Source: an uncultured Bacillota bacterium (GTDB taxonomy: Bacteria > Bacillota_I > Bacilli_A > RF39 > UBA660). Taken from it: a stretch of 64,000 nucleotides of DNA. Shown here one piece after another: positions 1 to 64,000 of the stretch. The position numbers and the translations under genes were made by a program. Positions within the stretch are counted from its first letter, which is position 1, and each line of letters begins with the position of its first letter. The notes beneath the pieces were generated by a model. The model did no database searches, was not told where the DNA came from, and saw nothing but the letters and a program-made list of their open reading frames with translations. The stretch covers positions 6,473 to 70,472 of the forward strand of contig ONIZ01000002.1 of NCBI GenBank assembly GCA_900317975.1, read 5' to 3'.

Positions 1-328
1 TTTTAAACGTACCAACATATGGTAGATGAGCAACACATTCATTTAATAAAGTTTCTTTACAAAAAAGTTCAGCATTAAATACTATACTTGTTAATTTTTT
101 TCTTTCTTCTTCAGTTATATCATTAATTTGATTTATTATATCTCTTTCTTCTAATACATTTACATCCCAATATTTTCCATCATACCATATTTTATTTTCA
201 TATTGAGAGGCGTCTAATTTTGGCTTTTCAGTATCTATTTTAGACATAGCCTTATTTGGCAATCTTCTCCATTCTCGTTTATACTCTTTTGATTTATGTT
301 TATCTTTAAAATTAAAAGATAGTCCCAT
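1..328 (-). CDS. hypothetical protein, N-terminal part only (ORF runs off the left edge)
   Basis: Reverse-strand ATG at 328 (MGLSFNFKDKHKSKEYKREWRRLPNK...) stays open to position 1. It is absent from the ORF track because no stop lies in the window. Confidence 0.45.
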   Translation of the reverse strand, partial: MGLSFNFKDKHKSKEYKREWRRLPNKAMSKIDTEKPKLDASQYENKIWYDGKYWDVNVLEERDIINQINDITEEERKKLTSIVFNAELFCKETLLNECVAHLPYVGTFK

Positions 329-363
329 AATATAAATTTTAACATCAATAGCCTATATTTAAT

Positions 364-376
364 CCCCTGTAAAGGG
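364..376 (+). repeat. dispersed GC-rich motif copy (cccctgtaaaggg), intergenic
   Basis: Sits at the centre of the 11-bp palindrome 348-358/383-393. Confidence 0.8.
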
Positions 377-403
377 AATGTCATATAGGCTATCGACAAT
401 TAC

Positions 404-1036
404 TTATTCAGCAACAGCATCGTTTAGTTCTTTTGCTTTAGCAGGAACTTCAGCATGAACTTCAGGAATTACCTTAATAAAAGGATCGTTATAACTAATG
501 TTATTATCTACAGTTCCATGAATTGCTGTAACAGGTACAATTTTAAAGCTCATAAAGCAAATAGGATGTTCTTTAATAGGTACATTATTTTCATCCTTTG
601 CAGTTCCAGAAAGAATTGTAGCTGTAAGATAATTTTTCTCTTTAGGTTCTTTACTTGAAACAATTTTTTCTTCTCTGAGTAAATAAGAAATAATGTTTTC
701 GTATGTTAAAGCACTAGGAGGAGTAATTTGAGTTCCTCTTGCAATATCTGATTCATCGATTATAACTTGTTGTCCTATTTTCCATTCTGCAGGAATAGCG
801 TCCGAATTAATTTTAACAAGAACTGCAATATCAACTGCACGAGTTTTTACTTTAGGATTGTTTAAAGTTATAAGAAAATCATACATACGAACTTGTCGTA
901 CAACTGCTACAATTGCATAATGCTTTGGAAGATTAATACAATTTGTAACATCTTCATAATACTGTGCTGGAATCTCATGAATTGATTGAGGAAGAGATAA
1001 TGTATATCTCTCAACTCGACTTTGAAGAGTAATCAT
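404..1036 (-). CDS. hypothetical protein (210 aa)
   Basis: Long ORF with no competing ORF of comparable quality. The overlapping + ORF 455-658 is low complexity. Confidence 0.7.
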   Translation of the reverse strand: MITLQSRVERYTLSLPQSIHEIPAQYYEDVTNCINLPKHYAIVAVVRQVRMYDFLITLNNPKVKTRAVDIAVLVKINSDAIPAEWKIGQQVIIDESDIARGTQITPPSALTYENIISYLLREEKIVSSKEPKEKNYLTATILSGTAKDENNVPIKEHPICFMSFKIVPVTAIHGTVDNNISYNDPFIKVIPEVHAEVPAKAKELNDAVAE

Positions 1037-1084
1037 AAATTTGTTTGTTTAATTGTTAATATTGATATTAACTACAAATGTAGT

Positions 1085-1522
1085 TTAAAGAAGCATTACT
1101 AAAACTTTTTTACCATGAACGTCATCTTTTATATAATATTTATCATATAGATAAATTTTAGGATAAGCTTTTTTAACAATTCCTCTAGCAGTTAATTCAT
1201 TTAATGCTCTAATATAAGTTGGTCTACTAATTTTATATTTAATACAAAATATTTTTTCAAATTTAGCATTACTTTCAATTTCACCACCATTTTTATTTAA
1301 TTCTATAAATAAATTCTCACCATGTTTAGTAAGATTTAATAAATGAGCATAAATTTGTAATATATCTTGTTCTTCATTAGTCTTTTTAAAGACTGCAATA
1401 ACATCTTTTTCTTTTCCCCATAATTTAGTTTTATTAGCAACAACAAACTCATCGTCTGTTTTATCTAATAAAAAATCATCTTGAGGAGCTATAAATTCAT
1501 TAAAAACTGTTTTAAGTTCCAT
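1085..1522 (-). CDS. putative winged-helix/HTH DNA-binding regulator (145 aa)
   Basis: The segment ISRPTYIRALNELTARGIVKK looks like a helix-turn-helix recognition unit. The gene sits next to a divergent promoter region. Confidence 0.5.
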   Translation of the reverse strand: MELKTVFNEFIAPQDDFLLDKTDDEFVVANKTKLWGKEKDVIAVFKKTNEEQDILQIYAHLLNLTKHGENLFIELNKNGGEIESNAKFEKIFCIKYKISRPTYIRALNELTARGIVKKAYPKIYLYDKYYIKDDVHGKKVLVMLL

Positions 1523-1583
1523 AGTTGCAAATACATTATTTGTTCTACTTTAGTCTATTTTTTGTACATTTGTACAACCAGCA

Positions 1584-1615
1584 CAAAGATACAAAAAAAA
1601 TTCCATATATGCAAA
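1584..1615 (-). promoter_or_regulatory. Bacteroidota-type promoter for 1085-1522
   Basis: On the reverse strand: TTTG (1612-1615 rc), a 20-nt spacer, then TATCTTTG (1584-1591 rc). This matches TTTG-N(19-21)-TAnnTTTG. Confidence 0.6.
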
Positions 1616-1631
1616 TTTTTTTGCAAAATTA

Positions 1632-1663
1632 TTTGCAAAAATCGATTTTTTTTACTATCTTTG
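1632..1663 (+). promoter_or_regulatory. Bacteroidota-type promoter firing rightward into non-coding DNA
   Basis: TTTG 1632-1635, a 20-nt spacer, then TATCTTTG 1656-1663. There is no ORF downstream until 2729. Confidence 0.6.
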
Positions 1664-1668
1664 TAGGC

Positions 1669-2074
1669 ATATAAAAAGTTACATATATTATATAATGTAC
1701 GCGCGTGAGTATGTCATATTATATAAAATTTTATATGTTCTTATAAATTTTGAATATAATAGCATTAATGATATTAAAGAAAGCCGAGCCAAAGATTAAA
1801 CAGAAACTCGTTTATCTGCGGACGGTATATATGCTTCGGCATATATCGAAGAAGTCCATGTTATGTTTCATAGCAATGTCAGTGACTATCTGGTGGTAGG
1901 GGTGTGGGTAGGGTTACGGTATCGTATCCCGCAAATAATATTATTAATGCTATAAAATATAATAATCGTTGTGATAACGATACTTTTTGATGTCATTTTG
2001 AGTGAATAGTTTTCGGTGTAGATTTATGTATGTTTAGATAGGAATTGTTGTGAAACAGTTCCTATCATTTTTTT
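1669..2074 (+). ncRNA. candidate structured non-coding RNA (about 400 nt), family not recognised
   Basis: Bounded by the promoter at 1632-1663 and the intrinsic terminator at 2038-2074. It has an 8-bp hairpin capped by C(UUCG)G at 1827-1846, an 11-bp closing helix 1759-1769/1943-1953, and a helix 1817-1821/1929-1933. There is no ORF. Confidence 0.45.
2038..2074 (+). terminator. intrinsic terminator
   Basis: Hairpin ATAGGAATTG...CAGTTCCTAT (2038-2065) followed by a run of 7 T (2068-2074). Confidence 0.7.
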
Positions 2075-2230
2075 ATGTTACTCATAATATTAATAAAAGC
2101 TAAAGGATAGTAGAACGTATATACTACATATACGGGCATTAAATAAAATTAAAGTAATACCCCCGTTAGTGTTATTAATAAAAATATTTTTGTAAATAAA
2201 TAAATAGGTGAGAAAGTTTTATGATACAAT

Positions 2231-2243
2231 CACTCTACAGGGG
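2231..2243 (-). repeat. dispersed GC-rich motif copy (rc cccctgtagagtg), non-coding
   Basis: Shares the extended flank atatttaatcccctgta with the copy at 364. Confidence 0.8.
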
Positions 2244-2383
2244 ATTAAATATGAGATATAACTAAAATTGTTGATATTATTATAATTATTGTATTTAAAT
2301 AAGTTATAAAGAATGTTTAATGGATTATTATAATATATAAAATAATATATTAAATATATGAAGAGGTTTAATAATGTTATTAA

Positions 2384-2491
2384 GACGATTTAGGAAAAGA
2401 TTATAGTGAAAATTATATGGAAAATTATATTGAAAATTATGATAAAGATTGTGGTGAAGATTTTAATGAAGATTTAGATGTAGATAGTAGG
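2384..2491. repeat. tandem array of nine degenerate 12-nt units (consensus about GAAGATTWTRRT)
   Basis: Units read in register: gacgatttagga, aaagattatagt, gaaaattatatg, gaaaattatatt, gaaaattatgat, aaagattgtggt, gaagattttaat, gaagatttagat, gtagatagtagg. Confidence 0.7.
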
Positions 2492-2582
2492 ATAAAAAAT
2501 TTTGTCGATTAGCGAGAAGAGGAGGGTATTACCACAAAGGGTGGGGGTGTGATAAGTGAATGTCAATACCCCCGTCATATCG

Positions 2583-2614
2583 AACCTCGTGAGAAAACAG
2601 GTCAGATTTCGAAT
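2583..2614 (+). promoter_or_regulatory. conserved 32-nt upstream box, copy 1 (upstream of 2729-3316)
   Basis: aacctcgtgagaaaacaggtcagatttcgaat matches the box at 3811-3842 at 28 of 32 positions. Confidence 0.5.
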
Positions 2615-2728
2615 GAATAAATGTTTTTCAAATATTATTCATTTATTACTGAAGTAAGTCATCTGACTACGCTTGCTTTAGCACATTATCCAATAAGTTA
2701 GTCACTCAATACAAATTCTGTTACAACT

Positions 2729-3316
2729 ATGGCACAGCCAAAAGCTAATGCAGTTGAGCAAGTTCCTGCACAAGTCGTTAACGCAGTTGAAACTGCAAGT
2801 GTTAATCTTCTTAGCTTCTCTGAAGCAGTCGATGCAACGATTGCTGATGGTGGCAAAGTAACAAAGGGTATTCATATTACTCGTGCGACTTATAGTCGTC
2901 GAGAAGATGGACACGAGATTGTTACTTTGACAGGCGATATACCTGTTGAGCGTTATGTTGCTGATGAGACAAATCCTGATGTATTTGTCAAATCAATGTC
3001 CAAGTCATTTGTTGTGTCATTATTCTCATTAGTGGGAATGATGTCCAACATGAAGGACGCACAAGTGCTCGCAGGTCGTATCTCAAAGCGACCAATGTTG
3101 ATAGAGAGTTTGCTACCAGGTAGTATTATTACAGTAGTTCAACGTGATGTCAAAGGTAATGTTCCGTTTATGAACTACTTTAGTAACAAGGAGAATACTA
3201 TCGATCATGATAGTATTGTTACCGACGTAGTCAAACTTGAAGTATCTGATTTTGCTCGTTCTATGATGGATGAGTACAAAAAGATGCTTGCATCTGCATT
3301 GATGGGAGACTTGTAG
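2729..3316 (+). CDS. hypothetical protein, paralog A of a duplicated gene (195 aa)
   Basis: Long ORF that is visibly less A+T-rich than its surroundings. It is strongly similar to 3906-4460 (ITRATYS.RE.DGHE.VTLT...PDVFVKS.SK.FVVSLFSLVG.MS.MKDAQVLAGRISKRP). Confidence 0.8.
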   Translation: MAQPKANAVEQVPAQVVNAVETASVNLLSFSEAVDATIADGGKVTKGIHITRATYSRREDGHEIVTLTGDIPVERYVADETNPDVFVKSMSKSFVVSLFSLVGMMSNMKDAQVLAGRISKRPMLIESLLPGSIITVVQRDVKGNVPFMNYFSNKENTIDHDSIVTDVVKLEVSDFARSMMDEYKKMLASALMGDL

Positions 3317-3324
3317 TTGATGAT

Positions 3325-3362
3325 AGATTTGCAGGTGATGATTGTTCATTGCCTGCAAATCT
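3325..3362 (+). terminator. hairpin after paralog A (terminator-like)
   Basis: Perfect 11-bp stem AGATTTGCAGG/CCTGCAAATCT with a 16-nt loop. The T tract after it is weak. Confidence 0.45.
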
Positions 3363-3432
3363 TTGCATTGTTATAGTTGTAGTATGATGTTGAGTAGAAA
3401 TTGCAATTATTAACCAATTAAATTATACAATT

Positions 3433-3753
3433 ATGATCGCACTTGCTCCAAAACATTCAGAAGCAATTCAAATTCTTGCTTCGCTTCCTAAAAAAGAAGT
3501 TTCTGATGTTCGTCTTGCTTACAATGGTGAAGTAGTAGCCATTGTTGATGAATCAACAATTCGTGCTCTTCAAGTTGCTATTCATGATGGTCTTACAGAT
3601 TATCGTAGATGGCTTATACTTGAAGATTACGATGATGATGAAAATGGTCATCATACAAACTTTCTTCATTTTAGAGAAGATGGTAGAATATCTGATGAGT
3701 TTAAAACAGATTTCTTTAGATTTCTAGACGATCTTGCATACAAGATCTTCTAG
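3433..3753 (+). CDS. hypothetical acidic protein (106 aa)
   Basis: ORF lying between the two paralogs, with an Asp/Glu-rich centre (LEDYDDDENGHH). Confidence 0.65.
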   Translation: MIALAPKHSEAIQILASLPKKEVSDVRLAYNGEVVAIVDESTIRALQVAIHDGLTDYRRWLILEDYDDDENGHHTNFLHFREDGRISDEFKTDFFRFLDDLAYKIF

Positions 3754-3761
3754 TTGATTAT

Positions 3762-3805
3762 GGTTCTAATATAGCTAGTATTCATTTACTAGTTATATTA
3801 GAACC
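3762..3805 (+). terminator. long hairpin (19-bp stem, loop TTCATT)
   Basis: GGTTCTAATATAGCTAGTA pairs with TACTAGTTATATTAGAACC with one G-T wobble. It lies immediately downstream of the stop at 3753. Confidence 0.45.
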
Positions 3806-3810
3806 TCAAA

Positions 3811-3842
3811 AACCTCGTGAGAATACAGGAAAGAATTCGAAT
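3811..3842 (+). promoter_or_regulatory. conserved 32-nt upstream box, copy 2 (upstream of 3906-4460)
   Basis: aacctcgtgagaatacaggaaagaattcgaat matches the box at 2583-2614 at 28 of 32 positions. Confidence 0.5.
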
Positions 3843-3905
3843 CTATTAAGCGTTTAAGCGTTTAACAGTTCTATTAATTATTTAACAATTTAAATTGTAA
3901 AAACA

Positions 3906-4460
3906 ATGAACGATGAAAAAGCAAAGGAAGTTGTAAGTCAGCCACAACTATTGACCTTTACTGAGGCAATTACTGCCACAAAAGCTGACAATGCATCTGA
4001 AGTAAAGAATCTTCAGATTACTCGTGCTACATATTCAAAGCGTGAGGAAGATGGTCATGAAGTAGTGACATTAACAACAAGTGGTCTTGTTGACAGATAT
4101 ATTGCGGATAACGATAATCCCGATGTATTTGTTAAGAGCAAAAGCAAAACTTTTGTAGTATCTTTGTTTAGTCTTGTAGGTGCTATGAGTCAAATGAAAG
4201 ATGCTCAAGTTCTTGCTGGACGTATTTCTAAACGTCCTGTTCTTGTTGAATCTCTTCTTCCTGGTTCTACTATTACTGTACTTCAACGTGAAGTTAAGGC
4301 TAATGTTCCTTTCATGAATTATTTCAGTGGAAAGGAAAACACTATTGACCATGATAGTGTTGTAACAGATATTGCTGATATTAAGCTTGGAGAGTTTGCT
4401 CTTAGTACTCTTGATGCTTATAAGCAAAATCTTGCTGCTGCTCTTATGGGCGATTTGTAA
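3906..4460 (+). CDS. hypothetical protein, paralog B of a duplicated gene (184 aa)
   Basis: Roughly three quarters identical to 2729-3316 over the C-terminal 150 aa, judged by eye. Confidence 0.8.
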   Translation: MNDEKAKEVVSQPQLLTFTEAITATKADNASEVKNLQITRATYSKREEDGHEVVTLTTSGLVDRYIADNDNPDVFVKSKSKTFVVSLFSLVGAMSQMKDAQVLAGRISKRPVLVESLLPGSTITVLQREVKANVPFMNYFSGKENTIDHDSVVTDIADIKLGEFALSTLDAYKQNLAAALMGDL

Positions 4461-4467
4461 AAGAGTT

Positions 4468-4500
4468 GCTGCTGTATTGTGAAATACGGCAGCGATTCTT
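4468..4500 (+). terminator. intrinsic terminator-like hairpin
   Basis: GCTGCTGTATT-GTGA-AATACGGCAGC (one G-T wobble) followed by gattcttatt. Confidence 0.55.
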
Positions 4501-4603
4501 ATTGTAACAGAATTTTCAGGTACATTATAATACCATAAGTGTTATAGTGTACCATTTAATGCAGCTAATTAACAGTCGTAAGCCTGTGTAAATGCAGAAC
4601 GAA

Positions 4604-4765
4604 ATGAAAATTCTTGTTGATAGTGATATTATTATTAAAGAAGTTGATAAATGTGATGATGGAGCAGCTCCTGCTCTCCATTCTAATCATTTTACTAATA
4701 ATATTACTAATCCATTTCAAATAATTAATACAAGAATTAAACAAATGAAACTTATATACATTTAG
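4604..4765 (+). CDS. possible small ORF (53 aa) in an otherwise non-coding region
   Basis: ATG 4604 to TAG 4763-4765 (MKILVDSDIIIKEVDKCDDGAAPALHSNHF...). There is no other support. Confidence 0.2.
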   Translation: MKILVDSDIIIKEVDKCDDGAAPALHSNHFTNNITNPFQIINTRIKQMKLIYI

Positions 4766-5457
4766 TGTAATTAAATATATATTACTAATGTTATATTATC
4801 AATTTTAATTTCCGCACTATAAAGCGCGCCTATTGATATGACAATAATAATGTTGGTAATATAAATACTATCATTTAATATGATATAATTGTAAATCATT
4901 TTGCTATTTAATACATCGATTGACGATGTCTTCGCTGATGATACGCAATATATCATTTAGATGATAGCAATTCATGAAATCCTACTTGGAGACGAGAAAC
5001 GGCTCATATTGAGTATCGTAAAGTTAATCCTTGATAGGTTGCATCAAGAGATACAGCAAAATATATCAGACAGTTTGTTGGTTTATAATGTCTTGATTAT
5101 TTTGTTGTATTTCTTGAGATAGTTTATGTTGAGCCTAGAGCACATAATGCTGCTATAGGTAGAATTTTTCCCATAGTACGTGATTTAGAAACCAACTATG
5201 TTAGCAGTCAGAATAACTGTTATTACAGTAAATCGTCATGCTGTGATAAATATCATATAATGTCAAAAATATGATATGATGACAACGATGCTAAGCAAAA
5301 AGCTGGTAACGATAAGAAAGAGATAGGTGAGAAGAGTGCACTCGCATCTAGACTATCTCTTTATCTTAATGTAGCCAATCGATATGATTGAGAGTCCAAA
5401 GCCTCTATAAATACAGATGGAGATAATATTATTAATAACAAATAAATTCACGCAATC

Positions 5458-5913
5458 ATGAAAAAGTATTTTAAAGAATTTATAGGAACATTAGTTCTTA
5501 TAATTTGTTTTATTATTTTAACAATAACGTTTATTGCTATAGGAAAATATTATAACGATACAATACTTATCGTTATAGGTATAACAATTAATGTTTTAAC
5601 TATAATTATGTTAATTGTTATAAATATTCAAGAAATAAACGAACGTGATAAAATTATACATAATCTAAATGAAAAAATAACTGAAGAACATACTTCAGTT
5701 ATAATGACTAGAATGATGTGTAATCAAGCTTTATCAGATGCTCTAATTTTAAGAAAAATAATTGACCAAAAAAATAAAAAAATAGAAAAATATGAAAAAC
5801 ATATAAATGAATTAATTCATAAAATTAATTGTATAAATAATGAAGCAAAAGAGCTTCAAGATTTATGCAATAGATATGAAACTCAATATGGTAAATTGAC
5901 AGATCAAGAATAA
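5458..5913 (+). CDS. membrane-anchored coiled-coil protein (151 aa)
   Basis: Two hydrophobic N-terminal segments (LVLIICFIILTITFIAIG; ILIVIGITINVLTIIMLIVI) followed by heptad-like charged sequence. Confidence 0.7.
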   Translation: MKKYFKEFIGTLVLIICFIILTITFIAIGKYYNDTILIVIGITINVLTIIMLIVINIQEINERDKIIHNLNEKITEEHTSVIMTRMMCNQALSDALILRKIIDQKNKKIEKYEKHINELIHKINCINNEAKELQDLCNRYETQYGKLTDQE

Positions 5914-5920
5914 ATTTGTT

Positions 5921-5933
5921 CCCCTGTAGAGGG
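5921..5933 (+). repeat. dispersed GC-rich motif copy (cccctgtagaggg), intergenic
   Basis: Forms the hairpin TGTTCCC/GGGAACA at 5918-5937, immediately after the stop of 5458-5913. Confidence 0.85.
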
Positions 5934-6152
5934 AACATATCTATCAATTGCTAATATTGATACTGTTATAGATAATAATAAATATAATATTGATATAGTT
6001 AATATATTATAACTTGTATATATATTATATATATTATATATAATAATTATATTATATATTTATTTATTATTATTTATAATAATAAATATAACGCACGTGC
6101 GTGCGCGTATAGTGTTTTGTAGAACATATATAATAATAAAAAATATCGTTTT

Positions 6153-6431
6153 ATGTATAGTTTATCAACTATTATAGAAAGTCAAACATGGGATAATCTT
6201 GAAGATATGCTTGAAGAACTTCATGCTAATGAAAGAACAATTCCTTGTGGAATCATTCTTGATAAGAATGGAAAAGTTGAATTTACCAATACTTTTGAAT
6301 TACTTAAAGCAGTTCAAGAACGTATTGAATTAAAACAACAAACTATACGTTATTCTTTATTTAATATCGATTTCGAAACAAATAAAGTAATAGCGACTAT
6401 TAAAGACTATGTATTAAGTTATAAAGGTTGA
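6153..6431 (+). CDS. hypothetical protein (92 aa)
   Basis: Clean ORF on the + strand. Confidence 0.6.
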   Translation: MYSLSTIIESQTWDNLEDMLEELHANERTIPCGIILDKNGKVEFTNTFELLKAVQERIELKQQTIRYSLFNIDFETNKVIATIKDYVLSYKG

Positions 6432-6660
6432 AATCCCTTTGCAAGAGTAACTTCCCGATATACTTTGTATATTTTCGCCGCTCTTGCATAAAATCATAAT
6501 CTTGTTATACAACCTTGACGAGGTGATTATGCTTTTACTAATAGTATAACACATGAGATTGTGTGAGAAGGAGCAGATGAAAGAATTAATCTTTTGTCTG
6601 CTCTTTATATTAAATTCTTACACTATCTTATAATATTAATCTTTAAAATCTCACACAATT

Positions 6661-6855
6661 ATGACACAAACAGCATCAAAACCATTACCTATTAATTGTG
6701 CAATAGGTACATGTGTAAAAAGAATTAAAAAAGTAGTTTATTTCTCAGAACAAGGAATAAATCTATTTAAAACTATTTCTTTTCCTACAGTTTTAGCAGC
6801 ACAAAATTATGTTAAACTATTAACAAAGAAAAAGGAATATGCAAAATCATGGTAA
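6661..6855 (+). CDS. hypothetical protein (64 aa)
   Basis: Clean ORF on the + strand. Confidence 0.5.
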   Translation: MTQTASKPLPINCAIGTCVKRIKKVVYFSEQGINLFKTISFPTVLAAQNYVKLLTKKKEYAKSW

Positions 6856-6894
6856 ACTATTATGTTGTATAATATAATAAAATCAATATAATGG

Positions 6895-7043
6895 ATTTGC
6901 AGATATAATAAATAGTAATATAACATTTAATATTAACAATGGGTTATGTTATATTGTTATCTAAATCACAATACATTAAAATTATTACAAGTTTCGTATA
7001 TTTTTAATGTTCTACCTATTGTTATATCTGCAAATTCATTTTT
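6895..7043 (+). terminator. long nested hairpin with T tract
   Basis: 14-bp arms ATTTGCAGATATAA (6895-6908) and TTATATCTGCAAAT (7022-7035) enclose a second 10-bp inverted repeat. They are followed by tcattttt. Confidence 0.45.
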
Positions 7044-7065
7044 ATTGAAATATTTTGCTGAAAAA

Positions 7066-7097
7066 TTTGGAATTATCAAAAATATTTTGTATATTTG
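7066..7097 (+). promoter_or_regulatory. Bacteroidota-type promoter for 7147-7692
   Basis: TTTG 7066-7069, a 20-nt spacer, then TATATTTG 7090-7097. The architecture is near-identical to the promoters at 18071 and 25197. Confidence 0.65.
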
Positions 7098-7146
7098 TGT
7101 ACAAAATAAAAAACAATATTGTTTTACTAATTAAATTATTAAATCT

Positions 7147-7692
7147 ATGAGTTATGGTTATCAAAGACCTCATTATAACAATCGAGGTCGCAATTACGGT
7201 CGTAATTATGGTCGTCGTCCATTTGTTCCTGCCACTAAAGACAAAGAAGAAACTGTAAAGTATCCTGGACTTCCACCTTTTGTACAAAATTTAGATGCAC
7301 ATTTAGTTCGTCTTGTACGAATTGTGCAAGGTAATGATGATATTAGGAGATATATATCTCTTGGTATCATTAATAGACTTATTAAATCTAAAGCAATTAC
7401 TGAAGGTGGAAACTATATACGTTTCCGTTGGGATAAATTTACTGTTTGCAGTAAAGGTATTAATACCGATTATCGGTATAATGATCCTATCTTTCTTCAA
7501 TCGTTTGTTGGATCATTTACAATTTTGACCAATGTTGCGTCTAAAGCATTAGAAAATTTTGTCAAAATTGAATTTGATCAACCAGCAGAAAAAGTAATTG
7601 ACGGAAGTGATCCTGACGGTGTTGATAAAGAGCTTATTGAAAAGCAACTCAACACAGATGAAAACCTTGGAGTTTTTGAGGAACAGCAATAA
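7147..7692 (+). CDS. hypothetical protein with Arg/Gly/Tyr-rich N-terminus (181 aa)
   Basis: N-terminus reads NNRGRNYGRNYGRRP, and a promoter lies 50 nt upstream. Confidence 0.75.
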   Translation: MSYGYQRPHYNNRGRNYGRNYGRRPFVPATKDKEETVKYPGLPPFVQNLDAHLVRLVRIVQGNDDIRRYISLGIINRLIKSKAITEGGNYIRFRWDKFTVCSKGINTDYRYNDPIFLQSFVGSFTILTNVASKALENFVKIEFDQPAEKVIDGSDPDGVDKELIEKQLNTDENLGVFEEQQ

Positions 7693-7706
7693 ATAAAAAT
7701 TTATAT

Positions 7707-7765
7707 AGTAATAAGAATACTACGGCTTTATAGCAATAAAGTTAGGAAAATGTATTCTTATTACT
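7707..7765 (+). terminator. hairpin with 13-bp stem (terminator-like)
   Basis: AGTAATAAGAATA pairs with TATTCTTATTACT and is followed by attttaaaaa. Confidence 0.4.
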
Positions 7766-7786
7766 ATTTTAAAAATTGATTTTATT

Positions 7787-7972
7787 ATGAAAAAGAATGG
7801 TCAATTCGATAAGAAAGAATTAGAAGTTATGCCTTCTAAAATTAAAGAAGCTATTTTAGAACTTAAAAAGATTCGTTATGTTTCTCCTAAACAATATGGT
7901 GTAGCAATTGCTAATTCTCCACGTCATGCATCACTTAAAGGTAAACGTATGGTTTATCTTAATAAACACTAA
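7787..7972 (+). CDS. hypothetical protein (61 aa)
   Basis: Clean ORF on the + strand. Confidence 0.55.
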   Translation: MKKNGQFDKKELEVMPSKIKEAILELKKIRYVSPKQYGVAIANSPRHASLKGKRMVYLNKH

Positions 7973-7978
7973 AATGTT

Positions 7979-8143
7979 ATGTATGTCGATGAAAATGGTA
8001 AAATTCATCTTCAATCTGCTAAAACTTTAAAAGATTTAGGAGAATACGCTTTAAATGATTATGACGACGTAGCACATGAATTAGAAGAAACATTAAATAA
8101 AGGAGATGAAGATGAAGAAATGGCTGAAATGTTAAATTATTAA
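7979..8143 (+). CDS. small acidic hypothetical protein (54 aa)
   Basis: Read by hand: MYVDENGKIHLQSAKTLKDLGEYALNDYDDVAHELEETLNKGDEDEEMAEMLNY. It is tightly packed with its neighbours and is preferred over the antisense track ORF 8019-8237. Confidence 0.5.
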   Translation: MYVDENGKIHLQSAKTLKDLGEYALNDYDDVAHELEETLNKGDEDEEMAEMLNY

Positions 8144-8148
8144 TAATT

Positions 8149-8310
8149 ATGACAACAGCTAAACTAAAAAGAGTTGTAAGTACATTTATGCAATGTCTTT
8201 CTTGTAAAGATTGTGTATTTGTAAATACTTGTATCATTTTAGAACAAACTACTTCTCATAGTTTATGTTATCATTTACAAAATAATGATGACATTGAAAC
8301 AGGTGAATAA
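8149..8310 (+). CDS. small Cys-rich hypothetical protein (53 aa)
   Basis: Read by hand: MTTAKLKRVVSTFMQCLSCKDCVFVNTCIILEQTTSHSLCYHLQNNDDIETGE. Confidence 0.45.
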   Translation: MTTAKLKRVVSTFMQCLSCKDCVFVNTCIILEQTTSHSLCYHLQNNDDIETGE

Positions 8311-8322
8311 TTAAATTAAATT

Positions 8323-8547
8323 ATGAAAAAAATATTAGAAGCTATTAAGAATTGGTGGTTATATCAAGTTCTTAAAAAAGAAAGAACTGTTGAAACTACT
8401 CGTTACATTAAAGGCTATAAAAATAGTCGTCCATTTTATATGAAGAAAATATATAAATGTGTTTATGTAGGTAACAAATGTATCAGCAGTATCAGAACTG
8501 ATCAAAAATTTATAAGTAAAAAAGAATATTATGATCAGTTTAGTTAA
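8323..8547 (+). CDS. hypothetical protein (74 aa)
   Basis: Clean ORF on the + strand. Confidence 0.55.
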   Translation: MKKILEAIKNWWLYQVLKKERTVETTRYIKGYKNSRPFYMKKIYKCVYVGNKCISSIRTDQKFISKKEYYDQFS

Positions 8548-8553
8548 ATAAAT

Positions 8554-8629
8554 AATCAATAGTATAATTGTTTACCAAATTATAGTACGTTTGATTCTCA
8601 AGAGCATTTTAACAATTATACTATTGATT
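8554..8629 (+). repeat. perfect 19-bp inverted repeat (hairpin) upstream of tRNA-Leu
   Basis: AATCAATAGTATAATTGTT (8554-8572) pairs with AACAATTATACTATTGATT (8611-8629), followed by ttttat. Confidence 0.7.
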
Positions 8630-8638
8630 TTTATACAT

Positions 8639-8712
8639 AAATCTATAGTTTTATTATATTTGCCATACCGATATATACCTCCTTCTAAATAATATGATAA
8701 AACTATAGATTT
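8639..8712 (+). repeat. perfect 16-bp inverted repeat ending 2 nt before tRNA-Leu
   Basis: AAATCTATAGTTTTAT (8639-8654) pairs with ATAAAACTATAGATTT (8697-8712). Confidence 0.7.
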
Positions 8713-8714
8713 TT

Positions 8715-8800
8715 GCCGTGATGGTGGAATAGGTAGACACGAAAGACTTAAAATCTTTTGACCAGAAATGGTTGTGTGGGTTCAAGTCCCACTCGCGGTA
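8715..8800 (+). tRNA. tRNA-Leu (anticodon UAA), type II with long variable arm, no encoded CCA
   Basis: Hand-folded. Acceptor GCCGTGA/TCGCGGT, D arm GTG..CAC, anticodon stem AAAGA/TCTTT with loop CTTAAAA. Variable arm ACCA-GAAA-TGGT, T arm GTGGG-TTCAAGT-CCCAC. Confidence 0.85.
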
Positions 8801-8832
8801 CTAATATTAATAATCTTAAATTTAGTAAAATT

Positions 8833-9030
8833 ATGACACTACTTGAAAATAATTATGGTAAACTTAGATGTCCATATTGTGATTCGGTAATGAAAATTGA
8901 ATCTTCTGATATTAATACAAATTATGATAATGAATTATATATTGTTTGTCCAGTATGTGATTCAAATATATGGGTAACTGATAATATTGTTGTTAAAAGA
9001 ATAAAAGATAATATATTATATCATAAATAA
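8833..9030 (+). CDS. zinc-ribbon protein (65 aa)
   Basis: CPYC...CPVC pairs. The start was trimmed to ATG 8833 because the track ORF start (8758) lies inside the tRNA. Confidence 0.6.
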   Translation: MTLLENNYGKLRCPYCDSVMKIESSDINTNYDNELYIVCPVCDSNIWVTDNIVVKRIKDNILYHK

Positions 9031-9048
9031 TTTAAATTTGATAAAATT

Positions 9049-9195
9049 ATGTTTAAAACTAAAACTATTAAAATTATATTCACAATAGATGAATTTAAAA
9101 ATCTTGTAGAGATTTTACCTACTATTTCTATATATTACAATGATAAATGTATAACATTTCGTTGGATAATATTTGAAATAAATGTATATTATTAA
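9049..9195 (+). CDS. mini-protein family member 1 (48 aa)
   Basis: Read by hand: ...ILPTISIYYNDKCITFRWIIFEINVYY. It shares the pattern LP(T/S)I-x6-KCI-x-F/G-x-W...FE with 13969-14124 and 14155-14289. Confidence 0.45.
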   Translation: MFKTKTIKIIFTIDEFKNLVEILPTISIYYNDKCITFRWIIFEINVYY

Positions 9196-9213
9196 TCTTA
9201 AATTAATAAAATT

Positions 9214-9429
9214 ATGTCTTCTGTTATTTTTAATAAACTTATTAATCGTTGTAGATTTAAAAACATTAACGGTTTAATTTGTAAACCTATTAGTTTTAAT
9301 GAATCTAAAAATGAAATAATTGTTGAAATTACTAATCCAAATACTAATAATACTTGGAGAGAAATTTGGAATGATTTAAGTGCTGCAATTACTGCATTTC
9401 AAATTGGTGATTATTTATTTATTGATTAA
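9214..9429 (+). CDS. hypothetical protein (71 aa)
   Basis: Clean ORF on the + strand. Confidence 0.55.
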   Translation: MSSVIFNKLINRCRFKNINGLICKPISFNESKNEIIVEITNPNTNNTWREIWNDLSAAITAFQIGDYLFID

Positions 9430-9441
9430 ATTATTAAAATT

Positions 9442-9625
9442 ATGACATTAAAAGAATATAAAAATAATATAGGTAGAAAAGTTACCTATATTCCCCTTTA
9501 AAGGGTGTGATCCTAAACTCTATGAAGAAGGAGTTATTACAAGTACAAACAATAAATATGCATTTGTACGTTATAATTCAGATATTAATTCTAAAGCAAC
9601 TAATCCTAAAGATTTAAAATTATAA
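9442..9625 (+). CDS. small protein interrupted by TAA at 9499-9501; intact only with a +1 shift at CUU-U (or a pseudogene)
   Basis: Frame 0 reads MTLKEYKNNIGRKVTYIPL-stop. Frame +1 continues KGCDPKLYEEGVITSTNNKYAFVRYNSDINSKATNPKDLKL to the stop at 9623-9625. Confidence 0.4.
9493..9505. repeat. dispersed GC-rich motif variant (cccctttaaaggg, fully palindromic)
   Basis: Contains the in-frame TAA that interrupts 9442-9625. Confidence 0.6.
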
Positions 9626-9656
9626 ATAGTATAATTAAATAAAAATTATATAAATT

Positions 9657-9968
9657 ATGACTTCATATTCAGATATTAAAAATTTAGAATCTGGATTTTA
9701 TAAAATATGTGATGCTTCGATAGTTAGATTTGGAGGTAAAATAGGATTTAAAATAATAAATATTAATGATGATAATAGTTGTATATTTGTACAACTACAT
9801 CCATTGAAAGAAAAAAGAACTCCAGGTGAAGAAGTATCATCAAAAGATATAAATGAAGGATTTAATGTTTGTTTATGTTTTGACAATATAAAAAGTATTG
9901 ATAGCTTTATTGGATGTCTAAATGAAGCTAAACAATATTTAAATATTCGTAAAAACAATAACAAATAA
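9657..9968 (+). CDS. hypothetical protein (103 aa)
   Basis: Clean ORF on the + strand. Confidence 0.6.
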   Translation: MTSYSDIKNLESGFYKICDASIVRFGGKIGFKIININDDNSCIFVQLHPLKEKRTPGEEVSSKDINEGFNVCLCFDNIKSIDSFIGCLNEAKQYLNIRKNNNK

Positions 9969-9978
9969 TTTAATAATT

Positions 9979-10050
9979 GCTGCCATCGTATAACGGTTAG
10001 TACTCAAGATTTTCATTCTTGCAATCCGAGTTCGATTCTCGGTGGCAGTA
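9979..10050 (+). tRNA. tRNA-Glu (anticodon UUC), no encoded CCA
   Basis: Hand-folded. Acceptor GCTGCCA/TGGCAGT (G1-U72), D stem GTAT/GTAC, anticodon stem CAAGA/TCTTG with loop TTTTCAT, T arm CCGAG-TTCGATT-CTCGG. Confidence 0.8.
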
Positions 10051-10054
10051 CAAA

Positions 10055-10071
10055 GGATGCTTATAGCATCC
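10055..10071 (+). terminator. short hairpin just after tRNA-Glu
   Basis: GGATGC-TTATA-GCATCC followed by gtttg. Confidence 0.4.
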
Positions 10072-10154
10072 GTTTGCAAATCAAACATATATTTGAATTG
10101 ACTACTCTTGCTTGTGAAAGTAGGAGTAGTTTTTATCTTAAAATTAATAATATT

Positions 10155-10298
10155 ATGGAAAGAGAAATAGGAACACGATTTTGGGTTAATGATAAACTAT
10201 ATGAAATAGTTGAACAAAAGAATGAAAGTTGTAAAAAATGTTGTTTTTATAATGATTGTACTATTGAATTAATAAAAAAAACGTGTAGGTTTTTGTAA
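10155..10298 (+). CDS. small Cys-rich hypothetical protein (47 aa)
   Basis: Internal ATG of track ORF 10074-10298. The upstream part of that ORF covers hairpins that follow the tRNA. Confidence 0.4.
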   Translation: MEREIGTRFWVNDKLYEIVEQKNESCKKCCFYNDCTIELIKKTCRFL

Positions 10299-10370
10299 TG
10301 CTATATTTAGAACTGACAAAAAGAATATAATAGTCAAATGCGTAATGTAATAAGGAAAATATTAATTTTA

Positions 10371-10388
10371 AAAGCTATTTTTAGCTTT
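10371..10388. repeat. AAAGCTA-TTTT-TAGCTTT hairpin, copy 1
   Basis: The same hairpin recurs at 25089, 30643 (rc) and 57854. 26 nt are identical to the reverse complement of the 30643 copy. Confidence 0.7.
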
Positions 10389-10514
10389 ATAATAAATTTT
10401 TATTCGACTTGCTTACATTTATACATATTTGCATAAACTTGTCTTATATGGCTCATATTGAATCGATTTGGTACAATATTGTACAACATTGTATAACAAT
10501 AAAATAATACAATT

Positions 10515-10754
10515 ATGGAAATTAAAACAAAATATAATATAGGAGATCAAGTATGTACATTATATTGCGATAGAATAGTATATGGAGCTATTACTCGTAT
10601 TGAAATTAGAATTGATTATGATTCTAATATACAAATTAAATATTTTGTACAAAATATGACTTATATAGGAGAAAATGTATTTTTTCAAGAACATAAAATA
10701 TTTAAAACAAAAGAAGAATTACTAGAAAAATTACATAAAAATGATTCTTTATAA
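10515..10754 (+). CDS. hypothetical protein (79 aa)
   Basis: Clean ORF on the + strand. Confidence 0.6.
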   Translation: MEIKTKYNIGDQVCTLYCDRIVYGAITRIEIRIDYDSNIQIKYFVQNMTYIGENVFFQEHKIFKTKEELLEKLHKNDSL

Positions 10755-10784
10755 TATTAATAATAAAATAATACATCTATAAAT

Positions 10785-11033
10785 ATGAAAACTGTTAGTA
10801 TTCGTTATATAGTAGATGATTCTACATATACTATGCAATTTAAAACAGATGATAATTGCGATTCATTTAATATTAATCAACTTAAAAAAATAATTGCTAA
10901 AGATATATTAGATAATAAACTAAACATTTCTATTGATAATAAACATATTCATTTAAAAAGTAATATAATAAATATATTAGTTAAAGAAATTAAAATAATT
11001 AATTTAACTATTTTACCTTTTAATGATAATTAA
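10785..11033 (+). CDS. hypothetical protein (82 aa), possibly a tandem paralog of the next gene
   Basis: Clean ORF. Its N-terminal pattern (SI.Y.....Y......T) loosely resembles 11037-11357. Confidence 0.55.
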   Translation: MKTVSIRYIVDDSTYTMQFKTDDNCDSFNINQLKKIIAKDILDNKLNISIDNKHIHLKSNIINILVKEIKIINLTILPFNDN

Positions 11034-11036
11034 TCT

Positions 11037-11357
11037 ATGATTACACTTTCTATAAATTATACCTTAAATGGTAAAAGTTATAACAATGAAATTAGAACTA
11101 AAGGCTCTTTTAGTATAGATAGTATTAAAAGAGAAATTTGTTCAATTTTAATGTTTGACGAAATAAATCCTGATGAAGGTATTCGTGAAAATATTGTAGA
11201 AGATATTCATCAATTAATTATGAATAATATAATTATTCAATCTATTGATATTAAACATATAAAAATTGATGAAAAACATCTTATAGAAACTACAATAGAA
11301 AAAGATGTATTAGATCATCCATCTGAATACAATATTTGTATAAAATACAATAAATAA
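11037..11357 (+). CDS. hypothetical protein (106 aa)
   Basis: Clean ORF on the + strand. Confidence 0.6.
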   Translation: MITLSINYTLNGKSYNNEIRTKGSFSIDSIKREICSILMFDEINPDEGIRENIVEDIHQLIMNNIIIQSIDIKHIKIDEKHLIETTIEKDVLDHPSEYNICIKYNK

Positions 11358-11387
11358 TTTTTATTAACAATTAAATCTTGTAAAGTA

Positions 11388-11774
11388 ATGGCTAAAAAAC
11401 ATTATGATGAAAAGAGAGTTCTCAATGAACTTACTCGCAAAGGTGTTGATTTAAGTTTCAGCACACGTTTGATTACAGTTAACACTTCTAATGGAAATGT
11501 AGGTATTCATTCATGGGGAAAGATTGATTTCCTTGTAAAACATTGCGATTGGCATTGTATTTGTAAATCTTCTGAAGAGTTAAAACAAGAAAAAGTTGAT
11601 GCTCAAAAAGAATACAATGCAAACAAAAAAGCAGCTAAACTTAAAGCTAAAGAAGAAAAGCTAAAAGATGCTGCTAAAAAAGAAAATGTTAATTCTCCTA
11701 TTAAAAAAGGAGTAATTAAAGCAGGAAAAAACATGTTTAAAACTTTAAAAAGTATTAAAACTGTTAAAAAATGA
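11388..11774 (+). CDS. hypothetical protein with Lys-rich C-terminal tail (128 aa)
   Basis: The tail KKAAKLKAKEEKLKDAAKKEN suggests nucleic-acid binding. This is inference only. Confidence 0.6.
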   Translation: MAKKHYDEKRVLNELTRKGVDLSFSTRLITVNTSNGNVGIHSWGKIDFLVKHCDWHCICKSSEELKQEKVDAQKEYNANKKAAKLKAKEEKLKDAAKKENVNSPIKKGVIKAGKNMFKTLKSIKTVKK

Positions 11775-12286
11775 GCAAAATAACTTTTTCTTTTACAGTA
11801 CCTCATAGAACAAGTACTGCAAAATCTAAAAGAAATAATGCAAATCACTCTGCCAAGATAATTGACGGAGTGATTTGCATTGATGAAAATGCTAATTATT
11901 CTGTAAAAAGTCTATGTAGTAATGGAGAATTAAAAACTTATAATATTTCTAAGTCTTCCTATAGTTGTAAAAATAAAGAAGTAATATATCGTTTTAATGA
12001 AGGAGAAAGAGGTATAATGCAATTATGGCGTCCAAGTATACATCTTTCAGAAAGTGTTTATAATTTTAAACCTTTTGCTCCAGGCGTAATAGTTGAAGGA
12101 TATTTAATTAAAGATTCTAATTTAGAAGATGTTATAGAAATAATTAAAATTCATAATATTATAGATGATGATAAAAATTTATATAATAAATATTATAATA
12201 CATGTAAAGCAGTAAAAAGTTTTTATAATGATAATTGGAAAACTATTCATAATTCTTATGAAATGAAATATGGAAATGCAAAATAG
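11771..12286 (+). CDS. hypothetical protein (171 aa)
   Basis: ORF whose start overlaps the previous stop by 4 nt (ATGA). Confidence 0.65.
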   Translation: MSKITFSFTVPHRTSTAKSKRNNANHSAKIIDGVICIDENANYSVKSLCSNGELKTYNISKSSYSCKNKEVIYRFNEGERGIMQLWRPSIHLSESVYNFKPFAPGVIVEGYLIKDSNLEDVIEIIKIHNIIDDDKNLYNKYYNTCKAVKSFYNDNWKTIHNSYEMKYGNAK

Positions 12287-13739
12287 TATTGTCCCTTTAC
12301 GGGGGAACAATAATAATTCAATAACATTCACAAAAGGTCAAGAAATAGCAGTTAAAGAAATACTTAACTTCCTTACTGAACCTTTTGATAAAGCTAAATT
12401 TATAGCTGGATTAATAGGTGCAGGTGGAGTAGGTAAAACATTTGTTATAAAATATATATTAGCAAATTGTAATTATTCTAAAAGTGTAATAACTTGTTGT
12501 AGTACAACTCATAAAGCTTGTAGAGTATTCTATGAAGCTTTAAATGGACTTTATCAAGTATATACAATTCAAAGTACATTTGGTTTTAGAATGGATTTAA
12601 AACTTGAAGATTTTAATCCAAATAATCCACAATTTGCTCCAAAAGCTACTCCTAAAATAGATGATACTAAAATTTTAATTGTTGATGAAGCAAGTATGAT
12701 ACCTGCAAGTTTAGTTGGATATATTAGAAAAGTTTGTATTGAAAAAGAAATTAAAATTTTATTTGTTGGTGATAACGATCAATTACCTCCAGCTAAACAA
12801 TTAAAAAGTACAGCATTTGATATTTGTTTTAAAAAGTTTGTTTTAAATGAAATTGTAAGACAAGGTGTAAAAAATCCTATTTTAGGACTATTAGATATGT
12901 TAAGATATGATATTGAAAATAATACTAATAGATTTATAAGATATTTAACAACTAATATAGGAACAATGAATTATAATGAAAATAATGAAGGTTATTGTAT
13001 ATTAAATAGACAAGAATTTACTCAAGCTGTAGTAAATAAATTTAGTAATCCAGATTATTCTAAAAATATTGATTTATATAGAATGATAACTTATACAAAT
13101 GATGCTGTACAATCATGGAATGATTTTATTAGAAATATTATAGTAATTGATTCAGAAAAAAATATATTAACAAAACATGATTTATTAATGGCATATGAAA
13201 CTATTGTAGATGATTATCAAAGTCCTATAATAATTAATAGTGAAGAATATATTGTAAATGAAATAGTAAATTATATAGATAATACTTATAAATTTAAAGG
13301 ATTTAATGTACGTCTTCAAGCAATACATGGTGGAAAAATAACTACACCAATGTTTATTATAGATCATAGAGATAGATATACAATGTTAAAATATCATGAA
13401 ATTGTAAGTTCTCTTATAAAAGATGCTAAATCTTCTAGTATAGGTGTTCGTTCTGCAAAATGGAAAAAGTATTTTGATTTTAAACGTAAATATCTTTTAC
13501 TTAAAAATGTTAAAAATGCTTTAGGAGAATTACTTTATGATAGAGATTTAGATTATGGTTTTGCTATAACCTCTCATAAATCTCAAGGAAGTACTTATGG
13601 TTGTGTATTTGTTGATTGTATGGATATGATTTATGATAAACGTGGATTACCTTATACATTAACAAGTGATTTACTTAAACGACTTTATGTTGCTTGTAGT
13701 AGAGCAAAAACAGAATTAATACTTTGTTATGGAAGATAA
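12270..13739 (+). CDS. SF1 DNA helicase (RecD/Dda/Pif1-like)
   Basis: Walker A GAGGVGKTF, Walker B ILIVDEASM, GDNDQLPP, and the C-terminal SHKSQGSTY and YVACSRAK motifs. Confidence 0.85.
   Translation: MEMQNSIVPLRGNNNNSITFTKGQEIAVKEILNFLTEPFDKAKFIAGLIGAGGVGKTFVIKYILANCNYSKSVITCCSTTHKACRVFYEALNGLYQVYTIQSTFGFRMDLKLEDFNPNNPQFAPKATPKIDDTKILIVDEASMIPASLVGYIRKVCIEKEIKILFVGDNDQLPPAKQLKSTAFDICFKKFVLNEIVRQGVKNPILGLLDMLRYDIENNTNRFIRYLTTNIGTMNYNENNEGYCILNRQEFTQAVVNKFSNPDYSKNIDLYRMITYTNDAVQSWNDFIRNIIVIDSEKNILTKHDLLMAYETIVDDYQSPIIINSEEYIVNEIVNYIDNTYKFKGFNVRLQAIHGGKITTPMFIIDHRDRYTMLKYHEIVSSLIKDAKSSSIGVRSAKWKKYFDFKRKYLLLKNVKNALGELLYDRDLDYGFAITSHKSQGSTYGCVFVDCMDMIYDKRGLPYTLTSDLLKRLYVACSRAKTELILCYGR
12293..12305 (-). 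repeat. dispersed GC-rich motif copy (rc cccccgtaaaggg), in the helicase gene
   Basis: Translated as VPLRGN. Confidence 0.65.
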
Positions 13740-13965
13740 TTATTATTATCCAATATTTGCTTTTAATGCAGATGGAGGAGGAAGATATGGAATAATATTA
13801 GTTGCTGCTAAAAATGAAAAAGAAGCATTTGATTATTTAATGACCACTAGATATTCTAAATTATATCAAATTAGATTTGAAAAGAAAGCTATTAATTTAT
13901 ATAATTATGAAGAAAATGAATTAAAAGAGCCAAAGATAGTATTTAAAAATTTTATTGAAATTTAA
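13729..13965 (+). CDS. hypothetical protein (78 aa)
   Basis: Clean ORF on the + strand. Confidence 0.55.
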   Translation: MEDNYYYPIFAFNADGGGRYGIILVAAKNEKEAFDYLMTTRYSKLYQIRFEKKAINLYNYEENELKEPKIVFKNFIEI

Positions 13966-13968
13966 ATT

Positions 13969-14124
13969 ATGAAAATAAGAACTTTTTGTGAATGGAGGCG
14001 ATTTAGTTTGCTTGAAGGAGAACGTGATTGCTATATATTGCCTTCTATAATAATAAATTTTAATTTAAAATGTATTGTATTTTGTTGGTTATATTTAACA
14101 TTTGAAATAGATATTTTAAAATAA
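13969..14124 (+). CDS. mini-protein family member 2 (51 aa)
   Basis: Read by hand: ...YILPSIIINFNLKCIVFCWLYLTFEIDILK. Confidence 0.45.
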   Translation: MKIRTFCEWRRFSLLEGERDCYILPSIIINFNLKCIVFCWLYLTFEIDILK

Positions 14125-14154
14125 TATTTTATTAAAATTTAAAATTATAATAAT

Positions 14155-14289
14155 ATGGAAACTTATTTTGTAAATAACTGGGAAAATAAAGATTTTCTTT
14201 TACTTCCTACAATAGAAATAGATTTTAAAGAAAAATGTATTGGAATAGGTTGGTTATATTGGGGAATTGTATTTGAATTTAATGGTTAA
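14155..14289 (+). CDS. mini-protein family member 3 (44 aa)
   Basis: Read by hand: ...LLLPTIEIDFKEKCIGIGWLYWGIVFEFNG. Confidence 0.45.
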   Translation: METYFVNNWENKDFLLLPTIEIDFKEKCIGIGWLYWGIVFEFNG

Positions 14290-14291
14290 TT

Positions 14292-16682
14292 ATGACTAAA
14301 GCATGGGCATACGATGTGGAAGTTCTTCCTAATTTCTTTTCTATTACAATAGTTGATTTAAATGATTATTTAAAAATATTTGAAGATTGTTGTAATATAA
14401 ATAAAAAAGGAAATAGAGAAAATATTCCACTAATACAAAAACTTTCTGTAAATGAAATTAAATCTAGGCTAGATAAAGTTAAAAAATATAAATTTTGGAT
14501 TAGTGATTTTGACGATAGTATGCTTTTGCCAATGATGCAACATTTAAATAATTTACAGCCTAGATTTACAGATGAAAAACATACTGATGTTATAAAAAAT
14601 CATATGTTTGGATATAATAATAATGGATATGATAAACTGATGATTGCTGCTTTATTTATGTACTATAATAATACTAATAATACTAAAGAATTAATTTATA
14701 AACTTTATGAAACATCAAAACATATTATTGAATTTCAAAGTAATAAAGAATTAGCAAGAACTGATTATTTACTAAATCAATTAAAAAATTATTCTTTGCC
14801 ATACACAGATATTGATGTAATGACTATTTTTGCATTAAATAAATGTGGTAAATATACTGATAAAGATGGAAATACTCAATATTTTCCAAAAAGTCTTAAG
14901 CAAACTAGTATAAATCTACAATGGTATGAACTTCTTGAACATGAATTACCACCTATTGGAAAAGCAGATATAAATTTATATCATAAAATACCTAAATATA
15001 AAAATTTTACTATAGATGAATTAAATAGATTAATTGGCAAATGGGATAGACTTATGTTGCCAGAATGGATAGATGATGTAATGTATTATAATACTAATGA
15101 TGTATTTATAGTTTGTGAAATTGTACGATTGTATACAGACGAAATATCTTCAAGATATAGTATTTCTAAAGCATTTAATGTAAACGTATTATCTTCTTCT
15201 AGAAGTAATATTGGAGATGTTATATTTGAAAAATTATATAGTGATAATAGCGGTCTTCAACCATATCAATGGAAAGGAAAGAAAACTGAAAGAAATAGAT
15301 TTAGTTTTAAAAAGATTATTTTTCCTTTTATAAATTTTAAAACAAAAGTTCTTCAAGATTTACTTGAAGAAATGAAAACCATAACTATTTATAATATAGG
15401 TAAATCAGCATTTGTTAGAACTGTACGATTAGGAAGTTTAGACTATACTATTGCTACTGGTGGATTACATAGTAAAGATACACCAAGAAAGTTAGTTAGT
15501 TTTATAAAAGGAAAAACTGATAATTATATTGATGAAGACGGCAATCTTATTTGGGAAAATTTAACTGATGATTCTTATGTTTATATACATTATGATATCA
15601 CTAGTTTTTATCCTAGTATAATGATTGCTTATGAAATACATCCAGAACATTTAGATAAAGTTGCATTTAGAAATACAGTATTTTATTGTAAAGATACTCG
15701 TGTACGAGCAAAACATAGTGAAGAAGAATTAATAGATGGAATACCAAAAGATGTATTAGCTCTTGTATTAAAAATTGTCATAAATTCTATATATGGAAAA
15801 TTTGGTTATGAATTTGGTGAATTATATGATAGACTTGCAACTTTACAAGTTACTATAAATGGACAACTTATGATTATGATGCTATGTGAAGAACTTACTC
15901 TTAATGGTATTGAAGTTGTAAGTGCTAATACTGATGGCATAGTTGTAAAATTACCAGTAACCAAAAAGAAAGAATTTGATAAAATTACTAAAAATTGGGA
16001 AAGTATAACAAAAATGAAAGCCGATTCTGAAGAATATAGAAGATATGTATGTAGAGATATTAATAATTATGCTGCAGAAGAAATTAATAAAAAAGTTGAT
16101 TCAAAAGGTGATTATAATCCATTAATGTATGCTGTAGATTTAACTAAAGGATATGATGCTCCTATTGTTAGTAAAGCAGCATATGATTATTTGTTATATG
16201 ATAAACCAATTTTAGATACTTTATATGAAGCTACTAATATTCTTGATTTTTGTAAAACTCAAAATATTGGTAAAAATTGGATTTGTGTATATAGTGATGA
16301 AACTGGTCAACATATAATTCAAAGAAATAATAGATTTTATGTATCAACTGTTGGAGGAATTATAGAAAAAGTAGAAAAAGATAGTCCAGACGTAGATTGT
16401 TATATAAATGAAGAAGGAATATTGATTAATGGAAGCGGAAGAAGAACTAATTTATGTGCTGGACAAAAAGTTAAAATTCTAAATACACTCGATGATTTAG
16501 ATATTTCTATACGTAATATAAGTTATAATTATTATTATAATGAAGTATTAAAACTTGTAGATCCAATTATATTAGGAATTGCTGTAAATCAAAAAGCTGA
16601 TCCTAATAAAAAGCTTAAAAGTGGTAAAAATATTATTAAAAAATATAGTGGATTAAATAATAGTTTGTTTGATGACGCCTAA
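14292..16682 (+). CDS. family B DNA polymerase
   Basis: Exo I-like YDVEV, an exonuclease-like YNTNDV motif, motif A DITSFYPSIM, motif B KIVINSIYGKFG, motif C-like SANTDGIVV. Confidence 0.85.
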   Translation: MTKAWAYDVEVLPNFFSITIVDLNDYLKIFEDCCNINKKGNRENIPLIQKLSVNEIKSRLDKVKKYKFWISDFDDSMLLPMMQHLNNLQPRFTDEKHTDVIKNHMFGYNNNGYDKLMIAALFMYYNNTNNTKELIYKLYETSKHIIEFQSNKELARTDYLLNQLKNYSLPYTDIDVMTIFALNKCGKYTDKDGNTQYFPKSLKQTSINLQWYELLEHELPPIGKADINLYHKIPKYKNFTIDELNRLIGKWDRLMLPEWIDDVMYYNTNDVFIVCEIVRLYTDEISSRYSISKAFNVNVLSSSRSNIGDVIFEKLYSDNSGLQPYQWKGKKTERNRFSFKKIIFPFINFKTKVLQDLLEEMKTITIYNIGKSAFVRTVRLGSLDYTIATGGLHSKDTPRKLVSFIKGKTDNYIDEDGNLIWENLTDDSYVYIHYDITSFYPSIMIAYEIHPEHLDKVAFRNTVFYCKDTRVRAKHSEEELIDGIPKDVLALVLKIVINSIYGKFGYEFGELYDRLATLQVTINGQLMIMMLCEELTLNGIEVVSANTDGIVVKLPVTKKKEFDKITKNWESITKMKADSEEYRRYVCRDINNYAAEEINKKVDSKGDYNPLMYAVDLTKGYDAPIVSKAAYDYLLYDKPILDTLYEATNILDFCKTQNIGKNWICVYSDETGQHIIQRNNRFYVSTVGGIIEKVEKDSPDVDCYINEEGILINGSGRRTNLCAGQKVKILNTLDDLDISIRNISYNYYYNEVLKLVDPIILGIAVNQKADPNKKLKSGKNIIKKYSGLNNSLFDDA

Positions 16683-18054
16683 TGAAAAATATGCAAAAGA
16701 AATAATGTCTGCTTTTCAAACTGCTAAAGGTAAAGGATATTGTTTTTGTATAAATCCTATATTACCATATAAATTAGTTGCACAAACTGCAATTGGTATT
16801 AGTAGTAAAGATGAAAGTAGAAAAATACTTATTGTAACACCTTATTATGATGTTACAAATAAGATTAAAGGAGAATTAATAAAGATTGATAATAAAGAAT
16901 ATACTAATATATCTTATTTAACTAAATTATATGTAAATCCTAAATACAACTATAATTATGATTGTACAATTGTTGTTGGAGTAAATGGTGAAGATAGTAT
17001 TGATTTAGAATTATTGAGAAAACTTGATAGTTGTAGTAAATTTACTTTATTTATATTTACTATAAATTCTTTGCCTAATGATATAAATTTATTTCTTACT
17101 AAACATAGTAATTTTCTAAAAACAACAGTTACTCCAAATGAAGCTCGTATGGCTTATCTTTATTCCCCTGTAGAGGAATGGAGATGTGGAGTAGAATTAT
17201 CAGAAACTGATAGAGAAGAATATGATAAAGCAAATCAATATATTGCTGACTGTATAAGTATTTTTGGAGATTTAAAAACTATTGAAAAATGTGCTCGCGG
17301 TGATAAATTATTAAATATAAGTGCAAGCGAATTTAGATATAATTTTGCTATTGAAAATGGTTGGAATGAACATTTAAATATGAATTCTGATTATGAAAAA
17401 AGTATAGATGAAATTTATAATCCAAATACATTAAATGAAAAAGCAAATACTTTTTATACTATTACACATAAAAGAAAAGAAATAGCGATAAATAATGATA
17501 ATAAATTAATTGAAATAGGTAAAATAGTAAGAGAAAATTATGATAAAAAAATATGTATAGTTTCTAAATCTGGAGAAATGGCATTAGCTATTGCTAATTA
17601 TTTAAATGGAGAAGAATTTGCTGAATTAAATATAAAATGTGGTCAATATCATGATTGTATACCAGAAACTTATGGTATCGATGATGAAGGTAATATATTA
17701 ATTCGAAAAAGTGGTAAAGATAAAGGTAAACCTGTTATTCTTAAATCACAAGCCTCTTCGACGCAATATGAAAGACTATATAATTTTGACATTATTAATA
17801 TAATGAGTATAAAATTTGCTTCTAATGTTAAATTAAAAATATCTTTTGACTTAATTATTTTTACAGATTGTTTAACAGCAAATATAATTGATTTTAAAAG
17901 TCGTTTTATAAATAGTTATTGTAATAGTTTACCTAATAAAGTATATAGATTGTATAGTACAAATACTATTGAAGAAAAATCTTTAAATAGTGAAAATATA
18001 ATGTCAAATGTACAAATAATGTCGCATATTGAAGAAAAATTCATTTTTGATTAA
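16669..18054 (+). CDS. hypothetical protein (461 aa), possibly a degenerate helicase-like accessory protein
   Basis: Long ORF overlapping the polymerase stop. No clear Walker A was seen, so the function is uncertain. Confidence 0.7.
   Translation: MMTPNEKYAKEIMSAFQTAKGKGYCFCINPILPYKLVAQTAIGISSKDESRKILIVTPYYDVTNKIKGELIKIDNKEYTNISYLTKLYVNPKYNYNYDCTIVVGVNGEDSIDLELLRKLDSCSKFTLFIFTINSLPNDINLFLTKHSNFLKTTVTPNEARMAYLYSPVEEWRCGVELSETDREEYDKANQYIADCISIFGDLKTIEKCARGDKLLNISASEFRYNFAIENGWNEHLNMNSDYEKSIDEIYNPNTLNEKANTFYTITHKRKEIAINNDNKLIEIGKIVRENYDKKICIVSKSGEMALAIANYLNGEEFAELNIKCGQYHDCIPETYGIDDEGNILIRKSGKDKGKPVILKSQASSTQYERLYNFDIINIMSIKFASNVKLKISFDLIIFTDCLTANIIDFKSRFINSYCNSLPNKVYRLYSTNTIEEKSLNSENIMSNVQIMSHIEEKFIFD
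17165..17177 (+). repeat. dispersed GC-rich motif copy (cccctgtagagga), in 16669-18054
   Basis: Translated as SPVEEW. Confidence 0.8.
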
Positions 18055-18070
18055 TTTTTTTGCCAAAAAA

Positions 18071-18102
18071 TTTGCATATATCAAAATTTTTTTGTATATT
18101 TG
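18071..18102 (+). promoter_or_regulatory. Bacteroidota-type promoter for 18134 onward
   Basis: TTTG 18071-18074, a 20-nt spacer, then TATATTTG 18095-18102. Confidence 0.65.
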
Positions 18103-18133
18103 CATTGTCTTAAAAACAAAAGTTCTTTGAAAT

Positions 18134-19096
18134 ATGGTTGAAACAACAAATGTAGCAGAAGCTGGTGTTGATAATCTTCCAACTCAACATCAAGCAAAGG
18201 AAAGTGCTACTCCTGTTAAAGCCAAAGAAATTGTTCATATATCAAATAATGTATTTGATAATATTAATCTCTTTAACGAAAAAGAACTTGCTCAATTTAA
18301 ATCATTTGCAATTGAGTATATAAAAAGTTCTAAAAATGGTGGTATTACAACTGTTCAAGATTGTATCGCTATTGCAATTCGTGCTAAAGAATTAGGATTA
18401 CCTTTTACAGCATGTGCTGAACATGTTTATATAATCAATGGTAAAACAGGTGTAGATATTCATATCATCAAAGGTTTGTTATCGAGGGCAGGTTGTACTT
18501 GGAAGTGTCTTAAAGATTATCAACCTCTGTATGAATATACAGACGGTATAAACCAATTTGTTGATGGTGAACTTCCTGAATATGTTATTAAATGTAAAAG
18601 TAAAGTTGACGCTGAAGCTAAAAGAAAAGCTAATCCTGATGATGACAATATGTATGTATATCCTGTTCGTTGGTATGCAGATTCTCGAGGAAATAAATAT
18701 CCTGATTATCGTCTTAATACAGATCAATTTACTGTTGTTGCAAATACTGCTCAAATGCAAGAAGCAGCAGCAAATAAAAAGATAGGTGTATGGAGAATTC
18801 CTGCTGTTCCTGTAAATTATATTACTGAATATGAAATTACTAGAAAAATAAATGGAACTACAATGACTAGTAAAGGACGATTTACTTTACAAGAAGCAAT
18901 AAATGCTGATTTCTTTACTAAAGATACTTATAAAAAATATTCTAGAATAATGATTGGTAATAGAGCATTTACATATGCTGCTAGAGATATAGGTAGTGAT
19001 ATTCTATTTGGTGTAATGGAAACTACCGAAATTAAATTAGTCAATAATAAGACTCTTAAAGATATAGATTTTGTTGATGCTGAGATAGTCAATTAA
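18134..19096 (+). CDS. RecT-like single-strand annealing protein (320 aa)
   Basis: The segment AIRAKELGLPFTACAEHVYIINGKTGVDIHIIKGLLSRAG resembles the RecT family core. The assignment rests on that pattern alone. Confidence 0.5.
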   Translation: MVETTNVAEAGVDNLPTQHQAKESATPVKAKEIVHISNNVFDNINLFNEKELAQFKSFAIEYIKSSKNGGITTVQDCIAIAIRAKELGLPFTACAEHVYIINGKTGVDIHIIKGLLSRAGCTWKCLKDYQPLYEYTDGINQFVDGELPEYVIKCKSKVDAEAKRKANPDDDNMYVYPVRWYADSRGNKYPDYRLNTDQFTVVANTAQMQEAAANKKIGVWRIPAVPVNYITEYEITRKINGTTMTSKGRFTLQEAINADFFTKDTYKKYSRIMIGNRAFTYAARDIGSDILFGVMETTEIKLVNNKTLKDIDFVDAEIVN

Positions 19097-19159
19097 ATCT
19101 TTAAAAAAGAAAATATCTCAAACAAACATTTATTAACAAATTTAAAAGCTTTTAAAAGT

Positions 19160-19966
19160 ATGAAAACTTTTGGTGCAGAATTAGGACTTTCGTTTGTAAA
19201 CGCAGGTCAACGTCAAGTTAACGACAAAGCAGAACTCGTAGTTAATTCTACTCGTGGTGGTTTTACTCTTAGTGGTGCAGCAACTGCATTGCTTGGTATT
19301 GCTCATGGCGATTATGTTCAGTTTGTTAGCAATGTTGCTAAACTTACTACAGAGATTAAAACTAGTGCTAAGGCATTTGTAGATTTCTGTACTGAACATG
19401 GTTTAACTCCTGGCTCTAATGAAGCAACTGATGCTTATATGCAGACAGCCCGTTTCTATATTGGTAAAGGTACTCAAGTTCTTGATAAGGTTGGAAAGCC
19501 TGTCATGACTTCTGAGCGTCTTTCTGCAGAAGATAAGAAGGCTTATGCTGCTGATAAGTTTGATGAGATGCTTGAAGCTGCTCTCAACAATGGTAAGGAA
19601 GAGCTTGTTGAAAGTCTCAATCGTGAAGGTATTACTAAAGATGAGCAGATTGAAATTCTTGCTCAATTTGTAAGCATTGAAACTGAGAAATATACAGGTT
19701 CTAAGTGTGCAAGTTCTTCTAAGGCTAGTGGCACTGGTGTTCCTTTGAAGTTTAGCGATGGTAATGTATGGTCACAAATGAAGCGTGATATCGCTGAAGA
19801 TGATCGTACTTCTATCAATCGTATTTACACTCTTGATGTAGCTGAAGCTGGTGTTATGAAACAGAATAATGGATTTGAGGATGTTGATGTAGTTCTTTAT
19901 CCGCTTGTTTATGTTTCTGATGAAGCTCCTATGCGTCGTGGTCAAGGTGGTGAAGCTGCAGAGTAA
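19160..19966 (+). CDS. hypothetical protein (268 aa), less A+T-rich codon usage
   Basis: Long ORF followed by a strong terminator. Confidence 0.75.
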   Translation: MKTFGAELGLSFVNAGQRQVNDKAELVVNSTRGGFTLSGAATALLGIAHGDYVQFVSNVAKLTTEIKTSAKAFVDFCTEHGLTPGSNEATDAYMQTARFYIGKGTQVLDKVGKPVMTSERLSAEDKKAYAADKFDEMLEAALNNGKEELVESLNREGITKDEQIEILAQFVSIETEKYTGSKCASSSKASGTGVPLKFSDGNVWSQMKRDIAEDDRTSINRIYTLDVAEAGVMKQNNGFEDVDVVLYPLVYVSDEAPMRRGQGGEAAE

Positions 19967-19994
19967 TAAACTACAAGTTCTACTTTAGTTGTTC

Positions 19995-20041
19995 GAGCCG
20001 AAGATTTAATAGATAATACTATTGAGTCTTCGGCTCTTTTT
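19995..20041 (+). terminator. intrinsic terminator
   Basis: 10-bp stem GAGCCGAAGA/TCTTCGGCTC followed by TTTTTG. Confidence 0.75.
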
Positions 20042-20068
20042 GTTCTTAAAAATTAAAATTCGAATTTT

Positions 20069-20956
20069 ATGTCAGAAGAAAAAGTTAAAAAAGTAGGTCG
20101 TGGTATTGGTACTGCTCGTGGTACTACACGACTTAAATTTAGTCATGAGCATGCAAATAGTAAAAATGGCTTATTTCTTGCTCATATCGACAGTGTTGTT
20201 TTAGGCACTGCTAAAATTGGTGAAGATACTACTGGAATGCCTTCATTCAATGGTATGGAAATTCCTCGTTTAGCAATTGTTTTTGCAAGTAATGAAAGTG
20301 AAGCTGCTAAACGTAAATATATTACTCTTTCTTGGAATGCTGTAGAAAGTAATGTAAATACTATTCAAGGTGGAAAAGAAGCTTGGAAAGTTGATAGTAT
20401 TTTTGACTATATGAAACATATACTTGATGTATTTGTTTTGAAAGGTAAAGAAATGACTGCTGATATGGAAGAAAAACTTACTCTTCCGTTCAATGATACT
20501 GATGAAAATGGGGAATATTCTCCTGTTGAACCTGAAGTAGTTATTGCAGGTTGGACTACTTTATTCCAAAACTTTGTAACTATTCTTACAACTGGAAATG
20601 ATGGAAAGCCTGTATATCAAACTAAAGAAGGTACTCCTATTACACTTTGGATTAAATTACTTCGTTTCCAAAAACAAGGAAAAGCTTGGAAAGCTCTTAA
20701 TAGTCGAGGAGATTTAGCATTCCCTGCATTTGTTGGTGAAGGAGTTATTGAAATATATAACCAAAATACTCCTCCTAGCATTAAAATTAATGTTATGCGA
20801 GAAGATATTAAACCAAGACAAATTGAAGAAAGGAAAGAGCCTAATCTTCCTGGTATTAGCGGTCCAGCTATTTCTATTCCTCCTACTGGTACTGCATATG
20901 GTGCTAATTTAGACCCATTTGATGGAAATAATGGTATTGATGACAGTCCATTTTAA
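20069..20956 (+). CDS. putative single-stranded DNA-binding protein (295 aa)
   Basis: A Gly/Pro-rich linker and an acidic C-terminal tip ...DPFDGNNGIDDSPF, resembling the bacterial SSB tip DDDIPF. It sits in the replication module. Confidence 0.5.
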   Translation: MSEEKVKKVGRGIGTARGTTRLKFSHEHANSKNGLFLAHIDSVVLGTAKIGEDTTGMPSFNGMEIPRLAIVFASNESEAAKRKYITLSWNAVESNVNTIQGGKEAWKVDSIFDYMKHILDVFVLKGKEMTADMEEKLTLPFNDTDENGEYSPVEPEVVIAGWTTLFQNFVTILTTGNDGKPVYQTKEGTPITLWIKLLRFQKQGKAWKALNSRGDLAFPAFVGEGVIEIYNQNTPPSIKINVMREDIKPRQIEERKEPNLPGISGPAISIPPTGTAYGANLDPFDGNNGIDDSPF

Positions 20957-20979
20957 ATTATACAACTAATTAACAATTT

Positions 20980-21017
20980 AGCCTCTATACCTTAATGGTA
21001 TAGGGGCTATTTTTTTA
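20980..21017 (+). terminator. intrinsic terminator
   Basis: 12-bp stem AGCCTCTATACC/GGTATAGGGGCT (one G-T wobble) followed by 8 T. Confidence 0.8.
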
Positions 21018-21023
21018 TAGGTT

Positions 21024-22214
21024 ATGGGAAGGCATATAAATTCTAATACATATACTAAACAATATATCTTATCTAAAGTTAGTCAAGAACTAATTTTTAG
21101 TACCTATTTTCATATACCTATAGATATTATCAGAGATTGCATAGATAACAATACGTTAATAATATCTCCGATAAGAGAAGATAAACATCCTACTTGTGGT
21201 TTTCGTTATAATAATATAGGAATGTTAAAATTCCGAGATTTTGGTGGATATTTTTGGGGAGATTGTTTTGATGCTGTAGCATTAGTAATAAGTAAAGCTT
21301 ATAATAAAACTTATGATATTAGTAATAAAAAAGATTTTATTCAAATACTAAAGCATATTTCATTAACATTTAAAGATATTATAAATAATGAAGAAACTGA
21401 TCCGAATATTATAACGAAAATCAATGAAGGAATATCTAAACTTCGTAAAGATAAACCAATTATTGATTTAGTTGTAAGAGAATGGAATAAAGAAGATATA
21501 AATTATTGGAATAATTTTGGTATAACAATACAAGATTTAAATATTAATTTTGTTTATCCTATAGAACAATATTATATTAATAGAAAACAAAATCCAGAAC
21601 CAAAATATTTTTACGATTCTAAAGATCCTTGTTATGCTTATTATTTAGGAAGAGGTAGTGATAATATAAATAATTATAAATTATATTTTCCTAAAAGAAC
21701 AAAAGATTCACATAATAGATTTATATGTAATTGTAATCATCTTGAAGGTATTTTAAATTTATCTGAAAGAGAATATACATATATTATTATAACAAAATCT
21801 ACAAAAGATAGAATTGCATTATTTAGAGCTATAAAATATTATAGTTCACTCTACAGGGAAGAAAATATTAAAATAGGTGTAATAAATATTCCACATGAAA
21901 CATATAAACTACGTGATATAGAACTTTCATGGTTACAAGATAAACTTATTAATAATGGAGAAATAGTTACACTTATGGATAATGATAGAACTGGTATGAT
22001 AGAAGCCTTATATTTTAAGAGAACTTTTAATTTTAAAGCTATATTAATACCAAAAACATATGAAGCAAAAGATTTTGCAGAATTGATGTCAAAGTTACCA
22101 ATAAATAAAATTTGCGAACTAATTAAATCAACAATCAAAAAAATAAAAACAAGTAATGGAAAAAATATATCAAATTCCAATTGTAGGGAACAAAATACTT
22201 CTTTACCGTTTTAA
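21024..22214 (+). CDS. DNA primase (TOPRIM, DnaG-like)
   Basis: The TOPRIM-like acidic cluster VTLMDNDRTGMIEA sits in the C-terminal half, and the gene lies in the replication module. Confidence 0.6.
   Translation: MGRHINSNTYTKQYILSKVSQELIFSTYFHIPIDIIRDCIDNNTLIISPIREDKHPTCGFRYNNIGMLKFRDFGGYFWGDCFDAVALVISKAYNKTYDISNKKDFIQILKHISLTFKDIINNEETDPNIITKINEGISKLRKDKPIIDLVVREWNKEDINYWNNFGITIQDLNINFVYPIEQYYINRKQNPEPKYFYDSKDPCYAYYLGRGSDNINNYKLYFPKRTKDSHNRFICNCNHLEGILNLSEREYTYIIITKSTKDRIALFRAIKYYSSLYREENIKIGVINIPHETYKLRDIELSWLQDKLINNGEIVTLMDNDRTGMIEALYFKRTFNFKAILIPKTYEAKDFAELMSKLPINKICELIKSTIKKIKTSNGKNISNSNCREQNTSLPF
21847..21859 (-). repeat. dispersed GC-rich motif copy (rc tccctgtagagtg), in the primase gene
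   Basis: Translated as SLYREE. Confidence 0.7.
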
Positions 22215-22611
22215 AGGAGAAAGAACTCATATTTCCGTATATATGGAAGGACTTACACAAGATGAATATGACACAATAAAAAATAGACCTAAATCATGGT
22301 TAAATAGAGATAATAGAAAAATTGATATAACTGATAATACTTATATAGGTAAATTTAATATTAATGATGAAAATTTTGTTAAATATCTAGATTCTTTATT
22401 TGAAATTGATGAAAGAGGTAAATTTATAAATTCTAAATTTGATTTTGAGGCTTCAACTATTTCAACAACTGAGGGTATTATGAAAGGCTATCCTACATGG
22501 ATACCTTCTAAATATATTAAATATTGTTATTGTCAAATAGAAAAGCCTAAATATGTTATAATATATAGTTACACTTGTTATAATTATAAGAAAAATGGAA
22601 CTAATACATAA
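22156..22611 (+). CDS. hypothetical protein (151 aa; true start may be the internal Met at 22243)
   Basis: The ORF overlaps the primase 3' end by 59 nt. Confidence 0.55.
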   Translation: MEKIYQIPIVGNKILLYRFKGERTHISVYMEGLTQDEYDTIKNRPKSWLNRDNRKIDITDNTYIGKFNINDENFVKYLDSLFEIDERGKFINSKFDFEASTISTTEGIMKGYPTWIPSKYIKYCYCQIEKPKYVIIYSYTCYNYKKNGTNT

Positions 22612-22801
22612 TTTTATAATAAAATTAAATAATAAAATAATAGCATCTACTTGTGATAAAAATATAGCATGGGAAATTTATGAAAATAAATCTGATTATT
22701 ATGAAAATTTACAAGCAGAAAATAAATTATCTGAAGAATATGAATTAGTATTATTTGATTTAAATAAAAATTGTGAATTAGCAAAAGCTAATTTTTATTA
22801 A
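22595..22801 (+). CDS. hypothetical protein (68 aa)
   Basis: Clean ORF on the + strand. Confidence 0.5.
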   Translation: MELIHNFIIKLNNKIIASTCDKNIAWEIYENKSDYYENLQAENKLSEEYELVLFDLNKNCELAKANFY

Positions 22802-22806
22802 ATAAT

Positions 22807-23454
22807 ATGGAAATTGAATATACATGTTTGGATTATTATAATCCTATAGAAAAAGCATGTGATTTATTAAAAATTGTTAAAATGCCTCTTAATAGGATGC
22901 GTTTAGCAAATTTACAACCATATAAAAATGATAATGATTTAAGAAAAATATTAACAGGTATATTAAAAGATTTAGATTTAAGTAAAAGAATTGAAGGAAT
23001 TATGCCTTTTAATACAAATAGCCCTAAATATCAAAGTTTACTTTCAGAATATATTTATTATTTGGAACATTTAGAAAATCATTTAGAATATAATATATGG
23101 ATTGATAAATTACTTGCTTTTCATGCTTCAAATTTAATTGAAGAAAAAAATTATATACCTCCTAAACAGCCTAAAAAGAAAACAACTAGTGGAAAATCTA
23201 TCAAAAATGCTTTTTATAGAAGACAAACTACTGATTTATTTACAAATGATACAATATATGAATATATAAATCCAAAAACTGGTACTATTATAAAAAGTGA
23301 TAATCCTAATTTATGTGATAAATTAAATGCTGAAATAGAGCAAAATATAAAATATAATAGAGCAAGAAGTCATGCTAGAAAAAATCAAGAAAAAAGAGAA
23401 TTTATTAGAATAAATACAAAGCCAGATTTTAATAAACTTAAATTTAAATTTTAA
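22807..23454 (+). CDS. hypothetical protein (215 aa)
   Basis: Clean ORF on the + strand. Confidence 0.65.
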   Translation: MEIEYTCLDYYNPIEKACDLLKIVKMPLNRMRLANLQPYKNDNDLRKILTGILKDLDLSKRIEGIMPFNTNSPKYQSLLSEYIYYLEHLENHLEYNIWIDKLLAFHASNLIEEKNYIPPKQPKKKTTSGKSIKNAFYRRQTTDLFTNDTIYEYINPKTGTIIKSDNPNLCDKLNAEIEQNIKYNRARSHARKNQEKREFIRINTKPDFNKLKFKF

Positions 23455-23457
23455 ATT

Positions 23458-24687
23458 ATGATAGAATCAAAAAATGAACATAAACTTCTATATAGAAGAA
23501 ACAATAAAGGTCAACCTTGCTATTGGTGGGGAGAACCAGATAAAATTGATAAAGTAATAAGATTGCATCATGGTATAGTAGGAAAAACTGATATTATTGA
23601 TATGATTGTTACTAATAGAGATGTTGAAAAAGAATATCAATCTATGATTAATGAAAAACGTAAAGCTGGTTATAAATATATTTGGGAACTTAAAGACAAT
23701 AATGATACCCCTGTAGAGGGAACATTGCTACAATATCTGAATACTTATCTTCCTTACGATAGAACTACTTCTGATGGAATGATGCTTTCTATGTTAGCTA
23801 AAACTTATGATAATGAAAATAATAAAGTATTTAATAAATGTCCTATATATTACGGACAATGGAAGATTAATGGTTTAAGATGTTCTATTAGTGCTCATTA
23901 TAATCAAGGAGATTTATTTAAACCTATAAGTTTAAGATTTCAAAGTCGTGAAGGAACTGTATGGAATAGTTTATCTGATTTAGAGAGCTATCTATTAAGT
24001 ATTCTTCCTGCAAAATTATTAAATGATATGCTTGAAGAAGAATATATTCTTGATGGTGAAATTTATTTACCTGGTCATACAGTTAACGAAATAAATCATT
24101 TTGTAAAAGATCCTAAATGTAAAGAAAATAAACTTCTTCAATATTGGTGTTATGATATTGCTATTCAAGATTGTATACAAAGTACTAGAGAAAATATTAG
24201 AATAAAATATTTAGCAAATTTTGTTCCGTTTATTAAAACTAAACAAATGCACTATGCTAATCAACATAGATTAATTGCTCTTCCAAGTATTGACATTTGT
24301 AATCATGAACAAGCAAGAGTTGCTAGAGATTTAGCTATTGAAAATGGTTTTGAAGGATTAATTCTTCGTAATCCTGATAAAGAATATCAATATGGCGCAA
24401 GAAATATGGCTATGATTAAATATAAACGTAGTACTGATGGAAAATTTATTATAGTTGATATTAAACCAGAAGGAATTAAACGACCAGATATACCTTTATT
24501 TGTTCTTAAAAATGATATAAATGATTCATTATTTGAAGTACATGTAGGAGGAAAATTTGATTATCAAAAATTTATATTAAAAAATAAAAATTTATATATA
24601 GGAAAATTTATGTTTGTTGAATATGGAGAGAGAAGTGGTGTAGAACAAGTTCCTTTCCATGTTAAAGAAACATATATAATCGATTAA
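23458..24687 (+). CDS. ATP-dependent DNA ligase
   Basis: Motif I WKINGLR (KxNG instead of KxDG), motif III LDGEIY, motif IV EGLILRNP, motif V MIKYKR. Confidence 0.7.
   Translation: MIESKNEHKLLYRRNNKGQPCYWWGEPDKIDKVIRLHHGIVGKTDIIDMIVTNRDVEKEYQSMINEKRKAGYKYIWELKDNNDTPVEGTLLQYLNTYLPYDRTTSDGMMLSMLAKTYDNENNKVFNKCPIYYGQWKINGLRCSISAHYNQGDLFKPISLRFQSREGTVWNSLSDLESYLLSILPAKLLNDMLEEEYILDGEIYLPGHTVNEINHFVKDPKCKENKLLQYWCYDIAIQDCIQSTRENIRIKYLANFVPFIKTKQMHYANQHRLIALPSIDICNHEQARVARDLAIENGFEGLILRNPDKEYQYGARNMAMIKYKRSTDGKFIIVDIKPEGIKRPDIPLFVLKNDINDSLFEVHVGGKFDYQKFILKNKNLYIGKFMFVEYGERSGVEQVPFHVKETYIID
23708..23720 (+). repeat. dispersed GC-rich motif copy (cccctgtagaggg), in the ligase gene
   Basis: Translated as TPVEGT. 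Confidence 0.85.
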
Positions 24688-24689
24688 AT

Positions 24690-25028
24690 ATGTTTAATTA
24701 TGAAACGTTAACAACAAATAAAAAATATCCTAAATATAATAAGGATAGACACACAATTTATACAAAATTTGATAAACCTTATAGGTTTTATCTTGAAGTA
24801 AGAGATTACAATGCTGAATATAATACATACAATTATTATATATTGTTAGGAGAAACAAAATTTGATGAAAATTGTAAAAGTATTACATTTGACGATTATG
24901 GCAGAAGTAAAATAAGATGTTGTAATAATATTCATAATGAAATAATGAATTGTCTTGAAAATAAAAATTCATTTGATTTAATACGTGAAAAAAGTAATGA
25001 AGAATATGATTTATATAGTATTCAATAA
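24690..25028 (+). CDS. hypothetical protein (112 aa)
   Basis: Clean ORF on the + strand. Confidence 0.6.
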   Translation: MFNYETLTTNKKYPKYNKDRHTIYTKFDKPYRFYLEVRDYNAEYNTYNYYILLGETKFDENCKSITFDDYGRSKIRCCNNIHNEIMNCLENKNSFDLIREKSNEEYDLYSIQ

Positions 25029-25059
25029 GGTGGTGGCAGTAGTCATCACCTTATTTTAT
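25025..25059 (+). terminator. terminator-like hairpin
   Basis: ATAAGGTG...CACCTTAT followed by tttta. Confidence 0.45.
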
Positions 25060-25088
25060 GCTATAAATAGTCGATAAAAATTGTTTAA

Positions 25089-25105
25089 AAAGCTATTTTT
25101 AGCTT
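25089..25105. repeat. AAAGCTA-TTTT-TAGCTT hairpin, copy 2
   Basis: Same hairpin as at 10371. Confidence 0.65.
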
Positions 25106-25196
25106 ACAAATCAAAAATTTTTATTTCGCTAACTGATTGACTAACAAAATTTTAGAGCCTCTAAAACAAAAAATTTTATTCTCATAGGGCTGTACA

Positions 25197-25228
25197 TTTG
25201 CGAATTTCAAAAATTTTTTGTATATTTG
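25197..25228 (+). promoter_or_regulatory. Bacteroidota-type promoter for 25236 onward
   Basis: TTTG 25197-25200, a 20-nt spacer, then TATATTTG 25221-25228. Confidence 0.65.
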
Positions 25229-25235
25229 CAGTGTT

Positions 25236-26036
25236 ATGATAAACAATAAACAAGATAAAAGACTTATTGTTACAATTCAAGGTAACGATTATTTTGCAAA
25301 TAATATTGTTGCTTTGATGCTATCTGAAATATTAGATAAAGGTGTACAACATAGTAATTATTTAGATTGGCATAAAAAATATATTAATTTAAAAGAAACT
25401 AAAGATAATGTTATAAATTTATGGGATAGTTTAAAAGATATAGCAGAAGTATTAACTGGATTAAATAGAGAAATATTTGATGATTATCCTGCAATGTATT
25501 GTAAATATTGGGTATATGGAACAAAACATATAATAGATGAAAATCATATAAAAGAAAATATTGCTCCAAAAGGATTAACTTCTGCTAATACAAATTTATA
25601 TACTATTGTTAATCCTGTTGAAACAACGTTTAATAATTGTCTTAAAGATGCCTATAAAAAAGAAACTATGCCAGTTATAAAAATAATAGATTATTTAATG
25701 TATTTAAATGAATATTTTATAAAAAGATTTTATGATGAAAATTATTTACTTAAAAAACTAATTGATAAAATAAAAGAAACAAAATATGAATTTTATATTA
25801 TACCAGATGTTAAATTTTATTATGAATTAAAAGCTATAAATGGTGTAAAATTATCTTATATTTATCAGAATTTTAGAATATTTAATATATTTGTTGGAAC
25901 TGATGATAAATATGTTAGAGAAAATGATAAAAACGATGTAGGATTATTTGATTATTATCTTCCAATTAAAGATGCTATTGTTAGTTATAAAACTTGGATA
26001 GAAGTACTTAAATGTATACAACATATTTTATTTTAA
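25236..26036 (+). CDS. hypothetical protein (266 aa from ATG 25236)
   Basis: The track ORF starts at TTG 25218, inside the -7 promoter box. The first ATG is at 25236, only about 8 nt after the box. Confidence 0.65.
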   Translation: MINNKQDKRLIVTIQGNDYFANNIVALMLSEILDKGVQHSNYLDWHKKYINLKETKDNVINLWDSLKDIAEVLTGLNREIFDDYPAMYCKYWVYGTKHIIDENHIKENIAPKGLTSANTNLYTIVNPVETTFNNCLKDAYKKETMPVIKIIDYLMYLNEYFIKRFYDENYLLKKLIDKIKETKYEFYIIPDVKFYYELKAINGVKLSYIYQNFRIFNIFVGTDDKYVRENDKNDVGLFDYYLPIKDAIVSYKTWIEVLKCIQHILF

Positions 26037-26040
26037 TATT

Positions 26041-27084
26041 ATGATAATAACAAAACCAAACGTAGAATTGTGGATACCACAATCTGAAATTCAACATATT
26101 GCACGATGTGCAAGTGTATGTTATGGAAGTAAAGGAATTAGAATTCCAAATGATGTAAAAGATTCAGAATTAGTTAATAATCTAATAAATAATAATCATG
26201 TTTCTGTATTTAGACATTCTAGCGTATATTATATTGTTCCTGCTACATATTTTTCAGAAGATGAATATAAATATTATACATTAATAGGATTAAAAAATAA
26301 TCCTTATGTACATATACAATATTTTGATGCTAGATATTTTATTTCTACTAACAAACAATGGGAAATGGAAAATAGTCTTCAAGCAGCAATGTTATCTCCT
26401 TATGTGGTAAATGAAAATACTTTTATAGAATTTAGTAAAAAAGATAAAGAAAATTTATTAAGAAGATTAACTTTTTGTATAACAACTCAAATAAGTACAT
26501 CTCGCGAATTAAATCGTGTAAGTCCAAATAATATTACTGAAGAATCAACAAGATTTTGTAATTATTCTAAAGACAAATATACAAATGATATAACAATAGT
26601 ACAGCCTCATTGGATAGATTTATTTAAAGATTATGATTATGAATCTATTAAATATGACGGTAAAAACTTATTAGCGACTTGTGGTGATTTTACTTTAGAT
26701 ATTACATTAAATAAATTTCCTATAGAAAGTTATATATTGAATAGAAATATTTCAGCAAAAGCCGCTAAAAGATTTTTTGGAAAACTTCATAAAGAATGCA
26801 CTCATTATTTAGAAACATTAAATGATGGCTTTGCTCCTCAAGATGCTAGAGAATTACTACCGTTATGTACAGCTACAACTGTAATTTATACATATACTGT
26901 AAAAGAATGGATTAGAATACTTGCATTAAGATATTATGGAGCAACTGGAGCTCCTCATCCAAATGCTAAAATAATAGCAGGATTAATAAGAAACGAATTG
27001 ATAAAATTAGGATATAATGTTGATAAATTAGTAAATACAATATTAAAATCTTTTTACAAAGAATCTTTATACAATGTATACTAA
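26041..27084 (+). CDS. ThyX-like (flavin-dependent thymidylate synthase fold) protein with a divergent active-site motif
   Basis: ARCASVCYGS, NNHVSVFRHS and ISTSRELNRVSPNNITEESTRF follow the ThyX pattern. The RHR-x7-S motif reads RVS-x7-S here. Confidence 0.55.
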   Translation: MIITKPNVELWIPQSEIQHIARCASVCYGSKGIRIPNDVKDSELVNNLINNNHVSVFRHSSVYYIVPATYFSEDEYKYYTLIGLKNNPYVHIQYFDARYFISTNKQWEMENSLQAAMLSPYVVNENTFIEFSKKDKENLLRRLTFCITTQISTSRELNRVSPNNITEESTRFCNYSKDKYTNDITIVQPHWIDLFKDYDYESIKYDGKNLLATCGDFTLDITLNKFPIESYILNRNISAKAAKRFFGKLHKECTHYLETLNDGFAPQDARELLPLCTATTVIYTYTVKEWIRILALRYYGATGAPHPNAKIIAGLIRNELIKLGYNVDKLVNTILKSFYKESLYNVY

Positions 27085-27340
27085 ATTTAAAGATATAAGT
27101 GGAGTTATAGTTAAAGTAACGACACAACAATATGCTGTAGGATTGTACGTTTTTACAACTATAGGAGATAAAATAAGCCAATTTGGTTCTGATGTAAAAG
27201 AAAGAGATTTTCATATAAATATAAGAAAGAAATGTTTAAATACTGGAGGTGTATTATTAGATGGTACTATAATACAATATAAAGGAAAACTTAATATTAA
27301 TAAATTTGAAGAAAGAATAACTGATATAGTTCAAAATTAA
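27074..27340 (+). CDS. hypothetical protein (88 aa)
   Basis: Clean ORF on the + strand. Confidence 0.55.
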   Translation: MYTKFKDISGVIVKVTTQQYAVGLYVFTTIGDKISQFGSDVKERDFHINIRKKCLNTGGVLLDGTIIQYKGKLNINKFEERITDIVQN

Positions 27341-27350
27341 ATAATCATTT

Positions 27351-27362
27351 CCCTCTACAGGG
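27351..27362 (-). repeat. dispersed GC-rich motif copy (rc ccctgtagaggg), intergenic
   Basis: Forms the hairpin TTTCCCT-CTAC-AGGGAAA at 27348-27365, between 27074-27340 and 27381-28154. Confidence 0.8.
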
Positions 27363-27380
27363 AAACAATAATAAACAATT

Positions 27381-28154
27381 ATGGAAAGTTTATATAATAT
27401 AGAGCAAGATATGATTGCTCTTTATGATAAAATTGAAGAACAAGGAGGTGAAATACTTCCTGAAGATGAACAAGCTCTTGCCATTAATCATGAAAATTTC
27501 ATGAATAAAATGGAAGGTTATAATCATTATTTACATAAACTTGATAATGATATTTCTGCATGTAAAGCAGAAGAAGATAGAATTAAAGCTCTTCGTAAAG
27601 GAATGGAATCGCGAAGAGATACTGCTAAAAAGAATGTATTAACTGCTGTACAAAACTTTGGAGTACCTACTAAAACTGGTGGATATGCAGTAGAGTTTGC
27701 TACATTTAAATTTAGTACTAGGCGTTCAGAATCTGTAGTTGAAGATGAAAAACGTTTAGAATATTTAAACAAAGAATTAAATAGATTTATATATAGTTTA
27801 TATGATAATGGAATGCTTAATCCTGATATAAATTGGGATTTACAAGGATTATGTGATTCAATTAATGCAAATATAAAAGCAGAAATGGAATCAGATGGTT
27901 GTGGTCATTTATATATTCCATTTACTCCAACTGATTTAGATTTAATTAATATTGATGTAAAATCTTCTTGTAAATTATCTTCTTTATTTAAAATTGATAA
28001 TGGTATGGCACAAGTATTGTGTAAAGGAGCAACACTTTCTGCTGAATTAAGTATTGATAAAACAACTGCTAAAAATTATTTAAAAGCAACACAAGACGTT
28101 AACGTTATTAGTTGCTGTCATAAAGAAGTTAATTATAGTCTTCAAATGAAATAA
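27381..28154 (+). CDS. Gp157-like protein (Siphovirus Gp157 family-like N-terminus)
   Basis: The N-terminus SLYNIEQDMIALYDKIEEQGGEILPEDEQALAINHENFMNKMEGYNHYLHKLDNDISACKAEEDRIKALRK resembles that family's coiled-coil. The assignment rests on that pattern alone. Confidence 0.45.
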   Translation: MESLYNIEQDMIALYDKIEEQGGEILPEDEQALAINHENFMNKMEGYNHYLHKLDNDISACKAEEDRIKALRKGMESRRDTAKKNVLTAVQNFGVPTKTGGYAVEFATFKFSTRRSESVVEDEKRLEYLNKELNRFIYSLYDNGMLNPDINWDLQGLCDSINANIKAEMESDGCGHLYIPFTPTDLDLINIDVKSSCKLSSLFKIDNGMAQVLCKGATLSAELSIDKTTAKNYLKATQDVNVISCCHKEVNYSLQMK

Positions 28155-28157
28155 TAT

Positions 28158-29174
28158 ATGGATTTAAATATTTTTAAACCAGATGATTCAGATAGAGCTT
28201 TTATCGCTTATATTAAGAGAGAAGCTCTATCTGGAATTACATGTCATCAAAACGGTGATGTAAAACAATATTGGTATGATTATTATAAAGCTTTAATGGA
28301 ATTATGTAAAGCAAGTGCCGAATCTATTGTTAAAGACTCTTATGATTTTATATCTAATATTATATCAAAACAAGATTATTTGAGATATAATATACCTTTA
28401 TATCCTATAGATATTACTAAAAATGATTTTGAAATTATTGATAATGAAATATTATGTCATCATAAAAGAAGTTTTGATTTAGTTTGGATTTCTGTTCATA
28501 AATTAACTGATGAAAAATCTATTTATTATAGAAATGCTTATAGTTTACAAATTAAAAAAACTTTTGATTTTATTGAAAAAAAAGTTTATGATAAAAAACA
28601 TAATGATTTACAATATACAATATTTATTTCAAAAGGTGGAGTAATTAATGGTGATTTTATAGATTTTATATTTATTCGCACAAAAGATTATGAAAAAGGT
28701 AATTTAAGATTAAATTTACCTATTAATATTCCTGTTTGTGAAGTATTTTTTAAAGATAAAGATGATAATAAATCTCTTATTTATGCTGTAGATCATAGAG
28801 AACCAAATCTTAAATTATTAATGGAAAAATATAATTGTCCTATTTGTAATAATACTGAAATAAAAGAATTAAAATTAAATTTAAGATATTGTACAAATGA
28901 TATTAAGAAAACAAATTATGATAATATAATTTTTAAACCTTTAAATTTAAATGAAAAAAATGATTATAGAGTTACTGAAGAAAATCAAAGATATGATTTA
29001 CATTGTAAATTAGGAGTTATAGCAAGTATAAAAGATGGTCATTTAACAGTATATTATAGTAAAATTAGATATAAGAAAATAGATCATACTTATTTTACTT
29101 GGTTTACAGGATATACACTTGACCAACTTAAAAGAATTTTAAATAGTAATAACCAAAATATAACATTCGTATAA
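28158..29174 (+). CDS. hypothetical protein (338 aa)
   Basis: Clean ORF on the + strand. Confidence 0.7.
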   Translation: MDLNIFKPDDSDRAFIAYIKREALSGITCHQNGDVKQYWYDYYKALMELCKASAESIVKDSYDFISNIISKQDYLRYNIPLYPIDITKNDFEIIDNEILCHHKRSFDLVWISVHKLTDEKSIYYRNAYSLQIKKTFDFIEKKVYDKKHNDLQYTIFISKGGVINGDFIDFIFIRTKDYEKGNLRLNLPINIPVCEVFFKDKDDNKSLIYAVDHREPNLKLLMEKYNCPICNNTEIKELKLNLRYCTNDIKKTNYDNIIFKPLNLNEKNDYRVTEENQRYDLHCKLGVIASIKDGHLTVYYSKIRYKKIDHTYFTWFTGYTLDQLKRILNSNNQNITFV

Positions 29175-29176
29175 TT

Positions 29177-30217
29177 ATGGGATATTTAAAAAAAGGTCTT
29201 CCTTTTAGTTATAAAGGAACTATAGATGTTAGTGATTGTGTAACATCAGAAGATGTTATTAAAAAAGCAAAACTTGATTGGGAAGTTGCTAAATGTGAAA
29301 TTGTTGCTAAAATGCCTATGAATTTAAATCCAGATTCTAATAGAGATGGATTTAATTATGGAGGAATGCAATACACTCCTGTAGAAAGTATGTATGCTAC
29401 TTATAGAACAGATTTAAATTTTCCTTTAGGTGTAGTAAAAGAAAAATATACTCCAGTGCAAAATATAGATGCTTTTAAATTCTTTGATGATGCTATTGGT
29501 AAAAATAAAGCAATATGGCAAACCGCAGGATTCTTTGGTAATGGAGAAAAAATATTTGTAACTGCAAAATTACCTCAAAATATATTTGTAAATGATGATA
29601 TAATAGATAATTATTTAGTTTTTGCAACTTCTCATGATGGAACTATGGGAGTTAAAATATTACTTACTCCTATTCGTGTAGTATGTGAAAATACATTAAA
29701 TGCTGCATTACAAAATAACGATGCTTATATTTCTTTTAGACATACAGAAAGTGTTCATGGTAGAATTGATGCTGCAAAAGAAATATTAGGTATATGTGAT
29801 GTAAAAATTAAAGCATTAAATGAATTATATCAAGGATTTAATAAAATTAAATTAACAGATACACAAGCTGCTGAATATTTTGCTAAATTAATTTTAAGTA
29901 AATCTGAATATGATAATTTATATCTAACTGGACATAATGCAATGCAACTTGTATTACGTAGTTCTAGTGCTATGTCTGATGCAGAAATTAGTACACGTAA
30001 ATGTAATGTTATTGCAGAATTATATTATTATTATCTTAATGGAATAGGTCAAGAACAATTTAGAGGAACTGGTTGGGGAGTATATAATGCAGTAAATGGA
30101 TATTATTCTAATGTAGATAATATTGATGGTGTTAAACGAATGGATAGTCTGTTGTTTGGTGATAAGGCTAACAAAATTAAACAGAGCGGTGCTTTATTAT
30201 TACAACTTGCTTCTTAA
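29177..30217 (+). CDS. DUF932-like phage/plasmid protein
   Basis: YTPVQNIDAFKFFD, GNGEKIFVTAKLP and FATSHDGTMGVKILLTPIRVVCENTL match my recollection of the DUF932 family pattern. Confidence 0.6.
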   Translation: MGYLKKGLPFSYKGTIDVSDCVTSEDVIKKAKLDWEVAKCEIVAKMPMNLNPDSNRDGFNYGGMQYTPVESMYATYRTDLNFPLGVVKEKYTPVQNIDAFKFFDDAIGKNKAIWQTAGFFGNGEKIFVTAKLPQNIFVNDDIIDNYLVFATSHDGTMGVKILLTPIRVVCENTLNAALQNNDAYISFRHTESVHGRIDAAKEILGICDVKIKALNELYQGFNKIKLTDTQAAEYFAKLILSKSEYDNLYLTGHNAMQLVLRSSSAMSDAEISTRKCNVIAELYYYYLNGIGQEQFRGTGWGVYNAVNGYYSNVDNIDGVKRMDSLLFGDKANKIKQSGALLLQLAS

Positions 30218-30253
30218 TATGATTAATCACACTACGAGGATTCAATTATAGTT

Positions 30254-30266
30254 CCCCTGTAGAATG
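30254..30266 (+). repeat. dispersed GC-rich motif copy (cccctgtagaatg), intergenic
   Basis: Lies 30 nt upstream of 30296-30607. Confidence 0.7.
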
Positions 30267-30295
30267 ATTGATAATATCTTCAAACATATTTTATT

Positions 30296-30607
30296 ATGAA
30301 TACAACAATAATTGTTATTTGTTTTATAATAACATGGGTTATTATATTATTATTGTTTATTACTACTCATTATAATACTACAGAAAGACTTCGTTCTATA
30401 CGTCATTATGTTGCTAATTATTCTGATAATTATAGTTATTTTGAAAAAATTAAAAAGCAATATGAGACTTTAACAAAGAATATAGAATGTTTAAATAAAA
30501 AGATTGATAAATATATTGATAAAGTAGAAATTAATAAAGATTATTATCATAAGACAGCACAAAATAACGAAAATACAGCCTCTTTGAAGGACTCTAAATC
30601 AAAATAA
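30296..30607 (+). CDS. membrane-anchored coiled-coil protein (103 aa)
   Basis: N-terminal hydrophobic segment IIVICFIITWVIILLLFI followed by charged heptad-like sequence. The architecture resembles 5458-5913. Confidence 0.6.
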   Translation: MNTTIIVICFIITWVIILLLFITTHYNTTERLRSIRHYVANYSDNYSYFEKIKKQYETLTKNIECLNKKIDKYIDKVEINKDYYHKTAQNNENTASLKDSKSK

Positions 30608-30642
30608 TACATTTATACTATTTCGATAATAAAGTCGTGTAT

Positions 30643-30660
30643 AAAGCTAAAAATAGCTTT
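30643..30660. repeat. AAAGCTA-AAAA-TAGCTTT hairpin, copy 3 (inverted orientation)
   Basis: Reverse complement of the 10371 copy, with 26 nt identical including flanks. Confidence 0.7.
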
Positions 30661-30729
30661 TAAAACGAAAAATTTATATCGATTTGCTATACAAAAACGG
30701 ACTATAAATAGTCTACTATCAACAAAATT

Positions 30730-30774
30730 GGCTCTTGCAGTACCTTTTCGGGTATTTGCAAGAGCCTTTTTTTT
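30730..30774. terminator. bidirectional intrinsic terminator between convergent modules
   Basis: Stem GGCTCTTGCA/TGCAAGAGCC with an inner TACC..GGTA stem, an A-run upstream and 8 T downstream. Confidence 0.85.
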
Positions 30775-30804
30775 ATTAATTTATTTGTTACAGATTATAC
30801 CAGA

Positions 30805-33800
30805 TTATTCTTTTAATGATTTACCTATTTCACGAAGACCAGCTTGAGCTTTAGAATTACCTGTACCACCATTATAATAACTATTTCTAGCACCCATATT
30901 AAGAATATTTTTATAAATACGATACACAGGAATATTTCGTGTAGCAAGTACTTCAAGTTTATATCTTCCTTTATATTGACCTGTAGTATATTTTGGATTA
31001 AAATCATCATTAAATAAAATTTCACTTAATATTTCAAAACCTTTCATAATATCTTTAATATTGCTACTTCCAGCAACTGGACTAGCCCACAAAGAATCAA
31101 ATTCAGAAATCATACCTGTAGGTAAATACATATAAGCTTCAGAGAACATACGATTAGCAGTATAAAGAGTATTCGCTAATAATAAATCATCTTTAAAATC
31201 TTCATCATCCCACATAGCATACATTCCAATAACTAATAATGCTGTACCAATAATTCCAGCAATATCACCTATTGCTCTAAGAATATTTCTTTGTTCCCAA
31301 GCAGGTAATAAATTCCAATTTAATGAAATATGTGTAATAGTAGCAATAAATGCATGAGCAATATTTTGTAAAGATTCTAATGCAGAAATATCTGTATCAA
31401 CAATATTACCGTTTTCATCAATTATTTGTTTTTTCTTTAAATCTAAATTTCTAAATTCTGTAGATAAAAATCTTAATAAAGAAGTATAACTACCCATTTC
31501 AACACCTTCAAGAAGTTCATTATAATATCCACCTCCACCAAATATTCCACGATATCTTTTCATAATACCAGGATAAATATGTTTGTGATATTGCATTACT
31601 AATGAACCCCAAAATTCATTTTCAATAGTAGCTCTTCCTAATTTATCATATACACCATGAATCTTTTTATTAACATATATAATTCGTCTTGTAAATTCTT
31701 TAAAAGTAGTATTTCCTATAGTACTATCTAATTCTCCAGTTGAAGGATTTATATTAAGTTTAGAATCATGTTTTATTCTAGTAACTCCACGACCATCTCC
31801 ATTTTTGTTAAGTTTAAATTCAAATTGATCAATAAGTCTATCTTTAGTTTCAAATTCTTTTTTAGCTTTTTCTATAGCTGATTTTCTTCTTTTAATATAT
31901 TCATTTGCTAATTTAGAATTATCATTTGCTTGTCTAGTTATTAACTGTATAAAATCCATACATATATCTTTTTTAAACGTATCATAATCATATTGAACTT
32001 TTTTATCTTTCTTTATATTTTTAATATAATTATTAAATAATGTAATTATAGAAGTACTATTAATTTTATATGAATCTCCCCATTCTGTTATAATTTCTTT
32101 TAAAGTTTCTATTTCTATATCTCTCATATAATCATTTATATTTCCAATTCTATATCCTCCATTTCCATCTTCATAAATTCTAGCATCTTCAATCATAGCG
32201 AGAGCTGCTGTATTTTGCATAAAATGTTCACCCATACTATTAGGACTAAATAAAAAATCATTTAATCTTCTAGCAAATTCAACAGCTGTCGCAGATTTAA
32301 CAAGTTCTCCATTTATTTCATCATAATCTACTGCATTTATTAATTTTATTAATCCATTAGTAAAACTACTAGCGTCGTCATAATACATATCAGCAATTGC
32401 AGATAATACATTTGCTCCATATTTAGCTTCTGCTTTCCACCATGCTTTATTACTAAAATATTCTCCTGCAAATCGCTCTGCTAAAATATTAACTAAACCT
32501 GTACTTACGTTAGCAATACCACCATGTATATTTAACATCATATATTTAGAACTTGTAAATCCTTGTAACAAATTAGCAGCACCAGTTAATTTATGTTGTT
32601 TTTTATATTCATCATATATAACTCTTCTAGCAAATGTTTGCATAATTTTAAAAGCATGTTCTTGTTTTTCAGTTAAATATTTTATCATTTCAGGATTATT
32701 GCTAGAATTTTTATTAACAATAGGTTTACCTGTAATACGATTTCCTTTTATGGCGTCATTTTCTAATAAATCTTCTAATAAAAGATAAAGACTATTTTTT
32801 GCTTTATTTCTGGCTAAATAATTTTCTCCATTTAAAACTAATTGACTATATACTTCTCTCCAATTACGATTTAACATTGCACTATCTAACTCTAAATTAT
32901 TTTTATGTATTTCTTCATTTTCTTTTTTAATATCATTTAAATATTTACTATATTGTTCGTCTGTCTCTCCTTCATTTCTAGGTCTTGCTTTAACTCTCTC
33001 TTTATATCCTTCATTTTTCAACAATTCAAACATTTGAAAATCTGGATCAGAATCATATAAATATCCAATTTCTTCATGCCATTTATCATTAGCAGAACTT
33101 CTATAATTTACACCTAATATATCTAATACAACATTTCTTCTAAATTTTTTATCAGCTCTATGTTCCATTAATCTCGGAGCATAAGTATCAGCAAAACTTC
33201 TTTGTCCATTATTAATAACATATTTTCTTGCTGTATTTATTAAAAAATTAAGCATTTTTATTTCATTATCGTTTAAATTAGCTTTTGAATATTTTTCATT
33301 TATATATTTTTTATCAGCAGTATCTTCTTTAAAATGAGAGCCATAAGTTTTATAATTTGGATTTCTATAGTCAACTTCATCATCATGCCTCGGATTTCTT
33401 TCACTATTATCAAATGTTGGAATATATTCATATTTGTTTCTACTTACTTCATTTTTAATTCTCATATTAGACCAAATAGGTATAGTTTCATATCGTTTAG
33501 TAAATTGATTATAAATATGATTTGCTTCAAACCATTCTTCAAAAGCTCCATTGTTAACCGCATTATCCCAAGCTTCTTTATAATATTCATTTGTTACATA
33601 TTCAATATTTTCATCAATAAAATTTCTTGCAGCAGTTTTTTCTTTATCTATATATTTATCTTTTTGAGATTCAATAGGAGATCTATATCCATAAAATAAA
33701 TATTCAGGCACATATGTATTATCTTCCATAACTAAATCACCAGTTTCACTATCATGTTCAACGAACATTTGTAACCATATTGCAAATTTTGCAGGTTCAG

Positions 33801-36800
33801 ATGTTTGAAAATGAGATTTAACAGTTAAATAATCTGCTTTAAAAGATTCATTATCTGTAACTTTTTCAGTAAGCGCTTTAAGTCTATTTCTTATATCTTT
33901 TGGTAATTTTTTACCTTTTATTTCTCTAAGTTCATTTATTTTATCTCTTAAATTTCTTAATTCTTCTATATTCAAATGACTTAATAATAATATCATATCT
34001 ATACCTTTAGAAGTAACAGCATTTGCATTAACAAATATTTTATTTATTTCTTTAATTTTTTCTAATTTATCAGCATTTTGAGAAAAATGTTCTCCACCAT
34101 ACACATCTAAATAAAATTTATCTTTATAAATAGGTTTTTTAAATCTAACTTGATTTATTAAAGCATCATCACTTAATATAGAAGCATTAGAGCGCAATTT
34201 AGAATTTTCCATAGCATTTTTAATACCACGTTGTTGTTCTAATGATAATTTTCTTCCATCAATTCTACCAAATTCATCAACAAAACCATTACGTTTACAC
34301 CAAATAGTAATATTTTTAAAAGTAGAATGTTTACTTCCTCTTAAAATTTCATAATTTTTAGAAATTTCTTTTAATGTTTTTTCATTTATACTATATATAG
34401 AATTTTTATTTACCCATACATATGCTTCTTTATAAGAAGGATTTTCTAATTTAGCATTTAAAGAAAGTCCTGGATGAAGTTTATCAAATTCAGAAATAAT
34501 ATCTAAATAATGACGAATAGTTTTAACCCATGAATCAGTAGGCTCATATTCTTTATATTTAGAATTTATTTCTTTTAACGATTTTATATAATGATTAAGT
34601 ATTTGTGCTTGTCTATCGATATAAATATTATCAGACGACATCGAAATTATTTCTCCATCTTCAGTTGTATCAAATTCACCTTTAGTTTCTTGTGTTAATT
34701 CAGATAATCTAGAATGTATTTCTTTAATTCTTTTTATATCACTTTCTGTCATAGCAGAAGCATCATATGTAAACCCAGATAATTCATCTTTAAGTTTATT
34801 ATATTCAATAAAATAATTAATAGCATTTTCTCCATTTATAGTTTCATCACCATATAAAATTCTTCTAGTAGCTTCATTTATAGCATCATAATATTCTTTT
34901 ACTAAAAGTTGTTCAACATTTTTAGCAAACCATTCATCTCTTTCTAATTTTGCTTTTAACGCTTGTTCTGAATATTTACCATATTTAGCCATTGCTTCTA
35001 TATAATTATCTATAACAGTTTGTTTATCTTCAAAATATTTATCATTATATTTTTGTATATATTTTCCATGTTCATCTATAATTTTATTCATATCTATATT
35101 TCCAGATTTCATTATATTATCATATTTTTCTTGAAATTCTCTAACTGCATCTGGAGCTTCAATATCTCTAACTCTATCTATAATACCATAAACAAGTTTT
35201 AAAACTGTTTGTATTTGTTTATTATTTGTAAATCCTGCATCAGCAATTTGTAAATCAAACCAATTTATATCACCAAACTGAGTACGAAGTTTTATTAAAT
35301 CATGTCTAATTAATGGATTATTTGAATATTTTTTAGCAATATAAATATTAAATATATTACTAATCGCTCCATTTTCACCATTAAGAAGATTATTATTTCT
35401 AATTAAATTTATAGACTTTCTTATAGTTTCTATACTTTTATTAATAATTTCATCCTCTACTTCAACGTCTAAACTAAATACTTCACCTATATCTCTACCA
35501 AAATTTTTAGCATTGAGAATTAACGCAATCAAATCATCATAATATTCAGGATATTTTAATAATTCTTCATATAAATTTGGATTACCAATATTAAAATCTT
35601 TTTTATTTTCTCCTTCACCTATAACATAATGTTTCATTCTATCTAAAAGAAGATTTGCTTCTTGTTCATAATATGAAGCTGCAGAAACAAATATATTTCT
35701 TTTATTTTTTATAACAGAATCTTTATCATCTACAATTAATTCACCAGTAGAAACTTTTCTAGCAAATCTTTGTATTATACTATTATCTGAACGTTTTGAG
35801 CGATTATACATTCTTTTTGCTAATTCTCCAGCAAATTTATCTATAGGTTCAACTTTTGAGTCTAAAGGCCTACTTACATCATCTTCATCTATAAGTAAAT
35901 TAGTTACAGCTGCTTTAATTTTTCTTTCATTATCTTCTTCTTTAACAGCTTCATTTAATTCCTCATCAGTTTTATATCCAATTTCTACACTCAATAACAT
36001 ATGTTTATCAGCAAATTTATTTTTAAATAAATAATCTATTAAATTATCTTCAGCTTTATTAGAGGTATATTTTTTCTTACCACTTATAGCATTATCTCTT
36101 AAAATTCTTTTAAGACTTTCTAAGTTTTTACGTTTATAAGGTTTTATTATTATTGTATGAAGTTCTCCATCAACAAGTATATCTTGAATTATAGAAGTAT
36201 TTTCTTTAAATAAATTCATTAAATAAGGATTTAAAGTTGCAGCAACAGTATATTTCTTTATATCATCTCCTTCTACAGGGGTTTTAATAAAATCAGTTAT
36301 TTGTTCAATAAACATTTCTATTCCTTTTTTAGAACTTTCATCTCCTTTTTCTCCATTTAATATTTGTTGAAATTCATCATTTTCCATTTTTTCAGCAGCA
36401 TAAACAGGAATTTTATAATTTTCTACTTTATCTTCAGCTGTCGCTCTATTTTCATATTTATATTTATCTAAATCTACAGTAGGTAATACTTTTATAATAT
36501 CTTTAAATTGAGTTTCATAATACTCGTGTTTATATAAAGGATTATTCTCTTCTTTTACAGAATAATCATTATATTCATTTTCTTCTAATATTCCAATAGG
36601 ATATAAATATATTCCATATAAAGCATTTTCTATTTCTATTCTTTCTACTTTATATAATTCAATTTTATCATTCTTTGATTTTATTTTTACAAATCCTTTA
36701 GTTTGATCAGAACCTAAAATTTTCTTTATCAAAGATTGATTTGGACTATTTTTATTGCCTACTTTTATTAAAACACTTCTATCAGAATTTGTACTATTAT

Positions 36801-39800
36801 AAAATATACTTTTTTCACTTGAATTTGTATCTTTTGAAATAGTAGTATTTAAATTTAATTCTTTTATAAATGTATGATGTTGTCTAATAAATCTTTCTAT
36901 AAATGTATTTCCAGATTTTTCTCTAATATCTATATCATGCAATTGAGAGCTTAATTCTTCTACAAAACTATAATTAGGATTAATTGTAAATCCATAATCA
37001 TTATTAGATGTATAAAGAAAATCATTTGTTATAATTCTAGAAATTCCACCAAATTTAAAATTATCTCCTTCAACAATAAATGCATATTTAACTAAATCTG
37101 CAGCAGCTAATTTAATTAAAGGATTTTTACTAAATGCAGCTTTTCTAAAAGCAGAATATAAAATTTCAACATCATTACCAAATTTAACTTTCAGGCTATT
37201 TATGTTTACCCCGTAGAGGGAATAACTGCCACGAGAAATATAATTTGTTTCAATATAATTAAATATTTCAGCATTATTTCTAAAATGTAATTTAATCCAA
37301 TCTACTTTTTGTGCAGGAGTTAATTTACTAAAAGCTTTAATTTCTTCTTTTGTAGGTTTTTCTATATTATTTACTTTAATATCCCTATATCCTTGTACAC
37401 CAAATCCAAAAATTCTCATTTTTTCTCTATTCCAATAATTTGCATGAGGTGTAACAGTATTAGCATCGTTTTCTGTATTTTTTTCAGAAATATCTAAATT
37501 TTCAATATCCGGAATAAATCTATTATATTTATCTACAATTAAAGGTGTAACAAGAGTTTTATTTTCATTAAATACACTGCTTACAATATATTTTTTATAT
37601 TCTTTGTATTCATCATTTGTTAATCTTCTACCTAATTTATGTTCTATTAATTCACATAAACTAAATGTTTTATTATCATTAAATAGTTCTACTAATCCAT
37701 AATAACCTAAACTAAATTCAGGACTTTCTAAGTCAAATAATTGACTATTTATTACAACAGATGGAATTGTAGTATACTTTAAAAAACTTGCTAAATATTC
37801 ATAAGAACTATCTTTTTCTCTTAATCCACTACGTTCAAATAAACCTGGATACAAAGATTGTAAAAATGGAATATCTTTATCATTTGTAATTTCAAATATA
37901 GCATCATTATTTGCATTAAATCCATAATTATATATATTTATTAAAGCTTCTTTAGTATCATGAATAGTTTGTTTTGCACCAAATTTATCAGGATTACAAC
38001 ATTGAACTAAATTTTCTATATTTTTTGTTATACCATTTAATTGAGAATAAATAGAAAGAACTTGAAATTGATGTAATAAAGTATCATTTCCATTTAATGC
38101 ATTATATAAATCTTTAACGTTTATTATATTTTCATCAGAAAGTTTAAAAAATTCTTTTCCCTTTTTTATAACTGTTTTTAAATCAGAATAATTACTAACT
38201 TCATTATATCCAGCTTCATTTAATATTTGAACCATAGTTTCAACTATAGCATTATTATTATCATTTATATAAATAGATTTATTATTATTAAAATTTTTAA
38301 CTAATTTAGTAATAGCAGGTTGAGCCAAAAATCCTATAGCTGTGCTATAATCTATTCCTAAGTCTATTAATGTTTTAAATATTCCAAATGTGTCTTCAGT
38401 TTCATTTATAATAGCACCTTCTTTTACAGCATCGAGAATATGAGCAGTTGTTTCAGAAGAATATACTGTCATTAAACGACCTAAAATATTGCGATTTGTA
38501 GTTTTACCATTATGTGAATGCCATCCTAGTTCATCATGAGCAACAATATATTCATCATCATTACTTTCTCTATATTCGTTATATAAGCTTTTTAAATTAT
38601 CTTTTTTATCTTTTAAAGTTTCTCCTTCAAATATATCTTCATAAGATTTTTTATCACTATTATATATTTGCTGATTTAAATCATAAGCTACTAAAATAGG
38701 AGTTTTTAATTTTCCATGTATTTTATTAGAAACAGATAAAAATGTATCACGTTGTACAGATAGTGCTTTTAATCTAGCTCCCATAATAGCATCTTCAAAA
38801 AATTGAATTTGTGTTAAAGTATTTGCAACAGCTTGATTATGTTTTGATTTTATTGCTTCAAGTTTAGAGATAGTTTTATTAACAGCAGTTATATCATCAA
38901 AATTAGAACGTGACATATTTTCTTCAAATGAAGAATCATTTTTAAGTATCTCTAAAAAATTATCTATTATATTATTATTTCTTGCTTCTCTAATTTGTTG
39001 TTCTAATATAGGTAATTTTATAAATTCGTCATATTTTATAAGATTATATTCATTTGCTAAATCGTTTATAGCAGATAATAATGCAGCGTGATAAGATTCT
39101 TTTTCAGATTCTATTCTATTCCAATTATCAGATATATTATTTAATTCATTTGTAATAGCTTTTCTATCATTTATTATATCTATTAGTTCTTGTATAGAAC
39201 TTTTAATTTGAGGATTAATTTTAGGACTTTTTAAAAATATTTTAAATTGTTCAATATAATGTTTATCTCTTATTTCTAAATCACCATAAGCATCATTTAT
39301 TTTTTTCATATTTCTGCTAATCATTTCTTTTATATTAGCAGGTAATGATTGAATTAATTCATTTTGTTGTTTATAATTATTTTTAAAATAATCAGTATTT
39401 TGTAATTTAGCTTGTATATTATTAATATCTTTTAAAATATTAGATATATTATTTCTTTTTTCTTCATTTAAAAGTTTATTATCTTTGTTTAATGTATCTT
39501 GTAATGTTTTTATTCTACCATTTTTAATTAGTTGTTTTATATAAGCTATATATCTATTTTCTCTATCTAATTGAGTATCTTTATTATTTTCATTTATTTT
39601 TTCAAAATTTTTAGTTTTTTCATTATATCTAAAATTATGACATATACCATAAATAGAGTCAACATCAAAGTCAGAACCTGTTTGAGTAACCCATTCATTA
39701 GGAACAAATATTGTACTACCATAAATATCATCGACAAAACCAACAACTTTCATTATTGCAACAGATTGTTTTCCTTCAGTAGGAATACGATAGCCAATAT

Positions 39801-42800
39801 GTTCTAATAATTTAGCATCATTTAATTTTTTAAGAATTTCTTCATCAAACTTTTGTTGTTCTTTTTCTATTCTAGTATAATATACATCATTACTTTCATT
39901 TTCTTTTTTAGGCGTACGTTTATATTTAGGAATATTCATACTCCAACGAGGAATAAGAACTTCTATATATGGAACATAATTTCCTTTCTCGTCACTATGA
40001 TATTTTAATGTACGTATTTTTCCAGTAGTATCTCTAACACCTGTACCTACACCTGATACTTGTGCCATATGCCAACCTGGAAGAGTTTGTTTTCTAACTG
40101 AAGAATTAAACAAAGCTTGAGTAACACTTTCTTGTTTTTCACTATTTATATTCATAAAATTAGGCATTTTAGGATAGCCAGCAGTTTCATCTATTTCAAA
40201 ATATTCTTTAAAATTACTATCCATTCCAAGTCTTTCTGCTTCTTGTAATGCTCTTATATAGAATTCTCTAAAATCAAGTAATTCTTTTCCATTGCTACGA
40301 TTAACAATTCTTCCAGTATTTTTATCAATCATCCAACCCATATTAAAAAGCATTTGATCATAACTTGCTTTAATATTAGTTGAAAAATTAGTTATAAATG
40401 CGTTTACAAATTTATCTACATCTTCTGTAGCATTATCAATTATTTTCTTTGTAATTTGTAAACCTGCTTTATTAACTTCATCTTTGGTATGTTCAGCTAC
40501 ATCTTGCTGTTTCCAAAGATTTCTATAATAATAATCTTCTACTACATTATAATTATAATTTCTATTATCTCCATCTAAAGGGGAACTAATTTGAGAAATA
40601 AATTCATCATAATTAACAACTTTTTGATTATTATCCCAAAATGTTAAAATATCTCTATTGGCTGCTTTAGAAGTTTCTATTGTATTAACTTGATCTATAC
40701 CAGCTTCAACCATAGCGTTATATAATTTCTCTAAATCAGTTCCAACTAATAATTCAGGAATAAGTACAAATTCAGCATTTTTTATTTGACGAGGATACAT
40801 TGTTCCTGTCTTTTTATCTGTTTGTATATCAAAATAAAAATTCTTTTGTACTTGTATTCTTTTATTTATAGAATTAATATCAACGTCTGCAAGAGTTATT
40901 TCTTTAGAACGAAGTTTATTAATAGTTTCAATTAAATCTTTATATTCATTATAAGTGCCATCAGCATACCTACGTCTTATCCATTCTTCAAAAGTTATAT
41001 ACGATTGAGCATCATTAACTTTAGTTTTAGCATTAGTAAAAGCGTCACTTAAATAATTTACTAATCTATTAGCAACAGATTTAGAAACAATACCATCTGC
41101 TACTTTTTTATCCATAGTTTTTTGCAATTGTTTTTTAATAATATCTCCTTGCTCACTTGTTTTTACTGTATTTTCAATAGTTATTGCTCTAAAACCGTTT
41201 CTTGCATATATAGGAACTTGTTTAATTATCCATTTTTCTTTTCCATTTTCATCTTTAGTTCTAACTTTTATATTAGATGTAGTTATTAATTCTTCTTTTC
41301 CGTTATATTTTAAATTATGTATATCTGTTCCAGGTTGCTCATAAATATCACCACCATAATAAACTTGTCCACCAGCTTGAACTTCTTTTGCTCGTTTTAA
41401 AAAAGTACGTATATCATCTTGACGATTACCTTCATCGTCTTCAGACCATTTATTATAAAATTTATTATCACCTGTAATTATAGGTTCTGTGGCAAGTCTT
41501 ATATAAGTTGTCGCTAAAACAAAATTAACAACATCTAAGTTTGTTTTATTTAATTTTTTAAGATTTATATCCAATACATTAGAATATTCATTTAAAGCAT
41601 CTGTAGTATCTTTTTGAAATTCCATTAGCCAATCTGATACAACATCATCTAAAATATTATCTATTTCTTCAGTATATTTAAAATCTACAATAACTTTTTG
41701 TCCTTTTTTATTTATATTAAGTTTTATAATATCAGAATCTTCATTTATATATAAATTGTCTTTATCATCTGTATAAAATAATGAATTAGTATTTACATCC
41801 CCGTAGAGTGATAATTTATTATTTAATATGCTATCTACATCAAAATTACCAATTTTAAATAATTTATCAAATCTAAAGAAATTACCAACTAATTTTCCAT
41901 TTTCTATTATTTTATTGCCTTTTCTATGAACTAAATTAATAAGTCCTTTTTTAGATTTAGCTATTTTCCAATTGTTTCCACCAACTTTATCATTATCTTC
42001 AGTTTCTATAACATTTCCTAGTTGATGTATATAATTATATAATTCAGATTTTAATAATTGTTTGTAACCTAGAAATATTTCAGAATTTTTATTTATTTTT
42101 CTTTCTATAGAATTCTCTTCAATTTCATTTTCTATAATATTATTTTTAAATATGCTTACAAATGTATCTGTTAATGTATCTTCTAAAAATTTATTTTTTA
42201 ATACATATAAATTATTAATTTCACTAAATTTAAATATTTTTTTACTATTATCTACATATTCTATTTTCATTTCTAAATAAAATGTAGTATCGCCTTCTTT
42301 ATAAATTATTGGAACAGTAGAAACCCCATTACTATTTTTAATCGAGAAAGCATAACTTCTATATGTATCATTATTTTTACCAATTAATGTTCTAAAAAAT
42401 TTAGATTTGTCAAAATTATGTTGTTCTCCAAGTCTGTTTAATTTATTATTTAATTCATATTCAAAATCAGTTTTAGCCAATTCATTTATTTTTGTAACTT
42501 TATTATTATAAAGTGATATAAATTTTGCAACAGCTACAGAATCTTTTCCATCATAACTAAAAATATCATCTGTTTTAATAGGAGGAACAGACATTATATA
42601 ATTTTTTTGAGCATCTGATGGAGTATCTAAGAAAAATGCTAATCCTTTTTCTTCTGTGCCTGGTTGATTAATACCATTAAAAAATGCTAAAAGTTGTGTA
42701 AAGAAATAATCACTTTTTGTAGCAGATTGATATGTTACTGATTGGCTATAATCTGTTTTTTGAATACCATCAAAAAGAAATATATCAAAATACTTTTTAA

Positions 42801-44976
42801 AATTTTCATTTACAACTATATTTCCTTCATTATCTTTTATAAATAAACCTGGTCTTATAATTCTACCTTTTCTATCTTTTAATCCATAAAAAAATGGATT
42901 TTCTTCTATTTGACTTAAATTACCATATCTTCTAATTAAAGTTCTACTTCCTTTTAAACTACTTTCTTTAATAGCCTCAAAAAGATTACTAATATGGCTA
43001 TTTGCTATAAGATTAGAAGAATTATTACCATTTGCATTAGGTGAATTTAAATCAATTGTAGTAGTATTATAACTTGTTAAAAGTTTTGTTATTGTAATTA
43101 AAGAAGCTTTAATACTTTTTTCATTTTCTATATCAATTGTTTCTTCTAAACTAAAAGTTGGACGTATGGGAGATTTAAGATTTGTACTTTTTATAACATT
43201 ATTAGCTAAATCTTCCATTTCTTTATCAAAGGCTCTTCTTTTTTCTCTATATTCGCTATATTCTTTATTAAATTTATCTCTTCCATTACTATATTTTTTA
43301 TATAATCTGTCAATTTCTTTAGAAAGTTGTTTTACATGGTGTAATAAATTAAGTACATCGGCATAAGGAGCATTTTCTATAAAATCAGAAATTGCTGTAA
43401 AATTATAATTTGGTGCAATAGTTCTAAAAAAATCAATAATAGGTCCAATAAGTTTAATTTTTTCTTCATTAGACATATTTTCACTAATATTTAATTTAGA
43501 AATTTTTTCTTGTAATTCAGAAGAAACATTCAAAAAATTAATTGTATAATCATTACGCAATCTTAAATATTCTTTATTGACTGCGTCTGCATCATTATTA
43601 CTTCTAGAAAATTCAAATTGATTTGTTTCTGGATTTATTTTTACAGTAGCTTTTTTAACTTTGTAATGAGCTAAATTTCTATATATATTTCTAGCAAAAA
43701 CAGGATTATTTTTCATTTCTACAATCATTGGCATAATTCCATAAAATTCAGGAATTTCAGTAGCCATTTTAGTAAGTTTTTCTATAAGAGACTCTATAGA
43801 ATTAAAACTATCTATAGTTTTGACATTTTTAATCAATTGAATATAAAGATTTTCTCCATCATAATTTTCTTTTACTCCTAAAGGATTATTTCTAGAATAG
43901 TTAGGAATTTCATTTTCTCCAGTTGTATAAGGAGAATCTAATTTATATAATACAGTTCCTAAATATATTTGAAAATTACTATCAATTAATTTTTTATAAC
44001 TATTGGCTACTTTACCTTTATCCCAACCATTATCTTCATTTCTATCTTGTTCTGCATTTTCAAAATCTATAGCGTCGTCGAAATCTGTGACTTCATAAAT
44101 ATCATCAACGTCTAATTTTGAAAATTGTTGACTAACTTTATTAACTGTAGCTAAAGATTTTACTTCAGTAAACCAAATAGCATAATTATACATAACTTGA
44201 TTATATAATGCAGTATAATTTTTAACTTCAGTAGTTCCAAATATTTCTATAAAATTTAATAAAAATGCATTTCGTTCAACAGCTTTAGCTTTTAATAAAT
44301 CATTTATTTCTTTTTTATTTTCAGCAGCAGCATTTTTAAAATCATTTTGCAATTGTATCAATTCATTATTTAATTTTTTTAATTCTATTAATTTAGAACT
44401 TAAAATTTTTTCTTCATCTGTTAATTTATCAGAGTTATTTTCTATTTCTGATTCTTTAATTTTAATAAATGATGGAAGCACATATCCATAATATTCATCT
44501 TTTATTTCATTTTTAGTAATATCAAATATTTTTTCAATAGATTCATTTTGATGTTTTAAATAATTAATTCTTATTCTATTTGCAGTATAATTTTTTCCAT
44601 ATTCTAATGCAATTTGATTTTCAAATCCTCTAAGCTCATATCCTTCTCTTATAGCAGCATAATCTTTAACATTTTCGTTAGTTACTCTATAGTATCTGTT
44701 AAAAATTGCACTTAATTGATTAAAATTATAATTTTTTAATTCTTCGATAGTTTTAAGTTTATTATCTTCAGAATAATTTAATCGTAAATCGCTATTTATA
44801 CTTTCTAAATATTGATTTGCAATTTTAACTACTTCATCCAAATGATGTTCTAAACCATAAGCAATAGTTATTGCTTTAAGTTTATTGTTTCCTGCAACTT
44901 GGTCACTTTCTATGACTCTTTTTATACTCGGAGTTATTATTTCCGATGTATTTAAATGAAAAATAAGACAATTCAT
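30805..44976 (-). CDS. giant virion-associated protein (4723 aa) containing a two-barrel RNA polymerase-like catalytic motif
   Basis: An uninterrupted 14.2-kb ORF. GSDFDVDS (39658-39672, rc) fits the DxDxD metal site of double-psi beta-barrel RNAPs as reported for crAss-like virion RNAPs. A hydrophobic segment lies near the C-terminus. Confidence 0.7.
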   Translation of the reverse strand: MNCLIFHLNTSEIITPSIKRVIESDQVAGNNKLKAITIAYGLEHHLDEVVKIANQYLESINSDLRLNYSEDNKLKTIEELKNYNFNQLSAIFNRYYRVTNENVKDYAAIREGYELRGFENQIALEYGKNYTANRIRINYLKHQNESIEKIFDITKNEIKDEYYGYVLPSFIKIKESEIENNSDKLTDEEKILSSKLIELKKLNNELIQLQNDFKNAAAENKKEINDLLKAKAVERNAFLLNFIEIFGTTEVKNYTALYNQVMYNYAIWFTEVKSLATVNKVSQQFSKLDVDDIYEVTDFDDAIDFENAEQDRNEDNGWDKGKVANSYKKLIDSNFQIYLGTVLYKLDSPYTTGENEIPNYSRNNPLGVKENYDGENLYIQLIKNVKTIDSFNSIESLIEKLTKMATEIPEFYGIMPMIVEMKNNPVFARNIYRNLAHYKVKKATVKINPETNQFEFSRSNNDADAVNKEYLRLRNDYTINFLNVSSELQEKISKLNISENMSNEEKIKLIGPIIDFFRTIAPNYNFTAISDFIENAPYADVLNLLHHVKQLSKEIDRLYKKYSNGRDKFNKEYSEYREKRRAFDKEMEDLANNVIKSTNLKSPIRPTFSLEETIDIENEKSIKASLITITKLLTSYNTTTIDLNSPNANGNNSSNLIANSHISNLFEAIKESSLKGSRTLIRRYGNLSQIEENPFFYGLKDRKGRIIRPGLFIKDNEGNIVVNENFKKYFDIFLFDGIQKTDYSQSVTYQSATKSDYFFTQLLAFFNGINQPGTEEKGLAFFLDTPSDAQKNYIMSVPPIKTDDIFSYDGKDSVAVAKFISLYNNKVTKINELAKTDFEYELNNKLNRLGEQHNFDKSKFFRTLIGKNNDTYRSYAFSIKNSNGVSTVPIIYKEGDTTFYLEMKIEYVDNSKKIFKFSEINNLYVLKNKFLEDTLTDTFVSIFKNNIIENEIEENSIERKINKNSEIFLGYKQLLKSELYNYIHQLGNVIETEDNDKVGGNNWKIAKSKKGLINLVHRKGNKIIENGKLVGNFFRFDKLFKIGNFDVDSILNNKLSLYGDVNTNSLFYTDDKDNLYINEDSDIIKLNINKKGQKVIVDFKYTEEIDNILDDVVSDWLMEFQKDTTDALNEYSNVLDINLKKLNKTNLDVVNFVLATTYIRLATEPIITGDNKFYNKWSEDDEGNRQDDIRTFLKRAKEVQAGGQVYYGGDIYEQPGTDIHNLKYNGKEELITTSNIKVRTKDENGKEKWIIKQVPIYARNGFRAITIENTVKTSEQGDIIKKQLQKTMDKKVADGIVSKSVANRLVNYLSDAFTNAKTKVNDAQSYITFEEWIRRRYADGTYNEYKDLIETINKLRSKEITLADVDINSINKRIQVQKNFYFDIQTDKKTGTMYPRQIKNAEFVLIPELLVGTDLEKLYNAMVEAGIDQVNTIETSKAANRDILTFWDNNQKVVNYDEFISQISSPLDGDNRNYNYNVVEDYYYRNLWKQQDVAEHTKDEVNKAGLQITKKIIDNATEDVDKFVNAFITNFSTNIKASYDQMLFNMGWMIDKNTGRIVNRSNGKELLDFREFYIRALQEAERLGMDSNFKEYFEIDETAGYPKMPNFMNINSEKQESVTQALFNSSVRKQTLPGWHMAQVSGVGTGVRDTTGKIRTLKYHSDEKGNYVPYIEVLIPRWSMNIPKYKRTPKKENESNDVYYTRIEKEQQKFDEEILKKLNDAKLLEHIGYRIPTEGKQSVAIMKVVGFVDDIYGSTIFVPNEWVTQTGSDFDVDSIYGICHNFRYNEKTKNFEKINENNKDTQLDRENRYIAYIKQLIKNGRIKTLQDTLNKDNKLLNEEKRNNISNILKDINNIQAKLQNTDYFKNNYKQQNELIQSLPANIKEMISRNMKKINDAYGDLEIRDKHYIEQFKIFLKSPKINPQIKSSIQELIDIINDRKAITNELNNISDNWNRIESEKESYHAALLSAINDLANEYNLIKYDEFIKLPILEQQIREARNNNIIDNFLEILKNDSSFEENMSRSNFDDITAVNKTISKLEAIKSKHNQAVANTLTQIQFFEDAIMGARLKALSVQRDTFLSVSNKIHGKLKTPILVAYDLNQQIYNSDKKSYEDIFEGETLKDKKDNLKSLYNEYRESNDDEYIVAHDELGWHSHNGKTTNRNILGRLMTVYSSETTAHILDAVKEGAIINETEDTFGIFKTLIDLGIDYSTAIGFLAQPAITKLVKNFNNNKSIYINDNNNAIVETMVQILNEAGYNEVSNYSDLKTVIKKGKEFFKLSDENIINVKDLYNALNGNDTLLHQFQVLSIYSQLNGITKNIENLVQCCNPDKFGAKQTIHDTKEALINIYNYGFNANNDAIFEITNDKDIPFLQSLYPGLFERSGLREKDSSYEYLASFLKYTTIPSVVINSQLFDLESPEFSLGYYGLVELFNDNKTFSLCELIEHKLGRRLTNDEYKEYKKYIVSSVFNENKTLVTPLIVDKYNRFIPDIENLDISEKNTENDANTVTPHANYWNREKMRIFGFGVQGYRDIKVNNIEKPTKEEIKAFSKLTPAQKVDWIKLHFRNNAEIFNYIETNYISRGSYSLYGVNINSLKVKFGNDVEILYSAFRKAAFSKNPLIKLAAADLVKYAFIVEGDNFKFGGISRIITNDFLYTSNNDYGFTINPNYSFVEELSSQLHDIDIREKSGNTFIERFIRQHHTFIKELNLNTTISKDTNSSEKSIFYNSTNSDRSVLIKVGNKNSPNQSLIKKILGSDQTKGFVKIKSKNDKIELYKVERIEIENALYGIYLYPIGILEENEYNDYSVKEENNPLYKHEYYETQFKDIIKVLPTVDLDKYKYENRATAEDKVENYKIPVYAAEKMENDEFQQILNGEKGDESSKKGIEMFIEQITDFIKTPVEGDDIKKYTVAATLNPYLMNLFKENTSIIQDILVDGELHTIIIKPYKRKNLESLKRILRDNAISGKKKYTSNKAEDNLIDYLFKNKFADKHMLLSVEIGYKTDEELNEAVKEEDNERKIKAAVTNLLIDEDDVSRPLDSKVEPIDKFAGELAKRMYNRSKRSDNSIIQRFARKVSTGELIVDDKDSVIKNKRNIFVSAASYYEQEANLLLDRMKHYVIGEGENKKDFNIGNPNLYEELLKYPEYYDDLIALILNAKNFGRDIGEVFSLDVEVEDEIINKSIETIRKSINLIRNNNLLNGENGAISNIFNIYIAKKYSNNPLIRHDLIKLRTQFGDINWFDLQIADAGFTNNKQIQTVLKLVYGIIDRVRDIEAPDAVREFQEKYDNIMKSGNIDMNKIIDEHGKYIQKYNDKYFEDKQTVIDNYIEAMAKYGKYSEQALKAKLERDEWFAKNVEQLLVKEYYDAINEATRRILYGDETINGENAINYFIEYNKLKDELSGFTYDASAMTESDIKRIKEIHSRLSELTQETKGEFDTTEDGEIISMSSDNIYIDRQAQILNHYIKSLKEINSKYKEYEPTDSWVKTIRHYLDIISEFDKLHPGLSLNAKLENPSYKEAYVWVNKNSIYSINEKTLKEISKNYEILRGSKHSTFKNITIWCKRNGFVDEFGRIDGRKLSLEQQRGIKNAMENSKLRSNASILSDDALINQVRFKKPIYKDKFYLDVYGGEHFSQNADKLEKIKEINKIFVNANAVTSKGIDMILLLSHLNIEELRNLRDKINELREIKGKKLPKDIRNRLKALTEKVTDNESFKADYLTVKSHFQTSEPAKFAIWLQMFVEHDSETGDLVMEDNTYVPEYLFYGYRSPIESQKDKYIDKEKTAARNFIDENIEYVTNEYYKEAWDNAVNNGAFEEWFEANHIYNQFTKRYETIPIWSNMRIKNEVSRNKYEYIPTFDNSERNPRHDDEVDYRNPNYKTYGSHFKEDTADKKYINEKYSKANLNDNEIKMLNFLINTARKYVINNGQRSFADTYAPRLMEHRADKKFRRNVVLDILGVNYRSSANDKWHEEIGYLYDSDPDFQMFELLKNEGYKERVKARPRNEGETDEQYSKYLNDIKKENEEIHKNNLELDSAMLNRNWREVYSQLVLNGENYLARNKAKNSLYLLLEDLLENDAIKGNRITGKPIVNKNSSNNPEMIKYLTEKQEHAFKIMQTFARRVIYDEYKKQHKLTGAANLLQGFTSSKYMMLNIHGGIANVSTGLVNILAERFAGEYFSNKAWWKAEAKYGANVLSAIADMYYDDASSFTNGLIKLINAVDYDEINGELVKSATAVEFARRLNDFLFSPNSMGEHFMQNTAALAMIEDARIYEDGNGGYRIGNINDYMRDIEIETLKEIITEWGDSYKINSTSIITLFNNYIKNIKKDKKVQYDYDTFKKDICMDFIQLITRQANDNSKLANEYIKRRKSAIEKAKKEFETKDRLIDQFEFKLNKNGDGRGVTRIKHDSKLNINPSTGELDSTIGNTTFKEFTRRIIYVNKKIHGVYDKLGRATIENEFWGSLVMQYHKHIYPGIMKRYRGIFGGGGYYNELLEGVEMGSYTSLLRFLSTEFRNLDLKKKQIIDENGNIVDTDISALESLQNIAHAFIATITHISLNWNLLPAWEQRNILRAIGDIAGIIGTALLVIGMYAMWDDEDFKDDLLLANTLYTANRMFSEAYMYLPTGMISEFDSLWASPVAGSSNIKDIMKGFEILSEILFNDDFNPKYTTGQYKGRYKLEVLATRNIPVYRIYKNILNMGARNSYYNGGTGNSKAQAGLREIGKSLKE
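36269..36281 (-). repeat. dispersed GC-rich motif copy (rc cccctgtagaagg), in the giant RNAP-like gene
   Basis: Translated as TPVEGD. Confidence 0.7.
37209..37220 (+). repeat. dispersed GC-rich motif copy (ccccgtagaggg), in the giant RNAP-like gene
   Basis: Translated on the reverse strand as SLYGV. Confidence 0.65.
40571..40583 (-). repeat. dispersed GC-rich motif variant (rc cccctttagatgg), in the giant RNAP-like gene
   Basis: A weaker copy. Confidence 0.45.
41799..41810 (+). repeat. dispersed GC-rich motif copy (ccccgtagagtg), in the giant RNAP-like gene
   Basis: Translated on the reverse strand as SLYGD. Confidence 0.6.
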
Positions 44977-45107
44977 AATTTTAATTTTTAGAGCATAACT
45001 TTTAGGAATATGCTCATTTATTATTAAATTATTTATTATTTATAGGATAGTGCGAAATAAAGCATATATTTGCGTTATAAACGCACTAACCTATAAAACA
45101 ATATAAA

Positions 45108-51844
<6,737 letters not shown>

Positions 51845-51845
<1 letters not shown>

Positions 51846-53542
51846 TATTGTTGAAATTTATTTTTATAGGCTGTTCTAATATTGCGTCTAGTTTCATCCA
51901 CAGATTGTTCTCCTAAAATAGATAATATTTCTTGAGTTGTAGCTCCAGAAGCATTGTTATATTCAGTCATTAAAGAATCAAACCAATCTTCTGTTATAAC
52001 ACCCAAATTAGTATAAGTATTTAATTTATTTTGAGCAGTTATTACTTGCCAAAGTGCGGCTTTTGCTGCTTGCGGACTTCCAAATATTTGATTTAAATTA
52101 AATTGTGTGCCATTGGAATTATTATATAAATATACATAATTACCATTAAAATCTGAACCTACTTGATATGTTCCTTGAGAATTACTACCTTGTAATCTTA
52201 CACTTTTTTTAAACTTAGGCATATGATAGCCTTCCATAGTTTTTATTTCATCTCTTGCAATAACACCTAAATCATTTTTATATGCGGCAATAGCTTCTTT
52301 TTCAAAAAAATTATTAACAAAAACTTTATATCCAGGATGTACTTGTTTACTACCGTCTTTATTTTCTCTAGCAGGAATATAAATTATATGACCATAATTT
52401 TCTCCATCTGTGGCAGGTTTAATAGATACTGCATCCGATTGATTTTCCATAGCATATGCTATATCTTGAATTATTTGATCTCTAGTGACATCATTTGTGT
52501 TAGGTTCGAATTCACCACCTTCAAATGTTTCTCTTTTAAATTCATTTCCGTTAATAGTCCATACAGGAAAATTAGCAGCATTAGTACCAACTAGTTGATT
52601 ATAAAACGTTTTTTGTATTTCTTGTTTATTAAATTTAGTTTCACCAGCTTTAATACCAAAATTTACTCTATCCATATAAGCTTGCATTTCTTGAAAACTT
52701 CCTAATCCATTACCTGTTTTTATTTGTCCATTATCTACAAAAGCAAATGTATCTATATAATCTAACGATGAATGAACAGGAACATTATCTACAACGGGAT
52801 TTTGATATTTAGAATTAAGTTTGTTATATCTATAATCAAATTCAATTAAAGCATATCCAGCTTTATTTAAATATCCTCCATCGCCAACATTATGAAAAAT
52901 TGTTTTAACAGGATATTCTTTTGTAATAGAATTTATACTTTTAGCTAAAACCATAAAAGCGTTTTCATCATGAGGAATTGTAACAGTTCTATTACTTTTA
53001 TCTACATATATACCATATTTAGTTAAATCTATTTTATTATTATTTGTATATTTTTCTAAAGCGTCGAAATACCATTCATTAAAATTAATAGTTTTACTAT
53101 CTTGAATTTGTCCATTTTTAGTAAACAATTCATTATAATTTTTAATTATTTCTCCAAATCCATCAGGATAATAAGTATTATCTGCTTGTCCAACTGGATT
53201 AATATTAGGGGCACTACTTCTGAAAAAACCACTTTCATTAGGTTTATAAAAGTTTGAAGCTTCGTCCCACTTTCCACTAATTAACAAATTATAAAAATTA
53301 TATTTTGCTTTATCTTTATCAGAATATCCCTCTATAGCATTCTTATAATTATCTATTTTTGTTTGTTGTATTCTTTCTTCATCATTAAATTTCATTAAAT
53401 ATTCATTATATCTATCTTCATTTATTTTTCCATTTTCAAAAGCAGACTTTACTTTATTTCGCCTATCATTATAATCTATCAATTGAAAACCATATTCCAA
53501 TTGAGAATTAACATCAAAATTTTGTTCAGGCATAATTATCAA
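51845..53542 (-). CDS. hypothetical virion protein (565 aa)
   Basis: Long ORF whose stop overlaps the next start (TAATG). Confidence 0.75.
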
Positions 53543-53545
53543 TAA

Positions 53546-54634
53546 TTAAAAAGTTATACCATCTTCTCCTGCCATATCGTCACTAGAAGCACCATTTACG
53601 CTTTCTGTTGTATCACTAGTTCTATTTGTAGTTCCAGCAGATTCTCCACCTAAATCACCATATCCAGGAGTTTCATTTATATTATTTTTTCCTCCACCTT
53701 TAAATAAATAAGGATTAAATAAATTAACATCTCTAGAAGTAACAAGTTTTCTATATTTACTACCCTCAATACTATTCACAAATGTATATTGAATAAACTC
53801 TAAAGGACTTCTTTCAACCCCACTAGCAGTATATAATCCATAATCTGTATTATCTCCATGTTCTTTAGCCCATTTAGCATATTTAATTTTTTGATTAATA
53901 TGAGCTTGATAAGCTTGATTATGTTCATATAAACCTATAACACTTTTAAATAATTTATCACCTGTTACTTCTTCTTTCATATTTCCATATTTATCTATTA
54001 TAGCAGCACTAACAATATCTTCACTATTTGCTCCAACTTCTTTTCCATTTATATCATAAAATTTAAGAGTCTCACCAGAAGTTACATCAGGTCTAGTAAA
54101 TTTAATTACTTCTTCAAACATTTTAGTATCATCTATATAACTTACTGGTCTATCTATCGGCTCCCATTTACTACCTCCTATAATTTTACTTCCATCTTGT
54201 GAATATTTATCTTCATAATAATAAGGATTTTTATCAATATACATGTCTTTCATATATTCAGGAATATCAGTACGTTTTAATATTTCATCTTTAAATGCTT
54301 TATAATCTTGTTGCGCTCTTAATCTTCCTAATACTCTAGGATCGCTCATTATTTTACCACTTTTAGCAATAATATCATCTAAAGCGTAATACATATTTCC
54401 ATATTTAATACTATCGTCAATTGTTTGTTGTAATTCATCTAATAATTCTTGTTTAGTTCCATCCTCTTTTTCATTAAAATCAAGTTGTCCAATAGCAGTT
54501 TGTAATTGACTAGCTGCTTCTACTGCTTTTAAATGACCAGCTTCTAATTTATCAGAAGTTGATATTAATTGGTCAATAGCAGCTTTTCTTGATTCAGCTG
54601 TACCATCTTGATATATATAATTTCCAAAAGTCAT
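53546..54634 (-). CDS. hypothetical virion protein (362 aa)
   Basis: Long ORF within the same tightly packed leftward operon. Confidence 0.75.
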   Translation of the reverse strand: MTFGNYIYQDGTAESRKAAIDQLISTSDKLEAGHLKAVEAASQLQTAIGQLDFNEKEDGTKQELLDELQQTIDDSIKYGNMYYALDDIIAKSGKIMSDPRVLGRLRAQQDYKAFKDEILKRTDIPEYMKDMYIDKNPYYYEDKYSQDGSKIIGGSKWEPIDRPVSYIDDTKMFEEVIKFTRPDVTSGETLKFYDINGKEVGANSEDIVSAAIIDKYGNMKEEVTGDKLFKSVIGLYEHNQAYQAHINQKIKYAKWAKEHGDNTDYGLYTASGVERSPLEFIQYTFVNSIEGSKYRKLVTSRDVNLFNPYLFKGGGKNNINETPGYGDLGGESAGTTNRTSDTTESVNGASSDDMAGEDGITF

Positions 54635-54649
54635 AATTGTATAAATTTA

Positions 54650-56581
54650 TTAAACATGTGACATAGCTTCAACAGAATTTGGATTTCCAGCTAAAGCAGC
54701 TTTATATCTTAACCAATTATATATAGTATTTCCTCCAGCATTAGCAAATTGATTTACAATACCTGCATAAGTTTCTAACATTTTAGTTTCATTTTCACTA
54801 CGTTTATCAAGTAATTGCATATTTAACATTGCTTTCTGATGTTCAACATTTTGTGCATTTTGAATATTTTTAGCAATAGTTTGACCTTGTTGCAATAAAT
54901 TTTGATTAATTAAATTTGTTTCAATATTTTCTTTTTGTCCATATAATTTCATATTTTGTAAAGCAGTATTATATCGTGCGCCATGTTTTCTTGCTAAAGC
55001 TACTTGAGAACTAGCTGTATTTGCATCTATATCTCTTAATGTTAAACCTAAGTTTCTTCTATTTTCAGATAATTGAGGATTTATATTAAATCTTGTTTTT
55101 AAACTAATTAAAGGTATATCATAAGATTTAATACTATCTACAATAGATTTCATTTTATTTAAATAATGCGCATTAGATAGAACATTTGCAGAAGCTCCAG
55201 CCAATCCAGTCAATGCAGATGCTCCATGTAAAATAACATTACCTAAAAAATATCCTGCACCTTGAGGACCATATTTATCAGTTAATTTTTCTCTTATAGA
55301 TTTCTTTTTAGCAGGAATATTATTTTCTGTTAGTTTATCTTCAGGTTTTGGATTTTCAATAACTCTATAAGGAGATTTAACTTTATCTACAGTTTTATCA
55401 CCTATTTTATAACTTTTTGGTTCAAGTAATCCAGTTTCAGGATTAATATTATATTTAAAATCTGTAGCAATAATTGGAGTAACTCCTATAGGCATATCTT
55501 CTTTTCTTTCATACCATTTTCCGTCTGTACCCCAAAGTGCTCTTTTTCTATTATTTGATTGATATTGTTTCCCTGTAGAGGGAACATATCCTAAAAGACT
55601 TGCATTTTTTTCTTTGTTTGTCATACCACCATATTGTTTTTTTGTTCTTTGACTATTTCTAATTTTTTCGTCTAAATCTTTATTTTTATTTTTAAATGTA
55701 TTATATAACATATTGTTTAAATATAATTTATCTTTTTGATTTTCTCCAGTTGCTATAAAACTGCTATAATTTTTTGTTTCATTTATAGGTATATTTTTTA
55801 ATAAAGATTCTGCATTATAAATATTAACTCCGTTTGATTTTAATTTATTTAATATTTGTAAAGCATTAGAATCACCCATATTATAAGCCATAAGAGCTTT
55901 AATTGTAGTAACAGTATCATTTTCATTATTAGGATTATTTATCCAAGGTCTATTCATATATCCATCCATTAATTTATTTCTAACCATTATTGCTGTATCA
56001 GTATTTAAAACACTTTCATAAGAAATAGAATCGCCAGTTTGTCTATTATATTCATCTACGCCAATAGGTCTAATTTGAAATAATCCTCTTGCATTTTTAC
56101 TATTTGTTGAAGTAGTGTCATATTTACTTTCAGCATAAGCTTGTCTACTAGCAACATCTTCTAAATAATTGTTTTCTCCCTCTAAAGGGGATTTATTACT
56201 ATTTCCGCCAAATAATTTTTTAACAAATTCTTTTATTCCAAATTTAGCTTTTTTCTTACTGCCATCATCATTAATTCCATTAATCTGCTTATATTGTTCT
56301 TGTGCTGCAAATATTAAATTTGGATTAGCACCTTTTAAAACTAAATTTGCAGGACTTTCACCACCTAAAAATTTTTGTGCACTAAACACTCTTACTTCAT
56401 TATTGTTTTTATCTTTTTTAACTATTTCTCCATTATCAACAGATAATTTAGCAATACCATTTTTTAGTTTTACATCTGTATCTATATCATCAGTTTTATT
56501 CGGATTTTTACCTATCATTAAATAATAATCATTTCCAATAGGTAATGCTAAACCTTTTTTTGTAGTAATATTGTTAATCAT
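54650..56581 (-). CDS. internal/ejected virion protein with lytic transglycosylase (SLT) domain (643 aa)
   Basis: AYAESKYDTTSTNSKNARGLFQIRP fits the SLT catalytic Glu-Ser ... GLMQ pattern. The C-terminal half is hydrophobic plus coiled-coil. Confidence 0.65.
   Translation of the reverse strand: MINNITTKKGLALPIGNDYYLMIGKNPNKTDDIDTDVKLKNGIAKLSVDNGEIVKKDKNNNEVRVFSAQKFLGGESPANLVLKGANPNLIFAAQEQYKQINGINDDGSKKKAKFGIKEFVKKLFGGNSNKSPLEGENNYLEDVASRQAYAESKYDTTSTNSKNARGLFQIRPIGVDEYNRQTGDSISYESVLNTDTAIMVRNKLMDGYMNRPWINNPNNENDTVTTIKALMAYNMGDSNALQILNKLKSNGVNIYNAESLLKNIPINETKNYSSFIATGENQKDKLYLNNMLYNTFKNKNKDLDEKIRNSQRTKKQYGGMTNKEKNASLLGYVPSTGKQYQSNNRKRALWGTDGKWYERKEDMPIGVTPIIATDFKYNINPETGLLEPKSYKIGDKTVDKVKSPYRVIENPKPEDKLTENNIPAKKKSIREKLTDKYGPQGAGYFLGNVILHGASALTGLAGASANVLSNAHYLNKMKSIVDSIKSYDIPLISLKTRFNINPQLSENRRNLGLTLRDIDANTASSQVALARKHGARYNTALQNMKLYGQKENIETNLINQNLLQQGQTIAKNIQNAQNVEHQKAMLNMQLLDKRSENETKMLETYAGIVNQFANAGGNTIYNWLRYKAALAGNPNSVEAMSHV
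55570..55582 (+). repeat. dispersed GC-rich motif copy (tccctgtagaggg), in the SLT-domain gene
   Basis: 26 nt (55565-55590) match 5916-5941 with one mismatch. Confidence 0.85.
56178..56190 (-). repeat. dispersed GC-rich motif variant (rc cccctttagaggg), in the SLT-domain gene
   Basis: Translated as SPLEGE. Confidence 0.55.
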
Positions 56582-56642
56582 AATATTATATTAAATTTAA
56601 TTTATTTTAATATTATATTTAAGTTAAATAAAATATTCATAT

Positions 56643-57161
56643 TTAAAATGGCCATGTTAATACATTTTTATTATTTTTTAAATATTTATATACATCATCA
56701 TCATTTGATAATTCTCCTAATCTTTTTTCTAAGTTTTTTTGACGCCAACAATCTTTATATATTGCAAATGTTTTTCTATTTTTGTCTCTATTAAATGTTG
56801 GAGGTTCAAGTTCATAAACTTCATTGTTTTTTAATATTTTTTTAACATTATGTAATTTATGATATTTATTTTCTTTAAATATATTTTTAACAGTTTTAAC
56901 ACCTTGTTTAACAGTTCCATATCCAGGAACAATATAAGGTATCATAGCTTCAGTATGTCCTTGACTAACATCTTTAAAAGGAAATAACATTTCGGCAAAA
57001 GGATTACCTGTTAATTTATCTAAATATCCTTCTACATTTTCTTTAATTACTTGTCCATAACTACGATTAGTTCCAACTGCTGATGGTACTGTATCACCAC
57101 CATTTTTAAATAAAATACGATCAATACTATTTTGTTGATTAACTTTTTTAATTGTTTTCAT
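56643..57161 (-). CDS. hypothetical protein (172 aa) sharing an N-terminal leader with 57864-58502
   Basis: MKTIKKVNQQNSIDRILFKNGGDT compared with MKKIKKINQQNNVDGILFKCGGST. Confidence 0.7.
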   Translation of the reverse strand: MKTIKKVNQQNSIDRILFKNGGDTVPSAVGTNRSYGQVIKENVEGYLDKLTGNPFAEMLFPFKDVSQGHTEAMIPYIVPGYGTVKQGVKTVKNIFKENKYHKLHNVKKILKNNEVYELEPPTFNRDKNRKTFAIYKDCWRQKNLEKRLGELSNDDDVYKYLKNNKNVLTWPF

Positions 57162-57754
57162 ATCATTTTATGTTTATATTTAAGATAATTTAATTTATTT
57201 CTTAAAATATTAATTTCTGCTCTCGCTCTGAAATTATATTTTAAGGCACCTAAAACTTCATCGGAAAATTGTTCTGCTATTTCTTTATGTGTTAAGCCTT
57301 TTGTTTCAGGAGGTAAAGTATTTGTTGGAACAATACACACATCATGGCTACCAATTATATCCGATTTAATTACCATAGCTCTTATTTTATAATCAGTATC
57401 TTTATATACTATACATTCTACTCCGTCATAAGCTATTCCTGCTTTAGCATAATCTTCAGCTTCTTGTTTATCATAAATTTTAATACCTTTTGCAAGTAAT
57501 TCTTTTTTCTTTCTTTGAGTAGCAGGCCAGTCTATTACATTATGTTTTTTAACAAGACTCATATCTTCATATTCTATTAATAATATTCCAAGACCATTTG
57601 TAAATCTTACTCCATTACCTTTTACAACTTCATTCATTACCTCAATATAATGCCTACAAATAAGTCTTTTATATTCTTCAAATGAAATATTTTTATAAGA
57701 TTGTGTTCGACTTATAAAATCATTATAATAATCTTTTATTGTTAAACTTTTCAT
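57158..57754 (-). CDS. hypothetical protein (198 aa), possibly HU/IHF-like DNA-binding
   Basis: VMNEVVKGNGVRFTNGLGILLIEYE loosely resembles the HU/IHF helix-arm junction. This is a weak assignment. Confidence 0.3.
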   Translation of the reverse strand: MKSLTIKDYYNDFISRTQSYKNISFEEYKRLICRHYIEVMNEVVKGNGVRFTNGLGILLIEYEDMSLVKKHNVIDWPATQRKKKELLAKGIKIYDKQEAEDYAKAGIAYDGVECIVYKDTDYKIRAMVIKSDIIGSHDVCIVPTNTLPPETKGLTHKEIAEQFSDEVLGALKYNFRARAEINILRNKLNYLKYKHKMI

Positions 57755-57853
57755 GTTGTATAAGATTATATAATTTGACTTCGTTTTATTCGTTTTAAGA
57801 CAATCTTTGTTGTCGCTTATTGTTTGATTTAGTTAATGTTTTAATTTTAATAT

Positions 57854-57870
57854 AAAGCTAATTTTAGCTT
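57854..57870. repeat. AAAGCTA-ATTT-TAGCTT hairpin, copy 4 (overlaps the stop of 57864-58502)
   Basis: Variant of the hairpin at 10371. Confidence 0.55.
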
Positions 57871-58502
57871 AAATATAAAGAATTTAATTGTCCTCGACGG
57901 CGTTTTATTAATTCATTTTGCTGTCCATTATATATAGAATTTCTTTCATTAATTGTTTCTCTAATATTATTAAAATTAGGAGTTACATAATTATATTGTT
58001 TACCAATTCTACCAGCAGCTGCAAGTGCGAGTTCGTTATTTTTTAATTGAGCATTTGCATCTATTATATTACTAGTTATATTACTTCCAACTCCTAAAAT
58101 AGAAGATATTAAATTTCCAGTATCACTTGCTCCCCATTCTGCTTTTTTTCTACATTTTTTAAATTTACCTCCCATTTTAGCTGCTAATAAAGATTTTTTA
58201 AAATCATCATATACATTAATATTAGAATTTATTTTATTATAATATTCATTTTCAGCATTTTGTTTATTTTGTGCATCTAATTTATCCATTAATTCTTTTT
58301 GCTGTTTATAATTTTGCATAGCAATATCTTGTTGTTTATTTGAATTTATTACAGAATTAATAATATTTCCAATGGCACTTACTCCAGCACCTATAAGTGC
58401 TCCCCAAAAGGCTTTTTTACGAACTTTTTTTGTACTACCACCACATTTAAATAAAATACCATCAACATTGTTTTGTTGATTAATTTTTTTAATTTTTTTC
58501 AT
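57864..58502 (-). CDS. hypothetical protein (212 aa) with internal GG-x-KK-x-RKKA-x-WGA repeat
   Basis: GGSTKKVRKKAFWGA and GGKFKKCRKKAEWGA. It shares its N-terminal leader with 56643-57161. Confidence 0.7.
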   Translation of the reverse strand: MKKIKKINQQNNVDGILFKCGGSTKKVRKKAFWGALIGAGVSAIGNIINSVINSNKQQDIAMQNYKQQKELMDKLDAQNKQNAENEYYNKINSNINVYDDFKKSLLAAKMGGKFKKCRKKAEWGASDTGNLISSILGVGSNITSNIIDANAQLKNNELALAAAGRIGKQYNYVTPNFNNIRETINERNSIYNGQQNELIKRRRGQLNSLYLS

Positions 58503-58504
58503 AT

Positions 58505-61500
58505 TTACATATTATTTGTTTGTTGAGTTGTATTTACAACTAATGATTGAATTTCAAATTTATCAGATTCATCATTAAAATTATTTACATTAAAACCAAA
58601 TTCTATAATAAAATAATTTCCATATAATCTTGCTCTATCGTCTGCTTTTGTATAATCTTTTCCAGATATTTTAGAATAATTTATATCATTTATCTTATTT
58701 CTTATATTTCTAAACATATTCATTATCCAATCACCTAAATAATAATAAGGTAGGTCATAATTATTTCTATCGTTAAAATTTTGATTTTGTGCATTTTTAA
58801 TATCAATCCAACCAGTATCAATATTTTCATTATAAATTCTTACATAATCTCCACAGAAAGGTATTCTTATATTTTCAATTGGATCATTTGTAAAATCAAT
58901 ACTATTTTGTGTGTTAGGATCTTCTGATTTAGTATATTTAAATAATTTAAACATTATATTTTCTAAAAATTTAATTCCATTATAATTATAATTATATACA
59001 AATCCTAATTTATTAGTTAATTCAATATATTCACTATTTTGATTTAATATTTTAAATATATTTTTTTCAAATTTATAATTATTAAAACATTTTATAGCAG
59101 AAGTTTCATAAGTAAGTCCATTATTTATAAATTTATTATTTTGTAACAAATATAATTTATTTTTAGTATTATATGCTTCTGTAAACCAAAATATATTTGA
59201 GTTTAATGTACTAATAAATGTATTTATTGCATAATCATATAATAGTATTAATAATTTTTCTTCGTTATTTACAATATAATTAAATTGAATTAATAAATTA
59301 TTTCGTTCTACATCATTTGCAAATCTTACTTTATAAGGTTTATATTTTTGTAACCATTCTAAAATAGGATAATCTATATGAATTAATTGATTATTATCTA
59401 ATCTTAAAATACGATTTATATCATTTTCATAAAATATATATCCAAATGATCCTATAATAGCAGCATCTTTATCTTGTAGACCTGCATAACCTTTATCTGT
59501 AGGCAATAATTCTTTATATGAAATATCTTTAATAGAAGATTGAGTAATTTGTAAACTTTCTTCTGTTGTAGCAAGATAATCTTTAAATTGTAATAAATAA
59601 ATAGATTGTTCACAATGTATAAACATTGACTCTCCTAACACAAATAATTTTACTATTTTTCCTTTATTTTCAGATATTAATTTATATGATTCTACTTCTA
59701 TTTTATTCCAAGTATTTATTTTTGATTCATCTCCATATACATTTGTAAATAAAATAGTGTTTGCTTTATTTTCAATGTTTCTATCATCAAATTTATAAAA
59801 TGGAAATAATATAGATTTATGATAAGATTCTAAACTTATATCAAACAAATTTAATGAATTTATAGGTAATACATAAGAACAATCTTTTCCTATATTTCCA
59901 ACACTTTTTATATATAGACTAGATTCACCAGTATTGTCTATAGTATAAAGTATCTTACTTAATAATTCAGCTTTTCTATTTTCGTCAATTGTAGTTCTAG
60001 GATTATTTATTTCAAGATTCCATTTAAACCCTCTTTCATCATATATATTTGAAGTTTTTGTATACATTACACTATCACCTCCAATAGGAAAATTGTCTTT
60101 AAATGTATTTATTTCTCCACATATATGTAATTCTTCATAAGTGTCATTAATATTTAAATAATAATTATCTGAATAATTCAATAATAATATAATATCTAAT
60201 TCATTTAATATTGTAAGATTAGAAAATAAATCCCTATATCTATCATCTAAAGATATATCATAATCATTAACTTGAATTACAGTTCCTCTATCTGGTCTAT
60301 GTGTAGATGGTTCTCCAGCCAAACATAATCTAGAATTATTTATTTTTAATAAAGCTCCATTTACTTTATTTCTAATTGCATCAAATATATTATAATTATC
60401 GTTTGTTGAATAAATTTCATATAAATAATTAAATACAGGTTTTGCTTTTATATTAAACATGTTATCATAAATAATTCCAAAATTTCTCCAATCGTTAGAA
60501 TAATATTTATATATAAACCCTCTACATTGATATAAAACATTTTCACACGGCTTAGAACAACTTATATAATAATTTTTAAATATTTCTTTATTTATATAAT
60601 TGTTATTATCAATTATATTCATTAATACAATATTATTTATTTTTTCTATAGGAGCTACAAAAAATGATTCTCCTAAAACATTTATATATCTTCCAAATCC
60701 AATATTACCATTTGTAACAACATTTCCATTAGATATTTCTAACAATCCTATAGATAAACAACTAGAATTAAAATCTTCAATCATTAATGTATTATTTATT
60801 TGAGTTCCATCTAAATTAAATTTCCATAAATTATTATTAACTTTATATACATTGTTTACTCTATAAAATATTGCATTTTCATCAAGTTTTATATTTTCTT
60901 TTATTACATAAAATCCTTTATATATAGAATAATCATTTCCTTCGCCCATTGCAGAATAATTTAATATTCCTGGTAAATATACTAAAGTATAATTATCATT
61001 ATCTGCATTATTATCTCCATTTTTTAATAAAGTATTATTTTTTAATCTTATTCCAGTTGTAATATTTCCAAAATTATCTACTAAATGTATATAAAAATTA
61101 TAAATTTGTAATGGTCTTAAAGATATATTTTTTGAATTATTTTCTCGTGTTATAAAAATAGGATAATAATCTTCAACATCAAAAATATTTTTATTTATTT
61201 GCATATCTTCATAATAAGAATTGCTTGAAAATGCAGTAAAATTACTAACATTTAAATCATTCCAATTAACTTTATCATCACTTGTAAGTATTCTTATTCC
61301 TTTTCCATAATTATTAGATAATCCAAGATGTGTTGATACTCCATAAATATTGTCAGTTAAAACTGAACCATTACTATTATATCCTATTATTAATTGAAAT
61401 GCATATATTGCTAATTTATTATTTCCGTCATCTACAAGTTCTGAATTTAATTGTAAAGCTCGTCTTAAACCAGCTCTTCTATTATAACTTGCTATTATAG

Positions 61501-63028
61501 TTTCTGGTACTTGATTTAATCCTTCTGAAACATCATCTATATAATTTGTAAAATCATAAGATTCTATTATTCCATCATGATATATAACACCTAATAAATA
61601 TATTTTTAATCCATTTTGTAAAAATAAACTTATTTCATTTCCAACACTTCTACCATTAAGCCATCCTTTATTATCAATTATATCATAAAGTATACTTGTG
61701 CCACTTAAATTTATTACTGATTTATTATTTATATATCCTTCAGCATTATATCCTTGTATTAAAATATATCTTTTTACAGCATTTATATCAAAATTATTTC
61801 CTAAAATAGATCTCAAAATATAATATTTATCTGCAAAAAAAGATTTTTTAAAATTTACATAATTTTGAAACCATCTATCAAATGAAATATTTGGTATTGA
61901 TGAAACAGGAATTAAATTTACATTATTAGCTAAATTTCTATTATATTCTTTTAAAATATCTGTATAATTATTTTCTTTATAAGAAGCAATATATAAACGA
62001 TTTTTATAAGCTATCATATTATTTATATTGCTTATATAATAATTAAAATTTTCAAATTCTTCTTCATAAACATTATTAATATCTAATGTATATTCATTTA
62101 CAGTTGTATTTATTTTTTTAGTTACATACTTTTTTAAAGAAGTTCTATTATGAACTATAATTCCCAAAGAAAAATATGTATAATTAGTATCTAAATTATC
62201 AAATATTAATTTTAAAGTATTATTTATTATATCATTATTGTTATTTAACATCGCATTATGATCTTCAATAGTTTCGCTATCATTTAATTTATATCTTAAT
62301 AAAACTTTTTTTTCTAATTCTAATAATATAAAATTATTTAATAATAAAAAATATTTTGTTTTATTTATATCATCTGTATAATAAGAAATATAAATATCTA
62401 TATATCCAGAATAAAATTTACCATTTACTTTAGAAACATTTAATAATTTTGGTAAAGAAATTAAAGGATTATTAAATAATTTATTTTCTTCTATATCTAT
62501 ATTTTCAATTGTTCTTTTTAAATTAATAATGGAATAACCATTTTTAGAATTACTTTCCGCAAAAGAAATTATTAAATCTTCATTATTATATATATATTCT
62601 CCAACATATTTTCCACCATAATAAGTCAATGCTGAATAAACTCTATTTATTACTTTTGTTCGTTCATCATATCTAATTAATTCAACACATTTTGAACCAT
62701 TTGGATTAATAACTTTAGACAAACTTTTATTCCAAACAAATAAAATTAATTCATTATTACATGGTAAAATATAAAGTATTTTATAACCTTTAATATATCC
62801 TACTAAAGGATTAATATAAACATCAGGATAAATAGATTTTAAATAATTCATTATAATTTCATTATCTCCAACTTCTTCAATATTTTGTAGAGCCATTCTA
62901 TCATTACTCATTCTCATATTTATAGTATCATGAAGACTATAATTTGGAACACCATTTATGTGTTTATTAAGGCTCATCATAGGAACAATATTACCTAAAG
63001 CCTTCCATTCTTGTTGTTCTTGAGCCAT
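58505..63028 (-). CDS. large virion structural protein (1507 aa), likely a tail component
   Basis: 4.5-kb ORF, Asn/Tyr-rich and beta-rich in appearance. The call rests on its position in the structural module. Confidence 0.6.
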   Translation of the reverse strand: MAQEQQEWKALGNIVPMMSLNKHINGVPNYSLHDTINMRMSNDRMALQNIEEVGDNEIIMNYLKSIYPDVYINPLVGYIKGYKILYILPCNNELILFVWNKSLSKVINPNGSKCVELIRYDERTKVINRVYSALTYYGGKYVGEYIYNNEDLIISFAESNSKNGYSIINLKRTIENIDIEENKLFNNPLISLPKLLNVSKVNGKFYSGYIDIYISYYTDDINKTKYFLLLNNFILLELEKKVLLRYKLNDSETIEDHNAMLNNNNDIINNTLKLIFDNLDTNYTYFSLGIIVHNRTSLKKYVTKKINTTVNEYTLDINNVYEEEFENFNYYISNINNMIAYKNRLYIASYKENNYTDILKEYNRNLANNVNLIPVSSIPNISFDRWFQNYVNFKKSFFADKYYILRSILGNNFDINAVKRYILIQGYNAEGYINNKSVINLSGTSILYDIIDNKGWLNGRSVGNEISLFLQNGLKIYLLGVIYHDGIIESYDFTNYIDDVSEGLNQVPETIIASYNRRAGLRRALQLNSELVDDGNNKLAIYAFQLIIGYNSNGSVLTDNIYGVSTHLGLSNNYGKGIRILTSDDKVNWNDLNVSNFTAFSSNSYYEDMQINKNIFDVEDYYPIFITRENNSKNISLRPLQIYNFYIHLVDNFGNITTGIRLKNNTLLKNGDNNADNDNYTLVYLPGILNYSAMGEGNDYSIYKGFYVIKENIKLDENAIFYRVNNVYKVNNNLWKFNLDGTQINNTLMIEDFNSSCLSIGLLEISNGNVVTNGNIGFGRYINVLGESFFVAPIEKINNIVLMNIIDNNNYINKEIFKNYYISCSKPCENVLYQCRGFIYKYYSNDWRNFGIIYDNMFNIKAKPVFNYLYEIYSTNDNYNIFDAIRNKVNGALLKINNSRLCLAGEPSTHRPDRGTVIQVNDYDISLDDRYRDLFSNLTILNELDIILLLNYSDNYYLNINDTYEELHICGEINTFKDNFPIGGDSVMYTKTSNIYDERGFKWNLEINNPRTTIDENRKAELLSKILYTIDNTGESSLYIKSVGNIGKDCSYVLPINSLNLFDISLESYHKSILFPFYKFDDRNIENKANTILFTNVYGDESKINTWNKIEVESYKLISENKGKIVKLFVLGESMFIHCEQSIYLLQFKDYLATTEESLQITQSSIKDISYKELLPTDKGYAGLQDKDAAIIGSFGYIFYENDINRILRLDNNQLIHIDYPILEWLQKYKPYKVRFANDVERNNLLIQFNYIVNNEEKLLILLYDYAINTFISTLNSNIFWFTEAYNTKNKLYLLQNNKFINNGLTYETSAIKCFNNYKFEKNIFKILNQNSEYIELTNKLGFVYNYNYNGIKFLENIMFKLFKYTKSEDPNTQNSIDFTNDPIENIRIPFCGDYVRIYNENIDTGWIDIKNAQNQNFNDRNNYDLPYYYLGDWIMNMFRNIRNKINDINYSKISGKDYTKADDRARLYGNYFIIEFGFNVNNFNDESDKFEIQSLVVNTTQQTNNM

Positions 63029-63043
63029 AATTAAATTATTTAA

Positions 63044-63556
63044 TTAAATAAGGTCATCAAACATTTTATATGTTGCTAATTGATGTTGATATTTAATTGC
63101 CTCTTCTTTCCATCTAGCACAAGCTTCTCTAGTGCCATTATATAATCTTTCTATATAATTATAACCGTCTGATAATTTCTTATTATGTTCTTCTAAAACT
63201 TTATTTTTATTTTCTAAATAATTAATAGCATTACATTGCTTATTAAATTTATTTGCTAATTCATTATACTTTTCACATAAATTATCAAGTTTTATTTTAT
63301 CATTTTTTCTTTCTTCAATTTCTTTATCTTTTTCAATAAGTAATTTTATTAATTCAACTTTAGTTAAATTTTCATATTTATTTTTTATTTTATTTTTATT
63401 GGCACTTTCTTTTTCTTTTTCAACTCCATCAAAATTTATTTCTAGTTGAGTATCTTTATTTTTATTTATACTATCTACTATAGTTTTTTTAATATAATCG
63501 CATAATGTATTACGATTAATTGAATTATAATCCGGTAAATTTATTATAGCTATCAT
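63044..63556 (-). CDS. coiled-coil hypothetical protein (170 aa)
   Basis: ORF with charged heptad-like sequence. Confidence 0.65.
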   Translation of the reverse strand: MIAIINLPDYNSINRNTLCDYIKKTIVDSINKNKDTQLEINFDGVEKEKESANKNKIKNKYENLTKVELIKLLIEKDKEIEERKNDKIKLDNLCEKYNELANKFNKQCNAINYLENKNKVLEEHNKKLSDGYNYIERLYNGTREACARWKEEAIKYQHQLATYKMFDDLI

Positions 63557-63568
63557 AATTAAAATATT

Positions 63569-63943
63569 TTAATAACCAAACGTTTCTTTTTTCATTCTAT
63601 ATTTTACTATTGTTTTACTATATAATTTTTTAATAAATAAATATATTCTAATATATAATGCAGTATGTTTTTTATAAAAATCAAGTTCATTTGACAAATT
63701 ACTAATTATAGTATTCTTTTCTTTATATATTTTTTTTATAGTTTCTTCTAAACATTCAATATTGTATTCACAGAAATGAGCATAATGAAATAGTTCATTT
63801 TTATTTAATTTATCAAATTCATCATATTTACAATGAATTACAATATCGCTAATTGCATTTGAATTAACACTTTTTTCATTTAAACAATAATCCTTGCGAC
63901 AACCCGCTTTTACGGATATTTCCATAATTTCTTCTGTACTCAT
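63569..63943 (-). CDS. hypothetical protein (124 aa)
   Basis: Clean ORF on the - strand. Confidence 0.6.
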   Translation of the reverse strand: MSTEEIMEISVKAGCRKDYCLNEKSVNSNAISDIVIHCKYDEFDKLNKNELFHYAHFCEYNIECLEETIKKIYKEKNTIISNLSNELDFYKKHTALYIRIYLFIKKLYSKTIVKYRMKKETFGY

Positions 63944-63958
63944 AATATTTTTAATAAT

Positions 63959-64000
63959 TTAATTTCTTGGGTCAAAAGCTCCAATAAAGAAACTACTTCT
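63959..64000 (-). CDS. C-terminal fragment of an upstream leftward gene (truncated by the window edge)
   Basis: The reverse strand reads ...RSSFFIGAFDPRN-stop, with the stop at 63959-63961. Confidence 0.3.
   Translation of the reverse strand, partial: RSSFFIGAFDPRN

Follow-up and report, generated by a model that had tools for sequence, protein, structure and literature searches.

Among the closest known systems to the sequence word described here are the DUS of the Neisseriaceae and the USS of the Pasteurellaceae, which are short, asymmetric, hugely over-represented and found in both orientations, between genes as well as within ORFs in tolerated frames. Inverted pairs of DUS or USS form terminator-like hairpins, their spacing is more even than random and their lineage dialects co-evolve with the reader. 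The word resembles them in these traits, dialects included, but unlike them it resides in a phage genome without competence machinery, at a density of about 1 per 3 kb compared to about 1 per kb for DUS/USS, and we know of no description of strict same-strand spacing for the latter. It looks like an undescribed genome-wide signal that is read from DNA and not from proteins.

Occurrence of the word in the window and in related phages

The window is the whole stretch of DNA that was analysed, 64,000 nucleotides in length. An earlier note on this DNA listed 18 copies of the word, all of which were found, with reverse-complement coordinates off by 0-2 nt. The 14-mer CCCCTGTAGAGGGA gives 20 matches with up to 3 mismatches, corresponding to the 18 loci plus two near-palindromic double hits, compared to 0.36 +/- 0.56 in shuffles. 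As first counted, the 11-mer CCCCTGTAGAG has four exact copies, against 0 in 100 dinucleotide shuffles, and the 10-mer CCCTGTAGAG has seven; the latter occurs 14 times when up to one mismatch is allowed, where 0.5 would be expected. A position-weight-matrix scan with shuffled controls recovered these 18 loci when its threshold was set so that shuffled sequence yields 0.27 matches, and added one weak partner at 30225 on the minus strand (score 12.1, a threshold giving 20 matches in the window versus 0.67 in shuffles). The sites are as follows.

364..377, plus strand: copy CCCCTGTAAAGGGA, outside ORFs, 26 nt past the stop of minus-strand ORF 404-1036, in the loop of the 11-bp inverted repeat ATAGCCTATAT/ATATAGGCTAT
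2230..2243, minus strand: copy CCCCTGTAGAGTGA, within the 1.2-kb non-coding region 1523-2728
5921..5934, plus strand: exact 14-mer, 7 nt past the stop of ORF 5458-5913, with the extended inverted repeat TGTTCCC/GGGAACA
9493..9506, plus strand: degenerate copy CCCCTTTAAAGGGT, between the two tRNA genes and not within any ORF of 80 aa or more
12292..12305, minus strand: copy CCCCCGTAAAGGGA, where ORF 11771-12286 meets the beginning of the Dda-like helicase gene; counterpart in relative L119 at 8504, minus strand
17165..17178, plus strand: copy in SNF2-like gene 16669-18054, sense, reads S-P-V-E-E; orthologous sites at 11758 (plus) in crAssphage and 80351 (minus) in crAss002
21846..21859, minus strand: copy in primase gene 21024-22214, antisense, reads SLYR; orthologous sites at 16620 (minus) in crAssphage and 74262 (plus) in crAss002
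23708..23721, plus strand: exact 14-mer in ATP-dependent ligase gene 23458-24687, sense, reads T-P-V-E-G; orthologous site at 18150 (plus) in crAssphage
27350..27363, minus strand: copy TCCCTGTAGAGGGA, intergenic, 9 nt past a stop codon and 17 nt short of the Gam-like gene's start
30225..30246, minus strand: weak degenerate partner ATTGAATCCTCGTAGTGTGATT from the position-weight-matrix scan, forming with the next copy a tight divergent pair near a gene-orientation switch
30254..30267, plus strand: copy CCCCTGTAGAATGA, intergenic, between ORF 29177-30217 and ORF 30296-30607
36268..36281, minus strand: copy in giant RNAP-like ORF 30805-44976, sense, reads T-P-V-E-G
37208..37221, plus strand: copy in the same giant ORF, antisense, reads SLYG; position not conserved in crAssphage or crAss002
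40570..40583, minus strand: copy in the same giant ORF, sense, reads S-P-L-D-G; position not conserved in crAssphage or crAss002
41798..41811, plus strand: copy in the same giant ORF, antisense, reads SLYG
46404..46417, minus strand: copy in 2245-aa ORF 45108-51845, sense, reads S-P-V-S-G
48806..48819, plus strand: copy in the same 2245-aa ORF, antisense, reads PSTG, with an (ATT)n run directly after
55570..55583, plus strand: copy in ORF 54650-56581, antisense, reads PSTG
56177..56190, minus strand: copy in ORF 54650-56581, sense, reads S-P-L-E-G; convergent with the preceding copy, 607 bp

In the logo of these copies CCC and TA are invariant, T stands at -5 and -1, and conservation is somewhat higher in the left half than in the right, as first remarked. 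Many copies do lie inside ORFs, though they number 12 in ORFs of at least 80 aa and not the 13 originally given; about one third of the window copies, the six at 364, 2230, 5921, 9493, 27350 and 30254, are outside. Reading frames match those of the earlier list and the peptides differ by copy and orientation: all six sense copies in ORFs are read in the single frame [ST]-P-[VL]-x-[GE], while the antisense copies read SLY[GR] (three), PSTG (two) and PLRG (one).

The word characterises the family Intestiviridae; the prototype crAssphage itself has 32 sites, compared to 0 in shuffles. There are 31 sites in crAss002 and 27 in cr8_1, the latter in a 26-nt version, both lists coming from a regular expression and not from a calibrated model, and nine IMG/VR relatives also carry lineage dialects. 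Within one genome all copies change in concert, and 107 sites share the core CCC-Y-R-T-R-R-A-R-G-R. Enrichment in related genomes, which the earlier note had proposed as a check, extends over a family-wide range of which it was unaware. No copies occur in crAss001 (Steigviridae) or in the initial 50 kb of cr52_1 (Suoliviridae); as a negative control, an over-represented crAss001 word, CTCCAGAAGG, has random orientation and spacing.

Strand-wise layout and selection on the DNA

The word is kept about every 5-7 kb per strand, within and between genes. Coefficients of variation (CV) of the same-strand gaps are 0.21 and 0.31 in the window, 0.32 and 0.52 in crAssphage, 0.43 and 0.35 in cr8_1 and 0.36 on the minus strand of crAss002; spacing is regular in seven of eight strand series (P <= 0.006 each) and not significantly so on the crAss002 plus strand, the four genomes being related and the statistics therefore not independent. 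The largest gap between neighbouring sites is 6.3-8.1 kb, against the roughly 12 kb that we estimate, by hand, for random placement. None of the 23 neighbour pairs closer than 1 kb is in direct orientation, and tight opposite-strand pairs are found 28-121 bp apart. Such tight pairs precede both repL genes in crAssphage.

The near-alternation of orientation reported for the window holds for 15 of its 17 neighbour pairs (p = 0.002). In simulation, two independent regular series reproduce an alternation of 0.68-0.88, so that copies alternate because spacing is regular on each strand, a cause missed at first. Orientation is unrelated to gene direction: 11 of the 32 crAssphage sites are intergenic, though only 6.4% of that genome is non-coding (P = 3e-6), and of these five are co-oriented with the downstream gene and six are not.

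The claim that selection acts on the DNA and not on a common peptide is borne out by the coding sites, where orthologous codons are kept, synonymous codons are fixed and the peptide changes with the dialect. Sites in the SNF2-like, primase and ligase genes keep their codon and orientation between genomes with a protein identity of only 33-60%; in the window, crAssphage and crAss002 they lie within 1-7 nt of one another in identical orientation, in proteins that are 31-51% identical. The fixed codons are CCY GTA GAG GRA, and at pairs encoding the same amino acid codon identity is 0.84-0.92 in the motif versus 0.65-0.68 in the remaining gene. With the genome-wide dialect, PVEE in the window switches to PIKE in crAss002; the peptide follows the dialect, not vice versa. 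Site positions persist across subfamilies. Relatives L121 and L122 have three codons inserted shortly before the SNF2 site, and L126 and L001 have one-codon indels beside the ligase site. Most of the other mappable coding sites are not orthologous between genera, and a density of about 1 per 3 kb is held despite this turnover. One lost site that was inspected, a single case, falls in an indel-rich PolB loop.

Possible functions

The word is probably a polar, cis-acting DNA signal common to the Intestiviridae, kept at this spacing on each strand and read by a co-evolving phage factor, and the site for a phage protein that was among the roles first suggested is still the best frame for it. The reader, which would be phage-encoded and strand-specific, may have a drifting specificity, and we propose that all copies in a genome change together for this reason. 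Copies would be retained where tolerated, preferably between genes and otherwise in permissive frames and loops within them; such per-strand upkeep at tolerated places points to a function tied to DNA handling and not to the expression of particular genes.

What is handled there is a more tentative matter. The reading that we favour, though with some doubt, is that the copies possibly mark where template-strand-specific synthesis starts, or its enzyme loads, on single-stranded DNA. The products would be RNA primers for discontinuous or strand-displacement replication, made either by the phage's separate primase or by the virion RNA polymerase, which prefers ssDNA, and tight opposite-strand pairs would be bidirectional start zones. 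The core, with its CCC(Y) pyrimidine run, R-T and purine run, may be built on the same principle as primase sites, T7 5'-GGGTC-3' for example, in which an initiating T would stand beside a run yielding a stable G-rich primer. Phages carrying the word have PolB, an SF1 Dda/Pif1-like helicase and a separate primase but no DnaB-type helicase, and crAss001, which does not carry it, has DnaB and a bacterial-type primase. The virion RNAP of a related crAss phage transcribes in vitro only on single-stranded or denatured DNA. In phi14:2, of a different family, early virion-RNAP transcripts were found to have no common motif upstream, which counts against the explanation. The putative primase of the window phage has no Pfam or PDB match, and a fold search with its low-confidence model was uninformative. 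Taken together, the signal and its use as synthesis start sites form an account that we place somewhat short of an even chance.

Promoters for the injected virion RNAP, used whatever the gene orientation, are an unlikely alternative. Transcription from them would draw a circularly permuted genome, packaged by the headful, into the cell and would start early transcription on whichever segment enters first; if the ends are permuted, a need for sites throughout the genome would make sense. Consistent with this, a pac-type headful, permuted genome is reported for crAss002, and crAss001, lacking the word, has fixed direct terminal repeats; however, direct terminal repeats have been suggested for crAssphage itself, and DNA pull-in requires one orientation only, yet the series are regular on both strands. 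A 14-26-nt asymmetric, high-information word with dialects, made of a G+C-rich box, an A+T-rich YRTARA centre and a purine-rich 3' part, recalls T7-type promoters, those of the crAss virion RNAP are not yet known in the literature, and crAssphage copies lie upstream of the first genes in both modules. Half of the copies would nevertheless produce antisense RNA, intergenic copies show no orientation preference toward the downstream gene, and the phi14:2 transcript starts weigh here too. The N4-like hairpin signal once envisaged is not supported, as orientation is independent of gene direction and the fold occurs only in the window dialect (-9.5 kcal/mol versus -2.2 for shuffles), those of crAssphage, L001 and cr8_1 folding no better than shuffles.

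Single-strand nicks that a phage nickase makes at specific sites, as happens in T5, tf/LUZ24-like and phiKMV-like phages but here on both strands, would fit a conserved asymmetric word with fixed positions, a strand-specific layout and a same-strand refractory distance, and the phages encode an ATP-dependent ligase, with HNH endonucleases in crAss002, cr8_1 and crAssphage. We consider it decidedly unlikely: no nickase common to all carriers was found, opposite-strand pairs 28-121 bp apart would risk double-strand breaks and, to our knowledge, phage nicks described so far lie, unlike the word, on one strand only.

It is improbable that the word is a polar site of the Chi-like or self-tag kind, at which a helicase-nuclease coming from variable ends or breaks would be halted or diverted, so that the DNA is protected and RecT-dependent circularisation or recombination-dependent replication is favoured. 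That function would require polar sites facing both ways, never more than a few kb from a possible end; the density, about 1 per 3 kb, resembles that of Chi in E. coli, the genome-wide distribution is like that of Chi and DUS/USS, and the phages have RecT, a PD-(D/E)XK exonuclease, a RecD/Dda-like helicase and Gam. The encoded Gam would make protection in cis partly redundant, however, and Chi, unlike the word, is 5-8 nt long and read by host RecBCD/AddAB, whereas lineage dialects of 14-26 nt imply a phage reader, of which none is known for such a role.

Architectural sites for IHF/HU-like proteins or another duplex binder, serving packaging or condensation, seem highly improbable. The crAssphage structural module holds two IHF-like genes, whose products as a heterodimer could read an asymmetric site, and sites are evenly spaced; but orientation should then be irrelevant, yet same-strand copies repel while opposite-strand ones approach to 28 nt, crAss001 also has IHF-like genes without the word, and the word is unlike the IHF consensus.

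Three further readings are largely refuted and scarcely credible: a G+C cluster that is small and mobile or gene-converting, as the earlier note had suggested, and two trivial ones, a hairpin terminator and the by-product of a common peptide. In their favour, tight inverted pairs between genes form long hairpins, a few copies have weak scores as terminator-like hairpins, the six sense copies share one frame and the PolB site falls within an indel-rich loop. Against them, the three coding sites with deep conservation are in frame and show no presence/absence of the site at orthologous positions, target-site duplications were not seen, a single copy does not fold in most dialects, the window's strong intrinsic terminators lack the word, and antisense and intergenic copies make up about half of the total, with peptides varying by dialect.

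Comparison with known signals

Like the word, Chi is polar and over-represented at kb-scale density and acts on DNA processing, not gene expression; unlike it, Chi is co-oriented with replication and not evenly placed on both strands. The nick sites of T5, tf/LUZ24-like and phiKMV-like phages share a conserved word (9-20 nt), fixed positions and a strand-specific meaning. Promoters of the single-subunit T7, T3 and SP6 RNAPs and the hairpin promoters of the N4 virion RNAP are similar in length, information content and asymmetry, with about 20-30 copies per genome and dialects between related phages, and the phage with the word likewise has a virion RNAP of its own, although the crAss enzyme, of the two-barrel type, is unrelated to the T7 and N4 RNAPs and the word is not co-oriented with genes, lies mostly inside ORFs and has no conserved hairpin.

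Single-strand initiation (ssi) signals are structured elements of 40-300 nt occurring once or twice per replicon, known primases of the DnaG and T7 types read about 3 nt, and primase sites, some 3-5 nt in length, occur very often, whereas the word is 14-26 nt, unstructured and present 18-32 times per genome; both size differences count against priming, and the primase link is one that we infer. RSF1010 ssiA/ssiB, read by RepB', G4-type origins and the T7 primase site 5'-GGGTC-3' nevertheless resemble the word in being strand-specific sites on opposite strands, independent of gene orientation, with a specificity set by the plasmid or phage enzyme, and primase sites, like the core of the word, place an initiating T beside a homopolymer run.

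The word and its dialects

By its PolB, which shares 53% identity with the Carjivirus communis (prototype crAssphage) enzyme, the window phage falls in the Crassvirales, family Intestiviridae. Within this very A+T-rich stretch (19–33% G+C), the exact 11-mer CCCCTGTAGAG occurs four times and never in shuffled sequence, and a 10-mer has 7 exact copies and 14 with at most one mismatch versus 0.5 expected. With up to three mismatches, the 14-mer CCCCTGTAGAGGGA gives 20 matches (expected 0.36 ± 0.56), comprising 18 loci and two near-palindromic double hits, and a position-weight-matrix scan returned the identical 18 loci and one weak partner (30225, minus strand). Both searches recover all 18 loci of an earlier note, which had first seen the word in the window, and over-representation against shuffles, a check proposed there, is borne out for the window; that observation is confirmed, and is greatly extended here.

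The 18 copies (10 plus, 8 minus), counted in 64 kb of a ~90-kb genome, share the logo T(-5)nnnT(-1) [C/T]CCC[T/C][G/T]TA[G/A]A[G]([G/T])GA, in which CCC and TA are invariant. Gene direction is plus to ~30.6 kb and minus after, and 12 of the copies are within, and six outside, ORFs of 80 aa or more. The final 7.8 kb (56191–64000) contains no strong copy and one weak match (60515, minus strand, score 11.3), a stretch that exceeds every internal gap of the window. An (ATT)n microsatellite (48820–48860) lies immediately 3′ of the copy at 48806, in a 2245-aa ORF, its coding strand giving an Asn run.

A megablast of INPHARED with the window gave no close relatives, and relatives were obtained from IMG/VR via PolB; an exact 14-mer scan of IMG/VR returned chiefly single chance matches, plus two crAss contigs with multiple matches. 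Every Intestiviridae genome examined carries the word, each in its own dialect, i.e. a lineage-specific version.

Dialects of the word in Intestiviridae (sites in crAss002 and cr8_1 called by regular expression, not by a calibrated model)
Window: ttTgTT-CCCCTGTAGAGGGA; 18 copies in 64 kb
IMG/VR relatives: CCCCCGTAGAGGAA; CTCCCCCGTAGAGGGA; AGCTTGCCCGTAGAGGGA; aatYCCCTGTAGAG; partial loci only
crAssphage: gTAGAC[CT]CCCCGT[AG]GAGGATGGA; 32 copies, 0 in shuffles
crAss002: ttCCCCC[GA]TA[AG]AGGAG; 31 copies
cr8_1: TCTAGCC[GC]CCCCGTAAAAGGTATGTA; 27 copies

The dialects are asymmetric, lineage-specific and 14–26 nt long, and 107 sites have a common core, namely a pyrimidine run ending CCC(Y), then R-T, then six purines. 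The word is absent from crAss001 (Steigviridae) and from the first 50 kb of cr52_1 (Suoliviridae). As far as the literature is searchable it is undescribed: it was found in no crAss context, and it is not mentioned in a Crassvirales review or in papers dealing with crAss002, the virion RNAP of crAss phages and the phage-plasmid lifestyle of crAssphage.

Some copies in crAssphage, crAss002 and cr8_1, mostly intergenic, have an additional G+C-rich tract like CGCTTCGCTCCGC 5–25 nt upstream; its presence in both crAssphage and crAss002 suggests that some sites belong to a longer composite element. A separate observation concerns PolB in two of the relatives, L125 and L126, where the match spans 10001–13314, ~3.3 kb for 795 matched aa, and the resulting interruption of ~1 kb is likely an intron or intein; in cr3_1 a homing endonuclease separates the two annotated parts of PolB.

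Constraint on the DNA and relation to genes

The SNF2-like, primase and ligase sites of the window map 1–7 nt from crAssphage copies, the first two also matching crAss002 copies in position, and all three keep their sense or antisense orientation despite 31–51% protein identity. The codons CCY GTA GAG GRA persist throughout nine and seven aligned orthologues with diverged flanks, and codon identity among same-amino-acid pairs is 0.84–0.92 in the word versus 0.65–0.68 in the rest of the gene. The six sense copies of the window use a single frame (xCC CCT GTA GAG GGA, read as [ST]P[VL]x[GE]), one of the remaining two sense frames having TAG, and antisense copies encode SLY[GR], PSTG or PLRG. A peptide motif is rejected, since many copies lie between genes or read antisense and since the peptides track the dialect, PVEE becoming PIKE in crAss002. 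Selection at the DNA level, as the earlier note had argued, is upheld by the orthologous in-frame sites, the fixed codons and this tracking, and the word is a clear example of protein sequence being constrained, across family-level divergence, by a non-coding signal. All copies of a genome share its dialect, a hallmark of co-evolution with a single trans-acting reader.

Most of the remaining coding sites that could be mapped lack orthologous counterparts between genera, so sites turn over; the one lost site examined, in PolB, was in an indel-rich loop. The mobile or gene-converting G+C cluster suggested earlier, of the kind found in yeast mitochondria, is not supported, nor are MITE, REP and REPIN elements, because neither in the SNF2-like nor in the ligase gene do orthologous in-frame sites differ by presence/absence (for the primase, coordinate mapping shows a conserved site), and the two-thirds of window copies within ORFs also disfavour it, an extragenic location being expected.

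Sites prefer intergenic DNA: 11 of the 32 in crAssphage are intergenic versus 6.4% of the sequence being non-coding (P = 3e-6), and their presence in genes of 12–14 kb as well is what a spacing requirement would lead one to expect. Five of these 11 are co-oriented with the downstream gene and six are not. Promoters or terminators of gene expression are ruled out by this gene-independent orientation and by the strong window terminators (2037–2066, 10100–10131 and 20979–21009), none of which carries the word. Motif copies flagged as terminator-like are weak with no consistent strand relation, and the tight inverted pairs of relatives could act as terminators. By eye, a Bacteroidetes -7 box (TAnnTTTG) or sigma-70 -35/-10 arrangement fits a few copies (e.g. 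5921) and not the set, and a known RNA family is rejected, Rfam giving none at any copy.

A conserved hairpin or N4-type promoter, the earlier note's second proposal, fails because the window dialect alone folds (-9.5 kcal/mol vs -2.2 for shuffles), those of crAssphage, the relative L001 and cr8_1 folding no better than shuffles, and because orientation is independent of genes. N4 promoters have a conserved 5–7-bp stem and 3-nt loop and are few, co-oriented and upstream of early genes at one end, whereas the window word has a 7-nt or 4-nt loop and the word occurs in 18–32 copies, on both strands and genome-wide.

Further features observed in the window
1523–2728: 1.2 kb without an ORF of at least 80 aa, between divergent genes 1085–1522 (minus) and 2729–3316 (plus), with G+C-rich patches (~1790–1930, 2510–2580), a 13-bp-stem hairpin (2037–2066) and a motif copy (2230, minus); could be an origin, a regulatory region or a non-coding RNA (Rfam gave nothing)
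2729–3316 (195 aa) and 3906–4460 (184 aa): paralogous genes, C-terminal two-thirds highly similar by eye (e.g. FVVSLFSLVG.MS.MKDAQVLAGRISKRP); no Pfam or PHROG match for 2729–3316, the copy searched
8715–8801, plus strand: tRNA-Leu(TAA), early region
9979–10051, plus strand: tRNA-Glu(TTC), early region
10100–10131: strong intrinsic terminator-like hairpin after tRNA-Glu(TTC)

Regular spacing on each strand

The new finding on the word is its layout. Mean spacing is 2.9–3.4 kb in four genomes despite turnover, and the largest gap is 6.3–8.1 kb versus ~12 kb for random placement (our own estimate, not tool-computed).

Orientation alternation between neighbours (above chance in all four genomes) and coefficient of variation (CV) of same-strand gaps (the genomes are related, so the P values are not independent; the null models ignore coding constraints)
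Window: 15/17 pairs, p = 0.002; CV plus 0.21, minus 0.31
crAssphage: 21/31 pairs, p = 0.04; CV plus 0.32, minus 0.52
crAss002: 24/30 pairs, p = 0.0006; CV plus 0.73 (not significant), minus 0.36
cr8_1: 21/26 pairs, p = 0.001; CV plus 0.43, minus 0.35

The property underlying the alternation is regular spacing per strand, with an average same-strand gap of 5.2–7.7 kb: two independent regular series reproduce the alternation observed. Strand totals are 18 plus and 14 minus in crAssphage and 13 plus and 18 minus in crAss002, and the idea that one strand class is always the more regular is borne out by three genomes and contradicted by cr8_1. Across the four genomes, 23 pairs of neighbours are less than 1 kb apart, and none of them is in direct orientation (12 convergent, 11 divergent); opposite-strand copies come as close as 28 nt, and the smallest same-strand gap, by our own reading of the site lists, is ~1.9 kb. 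Orientation-blind duplex binding is rejected, as it leaves this same-strand avoidance and opposite-strand tolerance unexplained.

An unrelated over-represented word of crAss001 (NC_049977.1), CTCCAGAAGG (31 matches, 14-nt matrix), was rejected as a Steigviridae analogue for its random orientation and spacing and served as a negative control, showing neither alternation nor regular spacing. It may reflect peptide or codon bias (SPEG / PEG); in its 11-nt form, (C)TCCAGAAGG, it has 27 matches with a 28-nt matrix versus 0.65 in shuffles.

The cr8_1 record (NC_055877.1) has a ~55-nt terminal overlap exactly on a divergent word pair (42 minus, 113 plus); chance could account for this, at a probability of a few percent, or it may hint at an end or assembly break at such pairs; unlike this record end, four IMG/VR contig ends are not at the word.

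Candidate roles and known systems

The word is polar, and would be needed everywhere on both strands and read by a phage factor, which points to DNA transactions. We favour a role in strand-specific synthesis on a single-stranded template, for which the copies would be the start or loading sites and which would yield primers for lagging or displaced strands. Several observations argue for such primer sites. The word-bearing phages combine PolB with an SF1 Dda/Pif1-like helicase and a separate primase, without a DnaB-type helicase to recruit the primase, and crAss001, which does not have the word, has DnaB and a bacterial-type primase. A related crAss virion RNAP is active only on ssDNA in vitro, with no promoters identified for it in the searchable literature and no newer promoter paper found. 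The word core also resembles primase-site logic, and both crAssphage repL genes, gp43 and gp88, follow tight opposite-strand pairs (convergent, 28070–28190 and 95738–95882 of BK010471.1). Immediately behind the Gam gene, a third tight pair (22894 plus, 22922 minus) makes a hairpin with a 15-bp stem. These tight pairs may be origin-related; in a published crAssphage prediction, one origin is upstream of gp88.

RepL itself is rejected as the reader, no homologue being detectable in the window, crAss002 or cr8_1. The window primase has no Pfam or PDB match; its AlphaFold model has a mean pLDDT of 66.8, and Foldseek against PDB gave nothing at an E-value of 0.001 or below. We tentatively raise the possibility, short of an even chance, that Intestiviridae replicate or process their DNA via an undescribed system, in which a phage enzyme would recognise a 14–26-nt word every ~6 kb per strand as hard-wired points of strand-synthesis initiation (or nicking or loading) within coding sequence, the dialect co-evolving with the enzyme.

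Foremost among rivals to primer sites are gene-independent virion-RNAP promoters for uptake of a permuted, headful-packaged genome, with which it agrees that crAss002 is pac-type and crAss001, without the word, has fixed repeats. Nick sites on both strands are a second, although phage nick sites of the T5, tf and phiKMV type are not known to occur on more than one strand. Chi-like end-processing signals are a third, but Chi is 5–8 nt long, recognised by RecBCD/AddAB of the host and aligned with the direction of replication, whereas the word is 14–26 nt, has phage-lineage dialects and interleaves its orientations. IHF-like architectural sites are the last.

The crAss-like phages of the Intestiviridae include the most abundant human gut virus. 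In a 2023 Crassvirales review, replication of crAss-like phages is stated to be unknown. Through the word, each genome, cultured crAss002 and prototype crAssphage among them, offers ~30 exact, strand-resolved positions at which RNA or DNA ends, nicks and bound proteins can be sought. Among the many conserved crAss genes that lack annotation, one would gain a function if the reader protein were identified, and dialects and spacing rule together are a possible lineage marker, assembly or orientation check and flag for Intestiviridae contigs.

Considering known systems, DUS/USS are over-represented asymmetric words in both orientations, within ORFs and intergenic, with lineage dialects, and the crAss word has all of these features; the likeness is of distribution only, as the uptake receptor of natural transformation is not expected for a phage. 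A T7-type promoter is an asymmetric word of ~20 nt with phage-specific variants, matched by the 14–26-nt dialects, but its placement, upstream of genes and co-oriented, differs from the word in both location and orientation. Single-strand initiation or primase sites are strand-specific, on both strands and gene-independent, in agreement with the spacing and the lack of direct close pairs. A periodic layout per strand we know from none of DUS/USS, Chi, promoter or primase sites. The word is closest to DUS/USS or Chi-type genome words in distribution, and to phage promoter or primase sites in form.

Follow-up and report, generated by a model that had tools for sequence, protein, structure and literature searches.

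Genomic context of the probable RNA gene

The DNA analyzed in this study is a 64,000-nt stretch (the window) that is contained within an 89-kb crAss-like phage contig, ERZ931368 k127_408774. Giant virion RNA polymerase ORFs occupy positions 30805-51845 on the - strand, and the + strand carries a replication module that includes an SF1 helicase, PolB, a ligase and ThyX. The PolB proteins of Carjivirus and Diorhovirus (Intestiviridae, Crudevirinae) share 52-55% identity with this one. Two diverging gene sets are separated by a 1.2-kb gap at 1523-2728 that is free of ORFs, and the probable RNA gene that is the subject of this study lies within this gap.

To the left of the gap is a gene for a 145-aa winged-helix protein (1522-1085, - strand) followed by a gene for a 210-aa protein that is distantly related to p-crAssphage gene 86, which is listed as a putative structural protein (PMC7886860). 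The winged-helix (wHTH) protein also exhibits a faint RepL-like similarity. To the right, a 195-aa gene begins at 2729 and has a paralogue at 3906. Both are predicted to encode a crAss-type single-strand DNA-binding protein (SSB), as the structural model of the 195-aa protein (pLDDT of 80.8) matches an SSB-annotated protein in BFVD with E = 6e-11 and solved SSB structures with E about 0.01. The gene at 2729 is preceded by a conserved motif of its own, AACCTCG..ACAGG..AGATTTCGAAT (2583-2614), which is repeated at 3811-3842 before the paralogue. C-free iteron-like repeats are present at 2260-2510, and two twister-P1-like elements occur 2.5-3.5 kb downstream in the same phage.

Promoter and terminator of the putative transcription unit

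An earlier note on this DNA, made from the sequence alone, described a Bacteroidota-type promoter at 1632-1663 that points into ORF-free DNA ending at an intrinsic terminator, and our analysis recovered each of these elements. The promoter is located on the + strand and consists of a -33 element, TTTG, at 1632-1635 that is followed after 20 nt by the -7 element TATCTTTG at 1656-1663, from which the RNA would start at about 1669-1671. It is invariant among nine strain variants, and the -7 box is kept at all syntenic loci. Near-identical copies are found on the + strand at 7066, 18071 and 25197, each directly 5' of a gene, and the general pattern TTTG-N17-23-TAnnTTTG has 16 matches versus 7.2 expected. 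The promoter at 1632-1663 is therefore a member of a phage-wide promoter class and belongs to the host-polymerase class that is used by the phage itself. A mirrored Bacteroidota-type promoter (1615-1584, - strand, pattern match TTTGCATATATGGAATTTTTTTTGTATCTTTG) is situated back-to-back with it and drives the leftward operon from the winged-helix gene onward. Both promoters are spanned by an inverted repeat of 41 nt (1583-1623/1624-1664).

The terminator (2037-2074, + strand) is comprised of a 13-bp stem (2037-2049/2054-2066) capped by a GUGA tetraloop and followed by a run of seven T residues (2068-2074) that gives U7 in the RNA. Its stem covaries over eight lineages, six of which retain the GUGA loop, and it is a one-way terminator as there is no T-run after the stem on the - strand. 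The approximately 404 nt between promoter and terminator contain no conserved ORF. Specifically, no ATG-initiated ORF of at least 20 aa is common to several lineages and four lineages are devoid of any such ORF, for which reason a small-protein gene was rejected. The unit combines a dedicated promoter and a Rho-independent terminator with a conserved structure and the absence of an ORF, and thus has the attributes of an intrinsic-terminator-bounded small RNA gene, a designation that refers to a kind of gene and not to a homology family.

Distribution among related phages

Strain variants, which are 87-97% identical across the gap, were found by exact-protein look-ups, and diverged phages with the same gene order were found through relatives of the flanking proteins. 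The useful search handle was the 210-aa gene-86-like neighbour, the families of the 145-aa and 195-aa proteins being very narrow. A promoter-to-terminator unit of 410-445 nt is present in the same gap in loci L019/L191, L023/L192, L096 and L102. We refer to the window as lineage A, to L019/L191 as lineage B and to L023/L192 as lineage C; the flanking proteins of these three lineages are only 41-65% identical. With the -7 box and the U-run taken as its ends, the unit is 419 nt long in the window, 425-436 nt in L019/L191, 430-454 nt in L023/L192 and 422 nt in both L096 and L102.

Shorter units, of only 282 nt and 184 nt, are found in L101 and L104, respectively, which keep the promoter and the terminator without the structured core that is described below. 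This core is also absent from L099, cr3_1 (Diorhovirus) and p-crAssphage, and other gap elements are kept in these core-less genomes. L099, cr3_1 and p-crAssphage contain no promoter-to-terminator unit at all, and in L099, L193, L194 and L098 (a contig end) there is either no upstream DNA or no core. Since these sister lineages, cr3_1 and p-crAssphage do without it, the core is an accessory element and not a replication origin. The carriers of the RNA form a clade of crAss-like phages from ruminants and animal guts that is related to Crudevirinae.

The earlier note did not recognize the region as tmRNA, 6S, RNase P, a tRNA or a group I/II intron, and a search of Rfam 15 (4227 covariance models) agrees with this, yielding nothing even at E <= 10. 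The best Rfam 15 match within positions 1400-2900 was emrB-Lactobacillus, which scored 21.9 bits versus a gathering score of 60.8 (E = 1.8). Similarly, Rfam 15 gave nothing at E <= 1 in the homologous units of L019, L023, L096 and L102. Searches of GenBank phages by blastn, both with the gap and with the L096 unit, gave no match. Scans of IMG/VR with GGTAGGGGTGTGGGTAGGG and with CGAAG-N25-50-CTGGTGGTAGG(G) gave nothing, or chance matches in G+C-rich coding DNA, and the looser of these scans gave no credible copy except the relative L096 among the matches listed. A 21-base gapped pattern that was scanned against GTDB (one genome per species) had 13 matches, which are G+C-rich, apparently coding and close to the estimated chance number; no bacterial counterpart emerged in GTDB genomes. 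We conclude that this is a new RNA family with a narrow distribution.

Architecture of the conserved core

Lineages A, B and C share the same order of elements, which begins with an AU-rich hairpin with a CGCG apex and proceeds through the 5' arm of helix P1, the strand AAAG, hairpins P2 and P3 and the strand CGAAG. These are followed by hairpin P4, the strand CUGGUGGUAGGG with further G tracts, an optional hairpin P5, the 3' arm of P1, a C-poor tail and finally the terminator. The core of each of these lineages forms a multi-helix junction that the long AU helix P1 closes, and three purine-rich strands, AAAG, CGAAG and CUGGUGGUAGGG, are invariant among them. All coordinates that follow refer to the + strand.

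The 5' AU-rich hairpin with its CGCG-containing apex is located at 1688-1726 in the minimum free energy (MFE) fold. Its TATA..CGCG..TATA palindrome is kept in L019, L023, L192 and L101 and also in L099, which has no RNA unit, so that this palindrome may also act at the DNA level. The closing helix P1 had been noted as a perfect long-range helix of 11 bp (1759-1769 with 1943-1953), and it turns out to be longer than claimed. It comprises 18 bp with one G-U pair, formed by a 5' arm at 1759-1776 and a 3' arm at 1936-1953. P1 measures 18 bp in lineage A and 23-25 bp in lineage C, with unrelated AU-rich sequences, and is ambiguous in lineage B. Its arms thus differ in sequence yet remain complementary in the window and L023/L192 lineages, as they also do in L102, a locus that is not statistically tied to the family. 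Strain substitutions at 1768, 1770 and 1773 are A/G changes that retain A-U or G-U pairs, and the C1950U substitution in variant L004 generates a G-U pair.

P1 is followed by J1/2, an A-rich joining strand at 1777-1782 that together with G1783 forms the conserved ...AAAG^CC; the sequence AAAGCC is found directly 5' of P2 in lineages A, B and C as well as in L096. P2 is a long irregular hairpin (1783-1826) with a base formed by GCCG (1783-1786) and CGGU (1823-1826) and with a variable interior that ranges from 36 to 75 nt over the three lineages. Within this base (GCCN/NGGU) there is a pair that is G-C in the window lineage and U-A in lineages B and C (GCCU/AGGU). P2 possibly competes with another pairing, because GCCN can alternatively base-pair with the G-rich strand over 10 bp in L096, over 6 bp in lineages B and C and over a bulged 7 bp in lineage A. 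This alternative possibly hints at a conformational switch, although covariation does not support it.

P3 abuts P2 and is an 8-bp hairpin with a UUCG loop (1827-1834/1839-1846, loop at 1835-1838), exactly as the earlier note had read it. It is directly followed by J3/4, the invariant CGAAG at 1847-1851. The sequence of P3 is AUAUAUGC-UUCG-GCAUAUAU in lineage A, UAAGCGA-UUU-UCGCUUA in B and AAUCGUA-GCAA-UACGAUU in C, for a length of 7-8 bp. Two-sided changes have occurred in 7 of its 8 pairs among the three lineages with 100% of pairing maintained, and the alignment of P3 is not a free choice because the invariant GGU and CGAAG flank it immediately. The region designated P4 (1852-1889) is 33-38 nt long in the three lineages and contains a different hairpin in each that is not alignable.

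The G-rich strand CUGGUGGUAGGG at 1890-1901 is invariant in lineages A, B and C and reads ...GGC in L096, and there is no second copy of it in the 64-kb window. Further G tracts run to 1919. The G-rich tract that had been pointed out at 1892-1919 is indeed there, with only CTGGTGGTAGGG (1890-1901) being invariant in relatives. Lineages A, B, C and L096 each contain at least four closely spaced GG tracts, which judging from the sequence may allow formation of a two-tier G-quadruplex. In lineages A and C, although not in B, the CUGGUGGUAGGG strand can also form 7 bp with a downstream ACCCCCGU motif, a pairing that we mention as a loose idea. P5 (1902-1935) is an optional G-tract hairpin that lineages A and C possess and lineage B lacks. 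Its pairing is supported by the strain variants C1930U and G1931A, which shift the register to a perfect GUAGGGU/AUCCUAC, and by compensated changes between L023 and L192. These same variants contradict a helix proposed in the earlier note between TGCGG (1817-1821) and CCGCA (1929-1933). Both strings exist, but positions 1930-1931 are TA in most strain variants with no compensating change in 1817-1821, and CCUAC pairs with GUAGG in the local hairpin.

The 3' tail (1954-2036) is C-poor and U/G-rich with long stretches that have no C, and over the three lineages its length is 80-150 nt. It shares the motif UGUAGAU with L096 and L104. A hairpin ATCGTT-GTGAT-AACGAT that had been placed in this region does exist, at 1965-1981 and therefore one base away from the position first given, but it is not conserved elsewhere. 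Only 1 of 124 columns varies among strains here, a value obtained from a biased sample as the contigs were retrieved through an identical neighboring protein; we consequently do not rely on the low strain diversity of the unit. Among the 13 strain-variable positions, six keep a pair as G-U or A-U, two shift the register of P5, four fall in unpaired strands and one disrupts a pair. The changes at 1768, 1770, 1773, 1814, 1829 and 1950 all retain an A-U or G-U pair on the + strand.

Folding stability, strand assignment and covariation

The segment 1669-2074 has a MFE of -107.5 kcal/mol versus -83.1 +/- 4.8 for dinucleotide shuffles (z = -5.1), with none of 100 shuffles as good, and the core by itself has a folding z of -4.4. 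MFE predictions of single sequences independently give P2 and P3 in most lineages. The reverse strand is likewise unusually stable (z = -4.9), so the strand is not decided by thermodynamics alone. Instead, the structure is assigned to the + strand because of its G-U pairs, which make up 37 of 298 paired cells in the alignment. These become C-A mismatches on the - strand, where pairing drops from 99.7% to 87%. This assignment also agrees with the orientation of the promoter and of the one-way terminator.

As MAFFT alone misaligned the variable interiors, covariation was assessed with a hand-made block alignment in which unalignable interiors were replaced by AAAA linkers and gaps were written as N. 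For lineages A, B and C only, standard pairs occur in 99.5% of 217 cells versus 73% with shuffled partners, counts that lean towards the structure given that the alignment was fitted to it. Sliding the partner by 1-3 columns in the same three lineages reduces pairing to 33-43%. Two-sided changes were observed in 22 of 36 pairs with a covariation score of 0.586 versus 0.165 and 0 of 500 shuffles reaching it, a result to be read with the knowledge that the sequences are few and related and that, in trials of the tool, related sequences could beat shuffles without any structure. When L096, L102, L101 and L104 are added to give all 11 sequences, two-sided changes extend to 28 of 36 pairs; the core of L096 as a whole is ambiguous. 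We place most weight on the slid-partner control and on the anchored P3 hairpin. The comparison with homologues that the earlier note had suggested as a check is thus positive, with P1, P2, P3 and the terminator stem all maintained by two-sided changes.

We also constructed a covariance model, termed R1, of the 3' half of the core (GGU-P3 hairpin-CGAAG-variable hairpin-CUGGUGGUAGGG). R1 scores lineages A, B and C at 63.7-89 bits (E of 5e-11 to 2e-16), which is by construction since these sequences trained the model, and the independent support for a three-lineage family is synteny together with covariation. In L096, R1 finds the expected syntenic place but scores it at only 15.3 bits, with E about 1. 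It gives no match in L102 (even with filters off), L101, L104 or L099. Homology of the L096 and L102 units is therefore not established, and what they share with the family is synteny, unit length and motif order; L102, for example, carries UGGGGUAAGGG. Only three lineages, the window, L019/L191 and L023/L192, are statistically tied to the RNA family.

A proposed stand-alone RNA and the alternatives to it

Taken together, these results indicate that the approximately 400-nt stretch is very probably a real small RNA gene with a fold that has been kept while its sequence changed in related phages. As for what it does, we favor, with slightly better than even confidence, a stand-alone structured RNA of an undescribed family that is transcribed by the host polymerase from 1669-2074 (+ strand) and that acts in trans, for which we infer the following mechanism. 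Host RNA polymerase would make a discrete and stable transcript that is protected by the 5' hairpin and by the terminator hairpin. P1, as a long and perfect AU duplex, would insulate the core and may in addition allow the core to be released by RNase III processing, for which the 18-25 bp found in lineages A and C are long enough. The invariant junction strands would then present a binding surface for a protein or a small ligand, and the RNA could have an accessory role in the course of infection, such as that of a decoy, scaffold or regulator. This reading is favored because of the variable helices that surround invariant purine-rich joining strands, the insulating P1 helix and the protective terminal hairpins, and action in trans is proposed mainly by exclusion of the cis readings.

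Among these cis readings, we think it unlikely that the unit is a leader that gates read-through into the replication module, be it as a riboswitch-like or protein-dependent attenuator or by processive antitermination as in lambda pR'-tR' or HK022 put. A layout in which a structured domain that has invariant nucleotides at its junction lies between a promoter and a terminator is what such a leader would have, and the unit is situated at the head of the + strand replication module (SSB at 2729, helicase, PolB) in the same orientation. Against this, 84-150 non-conserved nt lie between P1 and the terminator. Moreover, upstream pairing with the 5' arm of the terminator is no better than in shuffled sequences in six of seven lineages, occurs at inconsistent positions and provides no conserved alternative pairing, and L101 and L104 retain the promoter and terminator in the absence of a core. 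Downstream, 650 nt separate the unit from the nearest ORF of the same orientation. Thus, a 5' leader of the gene at 2729 is disfavored by the strong conserved terminator, by the 650 nt devoid of ORFs that follow it, by the upstream motif that this gene has for itself and by the lack of an anti-terminator.

An origin-associated transcript is also improbable. Here, transcription from 1663 would activate or prime replication, as with ColE1 RNA II, the R-loops of T4 oriF/oriG or mitochondrial LSP-CSBII, with the G-rich strand held in a persistent RNA-DNA hybrid. The surroundings fit such a role in several respects as the unit lies in the divergent gap at the minimum of the cumulative GC skew (about 1650) and adjoins the C-free iteron-like repeats (2260-2510), the wHTH gene with its RepL-like similarity and the SSB genes. 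In addition, a G-rich RNA segment is unusual for a genome with 29% G+C. However, an origin should be essential and the core is missing from L099, L101, L104, cr3_1 and p-crAssphage. These core-less genomes keep purine-rich repeats and a GGGG/ACCCCCGUCAU hairpin located further to the right that are better origin candidates. The strong terminator would furthermore release the RNA 170 nt past the G tract, and helices that are maintained via G-U pairs point to a folded free RNA.

A bolder version of an accessory role, which we regard as improbable, is that the core (1759-1953) constitutes a new functional RNA fold, either a ligand-sensing or a catalytic junction, in which the G-rich strand (GG-U-GG-UA-GGG..GG) maybe forms a two-tier G-quadruplex packed on AAAG/CGAAG. 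Such a fold could serve as an accessory factor, for example against host defence or in the takeover of host functions. That the RNA is a new self-cleaving or catalytic RNA that processes its own transcript is very unlikely. Variable helices around short invariant junction strands are a small-ribozyme signature and the same phage has the two twister-P1-like elements downstream, but there is no match to any Rfam 15 ribozyme model, no cleavage site can be deduced and the sequences are too few to define a catalytic core. Finally, it is extremely improbable that this is a DNA-level element with incidental RNA structure, in which P1 would be the terminal repeats of a MITE-like insertion or would act as a cruciform or protein-binding site. 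In favor of this reading, related phages either have or lack the core as a cassette within the same flanks, and P1 is an inverted repeat of 18-25 bp. Against it, the element is single copy in the window with none in GTDB genomes or GenBank phages and no credible IMG/VR copy beyond L096 among the matches listed. Its arms differ between lineages and are still complementary, the reverse of what conserved ends bound by a transposase would show. Furthermore, it is on one strand only that substitutions retain G-U pairs, and the internal hairpins covary too.

The stand-alone, trans-acting RNA that we favor is a concrete, bounded element. Its comparative support includes helices that are defined, three junction strands that do not vary and relatives that either have or lack the core. 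The crAss-like phages rank among the most abundant viruses of the gut. If the RNA is a decoy, sensor or ribozyme, then an RNA-based accessory function would be added to the crAss-like phage order; otherwise, it is still a new RNA family for annotation.

Comparison with known RNAs

Phages and mobile elements are known to carry other structured non-coding RNAs such as ROOL, GOLLD, HEARO, 6S, tmRNA and RNase P. None of these was detected at E <= 10 in the window region or at E <= 1 in the four homologous loci. T-box leaders (RF00230) are similar to the RNA gene in that they sit upstream of a terminator, and the heptamer UGGUGGU/GGUGGUA is common to the RNA gene and the T-box sequence. The T-box was rejected as the resemblance is confined to the heptamer GGUGGUA with no Rfam match at E <= 10 and no conserved anti-terminator pairing. 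Additionally, neither a Stem I nor a specifier loop was noticed when the sequence was read, and no aminoacyl-tRNA-related gene was identified downstream. The stretch GAUGGUAG..GGGG resembles 5S rRNA, a reading that was dropped for want of an Rfam match, and a tRNA-like reading was dropped since the only tRNAs detected by ARAGORN, tRNA-Leu and tRNA-Glu, lie elsewhere. One retron-like trait is present, namely an inverted repeat with AAAG after it. A retron msr-msd, which would require an adjacent reverse transcriptase gene, was rejected as far as tested, as Pfam detected no RVT domain in the 27 window ORFs scanned, which lie on the + strand or adjoin the gap.

ColE1 RNA II, the T4 origin transcripts and the mitochondrial LSP primer are, like the RNA described here, structured and G-tract-bearing with a promoter beside replication functions. 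The RNA described here differs from them in being followed by a strong terminator, in being dispensable in sister lineages and in having no evident hybrid-forming or RNase H site. The pRNA of the phi29 family is promoter-driven, has ends that pair into a long helix closing a multi-helix junction and diverges in sequence with its secondary structure kept. The long end-pairing helix, the multi-helix junction and a structure that is kept despite sequence change are all features of our RNA as well. Unlike phi29 pRNA, it exhibits no conserved loop-loop complementarity, and its P3 loops differ, being UUCG, GNRA or U-rich. A role in packaging is not supported since crAss-like phages package their DNA by terminase, since the core is absent in sister phages and since the loops differ and lack conserved complementarity.

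To our knowledge, almost nothing is known of the non-coding RNAs of crAss-like phages. The only report that we found concerns phi14:2, for whose RNAs we know of no published structure or boundaries. The early region of this crAss-like phage produces abundant long non-coding RNAs with a function that is unexplained, and those from the g004-g006 gap are reported to exceed most mRNAs in abundance (Drobysheva et al., bioRxiv 10.1101/2020.03.07.982082). Like the RNA described here, they are ORF-free, lie at the head of a rightward module and are transcribed in the direction of that module. Phi14:2 belongs to a different family, the Steigviridae, and there is no similarity in sequence or by covariance model, as R1 finds nothing in positions 1-9000 of phi14:2. 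The abundant non-coding RNAs of the phi14:2 early region are the closest precedent for the present RNA, which in contrast to them has a host-type promoter and a defined terminator.

Promoters and conserved elements around the 5' end of the RNA unit

Transcription signals at the left of the RNA unit are arranged symmetrically, with two mirror-image Bacteroidota-type promoters lying back-to-back on both strands at 1583-1664 and forming a 41-nt inverted repeat (1583-1623/1624-1664). This paired-promoter region contains three TTTGCAAA-like boxes at approximately 1609-1640, and its extended promoter, TTTGCAnATATCAAAAATTTTTTTGTATATTTG, is found again at 7066, 18071 and 25197. The RNA unit itself begins with a conserved AT-rich palindrome that has a CGCG centre (1688-1726). 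This palindrome also occurs in the related phage L099 (approximately 2800-2850, minus strand), where both the promoter and the core are missing. Thus, the palindrome may be a protein-binding site at the DNA level, beyond any role as an RNA hairpin alone. Between this 5' hairpin and the core-closing helix P1, one strain variant (L010) carries a 20-nt deletion matching window positions 1733-1752; the spacer therefore appears to be dispensable.

Nearby genes and their upstream regions

The minus strand at 1085-1522 encodes a 145-aa protein that has a C-terminal winged-helix motif (SRPTYIRALNELTARGIVKK) and belongs to a very narrow family. When profiles are compared, it faintly resembles the RepL-like p-crAssphage protein gp88 (hhalign E = 0.017 for this single comparison, with a reported probability of only 2.7%). 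Two paralogous early proteins of 195 and 184 aa (2729-3316 and 3906-4460), which are 67% identical to each other, have no match in Pfam or PHROG, and their OB-fold model matches the crAss-phage SSB. Each SSB paralogue is preceded by a repeated motif, AACCTCGTGAGAAnACAGG..AGAnTTCGAAT (2583-2614 and 3811-3842), which may serve as an early promoter or as a conserved control site of another kind. Akin to this motif are ..ACA..TAGATTTCG repeats ahead of the first rightward genes in the related phages L101, L191 and L104 and in p-crAssphage, where two copies (95631-96138 region) precede the RepL-like gp88.

Early-region spacers also contain two plus-strand matches to the twister-P1-like self-cleaving ribozyme, at 4553-4606 (44.4 bits, E = 2.9e-7) and 5363-5424 (57.1 bits, E = 6.2e-11). 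A default Rfam scan missed both because neither reaches the gathering score of 67.2. The same pair occurs in the related phage L023 at 5699-5752 and 6799-6859.

A candidate origin region

To the right of the RNA unit, a purine-rich, C-free stretch (2260-2510; GC skew near +1, G+C 11-20%) contains the short direct repeats GAAAATTAT and GAAGATTT and is, among strains, the most variable part of the whole gap, with numerous indels. Resembling iterons or an unwinding element, it is a candidate origin region. In each of two hairpins, at 2131-2166 and 2543-2578, a G run is paired with AAUACCCCCGU. The hairpin further right (GGGGGUGU ... AUACCCCCGUCAU) is kept in every relative examined, including the Diorhovirus cr3_1, and the G arm resembles GGUAGGGGUGUG of the RNA at 11 of 12 bases. 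The hairpin's analogue in p-crAssphage is a long inverted repeat, ACTCCCCGTGGAGGATG / CATCCTCCACGGGGAGT, flanking AT-rich repeats.

Follow-up and report, generated by a model that had tools for sequence, protein, structure and literature searches.

The window analysed here is a stretch of DNA of 64,000 nucleotides, corresponding to positions 6473–70472 of contig C78 (assembly G000). The contig has 89,241 nt with a 99-nt terminal overlap, giving a circular genome of 89,142 bp with a G+C content of 25.8%, which encodes a terminase large subunit, a major head protein, and two giant open reading frames (ORFs) of 4723 and 2245 aa. The terminase shares 62% identity with its counterpart in cr3_1 (Diorhovirus, Intestiviridae) and 56% with the one in Carjivirus communis, and on these identities C78 is classified as a crAss-like phage of Intestiviridae that was binned into a 1.9-Mb metagenome-assembled genome. 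The presence of a complete circular phage in this bacterial bin, for which a contamination of 7% is reported, is no evidence for the phage host. The contigs related to C78 originate from cow-rumen studies. The 12-nt array under study is located in a gene-free junction of 1.2 kb (1523–2728), between a leftward block, which contains the genes for a winged-helix protein, nuclease, lysis, terminase, and capsid, and a rightward early block. The features of this junction and its border are as follows.

1085–1522, minus strand: gene for a 145-aa protein with a predicted C-terminal winged-helix domain, the first gene of the leftward block (AlphaFold2, Foldseek, Pfam)
2037–2066, plus strand: terminator-like hairpin, a 13-bp stem followed by a T run, at the end of an upstream noncoding RNA (ncRNA) candidate
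2156–2166, plus strand: AATACCCCCGT, the first of two direct-repeat copies of 11 nt, resembling the tag when read on the minus strand
2237–2254, plus strand: copy of a dispersed G-run "tag" (CTACAGGGGATT), bordering the C-free tract on its 5′ side
2239–2505, plus strand: C-free tract of 267 nt, containing no more than two C and composed of 45% A, 17% G, and 38% T; the array forms its 3′ half
2384–2491, plus strand: nine-unit 12-nt tandem array with the consensus GAARATTNTRNT, a variable-copy repeat
2417–2512, plus strand: 31-aa ORF (MENYIENYDKDCGEDFNEDLDVDSRIKNFVD; ATG at 2417, TAG at 2510–2512), rejected as a gene
2492–2512, plus strand: conserved 3′ tail of the array (ATAAAAAATTTTGTCGATTAG), at the end of which the TAG closes the 31-aa ORF
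2524–2578, plus strand: G-run/C-run hairpin in which GGGGGT (2542–2547) pairs with ACCCCC (2568–2573), ending in the second copy of AATACCCCCGT (2565–2575) and CAT

The array belongs to the divergent control region, and the cumulative GC skew has its minimum here, at window position 1659. The original prediction put the array upstream of the replication genes; these are not its neighbours, as the SF1 helicase (12270–13739) is encoded approximately 10 kb downstream. Regarding the 145-aa protein at the leftward border, the AlphaFold2 model predicts a confident C-terminal winged helix (pLDDT 82–95 across residues 61–120), Foldseek returned generic MarR/Crp-like matches only (best E = 0.03), and Pfam gave HTH_Crp_2 at E = 0.07. 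A HMMER profile search with this winged-helix family recovered only 15 representatives, none of them informative. PHROGs and Pfam searches with the genes neighbouring the array gave no informative family and none above threshold, and an annotated phage collection contained no close or distant DNA or protein match to the intergenic region or the adjacent gene. The divergent promoter region (window 1606–1640) contains the word TGCAAA three times at 12-nt spacing, within a 41-nt imperfect palindrome. This promoter repeat is 69–71% similar to the array units, but the position weight matrix of the unit does not pick out the promoter region, and a kinship between the two repeats was dropped for want of backing from this matrix. 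The palindrome is a likelier candidate than the array for the operator of the 145-aa winged-helix protein. The ncRNA candidate ends at the hairpin at 2037–2066, and therefore the array lies outside that putative RNA. A sigma-70 promoter scan found fewer sites than were found in shuffled sequences. An Rfam search of window positions 1–8000 yielded nothing at the array; two matches to the type-P1 twister ribozyme (RF03160) lie on the plus strand between early genes at 4553–4606 and 5363–5424, with 44 and 57 bits (E = 2e-7 and 4e-11), both under the gathering score of 67.2.

The nine 12-nt units are present at 2384–2491 exactly as originally described, with the unit consensus G-A-A-R-A-T-T-N-T-R-N-T. 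Tandem Repeats Finder detects the array as a period-12 repeat at 2397–2474 (6.5 copies, 78% matches, score 65) and at 2400–2440 (89% matches, score 68), and as a period-24 repeat at 2396–2474 (score 75). The array matches itself with an identity of 0.69 when shifted by 12 nt, 0.64 when shifted by 24 nt, and 0.61 when shifted by 36 nt; other lags give approximately 0.33. A weaker period-12 signal is already visible from about position 2330. Of approximately 14,800 sliding windows of 108 nt across the whole phage contig, only four attain 0.69 at a lag between 5 and 30. All four overlap the array, which is the strongest short-period repeat in the 89,142-bp phage genome. A search of the genome with the unit position weight matrix found no second array. 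The units share a conserved core of 7 nt, while five of the 12 positions hold less than 0.9 bit of information.

This array is only part, the 3′ half, of a longer tract of biased composition. The tract at 2239–2505 contains the two longest C-free runs of the genome (2263–2385 and 2387–2505) and, at 267 nt, is the longest stretch in C78 with no more than two C, the next longest being 140 nt. Taken as RNA, it shows no folding beyond chance (z = 0.15). The tag copy at its 5′ edge belongs to a dispersed family whose core, AC[AG]GGGG[AT], has 15 matches on both strands of the genome, most of them in the context TCTACAGGGGA. The tract is also flanked by the exact 11-nt direct repeat AATACCCCCGT (2156–2166 and 2565–2575), both copies of which are tag-like on the minus strand; three tag-like words thus fall within 420 nt, against a genome-wide spacing of several kilobases. 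On the 3′ side, the G-run/C-run hairpin, with CCCCCGT as its 3′ arm, follows 64 nt downstream of the tract. Its stem has changed on both sides between the window (GGGGGT/ACCCCC) and the related L008 (GGGGGAG/CTCCCCC), a U-A to A-U exchange. A long-range pairing between the C-run at 2154–2164 and GGGTATTAC (2524–2532) is possible in the window; it was rejected as a candidate, being conserved in neither L008 nor L038.

Close contigs were found by exact-protein look-ups. The region 1001–3400 is unchanged in several rumen samples (L019–L021), and the array is also identical in L022 and L024. Three further variant types, L029/L033, L032, and L034/L036, encode an identical 145-aa winged-helix protein but have different early genes. 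Compared with the window, the array is longer by 72 nt in L029 (six units), by 96 nt in L034 (eight units), and by 107 nt in L032 (nine units minus one base), so that the proposed check of copy number among relatives revealed length changes in all three types, by whole units in two of them. The array thus consists, as minisatellites do, of head-to-tail copies of a single unit whose number differs among close genomes, in which the winged-helix gene varies at 1.8% of columns. The 3′ tail of the array (2492–2512) is near-identical in the window, L029, and L034, whereas L032 has a diverged tail that is shifted by 1 nt. Across the four variant types (window, L029, L032, and L034), the proportion of variable ungapped columns is 1.8% in the winged-helix gene, 1.3% in the promoters, 3.8% in the ncRNA candidate, 13% in the next spacer, 31–34% in the C-free tract with the array, and 15% in the hairpin; a further 133 gap columns come from the array. 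Directly after CCCCCGTCAT, at 2578, the homology with L029, L032, and L034 ends, which marks a mosaic breakpoint. As the density of substitutions climbs towards this breakpoint, part of the hypervariability of the array and tract may reflect recombination with a diverged allele. Beyond 2578, the first early genes of L029, L032, and L034 are wholly different (ORFs of 75 and 192 aa) and are preceded by a different box, CCTCGC...CTACAACATAG. L022 resembles a recombinant with a junction near 2325–2345. Short contigs from other samples repeatedly break in the tract or array: L023, L025, and L026 start at 2482–2487, L024 starts at 2324, and L035 and L037 end at 2295 and 2251, respectively, inside the C-free tract. 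Such breaks would be expected where a sample contains a mixture of repeat alleles. The sequence of the unit is kept only in the closest relatives, a point against the original prediction. Scans of IMG/VR with single-protein patterns, with the array itself, and with a hairpin-plus-box pattern gave no match, a scan with the G-rich word of the ncRNA candidate returned two unrelated loci only, and of two scans of JGI metagenomes, the first returned nothing and the second 120 matches, none from a relative.

More distant relatives show no sequence similarity to the window across 2160–2538. Their junctions were compared by composition. A tract was counted if it extended over at least 150 nt of the early-sense strand, held no more than two C, and stood at the head of the early block, a definition that includes the window tract. 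The comparative set comprises ten tracts in nine Intestiviridae lineages and is a sample, not a census. At the equivalent place, stretches with at most two C measure 292 nt in L008, 202 nt in L009, 217 nt in L038 (IMG/VR), 238 nt in cr3_1, where the tract holds a 24-nt array of 4.7 copies, 190 nt in ctbg_1, and 151 nt in cr271_1, the representative of Obtuvirinae. C. communis has two tracts of 303 and 174 nt, and nowhere else in its 97-kb genome does a stretch of 120 nt or more contain so few as two C; the feature is accordingly unique in both complete genomes checked, C78 (one tract) and C. communis (two tracts). The tracts are 150–370 nt long, their sense strand is 62–75% purine, and the sequences of different lineages are unrelated to each other. 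Most tracts have leading self-similarity lags of 12, 24, or 36, of which the period-3 signal is a harmonic, and RAGAT-like 5-mers are enriched 2–3 fold across the tracts of different lineages, representing a weak shared core. The motif CCCCCGT appears within 40–180 nt after the tract in seven of nine, preceded by TGAAC(T)/AATA and usually continuing as CCCCCGTCA; this end is absent in cr271_1 and in tract B of C. communis. These comparisons indicate that a C-free, repeat-structured tract at the head of the early block is conserved in Intestiviridae, whereas its sequence is not.

The prototype crAssphage, C. communis, is a second lineage in which composition and position are kept while length and frame are unstable. 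Its tract A (BK010471, from 96804 across the record origin to about 41) is the 303-nt stretch with at most two C and is partly annotated as KP06_gp01. This region resembles the window: such a tract opens the early block, here with a period of 6/12 and units like GATAATGAAAAT, and 44 nt after it comes GGGGTGGG...CTACCCCCGTCA. The region differs in that it is situated downstream of a RepL gene, whereas the window tract is downstream of the ncRNA candidate, in that it is annotated as a protein, and in that it has no sequence similarity to the window array. The gp01 ORF runs through the conserved hairpin in a frame other than the one the window would use. In strain O-152, deletions of 11 nt and approximately 110 nt cut gp01 to 17 aa after the ATG, and in LMMB gp01 is disrupted, the module of tract and hairpin being present twice and riddled with stops. 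KP06_gp01 is thus probably not a gene. OriFinder-predicted origins have been described at the start of the C. communis forward strand and approximately 2.6 kb downstream, with higher long-read coverage at the predicted origins, the second of which lies downstream of toxin-antitoxin genes (PMC10983915). By coordinate reading, tract B (BK010471 1790–2032; L041) coincides with this second predicted origin. Neither the skew minimum of the window nor the OriFinder predictions constitute independent evidence for an origin, because GC skew follows gene orientation and OriFinder uses skew.

Several explanations of the array have to be weighed against these data. The original prediction had offered, as an alternative to binding sites, a 31-aa acidic peptide translated from the array. 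The ORF exists as described and is annotated by gene callers in window-type genomes, but start, frame, and stop are not kept among relatives: in three of the four close variant types the frame is broken, by the loss of any ATG, GTG, or TTG start (L029), by a TAA within the frame (L034), or by a frameshift (L032), and the caller picks a different, Lys/Ile-rich frame in L034. Two of the three frames are open by construction, because GAA-RAT-TNT-RNT and AAR-ATT-NTR-NTG cannot hold a stop. The open stretch of 40 codons in the window tract is reached by 6% of composition-preserving shuffles, and the open frames are no longer than those of composition-matched shuffles in 10 of 12 tracts. C. communis gp01, which overlaps the equivalent tract with a 70-codon open frame reached by none of 500 shuffles, speaks for a small protein, but this ORF is itself truncated in O-152 and disrupted in LMMB, as mentioned above, and no PHROGs family matches. 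Recoding of TAG to Gln was also considered and rejected; it extends the ORF only 3′ through the hairpin, in a frame unlike that of C. communis gp01. That the array encodes either the acidic peptide (2417–2512) or a Lys/Ile-rich peptide in the +1 frame is thus very improbable, and the array is regarded as non-coding.

A row of double-strand binding sites, be it for replication initiation as in iterons, for partition as in centromere-like arrays, or for the winged-helix protein as its operator or sink, is an unlikely explanation, although it has the nine direct repeats with a conserved 7-nt core, the winged-helix gene next door, the equal 12-nt spacing and similarity of the TGCAAA promoter repeat, and the enrichment of R-A-G-A-T-like 5-mers across lineages in its favour. 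Iterons are typically 17–22 bp long, near-identical, and helically phased, and adjoin or lie inside the cognate Rep gene. As in the origins of lambda (ori), P1 (oriR), R6K, and pSC101, the direct repeats of the window occupy a non-coding, A+T-rich control region near a switch of gene orientation and GC skew. In contrast to those iterons, the units are only 12 nt long with a 7-nt core, off the helical repeat, degenerate (69% identity at lag 12), and turning over between close relatives. Nor is there a Rep gene alongside: the neighbouring genes have no family match above threshold, the 145-aa protein is a generic winged-helix protein, and RepL (PF05732) was not found in the assembly, while a RepA_N (PF06970) search is uninformative, with no match in the assembly or in any control genome. 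No DnaA box with up to one mismatch occurs in 1523–2728, and a DnaA-trio-like reading was discarded, as the orientation of the trinucleotides does not fit. The iteron label of the original prediction accordingly fails on unit length, copy similarity, and an adjacent Rep gene. Centromere-like arrays have short units, of 11 bp in R1 parC and of 12 bp in pBtoxis tubC, the latter bound by the winged-helix protein TubR; they share with the window many tandem units of 11–12 bp and a small winged-helix protein encoded nearby. However, ParA (PF01656) and tubulin (PF00091) match other contigs of the bin only and none on C78, and the winged-helix protein has only generic fold matches; a search for ParM (PF06406, StbA_N) is uninformative, since it had no match in any control genome either. 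The promoter region does not score with the unit matrix. A row of double-strand sites, including the parC/tubC comparison, explains the composition poorly: C is as rare at the variable positions between the unit cores, and in the half of the tract without repeats, as it is in the cores themselves.

Two further explanations start from the tract as a whole. The tract could be a functionless by-product, either a decayed low-complexity gene or slippage DNA in a spacer of which only the length matters. The complete turnover of sequence between lineages and the very high variability are compatible with this, and decayed coding sequence would look similar in its period-3 harmonic and D/E/N-rich frames. 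It is nevertheless unlikely, considering that C-freeness is kept in nine lineages that share no sequence, that the tract is unique in both complete genomes checked, and that its position beside the conserved hairpin is also kept; neutral decay would bring back C, which makes up 14% of this strand genome-wide. The other explanation is a transcribed but untranslated RNA leader, C-free to stay unstructured and to avoid loading Rho, a termination factor that needs C-rich, G-poor RNA. The tract lies just upstream of the first early genes and as RNA is essentially unstructured, in line with such a leader. [quoted passage not shown] Like the window, phi14:2 has long gene-free stretches at the start of a crAss-like rightward early block; it belongs to a different family, and the likeness noted here is one of position. 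Against a leader stand the lack of a conserved promoter between the terminator at 2037–2066 and the tract, where a TAnnTTTG-like word at about 2190 is broken in the alignment of L022, L029, and L034, and the fact that the other untranslated stretches of the junction are not C-free. Such a leader is therefore considered quite unlikely.

The explanation preferred here, held tentatively and at a little less than an even chance, is that slippage drives the copy number of the array, a non-coding repeat, and that the array belongs to a conserved C-free spacer of strand-asymmetric composition that acts single-stranded, perhaps as an opening or R-loop zone. The repeat, its variation in copy number, its non-coding nature, and the conservation of the C-free tract with its flanking hairpin are direct observations. 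The single-strand action and the link to initiation are inferred from sequence comparison, the former from the constancy of composition and position in the face of a complete turnover of sequence. Slippage would generate the repeat polymorphism of the array. The tract, placed at the head of the early block, begins in the lineage of the window and its close relatives at a copy of the dispersed G-run tag and ends in most lineages at the CCCCCGT hairpin (mostly CCCCCGTCA). It may work single-stranded, as unwound DNA or as RNA, instead of as a row of double-strand sites, and its most likely role would be that of an unstructured, easily opened or R-loop-prone zone at the divergent junction, used when replication or early transcription starts there. 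An origin-related role of the array region is possible. The literature supports the explanation indirectly, through the second predicted origin of C. communis and the transcribed early intergenic regions of phi14:2. Transcription-primed or R-loop origins include ColE1 RNA II, T4 oriF/oriG, and the T7 primary origin. These are, like the tract, strand-asymmetric and easily opened, and are located downstream of promoters at a presumed start of replication; the G content of the window tract, however, is only 17%, a moderate value with which the propensity for R-loops is not extreme. A more far-reaching proposal, doubtful but with some chance of being right, is that the tract represents an undescribed conserved initiation element of Intestiviridae, the prototype crAssphage included, at which the genome would first be opened, either as an R-loop or unwinding origin or as an entry site for the injected virion RNA polymerase; the composition and not the sequence would be read.

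To our knowledge, the replication origin and early promoters have not been defined experimentally for this most abundant family of human-gut phages. The unique C-free repeat tract with its hairpin at the head of the early block provides a concrete landmark for crAss-like phages. The analysis also removes an unsupported iteron label and a spurious small gene, and it suggests KP06_gp01 as a similar artefact. The array repeat also emerges as a strain marker with high polymorphism in rumen populations, and it probably causes breaks in assemblies.

Two further observations were made in C. communis. Tract B contains 40% G with GTGGAGATG-type repeats and is directly followed by a G-free TCCTCC repeat, creating a sharp local switch of skew. 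At the divergent junction of the same genome (BK010471 95720–95880; L040 approximately 4735–4880), the two arms of a perfect 17-nt inverted repeat, ACTCCCCGTGGAGGATG / CATCCTCCACGGGGAGT, flank a loop of approximately 100 nt that is poor in C and rich in repeats; tag-like arms on both sides of a C-poor repeat are the theme seen in the window as well.

Follow-up and report, generated by a model that had tools for sequence, protein, structure and literature searches.

A conserved three-part sequence box as a candidate early promoter ahead of two SSB-type genes in a crAss-like phage genome

Among the viruses of the human gut the crAss-like phages are the most abundant and, to our knowledge, all of them inject a giant, unusual RNA polymerase that is related to the eukaryotic polymerases of RNAi. 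The promoters of phage N4 are short DNA hairpins, with a stem of 5–7 bp and a loop of 3 nt, and are read on single-stranded DNA. In phage phi14:2 the virion polymerase transcribes the early genes and the host polymerase the middle and late genes, the latter from sigma-A-like promoters; the early transcripts of the virion polymerase share no common upstream motif, and in vitro the enzyme is efficient on single-stranded DNA, with weak or no transcription of double-stranded DNA and no specific initiation on it (10.1101/2020.03.07.982082). Phage P23-45 has a tape-measure-fused two-barrel polymerase, gp96, which falls into one broad class with the crAss enzyme; ONT-cappable-seq and ChIP-seq served to map its promoter motif, which is AT-rich (10.1101/2022.12.01.518664). 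The box described here is like the virion-polymerase promoters of N4 and P23-45 in that a few strongly conserved, phage-specific motifs stand 5' of the first-expressed genes of a phage that brings in its own polymerase; it differs from the P23-45 motif in being known from sequence alone, and from the N4 promoters, which have a hairpin inside the promoter, in having no inverted repeat of its own. Two systems of phage T4 are also relevant. The first is formed by the PeSL cassettes, described (PMC2839356, PMC4122927) as repeated short units in which a terminator hairpin adjoins a promoter, flanking small variable early genes, conserved despite swaps of cargo and all co-directional. The second is the translational operator of gene 32, to which the phage SSB binds, a pseudoknot close to the 5' end of the transcript of an SSB-type gene, followed by an A/U-rich stretch before the start (PMC535899, PMC3014915).

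A very long minus-strand ORF of the window analysed here (the whole stretch of 64,000 nucleotides) contains a homolog of the phi14:2 gp66 catalytic region (Table 1). Residues 1500–2100 of this ORF share 33% identity with crAss002 gp33, annotated as 'putative RNAP catalytic subunit' (E 3e-71), and a search with them matched 105 phage records, Cellulophaga phages included, so that a DFDxD motif and homology to crAss catalytic subunits, the hallmarks of Crassvirales virion RNA polymerases, are both present. A phmmer search of the ORF against PDB chains gave no direct match; the entry for gp66 is 6VR4. As in the phi14:2 genome, a stretch without host-type promoters can be set against operons that have them. 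Host-type promoters (TTTG-N18-22-TAnnTTTG) lie at 1584 (minus strand), 1632, 7066, 18071 and 25197, near-identical and all five with a 20-nt spacer, and the plus strand has none in 1663–7066, which agrees with the initial annotation that promoters of this type are missing at the boxes. The promoter at 1632 is the only one that stands 5' of the first box, with a strong terminator at 2037–2076 behind it.

Table 1 Features of the window discussed in the text. L007 is the nearest relative.
Feature	Position	Strand	Remarks
G/C element (G-runs, then ...AATACCCCCGTCAT)	2520..2575	+	always 5' of the first box
Box A (class c1)	2583..2614	+	AACCTCG-TGA-GAAAAC-AGGTC-AGATTTCGA-AT; L007 copy identical
Hairpin at the 3' edge of box A	2611..2644	+	putative transcript 5' end
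Copy A leader pseudoknot	2652..2705	+	stem 1 2652-2659/2671-2678; stem 2 2663-2669/2699-2705
Paralog A, crAss-type SSB-like protein, 195 aa	2729..3316	+	profile and predicted fold
11-bp hairpin after paralog A (AGATTTGCAGG...CCTGCAAATCT)	3325..3362	+	sequence reading
Acidic 106-aa gene	3433..3753	+	insertion specific to the window genome
19-bp perfect hairpin directly before box B	3762..3805	+	-27 kcal/mol, z -11.7
Half-box AACCTCA	3802..3808	+	ahead of every class c3 box
Box B (class c3)	3811..3842	+	AACCTCG-TGA-GAATAC-AGGAA-AGAATTCGA-AT, then TTAAGCGTT
Paralog B, crAss-type SSB-like protein, 184 aa	3906..4460	+	profile and predicted fold
Twister-P1-like ribozyme candidate	4553..4606	+	RF03160 44.4 bits, E 2.9e-8; L007 keeps it
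Twister-P1-like ribozyme candidate	5363..5424	+	RF03160 57.1 bits, E 6e-12; L007 keeps it
First downstream host-type promoter (-33 TTTG / -7 TAnnTTTG)	7066..7097	+	ends the box-only stretch
4723-aa ORF with virion RNA polymerase catalytic region	30805..44976	-	DFDVD at residue 1769

Two genes within the stretch that lacks host-type promoters had been described as paralogs with a lower A+T content than their neighbours, and both statements are borne out: 119 of 170 residues are identical (70%, E 6e-89), and GC is 0.405 in paralog A and 0.369 in paralog B against a mean of 0.264 in the other genes, with GC3 at 0.32 and 0.20, respectively, against 0.09 ± 0.035. Profile searches identify them as members of the crAss-type SSB family. 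The family has 147 matching representative clusters at E up to 1e-3, and its profile matches the ssb of CrAssphage LMMB (QIN93248.1, E 3e-17), cr271_1 (7e-67), ctbg_1 (7e-47) and crAss002 (8e-17), and annotations within the family read 'ssb' (the LMMB protein) and 'single stranded DNA-binding protein' (cr110_1). Pfam, PHROG and PDB sequence searches with the paralogs returned no match. The AlphaFold2 model (pLDDT 85.7) resembles crAss proteins, with TM-scores normalised to the query (TMq) of 0.72–0.79 for the three best; in the PDB the top Foldseek matches are SSBs, at the weak level of E about 0.01 and TMq 0.24–0.27 to the OB folds of cellular SSBs. For a GC-rich gene of cr3_1 (L153, 2031–2543), membership in this family was not borne out (hhalign probability 3%). 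A tree for dating the duplication gave no resolution, because the outgroups are too distant.

Each paralog had been said to follow the same 32-nt box, and we find the two boxes identical at 28 of 32 positions, ending 115 nt (A) and 64 nt (B) before the start codon. In the whole window the 19-nt core AACCTCGTGAGAAWACAGG matches only boxes A and B at up to three mismatches (100 shuffles gave 0 matches), and the search beyond the window that had been proposed, run on the assembly bin of 1.9 Mb at up to two mismatches, again returned only these two. The two ends of contig C78 overlap by 99 bp, so that the contig represents the whole circular genome, about 89 kb in size; the box occurs exactly twice in this phage genome, in both cases intergenic and in the direction of the next gene. 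Public scans with a 16-base box pattern yielded single chance matches only, in unrelated viral contigs, whereas a 20-base pattern had no match in viral contigs and, in JGI metagenomes and GTDB genomes, matched coding sequence by chance alone; close relatives of the window phage were found in ENA and Logan assemblies only. The samples that supplied relatives are SRR30829489, SRR31968895, ERR12352619, SRR30832639 and SRR18056067 and the ENA assemblies ERZ943828, ERZ27250628 and ERZ28563652. The box is present in every relative found. In all, 17 instances (14 distinct) lie at 7 loci and in three positional classes; independent lineages are few in the window clade, and these counts do not represent independent events. 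Their form is AACCTCG-N3-5-GAWAAC-N5-AGATTTCGA, and the blocks AACCTCG and GAnaAC-N5-AGattTCGa are (nearly) invariant across the instances while the flanks diverge. From this conservation we conclude that the box is a real cis-element.

The relatives also bear on where the two boxes come from. Relatives with one SSB-type gene have three boxes each, at fixed positions. The class c1 box, to which box A belongs, is also found in L003, L126, L127 and L129, directly 3' of the G/C element; the class c3 box, represented here by box B, follows the SSB-type gene in the single-copy relatives and heads an unrelated 97-aa gene that is missing from the window (L003, L126, L127 and L128). Each of the duplicated genes is thus preceded by the box, as had been noted, but the boxes are not copies made by the duplication; positional comparison assigns them to two older classes, and a duplicated flank of the paralogs was rejected as their origin. 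One box stands ahead of each cassette and none after the last, an arrangement that suits promoters and that also led us to discard the box as a terminator motif of the kind found near the P23-45 left end. The cargo behind a given box may be a 70-aa ORF, non-coding sequence, the 97-aa gene or an SSB gene. Such variation could suggest that the box is mainly a protein-binding (operator) site or a recombination site for the exchange of early cassettes, with no direct role in initiation: the cargo between boxes differs among close relatives, the second SSB copy stands behind a box that elsewhere heads the 97-aa gene, and T4 PeSL repeats reportedly can mediate shuffling (PMC2839356, PMC4122927). We consider this very improbable, since the box is asymmetric whereas most operators are palindromic, and since PeSLs are themselves promoter-plus-terminator units, so that shuffling is compatible with promoter function. 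The insertion of the acidic gene, specific to the window genome, also argues against it, being bounded not by boxes but by the direct repeat TAGTTGAT (3314–3321 and 3751–3758). This gene does lie between the paralogs and is unrelated to them, as initially described; it is missing from L007, where the paralogs are adjacent, and no homolog was found in any locus compared.

Beyond the window clade, a degenerate version, CTCN-N3-5-NNNAAC-N5-ARNWTYBG, stands ahead of the equivalent cassettes of three further lineages related to Intestiviridae. The three-part layout has three sites in the 91 kb of cr3_1 (Diorhovirus), all on a single strand (a reversed-pattern control gave 0), four in MT836835 and three in cr271_1 (Hacihdavirus), and the cr3_1-type boxes are kept in six more IMG/VR genomes despite a changing cassette between the first and second box. 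No box was found by pattern in the complete genomes of crAss001, crAss002, cr107_1, ctbg_1 and p-crAssphage LMMB, with the stricter CCTC pattern applied to all five whole genomes and the relaxed CTC pattern to partial loci, namely the surroundings of the SSB gene in crAss002, cr107_1, ctbg_1 and LMMB and, for crAss001, the initial 2 kb of its record. In this form, then, the signal is not shared by Crassvirales at large.

The box was initially offered as either a promoter for another polymerase or a conserved 5'-UTR element. It has no RNA fold of its own (z about 0; box A alone z -0.4) and no self-complementarity such as the inverted repeat of N4-type promoters; in RNAalifold analyses of the box regions its blocks take part only in invariant or sporadic pairs, and on this ground a conserved RNA fold that takes in the box was rejected. 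A palindrome, as found in most operators, is likewise absent from it. Hairpins are found outside the conserved blocks, where they are long and variable: the box lies nearly always between a terminator-like hairpin on its 5' side and a 5' hairpin leader on its 3' side. As read from the sequence, most boxes of classes c1 and c2 in the relatives, like the majority of those in cr3_1 and MT836835, have a hairpin of unrelated sequence directly 3'. On the 5' side, hairpin-plus-T-run terminators end within a few nt of the c2 box in L126–L128, of the second and third boxes of MT836835 (b2, b3) and of the third of cr3_1 (b3), and the stem before box B is kept in L007 with a different inner sequence. As these terminators adjoin several boxes, upstream transcripts would mostly stop short of the box. 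A terminator stem-loop next to the box, repeated around variable small genes, is the organisation of PeSL-like cassettes, with the difference that PeSLs reportedly use host sigma-70 early promoters and the box is unlike a host (Bacteroidota-type) promoter; their sequences are unrelated, and the comparison is based on the published descriptions.

A position between an upstream and, usually, a downstream hairpin is also the layout expected at an RNA processing site. The box could then be an RNA-level signal in a longer early transcript, a site at which a host or phage endoribonuclease cleaves in a sequence-specific way or defines 5' ends, with a polycistronic RNA being cut into hairpin-bounded units and twister ribozymes doing the same job further downstream. 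Like many RNase sites, the box is predicted to be single-stranded, and two twister-like ribozymes are found in the intergenic regions that follow on this arm (Table 1). Both score below the RF03160 gathering threshold of 67.2 bits, their conserved core letters align, and they are likely true; as they are kept in L007, RNA cutting seems to be used in the rightward arm. We nevertheless regard RNA cleavage at the box as unlikely. Terminators directly before several boxes would halt most of the transcripts to be cut, and neither a gene nor a promoter-proximal transcript lies ahead of the first box, transcription from 1632 being terminated before it. An Rfam search at E up to 10 found no relevant family for the box region, and a variable spacer of 3–5 nt between blocks about one helical turn apart suits recognition of duplex DNA better.

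A box that acts in duplex DNA could be read by the host RNA polymerase with a non-primary sigma factor or a phage activator, which would give the SSB genes middle-type expression. SSB acts in replication, and genes with such a role do not typically belong to the earliest class; the right block of the cr3_1 and MT836835 boxes ends in a T-rich ...TTTGG or ...CTTGG that is loosely like the host -7 element; and the region 1085–1522 encodes a divergent winged-helix regulator candidate (weak Pfam match, E 0.07). However, in place of the Bacteroidota -7 element TAnnTTTG the right block reads AGATTTCGA or AGAATTCGA, at odds with it at two specified positions, and the -33 TTTG, which should lie about 19–21 nt upstream, is absent: the left block is AACCTCG, and its CCTC stands 15–17 nt from the right block, compared with the 20-nt spacer of the five host-type promoters. 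No sigma-factor match was obtained among the large phage ORFs scanned. These differences indicate that the box is not a host-type promoter, and they make its use by a modified host polymerase, in our judgement, quite improbable. As a conserved, co-directional motif immediately 5' of putative transcription units, the box has the properties of a phage-specific promoter, and of the two original proposals the promoter is the best available reading.

The sequence 5' of box A had been thought to provide copy A with a structured leader, formed by pairing of a G5 and a C5 run. The two words, GGGGGTGT and ATACCCCC, are indeed complementary, and a hairpin at 2540–2576 is predicted at -18.8 kcal/mol (z -3.2). 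The G/C element that contains them aligns in all six window-clade loci, cr3_1 and MT836835, with CCCCCGT invariant, and cr271_1 has a similar element ahead of its first box. Its pairing is no better than in shuffles (71% of cells paired, one compensatory pair), and for want of covariation we do not retain the G5/C5 hairpin as a conserved structure. The element is also upstream of the box and so probably outside the leader. The word AATACCCCCGT does recur, at 2156–2166 rather than 2157–2167 as first given. The structured leader that we propose instead lies downstream of box A, at 2611–2705, and consists of a 5' hairpin and a pseudoknot; the latter and the leader found in single-copy relatives are homologous. 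The pseudoknot pairing holds in 97% of cells, with four pairs showing compensatory change, versus 21–40% for slid controls, in an alignment of seven sequences from two to three lineages. Comparison with the relatives thus indicates that copy A retains the ancestral pseudoknotted leader. A 5' pseudoknot upstream of an SSB-type gene is one feature of the T4 gene 32-type leader, and both cases concern an SSB-type gene of a lytic phage, with the A/U-rich stretch between pseudoknot and start; in the window the pseudoknot is present at copy A only, and the T4 protein and RNA sequences are unrelated to those found here. By analogy with gp32, the leader may allow the SSB-type protein to repress its own translation.

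Taken as a whole, the evidence suggests that the box is probably a transcription-initiation signal of some polymerase. That it acts as core promoter for the early transcription units of the phage and is read by the virion polymerase has, in our view, a little less than an even chance. Initiation at the boxes and the identity of the polymerase are both things we infer, and the designation of 2583–7066 as an early region follows from its layout only. Two results speak against this reading, the behaviour of the phi14:2 enzyme, with no common motif and little or no use of double-stranded DNA, and the five genomes named above in which the patterns found no box. Such a promoter would have three parts, (A/C)CCTCN, NNWAAC after 3–5 nt and ARAWTYBGR after a further 5 nt, about one helical turn apart, and each unit would run from an upstream hairpin or terminator through the box and a 5' hairpin leader to the cargo. 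Transcription would start at or just past the 3' edge of the box, and the RNA would therefore begin with a stabilising hairpin. The reader would be the RNA polymerase of the 4723-aa ORF, packaged in the virion and injected along with the DNA; it is the likeliest candidate because the box is unlike a host sigma-A promoter and serves the one stretch of the rightward arm without a host-type promoter. In the window genome the two boxes would drive the two copies of the crAss-type SSB. It is a more speculative and, we think, unlikely extension that the three-part box (CCTC / AAC / AWTYBG) is the long-sought promoter of the Intestiviridae-type two-barrel virion polymerase and that the SSB driven first is a cofactor of this enzyme on injected DNA. 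Because the enzyme prefers single-stranded templates in vitro, such a role would parallel that of SSB in N4 and of RPA with QDE-1.

A conserved box would be new for the family of the phi14:2 gp66 enzyme, for which transcripts without a common upstream motif have been described. For the recognition sequence of the crAss virion polymerase on DNA, the box is a short, sharply defined and conserved candidate, and it gives in vitro transcription and 5'-end mapping a definite template to work from. A further, post-transcriptional level of control, open to testing, is suggested by the pseudoknot in the SSB leader. The layout of terminator and box cassettes accounts for the swapping of small early genes among crAss-like phages and, if the proposed function is true, the early regions of uncultured crAss genomes would become annotatable from sequence.

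C78, the contig containing the window, is 89,241 bp long (the window being C78:6473-70472 of the assembly bin), and its exact 99-bp terminal overlap indicates a complete circular assembly. Judged by its gene content, C78 is a crAss-like phage. This assignment is based on a 4723-aa ORF, of which residues 1500-2100 are 33% identical to the RNA polymerase catalytic subunit of crAss002 (E 3e-71) and also match those of cr107_1, cr271_1, ctbg_1, p-crAssphage and Cellulophaga phages; on similar giant ORFs (4000-4600 aa) in five crAss-like phage records, three of which carry an RNA polymerase annotation for them; and on the presence of genes for a DNA polymerase, a primase and a Dda-like helicase.

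The two genes proposed to be paralogs encode proteins with 70% identity, and their lower A+T content relative to neighbouring genes was borne out (GC3 0.32 and 0.20 vs. 0.09 ± 0.035 for other genes; highest G+C nearby). Another gene with raised G+C (0.395, GC3 0.20) lies further downstream and may likewise be highly expressed. The paralogs have no sequence matches in Pfam, PHROG or PDB. The family profile matches the annotated ssb of CrAssphage LMMB (E 3e-17), and a confident AlphaFold2 model (pLDDT 85.7, pTM 0.76) matches predicted crAss proteins with E 4e-15 to 1e-6 (TMq 0.72-0.79 for the best three, one of them named single-stranded-DNA-binding protein, SSB), and the OB folds of cellular SSBs only weakly (E about 0.01). 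We call the paralogs members of the crAss-type SSB family and infer ssDNA binding. The family comprises 147 representative clusters; among 5.8 billion proteins, eight clusters are at least 60% identical to the paralogs, and their contigs provided seven informative loci. The only GenBank phage records matched by the family are cr3_1 (Diorhovirus) and MT836835. The pig-gut crAss-like phage cr271_1 (MT774394.1) also has two SSB-like copies, separated by ~2.3 kb that span the record junction, so the duplication recurs in the family.

The initial annotation of the box preceding each paralog proved correct in every checkable respect: the two copies are identical at 28 of 32 positions, and the 19-nt core matches only boxes A and B, whether three mismatches are allowed in the window or two in the 1.9-Mb bin (0 matches in shuffled sequences). 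Anchored on the right, the box reads AACCTCG, 3-5 nt, GAWAAC, 5 nt, AGATTTCGA. Across 17 instances in window-clade loci (14 distinct), AACCTCG never varies, and the right-hand consensus is GAnaAC-N5-AGattTCGa; with a spacing of about 11 nt, the three blocks would lie on one face of the duplex.

Comparison with relatives of the window clade separates the boxes from the gene duplication. The closest relative (locus L007) has both boxes unchanged and both paralogs, which are adjacent, with no acidic gene between them; this gene is carried on an insertion of ~437 nt private to the window genome and bounded by an 8-nt direct repeat, TAGTTGAT, each copy of which contains a stop codon. Other relatives (L003-L006 and L126-L129) have a single gene copy (183 aa) and, where their contigs extend far enough, three boxes in distinct positional classes (c1-c3; see table). 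The gene behind c3 in these single-copy phages is an unrelated one of 97 aa, absent from the window and L007. Since box A is c1 and box B is c3, duplication of the boxes along with the paralogs is ruled out, and this arrangement indicates that the second gene copy was inserted behind a pre-existing box. A stretch between box A and its gene (2648-2728) shares homology with the leader that follows c2 in single-copy phages, which suggests that the c2 box was lost in the window lineage and that c1 drives the gene. The c1-c2 cargo varies from a 70-aa ORF (L126) to non-coding sequence (L127, L003, L129); in L127, a G+C-rich cassette of ~200 nt with a strong terminator at its end, non-coding by our reading, may give rise to a box-controlled small RNA. 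In the window clade, cr3_1 and cr271_1, TTAAGCGTT(CTAT) occurs 6-35 nt downstream of the c3 box regardless of the next gene, and it is partial in MT836835; it may be the conserved start of a leader or small RNA.

Features in the window and in related loci
Feature	Location	Strand	Remarks
Box A	2583-2614	+	class c1
Box B	3811-3842	+	class c3
Paralog A	2729-3316		195 aa
Paralog B	3906-4460		184 aa
Acidic gene	3433-3753	+	106 aa
TAGTTGAT repeats	3314-3321; 3751-3758		
G5/C5 element	2520-2575	+	
Class c1	after G/C-rich element		...CCCCCGTCAT, then 5 nt
Class c2	~75 nt upstream of gene		directly after hairpin and T-run in L126-L128
Class c3	after gene, hairpin and half-box AACCTCA		followed by TTAAGCGTT
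TTAAGCGTT(CTAT)	window 3849-3857; L003 5660; L153 (cr3_1) 2641		
TTAAGCGTT(CTAT)	L176 (cr271_1) 2102	-	
Hairpin	2611-2644		starts at 3' edge of box A
Pseudoknot, paralog A leader	2652-2705		stem 1, 2652-2659 with 2671-2678; stem 2, 2663-2669 with 2699-2705
Host-type promoters	1632; 7066; 18071; 25197		
Host-type promoter	1584	-	
Dispersed-word resemblances	2156-2171; 2565-2580		
Raised-G+C gene	19160-19966		
RNA polymerase ORF	30805-44976	-	DFDVD at residue 1769
Twister-P1-like candidate	4553-4606	+	E 3e-8, below Rfam gathering score
Twister-P1-like candidate	5363-5424	+	E 6e-12, below Rfam gathering score
Their L007 counterparts	5650-5703; 6750-6810		
Candidate small RNA, L127	142-350		
ORF behind first box, L153	1345-1565		~63 aa
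SSB-like copies, cr271_1	1519-1920; 91465-91950	-	

Degenerate forms of the box also occur in other crAss-like lineages. In cr3_1 the layout is that of the window clade, with a G/C element (GAGGGGAC...ACCCCGGGGTC...CTCCCCCCGT) followed by three boxes of the form (T/A)CCCTCN-N3-4-AATAAC-AANAA-AGAATYYGR; box 2 follows a T-run, and box 3 a strong intrinsic terminator, with ATTAAGCGTTCTAT behind it. Over 91 kb, a degenerate pattern finds these three sites, all on one strand, and no others (reversed control, 0). All three are kept in six further IMG/VR genomes, in which boxes 1 and 2 are about 305 or 607 nt apart and the flank upstream of box 2 changes. An unannotated ORF behind the first cr3_1 box, translated by eye, is membrane-like with raised G+C. 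Of the four MT836835 boxes (CCTCATAC-WWYAAC-ATAAT-RAATYTTGG), two come after hairpin-plus-T-run terminators and the fourth heads the paralog homolog. In cr271_1 (Hacihdavirus), where the protein is present in two copies, CTCATTC-TCAAC-AGAAC-AAGATTGG lies downstream of a G/C element, and a c3-like box is followed by TTAAGCGTT. Box patterns gave no match in crAss001, crAss002, cr107_1, ctbg_1 and p-crAssphage LMMB, the stricter CCTC pattern covering these five whole genomes and the relaxed CTC pattern partial loci only. By its conservation, the box is a real, lineage-restricted regulatory element.

Does the box act as DNA or as RNA? Neither box folds by itself (z -0.4 and +0.4), RNAalifold found no conserved pairing involving the conserved blocks, and no Rfam family matches. 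Upstream of box B lies a perfect 19-bp hairpin (-27 kcal/mol, z -11.7), whose stem is retained in L007 around other inner sequence; by our own reading of the sequences, most c1 and c2 boxes in relatives, like most boxes of cr3_1 and MT836835, are followed by hairpins that are unrelated in sequence. The box thus looks like a promoter: it comes after a terminator and opens a leader capped by a hairpin, and each cassette has one such box, with none behind the last cassette; a transcription-initiation signal is its probable function. A host promoter was rejected, as the box departs from the five near-identical host-type promoters of the window (TTTG-N20-TAnnTTTG) in its letters at -7 and -33 and in its spacing; in line with the initial annotation, no host-type promoter lies on the plus strand between 1663 and 7066.

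The G5/C5 element, conserved in sequence among the aligned lineages and invariant at CCCCCGT, lies upstream of box A and so probably does not belong to the copy A leader as had been proposed; the proposed pairing also failed to gain covariation support (71% of cells paired, equal to shuffles). The element may serve to terminate upstream transcription or to assist the first promoter, or it may be part of a purine-rich non-coding region. At two sites, AATACCCCCGT(TAGTG / CATATCG) resembles a word dispersed genome-wide, CCCCTGTAGAG (CCCCCGTAGAGG in cr3_1), and the C-run of the element may represent a variant of that word.

A pseudoknot, absent from copy B, lies in the leader of paralog A, with 97% of cells paired across seven sequences and four pairs that change in a compensatory way relative to the single-copy phages (slid controls 21-40%), although these represent few independent events. 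It may be an autoregulatory operator, like the pseudoknot upstream of the T4 SSB gene, gene 32 (PMC535899, PMC3014915). Two twister-P1-like ribozyme candidates occupy an ORF-poor island beyond paralog B, and both are conserved in L007.

As to the polymerase, the virion enzyme gp66 of phi14:2 makes rifampicin-resistant early RNAs, in which no shared upstream motif was seen; middle and late RNAs come from the host enzyme, acting at sigma-A-like promoters. In vitro, gp66 transcribes single-stranded DNA efficiently, and its activity on double-stranded DNA is weak or absent (10.1101/2020.03.07.982082). The related two-barrel virion polymerase gp96 of P23-45 uses a strongly conserved motif (10.1101/2022.12.01.518664). 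Our literature search found no crAss early-promoter motif. Recognition of the box by the virion polymerase is plausible but tentative. From the comparative evidence, the most likely reading of the box is a new early promoter specific to the phage, placed before duplicated crAss SSB genes in a PeSL-like terminator-promoter cassette system.

Follow-up and report, generated by a model that had tools for sequence, protein, structure and literature searches.

How should a small gene be read when a stop codon cuts it in two and the remainder of its protein continues, uninterrupted, in the next frame? Such a gene was found in the stretch of DNA analyzed here, breaking at CCC_CUU_UAA_A. The original prediction took this site for a candidate programmed +1 frameshift with the logic of prfB, the gene for RF2, placed in a copy of a palindromic motif; it named a motif-disrupted pseudogene, a genuine frameshift mutation, and an assembly error as alternatives. 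These readings differ in what they lead one to expect of the same gene in related phages, and much of what follows concerns those relatives.

The window, by which we mean the whole stretch of 64,000 nucleotides, is AT rich (about 24% GC), has nucleotide matches of 72 to 80% to the helicase and ligase regions of crAssphage, and carries giant minus-strand open reading frames (ORFs) of 4744, 2249, and 1512 codons. Judged by these features, it comes from a crAss-like phage; the phage is from cattle rumen, and the broken gene lies in its early-gene block. There, small plus-strand genes are tightly packed, and two tRNA genes lie nearby (Table 1). UUA makes up 67% of the Leu codons in the long ORFs. 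A 90-amino-acid ORF with a TTG start (8758-9030), called as a gene in public assemblies, overlaps the tRNA-Leu gene. Right after the tRNA-Glu gene, at 10057-10148, there is an Rfam match to the Prevotella-2 sRNA that stays below threshold (27.7 bits where the gathering score is 72.1; E = 0.37). This match is probably due to chance; a Prevotella-type host would suit the rumen origin.

On re-reading the sequence, the layout of the gene in two frames, frame 0 up to the TAA and the +1 frame up to a stop at 9623-9625, proved exact to the base as originally described. Translated from 9500, the +1 frame gives KGCDPKLYEEGVITSTNNKYAFVRYNSDINSKATNPKDLKL. We looked in this frame for a start codon of the 3′ part's own and found none, which rules out a 3′ part that is started independently. 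In tblastn comparisons with the window, every homologue aligned as two segments, the first in frame 1 to 9498 and the second in frame 2 from about 9479-9494 onward. At the break the window reads ATT CCC C TTT AAA GGG TGT, the closest orthologue (L065) reads ATT CCA TTT AAA GGA TGT, and a homologue from an unrelated phage (L001) reads ATA CCC TTC AAA GGG TGT. Removing one C from the window yields YIPFKGCDPKLYEEG, identical to the sister orthologue across the junction, and deleting one C from the CCCC run restores the peptide Y-I-P-F-K-G-C, where close homologues read Y-I/T-P-F-K/E-G-C. At residue 19, 73% of 117 family members have Phe, and Leu does not figure among the five commonest residues there. 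The lesion is exactly one added base relative to the orthologues.

Table 1. Positions, in the window, of the broken gene, its surroundings, and the repeated hairpin motif
Feature	Position	Strand	Remark
5′ part of gene: ATG, 19 sense codons (MTLKEYKNNIGRKVTYIPL), and premature TAA	9442..9501	+	Homologues align in frame 1 to 9498
Start codon ATG of the gene	9442-9444		
In-frame TAA	9499-9501		
3′ part in +1 frame: KGCDPK...DLKL, 41 codons	9500..9625	+	Homologues align in frame 2 to 9622
CCCC run with one extra base	9493..9496	+	Orthologue CCA TTT; other homologues CCC/CCT TTY
Perfect 12-nt palindrome CCCTTTAAAGGG, codons for Pro-Phe-Lys-Gly	9494..9505	.	Weak 4-bp hairpin
400-bp accessory segment with 71-aa gene (9214-9429) and broken gene	9222..9621	+	Missing from L072 and L073
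Downstream 103-aa neighbor gene	9657..9968	+	Syntenic anchor for the same phage and sister lineages
tRNA-Leu(UAA) and tRNA-Glu(UUC), among small early genes	8715-8801 and 9979-10051		
Repeated hairpin motif	365-376, 5922-5933, 12293-12304, 23709-23720		
Repeated hairpin motif	27351-27362, 37209-37220, 55571-55582, 56178-56189		

When the two parts are joined, the 60-amino-acid product matches PHROG 18065 end to end (E = 2.1e-17; residues 1-58 of 60 on profile positions 1-58 of 63); no Pfam family matched it. About 190 metagenomic homologues of 55 to 65 amino acids cover the joined product over 100% of its length, all as uninterrupted ORFs; a search with the PHROG 18065 profile found 191 homologues. 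Of the homologue loci, 21 are on IMG/VR contigs and 27 on JGI contigs, and no homologue from IMG/VR, from the JGI metagenomes, or from the protein collection shows a split at the same point. The other members of PHROG 18065 that we examined are single ORFs of about 60 codons; the window copy is not, and would need a +1 shift at 9493-9499 to be read as one. Full-length homologues are also found in very different phages, including Bacillus phage SP-15 and several Mycobacterium and Gordonia phages. The PHROG 18065 proteins of SP-15, Mycobacterium phage Phrappuccino (gp100), and Gordonia phage VanLee align from end to end with the joined product and have in common with it the motifs Y-x-P-F, GVITS, and FVRYG..SKAT; what sets the window copy apart is the extra C that splits it, together with Y6 and N45, two residues unique in the family. 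Damaged copies of other kinds occur elsewhere in the family. One in an unrelated phage (L017, about 9850-10114) lacks its N-terminal half, which a deletion between short repeats removed, one on a contig of about 1x coverage (L031, 47-226) has an in-frame stop, and one (P0104) is truncated at the C terminus to 43 amino acids.

An AlphaFold2 model of the joined product, built with a 117-sequence alignment, has a pLDDT of 91.9 and shows an N-terminal helix followed by a β-barrel of the SH3/Tudor/KOW-like kind. In this model the break falls in the loop between β1 (residues 13-16) and β2 (residues 28-35), and neither fragment could fold by itself. The best structural matches of the model are the predicted VanLee and ValentiniPuff proteins. 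Beyond these, the fold search returned only generic SH3/Tudor/KOW-like barrels, with weak E-values of 0.07 or worse against the PDB, and we therefore assign the joined product no function. The profile match, the homologues, and the model all indicate that the two pieces are one gene for one small domain, in agreement with the original reading of the fused product as one continuous small domain.

The same phage was found in independent public assemblies by exact look-up of two neighboring proteins. The CCCC run is identical in six contigs (L050 to L054 and L059) from five runs or samples: ERR2027895 (as assembled by MEGAHIT and by Logan), ERZ919306, ERZ27279856, STEW19 sample SAMEA5383960, and ERR2027900. 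These contigs are 99.7 to 100% identical to the window, two of them differing by two or three single-nucleotide changes elsewhere. Every same-phage contig that spans the site has CCCC, and it is the only allele seen in this phage genotype across the five runs or samples. One further scaffold (L055, 597 bp) joins the window at 9540, inside the gene, and its first 120 bases have no match in the window; it is probably either a low-coverage chimera or a rearrangement with the approximately 25 kb of the genome that lie outside the window.

Whether the gene is a single ORF in related phages had been proposed as a check, and the relatives answer it. Through the 90%-identity cluster of the 103-amino-acid neighbor protein we reached a sister lineage (L065 to L071) whose flanks are 95 to 97% identical to the window and which has an intact 60-amino-acid ORF (MTLEECKNNIGRKVTYIPFKGCDPKLYEEG...) in the same slot, between the genes for 71 and 103 amino acids. 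In a second sister lineage (L061/L062; contigs of 88 to 90 kb), with flanks 88 to 95% identical, the orthologue is intact as well. Since both sister lineages carry the intact gene in this slot, the extra C is derived. The first homologues collected (L001 to L049) match the window in this gene alone, with no synteny around it, and IMG/VR gave no useful relatives of the two neighbor genes; it took exact look-up of the neighbor proteins and of their clusters to reach the syntenic relatives.

Two more strains, L072 and L073, are 94 to 97% identical to the window and precisely lack 9222-9621, so that a 48-amino-acid gene directly precedes the 103-amino-acid gene. This segment is a presence/absence cassette of the early accessory region, and the gene is dispensable, because phages without the segment that holds it exist. 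Other changes were seen at this locus. In L066 (2554-2964) the TAA stop of the 71-amino-acid gene has become CAA, and since the two genes are in the same frame, it is fused with the intact 60-amino-acid gene into a 136-amino-acid ORF. In L061 (8001-8183), compared with window 9442-9625 and L065 2822-3004, codons 15 to 30 or so are strongly diverged and both ends are about 90% identical; the middle third of the L061/L062 protein reads DAKDRGLQET where the window has KGCDPKLYEE. Presumably this intragenic mosaicism arose by recombination with another allele of the family. In L065 (3001-3004) the 60-amino-acid gene overlaps the 103-amino-acid gene by ATGA, which suggests that the sister lineage couples the translation of the two; in the window a spacer of 31 nt (9623-9657) separates them. 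Intact, absent, fused, and mosaic forms thus occur within one phage species complex, and the sequences portray an accessory gene on the move, subject to gain, loss, recombination, and breakage.

We consider it very probable that a recent frameshift inactivated this copy of the small dispensable accessory gene, which makes the locus a young pseudogene of PHROG 18065 with its SH3-like barrel. Among the original alternatives it is therefore the genuine frameshift mutation that we favor: a real, derived insertion of one C, seen against intact sister orthologues. One C would have been gained in the C run across codons Pro18 and Phe19, most likely by replication slippage. Ribosomes would therefore read CCC CUU UAA and stop after 19 residues, ahead of barrel formation. 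We infer a lack of function, the allele being either null or strongly hypomorphic. It is possible that spontaneous +1 slippage still yields a small percentage of full-length protein, given that CCC_C and CUU_UAA are intrinsically shift-prone; a slip of tRNA-Pro on CCC_C would give the ancestral YIPFKGC, and a slip of tRNA-Leu on CUU_U at the UAA would give YIPLKGC.

The residues of the broken copy bear on its age and use. Among 117 sequences, two residues are unique to the window, Y6 (C6Y) and N45 (G45N, which takes two nucleotide changes); position 45 is Gly in 111 of the 117. C6Y, G45N, and E4K are confined to the window lineage, and the total of about 17 codon differences is too small for dN/dS. 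From C6Y and G45N, few changes as they are, there are hints of relaxed constraint on the window copy. Asn often replaces Gly at positive-phi positions, and for this reason G45N could be tolerated. The window copy has no secondary stops or indels, and the 41 downstream codons are still open and encode protein that is 90% identical to the sister orthologue; it follows that either the lesion is young or the frame is still in use. At the least, the frameshift allele is not strongly deleterious.

As a young pseudogene the locus has ready company. Frameshift pseudogenes of small accessory ("moron-like") phage genes likewise arise from a single-base indel in a short homopolymer, recognized against intact orthologues, in small genes of hypervariable early regions that are present, absent, or mosaic among close relatives. 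Here the indel is seen against L065 and L061 in the same syntenic slot, and the lesion is real in six contigs. We find no material difference from such cases; the only oddity is how closely the indel resembles known +1 recoding sites.

That resemblance needs to be taken seriously. If CCC_CUU_UAA_A were a programmed or selectively maintained +1 frameshift, a useful fraction of ribosomes would make the full 60-amino-acid protein, either by a slip of tRNA-Pro on CCC_C or by a slip of tRNA-Leu from CUU to UUU with UAA in the A site. The protein would then be expressed at a reduced or regulated level, or the insertion would be a "savior indel" for which frameshifting compensates. The slippery context is present as it was described, and CCC_C permits perfect +1 re-pairing of tRNA-Pro. 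CCC is rare in the phage (4 of 436 Pro codons, or 0.9%), and among 17,736 codons this is the one place where CCC_C stands in frame; CUU_U before a stop reproduces the core of the prfB site. Downstream, the frame is still intact, and CCCC stands as the sole allele in the five runs or samples. There are precedents as well, in Listeria phages, where CCC adjoining a stop codon or pseudoknot serves for +1 shifts (PMC5009743), and in shifting of the prfB type at CUU_UGA in Bacteroidia, at about 7% without help from a Shine-Dalgarno (SD) sequence (PMC10798248). Given the latter, appreciable full-length expression is possible.

Nevertheless, we regard such recoding as unlikely. In both sister lineages the syntenic orthologue is a single ORF, as are all other homologues, so the shift lacks conservation. 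The carriers are near-clonal (at least 99.7% identical), so the persistence of the allele has no evolutionary weight. An SD-like element 3 nt upstream is absent; the sequence before the shift codon is GUUACCUAUAUU, and the nearest AGGU is 22 nt away. Local folding of 9470-9560 is not significant (z = -1.65), the palindrome would form a hairpin of only -4.3 kcal/mol, and an Rfam scan of 8500-10500 returned the two tRNAs only, with nothing at the break site. The stop is UAA, which both release factors recognize, and UAA-A is the ordinary stop context of this phage, found at 13 of 33 long ORFs. Finally, the gene is one that the phage can do without, and its 19-amino-acid zero-frame product has no evident role. 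The programmed +1 frameshift first proposed thus finds no support in the orthologues, the upstream sequence, the folding, or the stop context.

Comparison with known recoding systems points the same way. As in prfB (CUU_UGA_C), a P-site CUU is followed by U and an A-site stop, and the +1 frame encodes the remainder of the protein. However, the stop here is UAA-A rather than the RF2-specific UGA-C; there is no SD sequence 3 nt upstream, although SD sequences are dispensable in some Bacteroidia; and no autoregulatory logic is apparent for a shift that is not conserved among orthologues. Listeria phages PSA, A118, and A500 (CCC_UGA; ACA_CCC_UCC with a pseudoknot) are likewise low-GC phages with a rare CCC, and CCC_C re-pairing is common to both. 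In those phages CCC stands directly before the stop codon or pseudoknot, whereas in the window it precedes a sense CUU, with the stop one codon later. Shifting there lengthens a structural protein at its C terminus and has been conserved from phage to phage; the window site, in contrast, has no significant structure, an unconserved shift, and a 19-amino-acid stub as its zero-frame product. The analogy with the take-off site of phage T4 gene 60, a stop in a stem-loop, fares no better. A stop codon does lie within a potential hairpin, but the window would skip 1 nt, with no 50-nt gap and no matched take-off and landing codons, and the hairpin has a stem of just 4 bp in a region whose folding is not significant.

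A narrower version of recoding, somewhat less probable still, is a maintained hypomorphic indel of the savior type. In an SD-blind Bacteroidia host, CCC_CUU_UAA_A would then supply the accessory protein at a set low level. If true, the crAss-like phage would possess a natural +1 recoding site free of RNA structure, a minimal SD-independent site that would be testable in Bacteroidia.

The palindrome at the break raises a different possibility. The window contains a real repeated motif: CCCN6GGG occurs in 9 copies, against 0.32 expected. The repeated hairpin has the approximate consensus tgttcCCCTGTAGAGGGaaca, which is GC rich in a genome of 24% GC. Copies are found after a gene end (5922), between genes (365 and 27351), at a gene junction (12293), and in some cases inside ORFs; for the copy at 5922 there is a conserved counterpart at 4251 of the sister phage L061/L062. 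The motif may be a terminator or regulatory hairpin. One can envision that a copy was inserted at the break or converted there, or that selection for a regulatory or terminator hairpin at this site cost the phage the gene; a factor that binds or cuts the motif, if any, would then act on CCCCTTTAAAGGG. Besides the over-representation of the motif, the string ttcCCCT..AGGG, its four Cs included, is common to the site and the true copies, and elsewhere the phage hardly uses CCC and GGG codons.

In our judgment the palindrome in the broken gene is no true copy of this motif. The true motif has a GTAG or GTAA loop and extended arms, TGTT(C)CCCT and AGGGAACA. What the site in the broken gene has in common with it is limited to the left flank and the CCCT..AGGG core; its loop is TTAA and its right flank tgtg, the GTAG loop and the right arm (aaca) being missing, and its folding energy is half that of the true copies (-4.3 versus -8.7 to -9.5 kcal/mol). 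What was called a palindromic motif copy is a perfect palindrome, found exactly once in the window, and at best a poor copy of the motif that the window does have. The palindrome is better seen as a by-product of the conserved P-F-K-G peptide, because its codons, CCN TTY AAR GGN, are self-complementary by construction. At the same position the sister L065 has the non-palindromic CCATTTAAAGGA, which encodes the same peptide, and CCC TTY AAA GGG stands at this place in unrelated phages that lack the motif (L001 and L025). There is just one base extra relative to the orthologues and hence no inserted element; for this reason, and because the loop and right arm are missing, we reject insertion or conversion of the motif. 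The extra C does not lengthen the palindrome, the 3′ neighbor being T, so that quasi-palindrome template switching is not indicated either. A link between the break and the hairpin motif is thus very improbable, and the notion of a motif-disrupted gene is not supported.

That the extra C is an error of sequencing, assembly, or consensus in a gene that is truly intact is the least probable reading and effectively excluded: the C run does adjoin T and A runs, a classic site of indel errors, but the same CCCC came from several assemblers (MEGAHIT k127 and k141, scaffolds, and Logan) in six contigs from five runs or samples, a sister lineage from the same projects assembles with the gene intact, and the A/T runs in the long ORFs of the window (about 520 of at least 5 bases and about 195 of at least 6, the 4744-codon ORF among those that carry them) are free of any frame break.

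The young pseudogene that remains is of an ordinary and already known kind. As found, it matters little by itself. It does carry a caution, in that a one-base indel in a run of codons such as CCC-TTT-AAA can mimic recoding signals, here CCC_C, a CUU_stop, and a palindrome all at once. It is the comparison with orthologues that decides between recoding and a pseudogene, and we would advise annotating this locus as a frameshifted pseudogene rather than as a recoded gene. What the locus does offer is a clear-cut case of recent pseudogene formation, set in the hypervariable accessory region of this crAss-like phage from the rumen.
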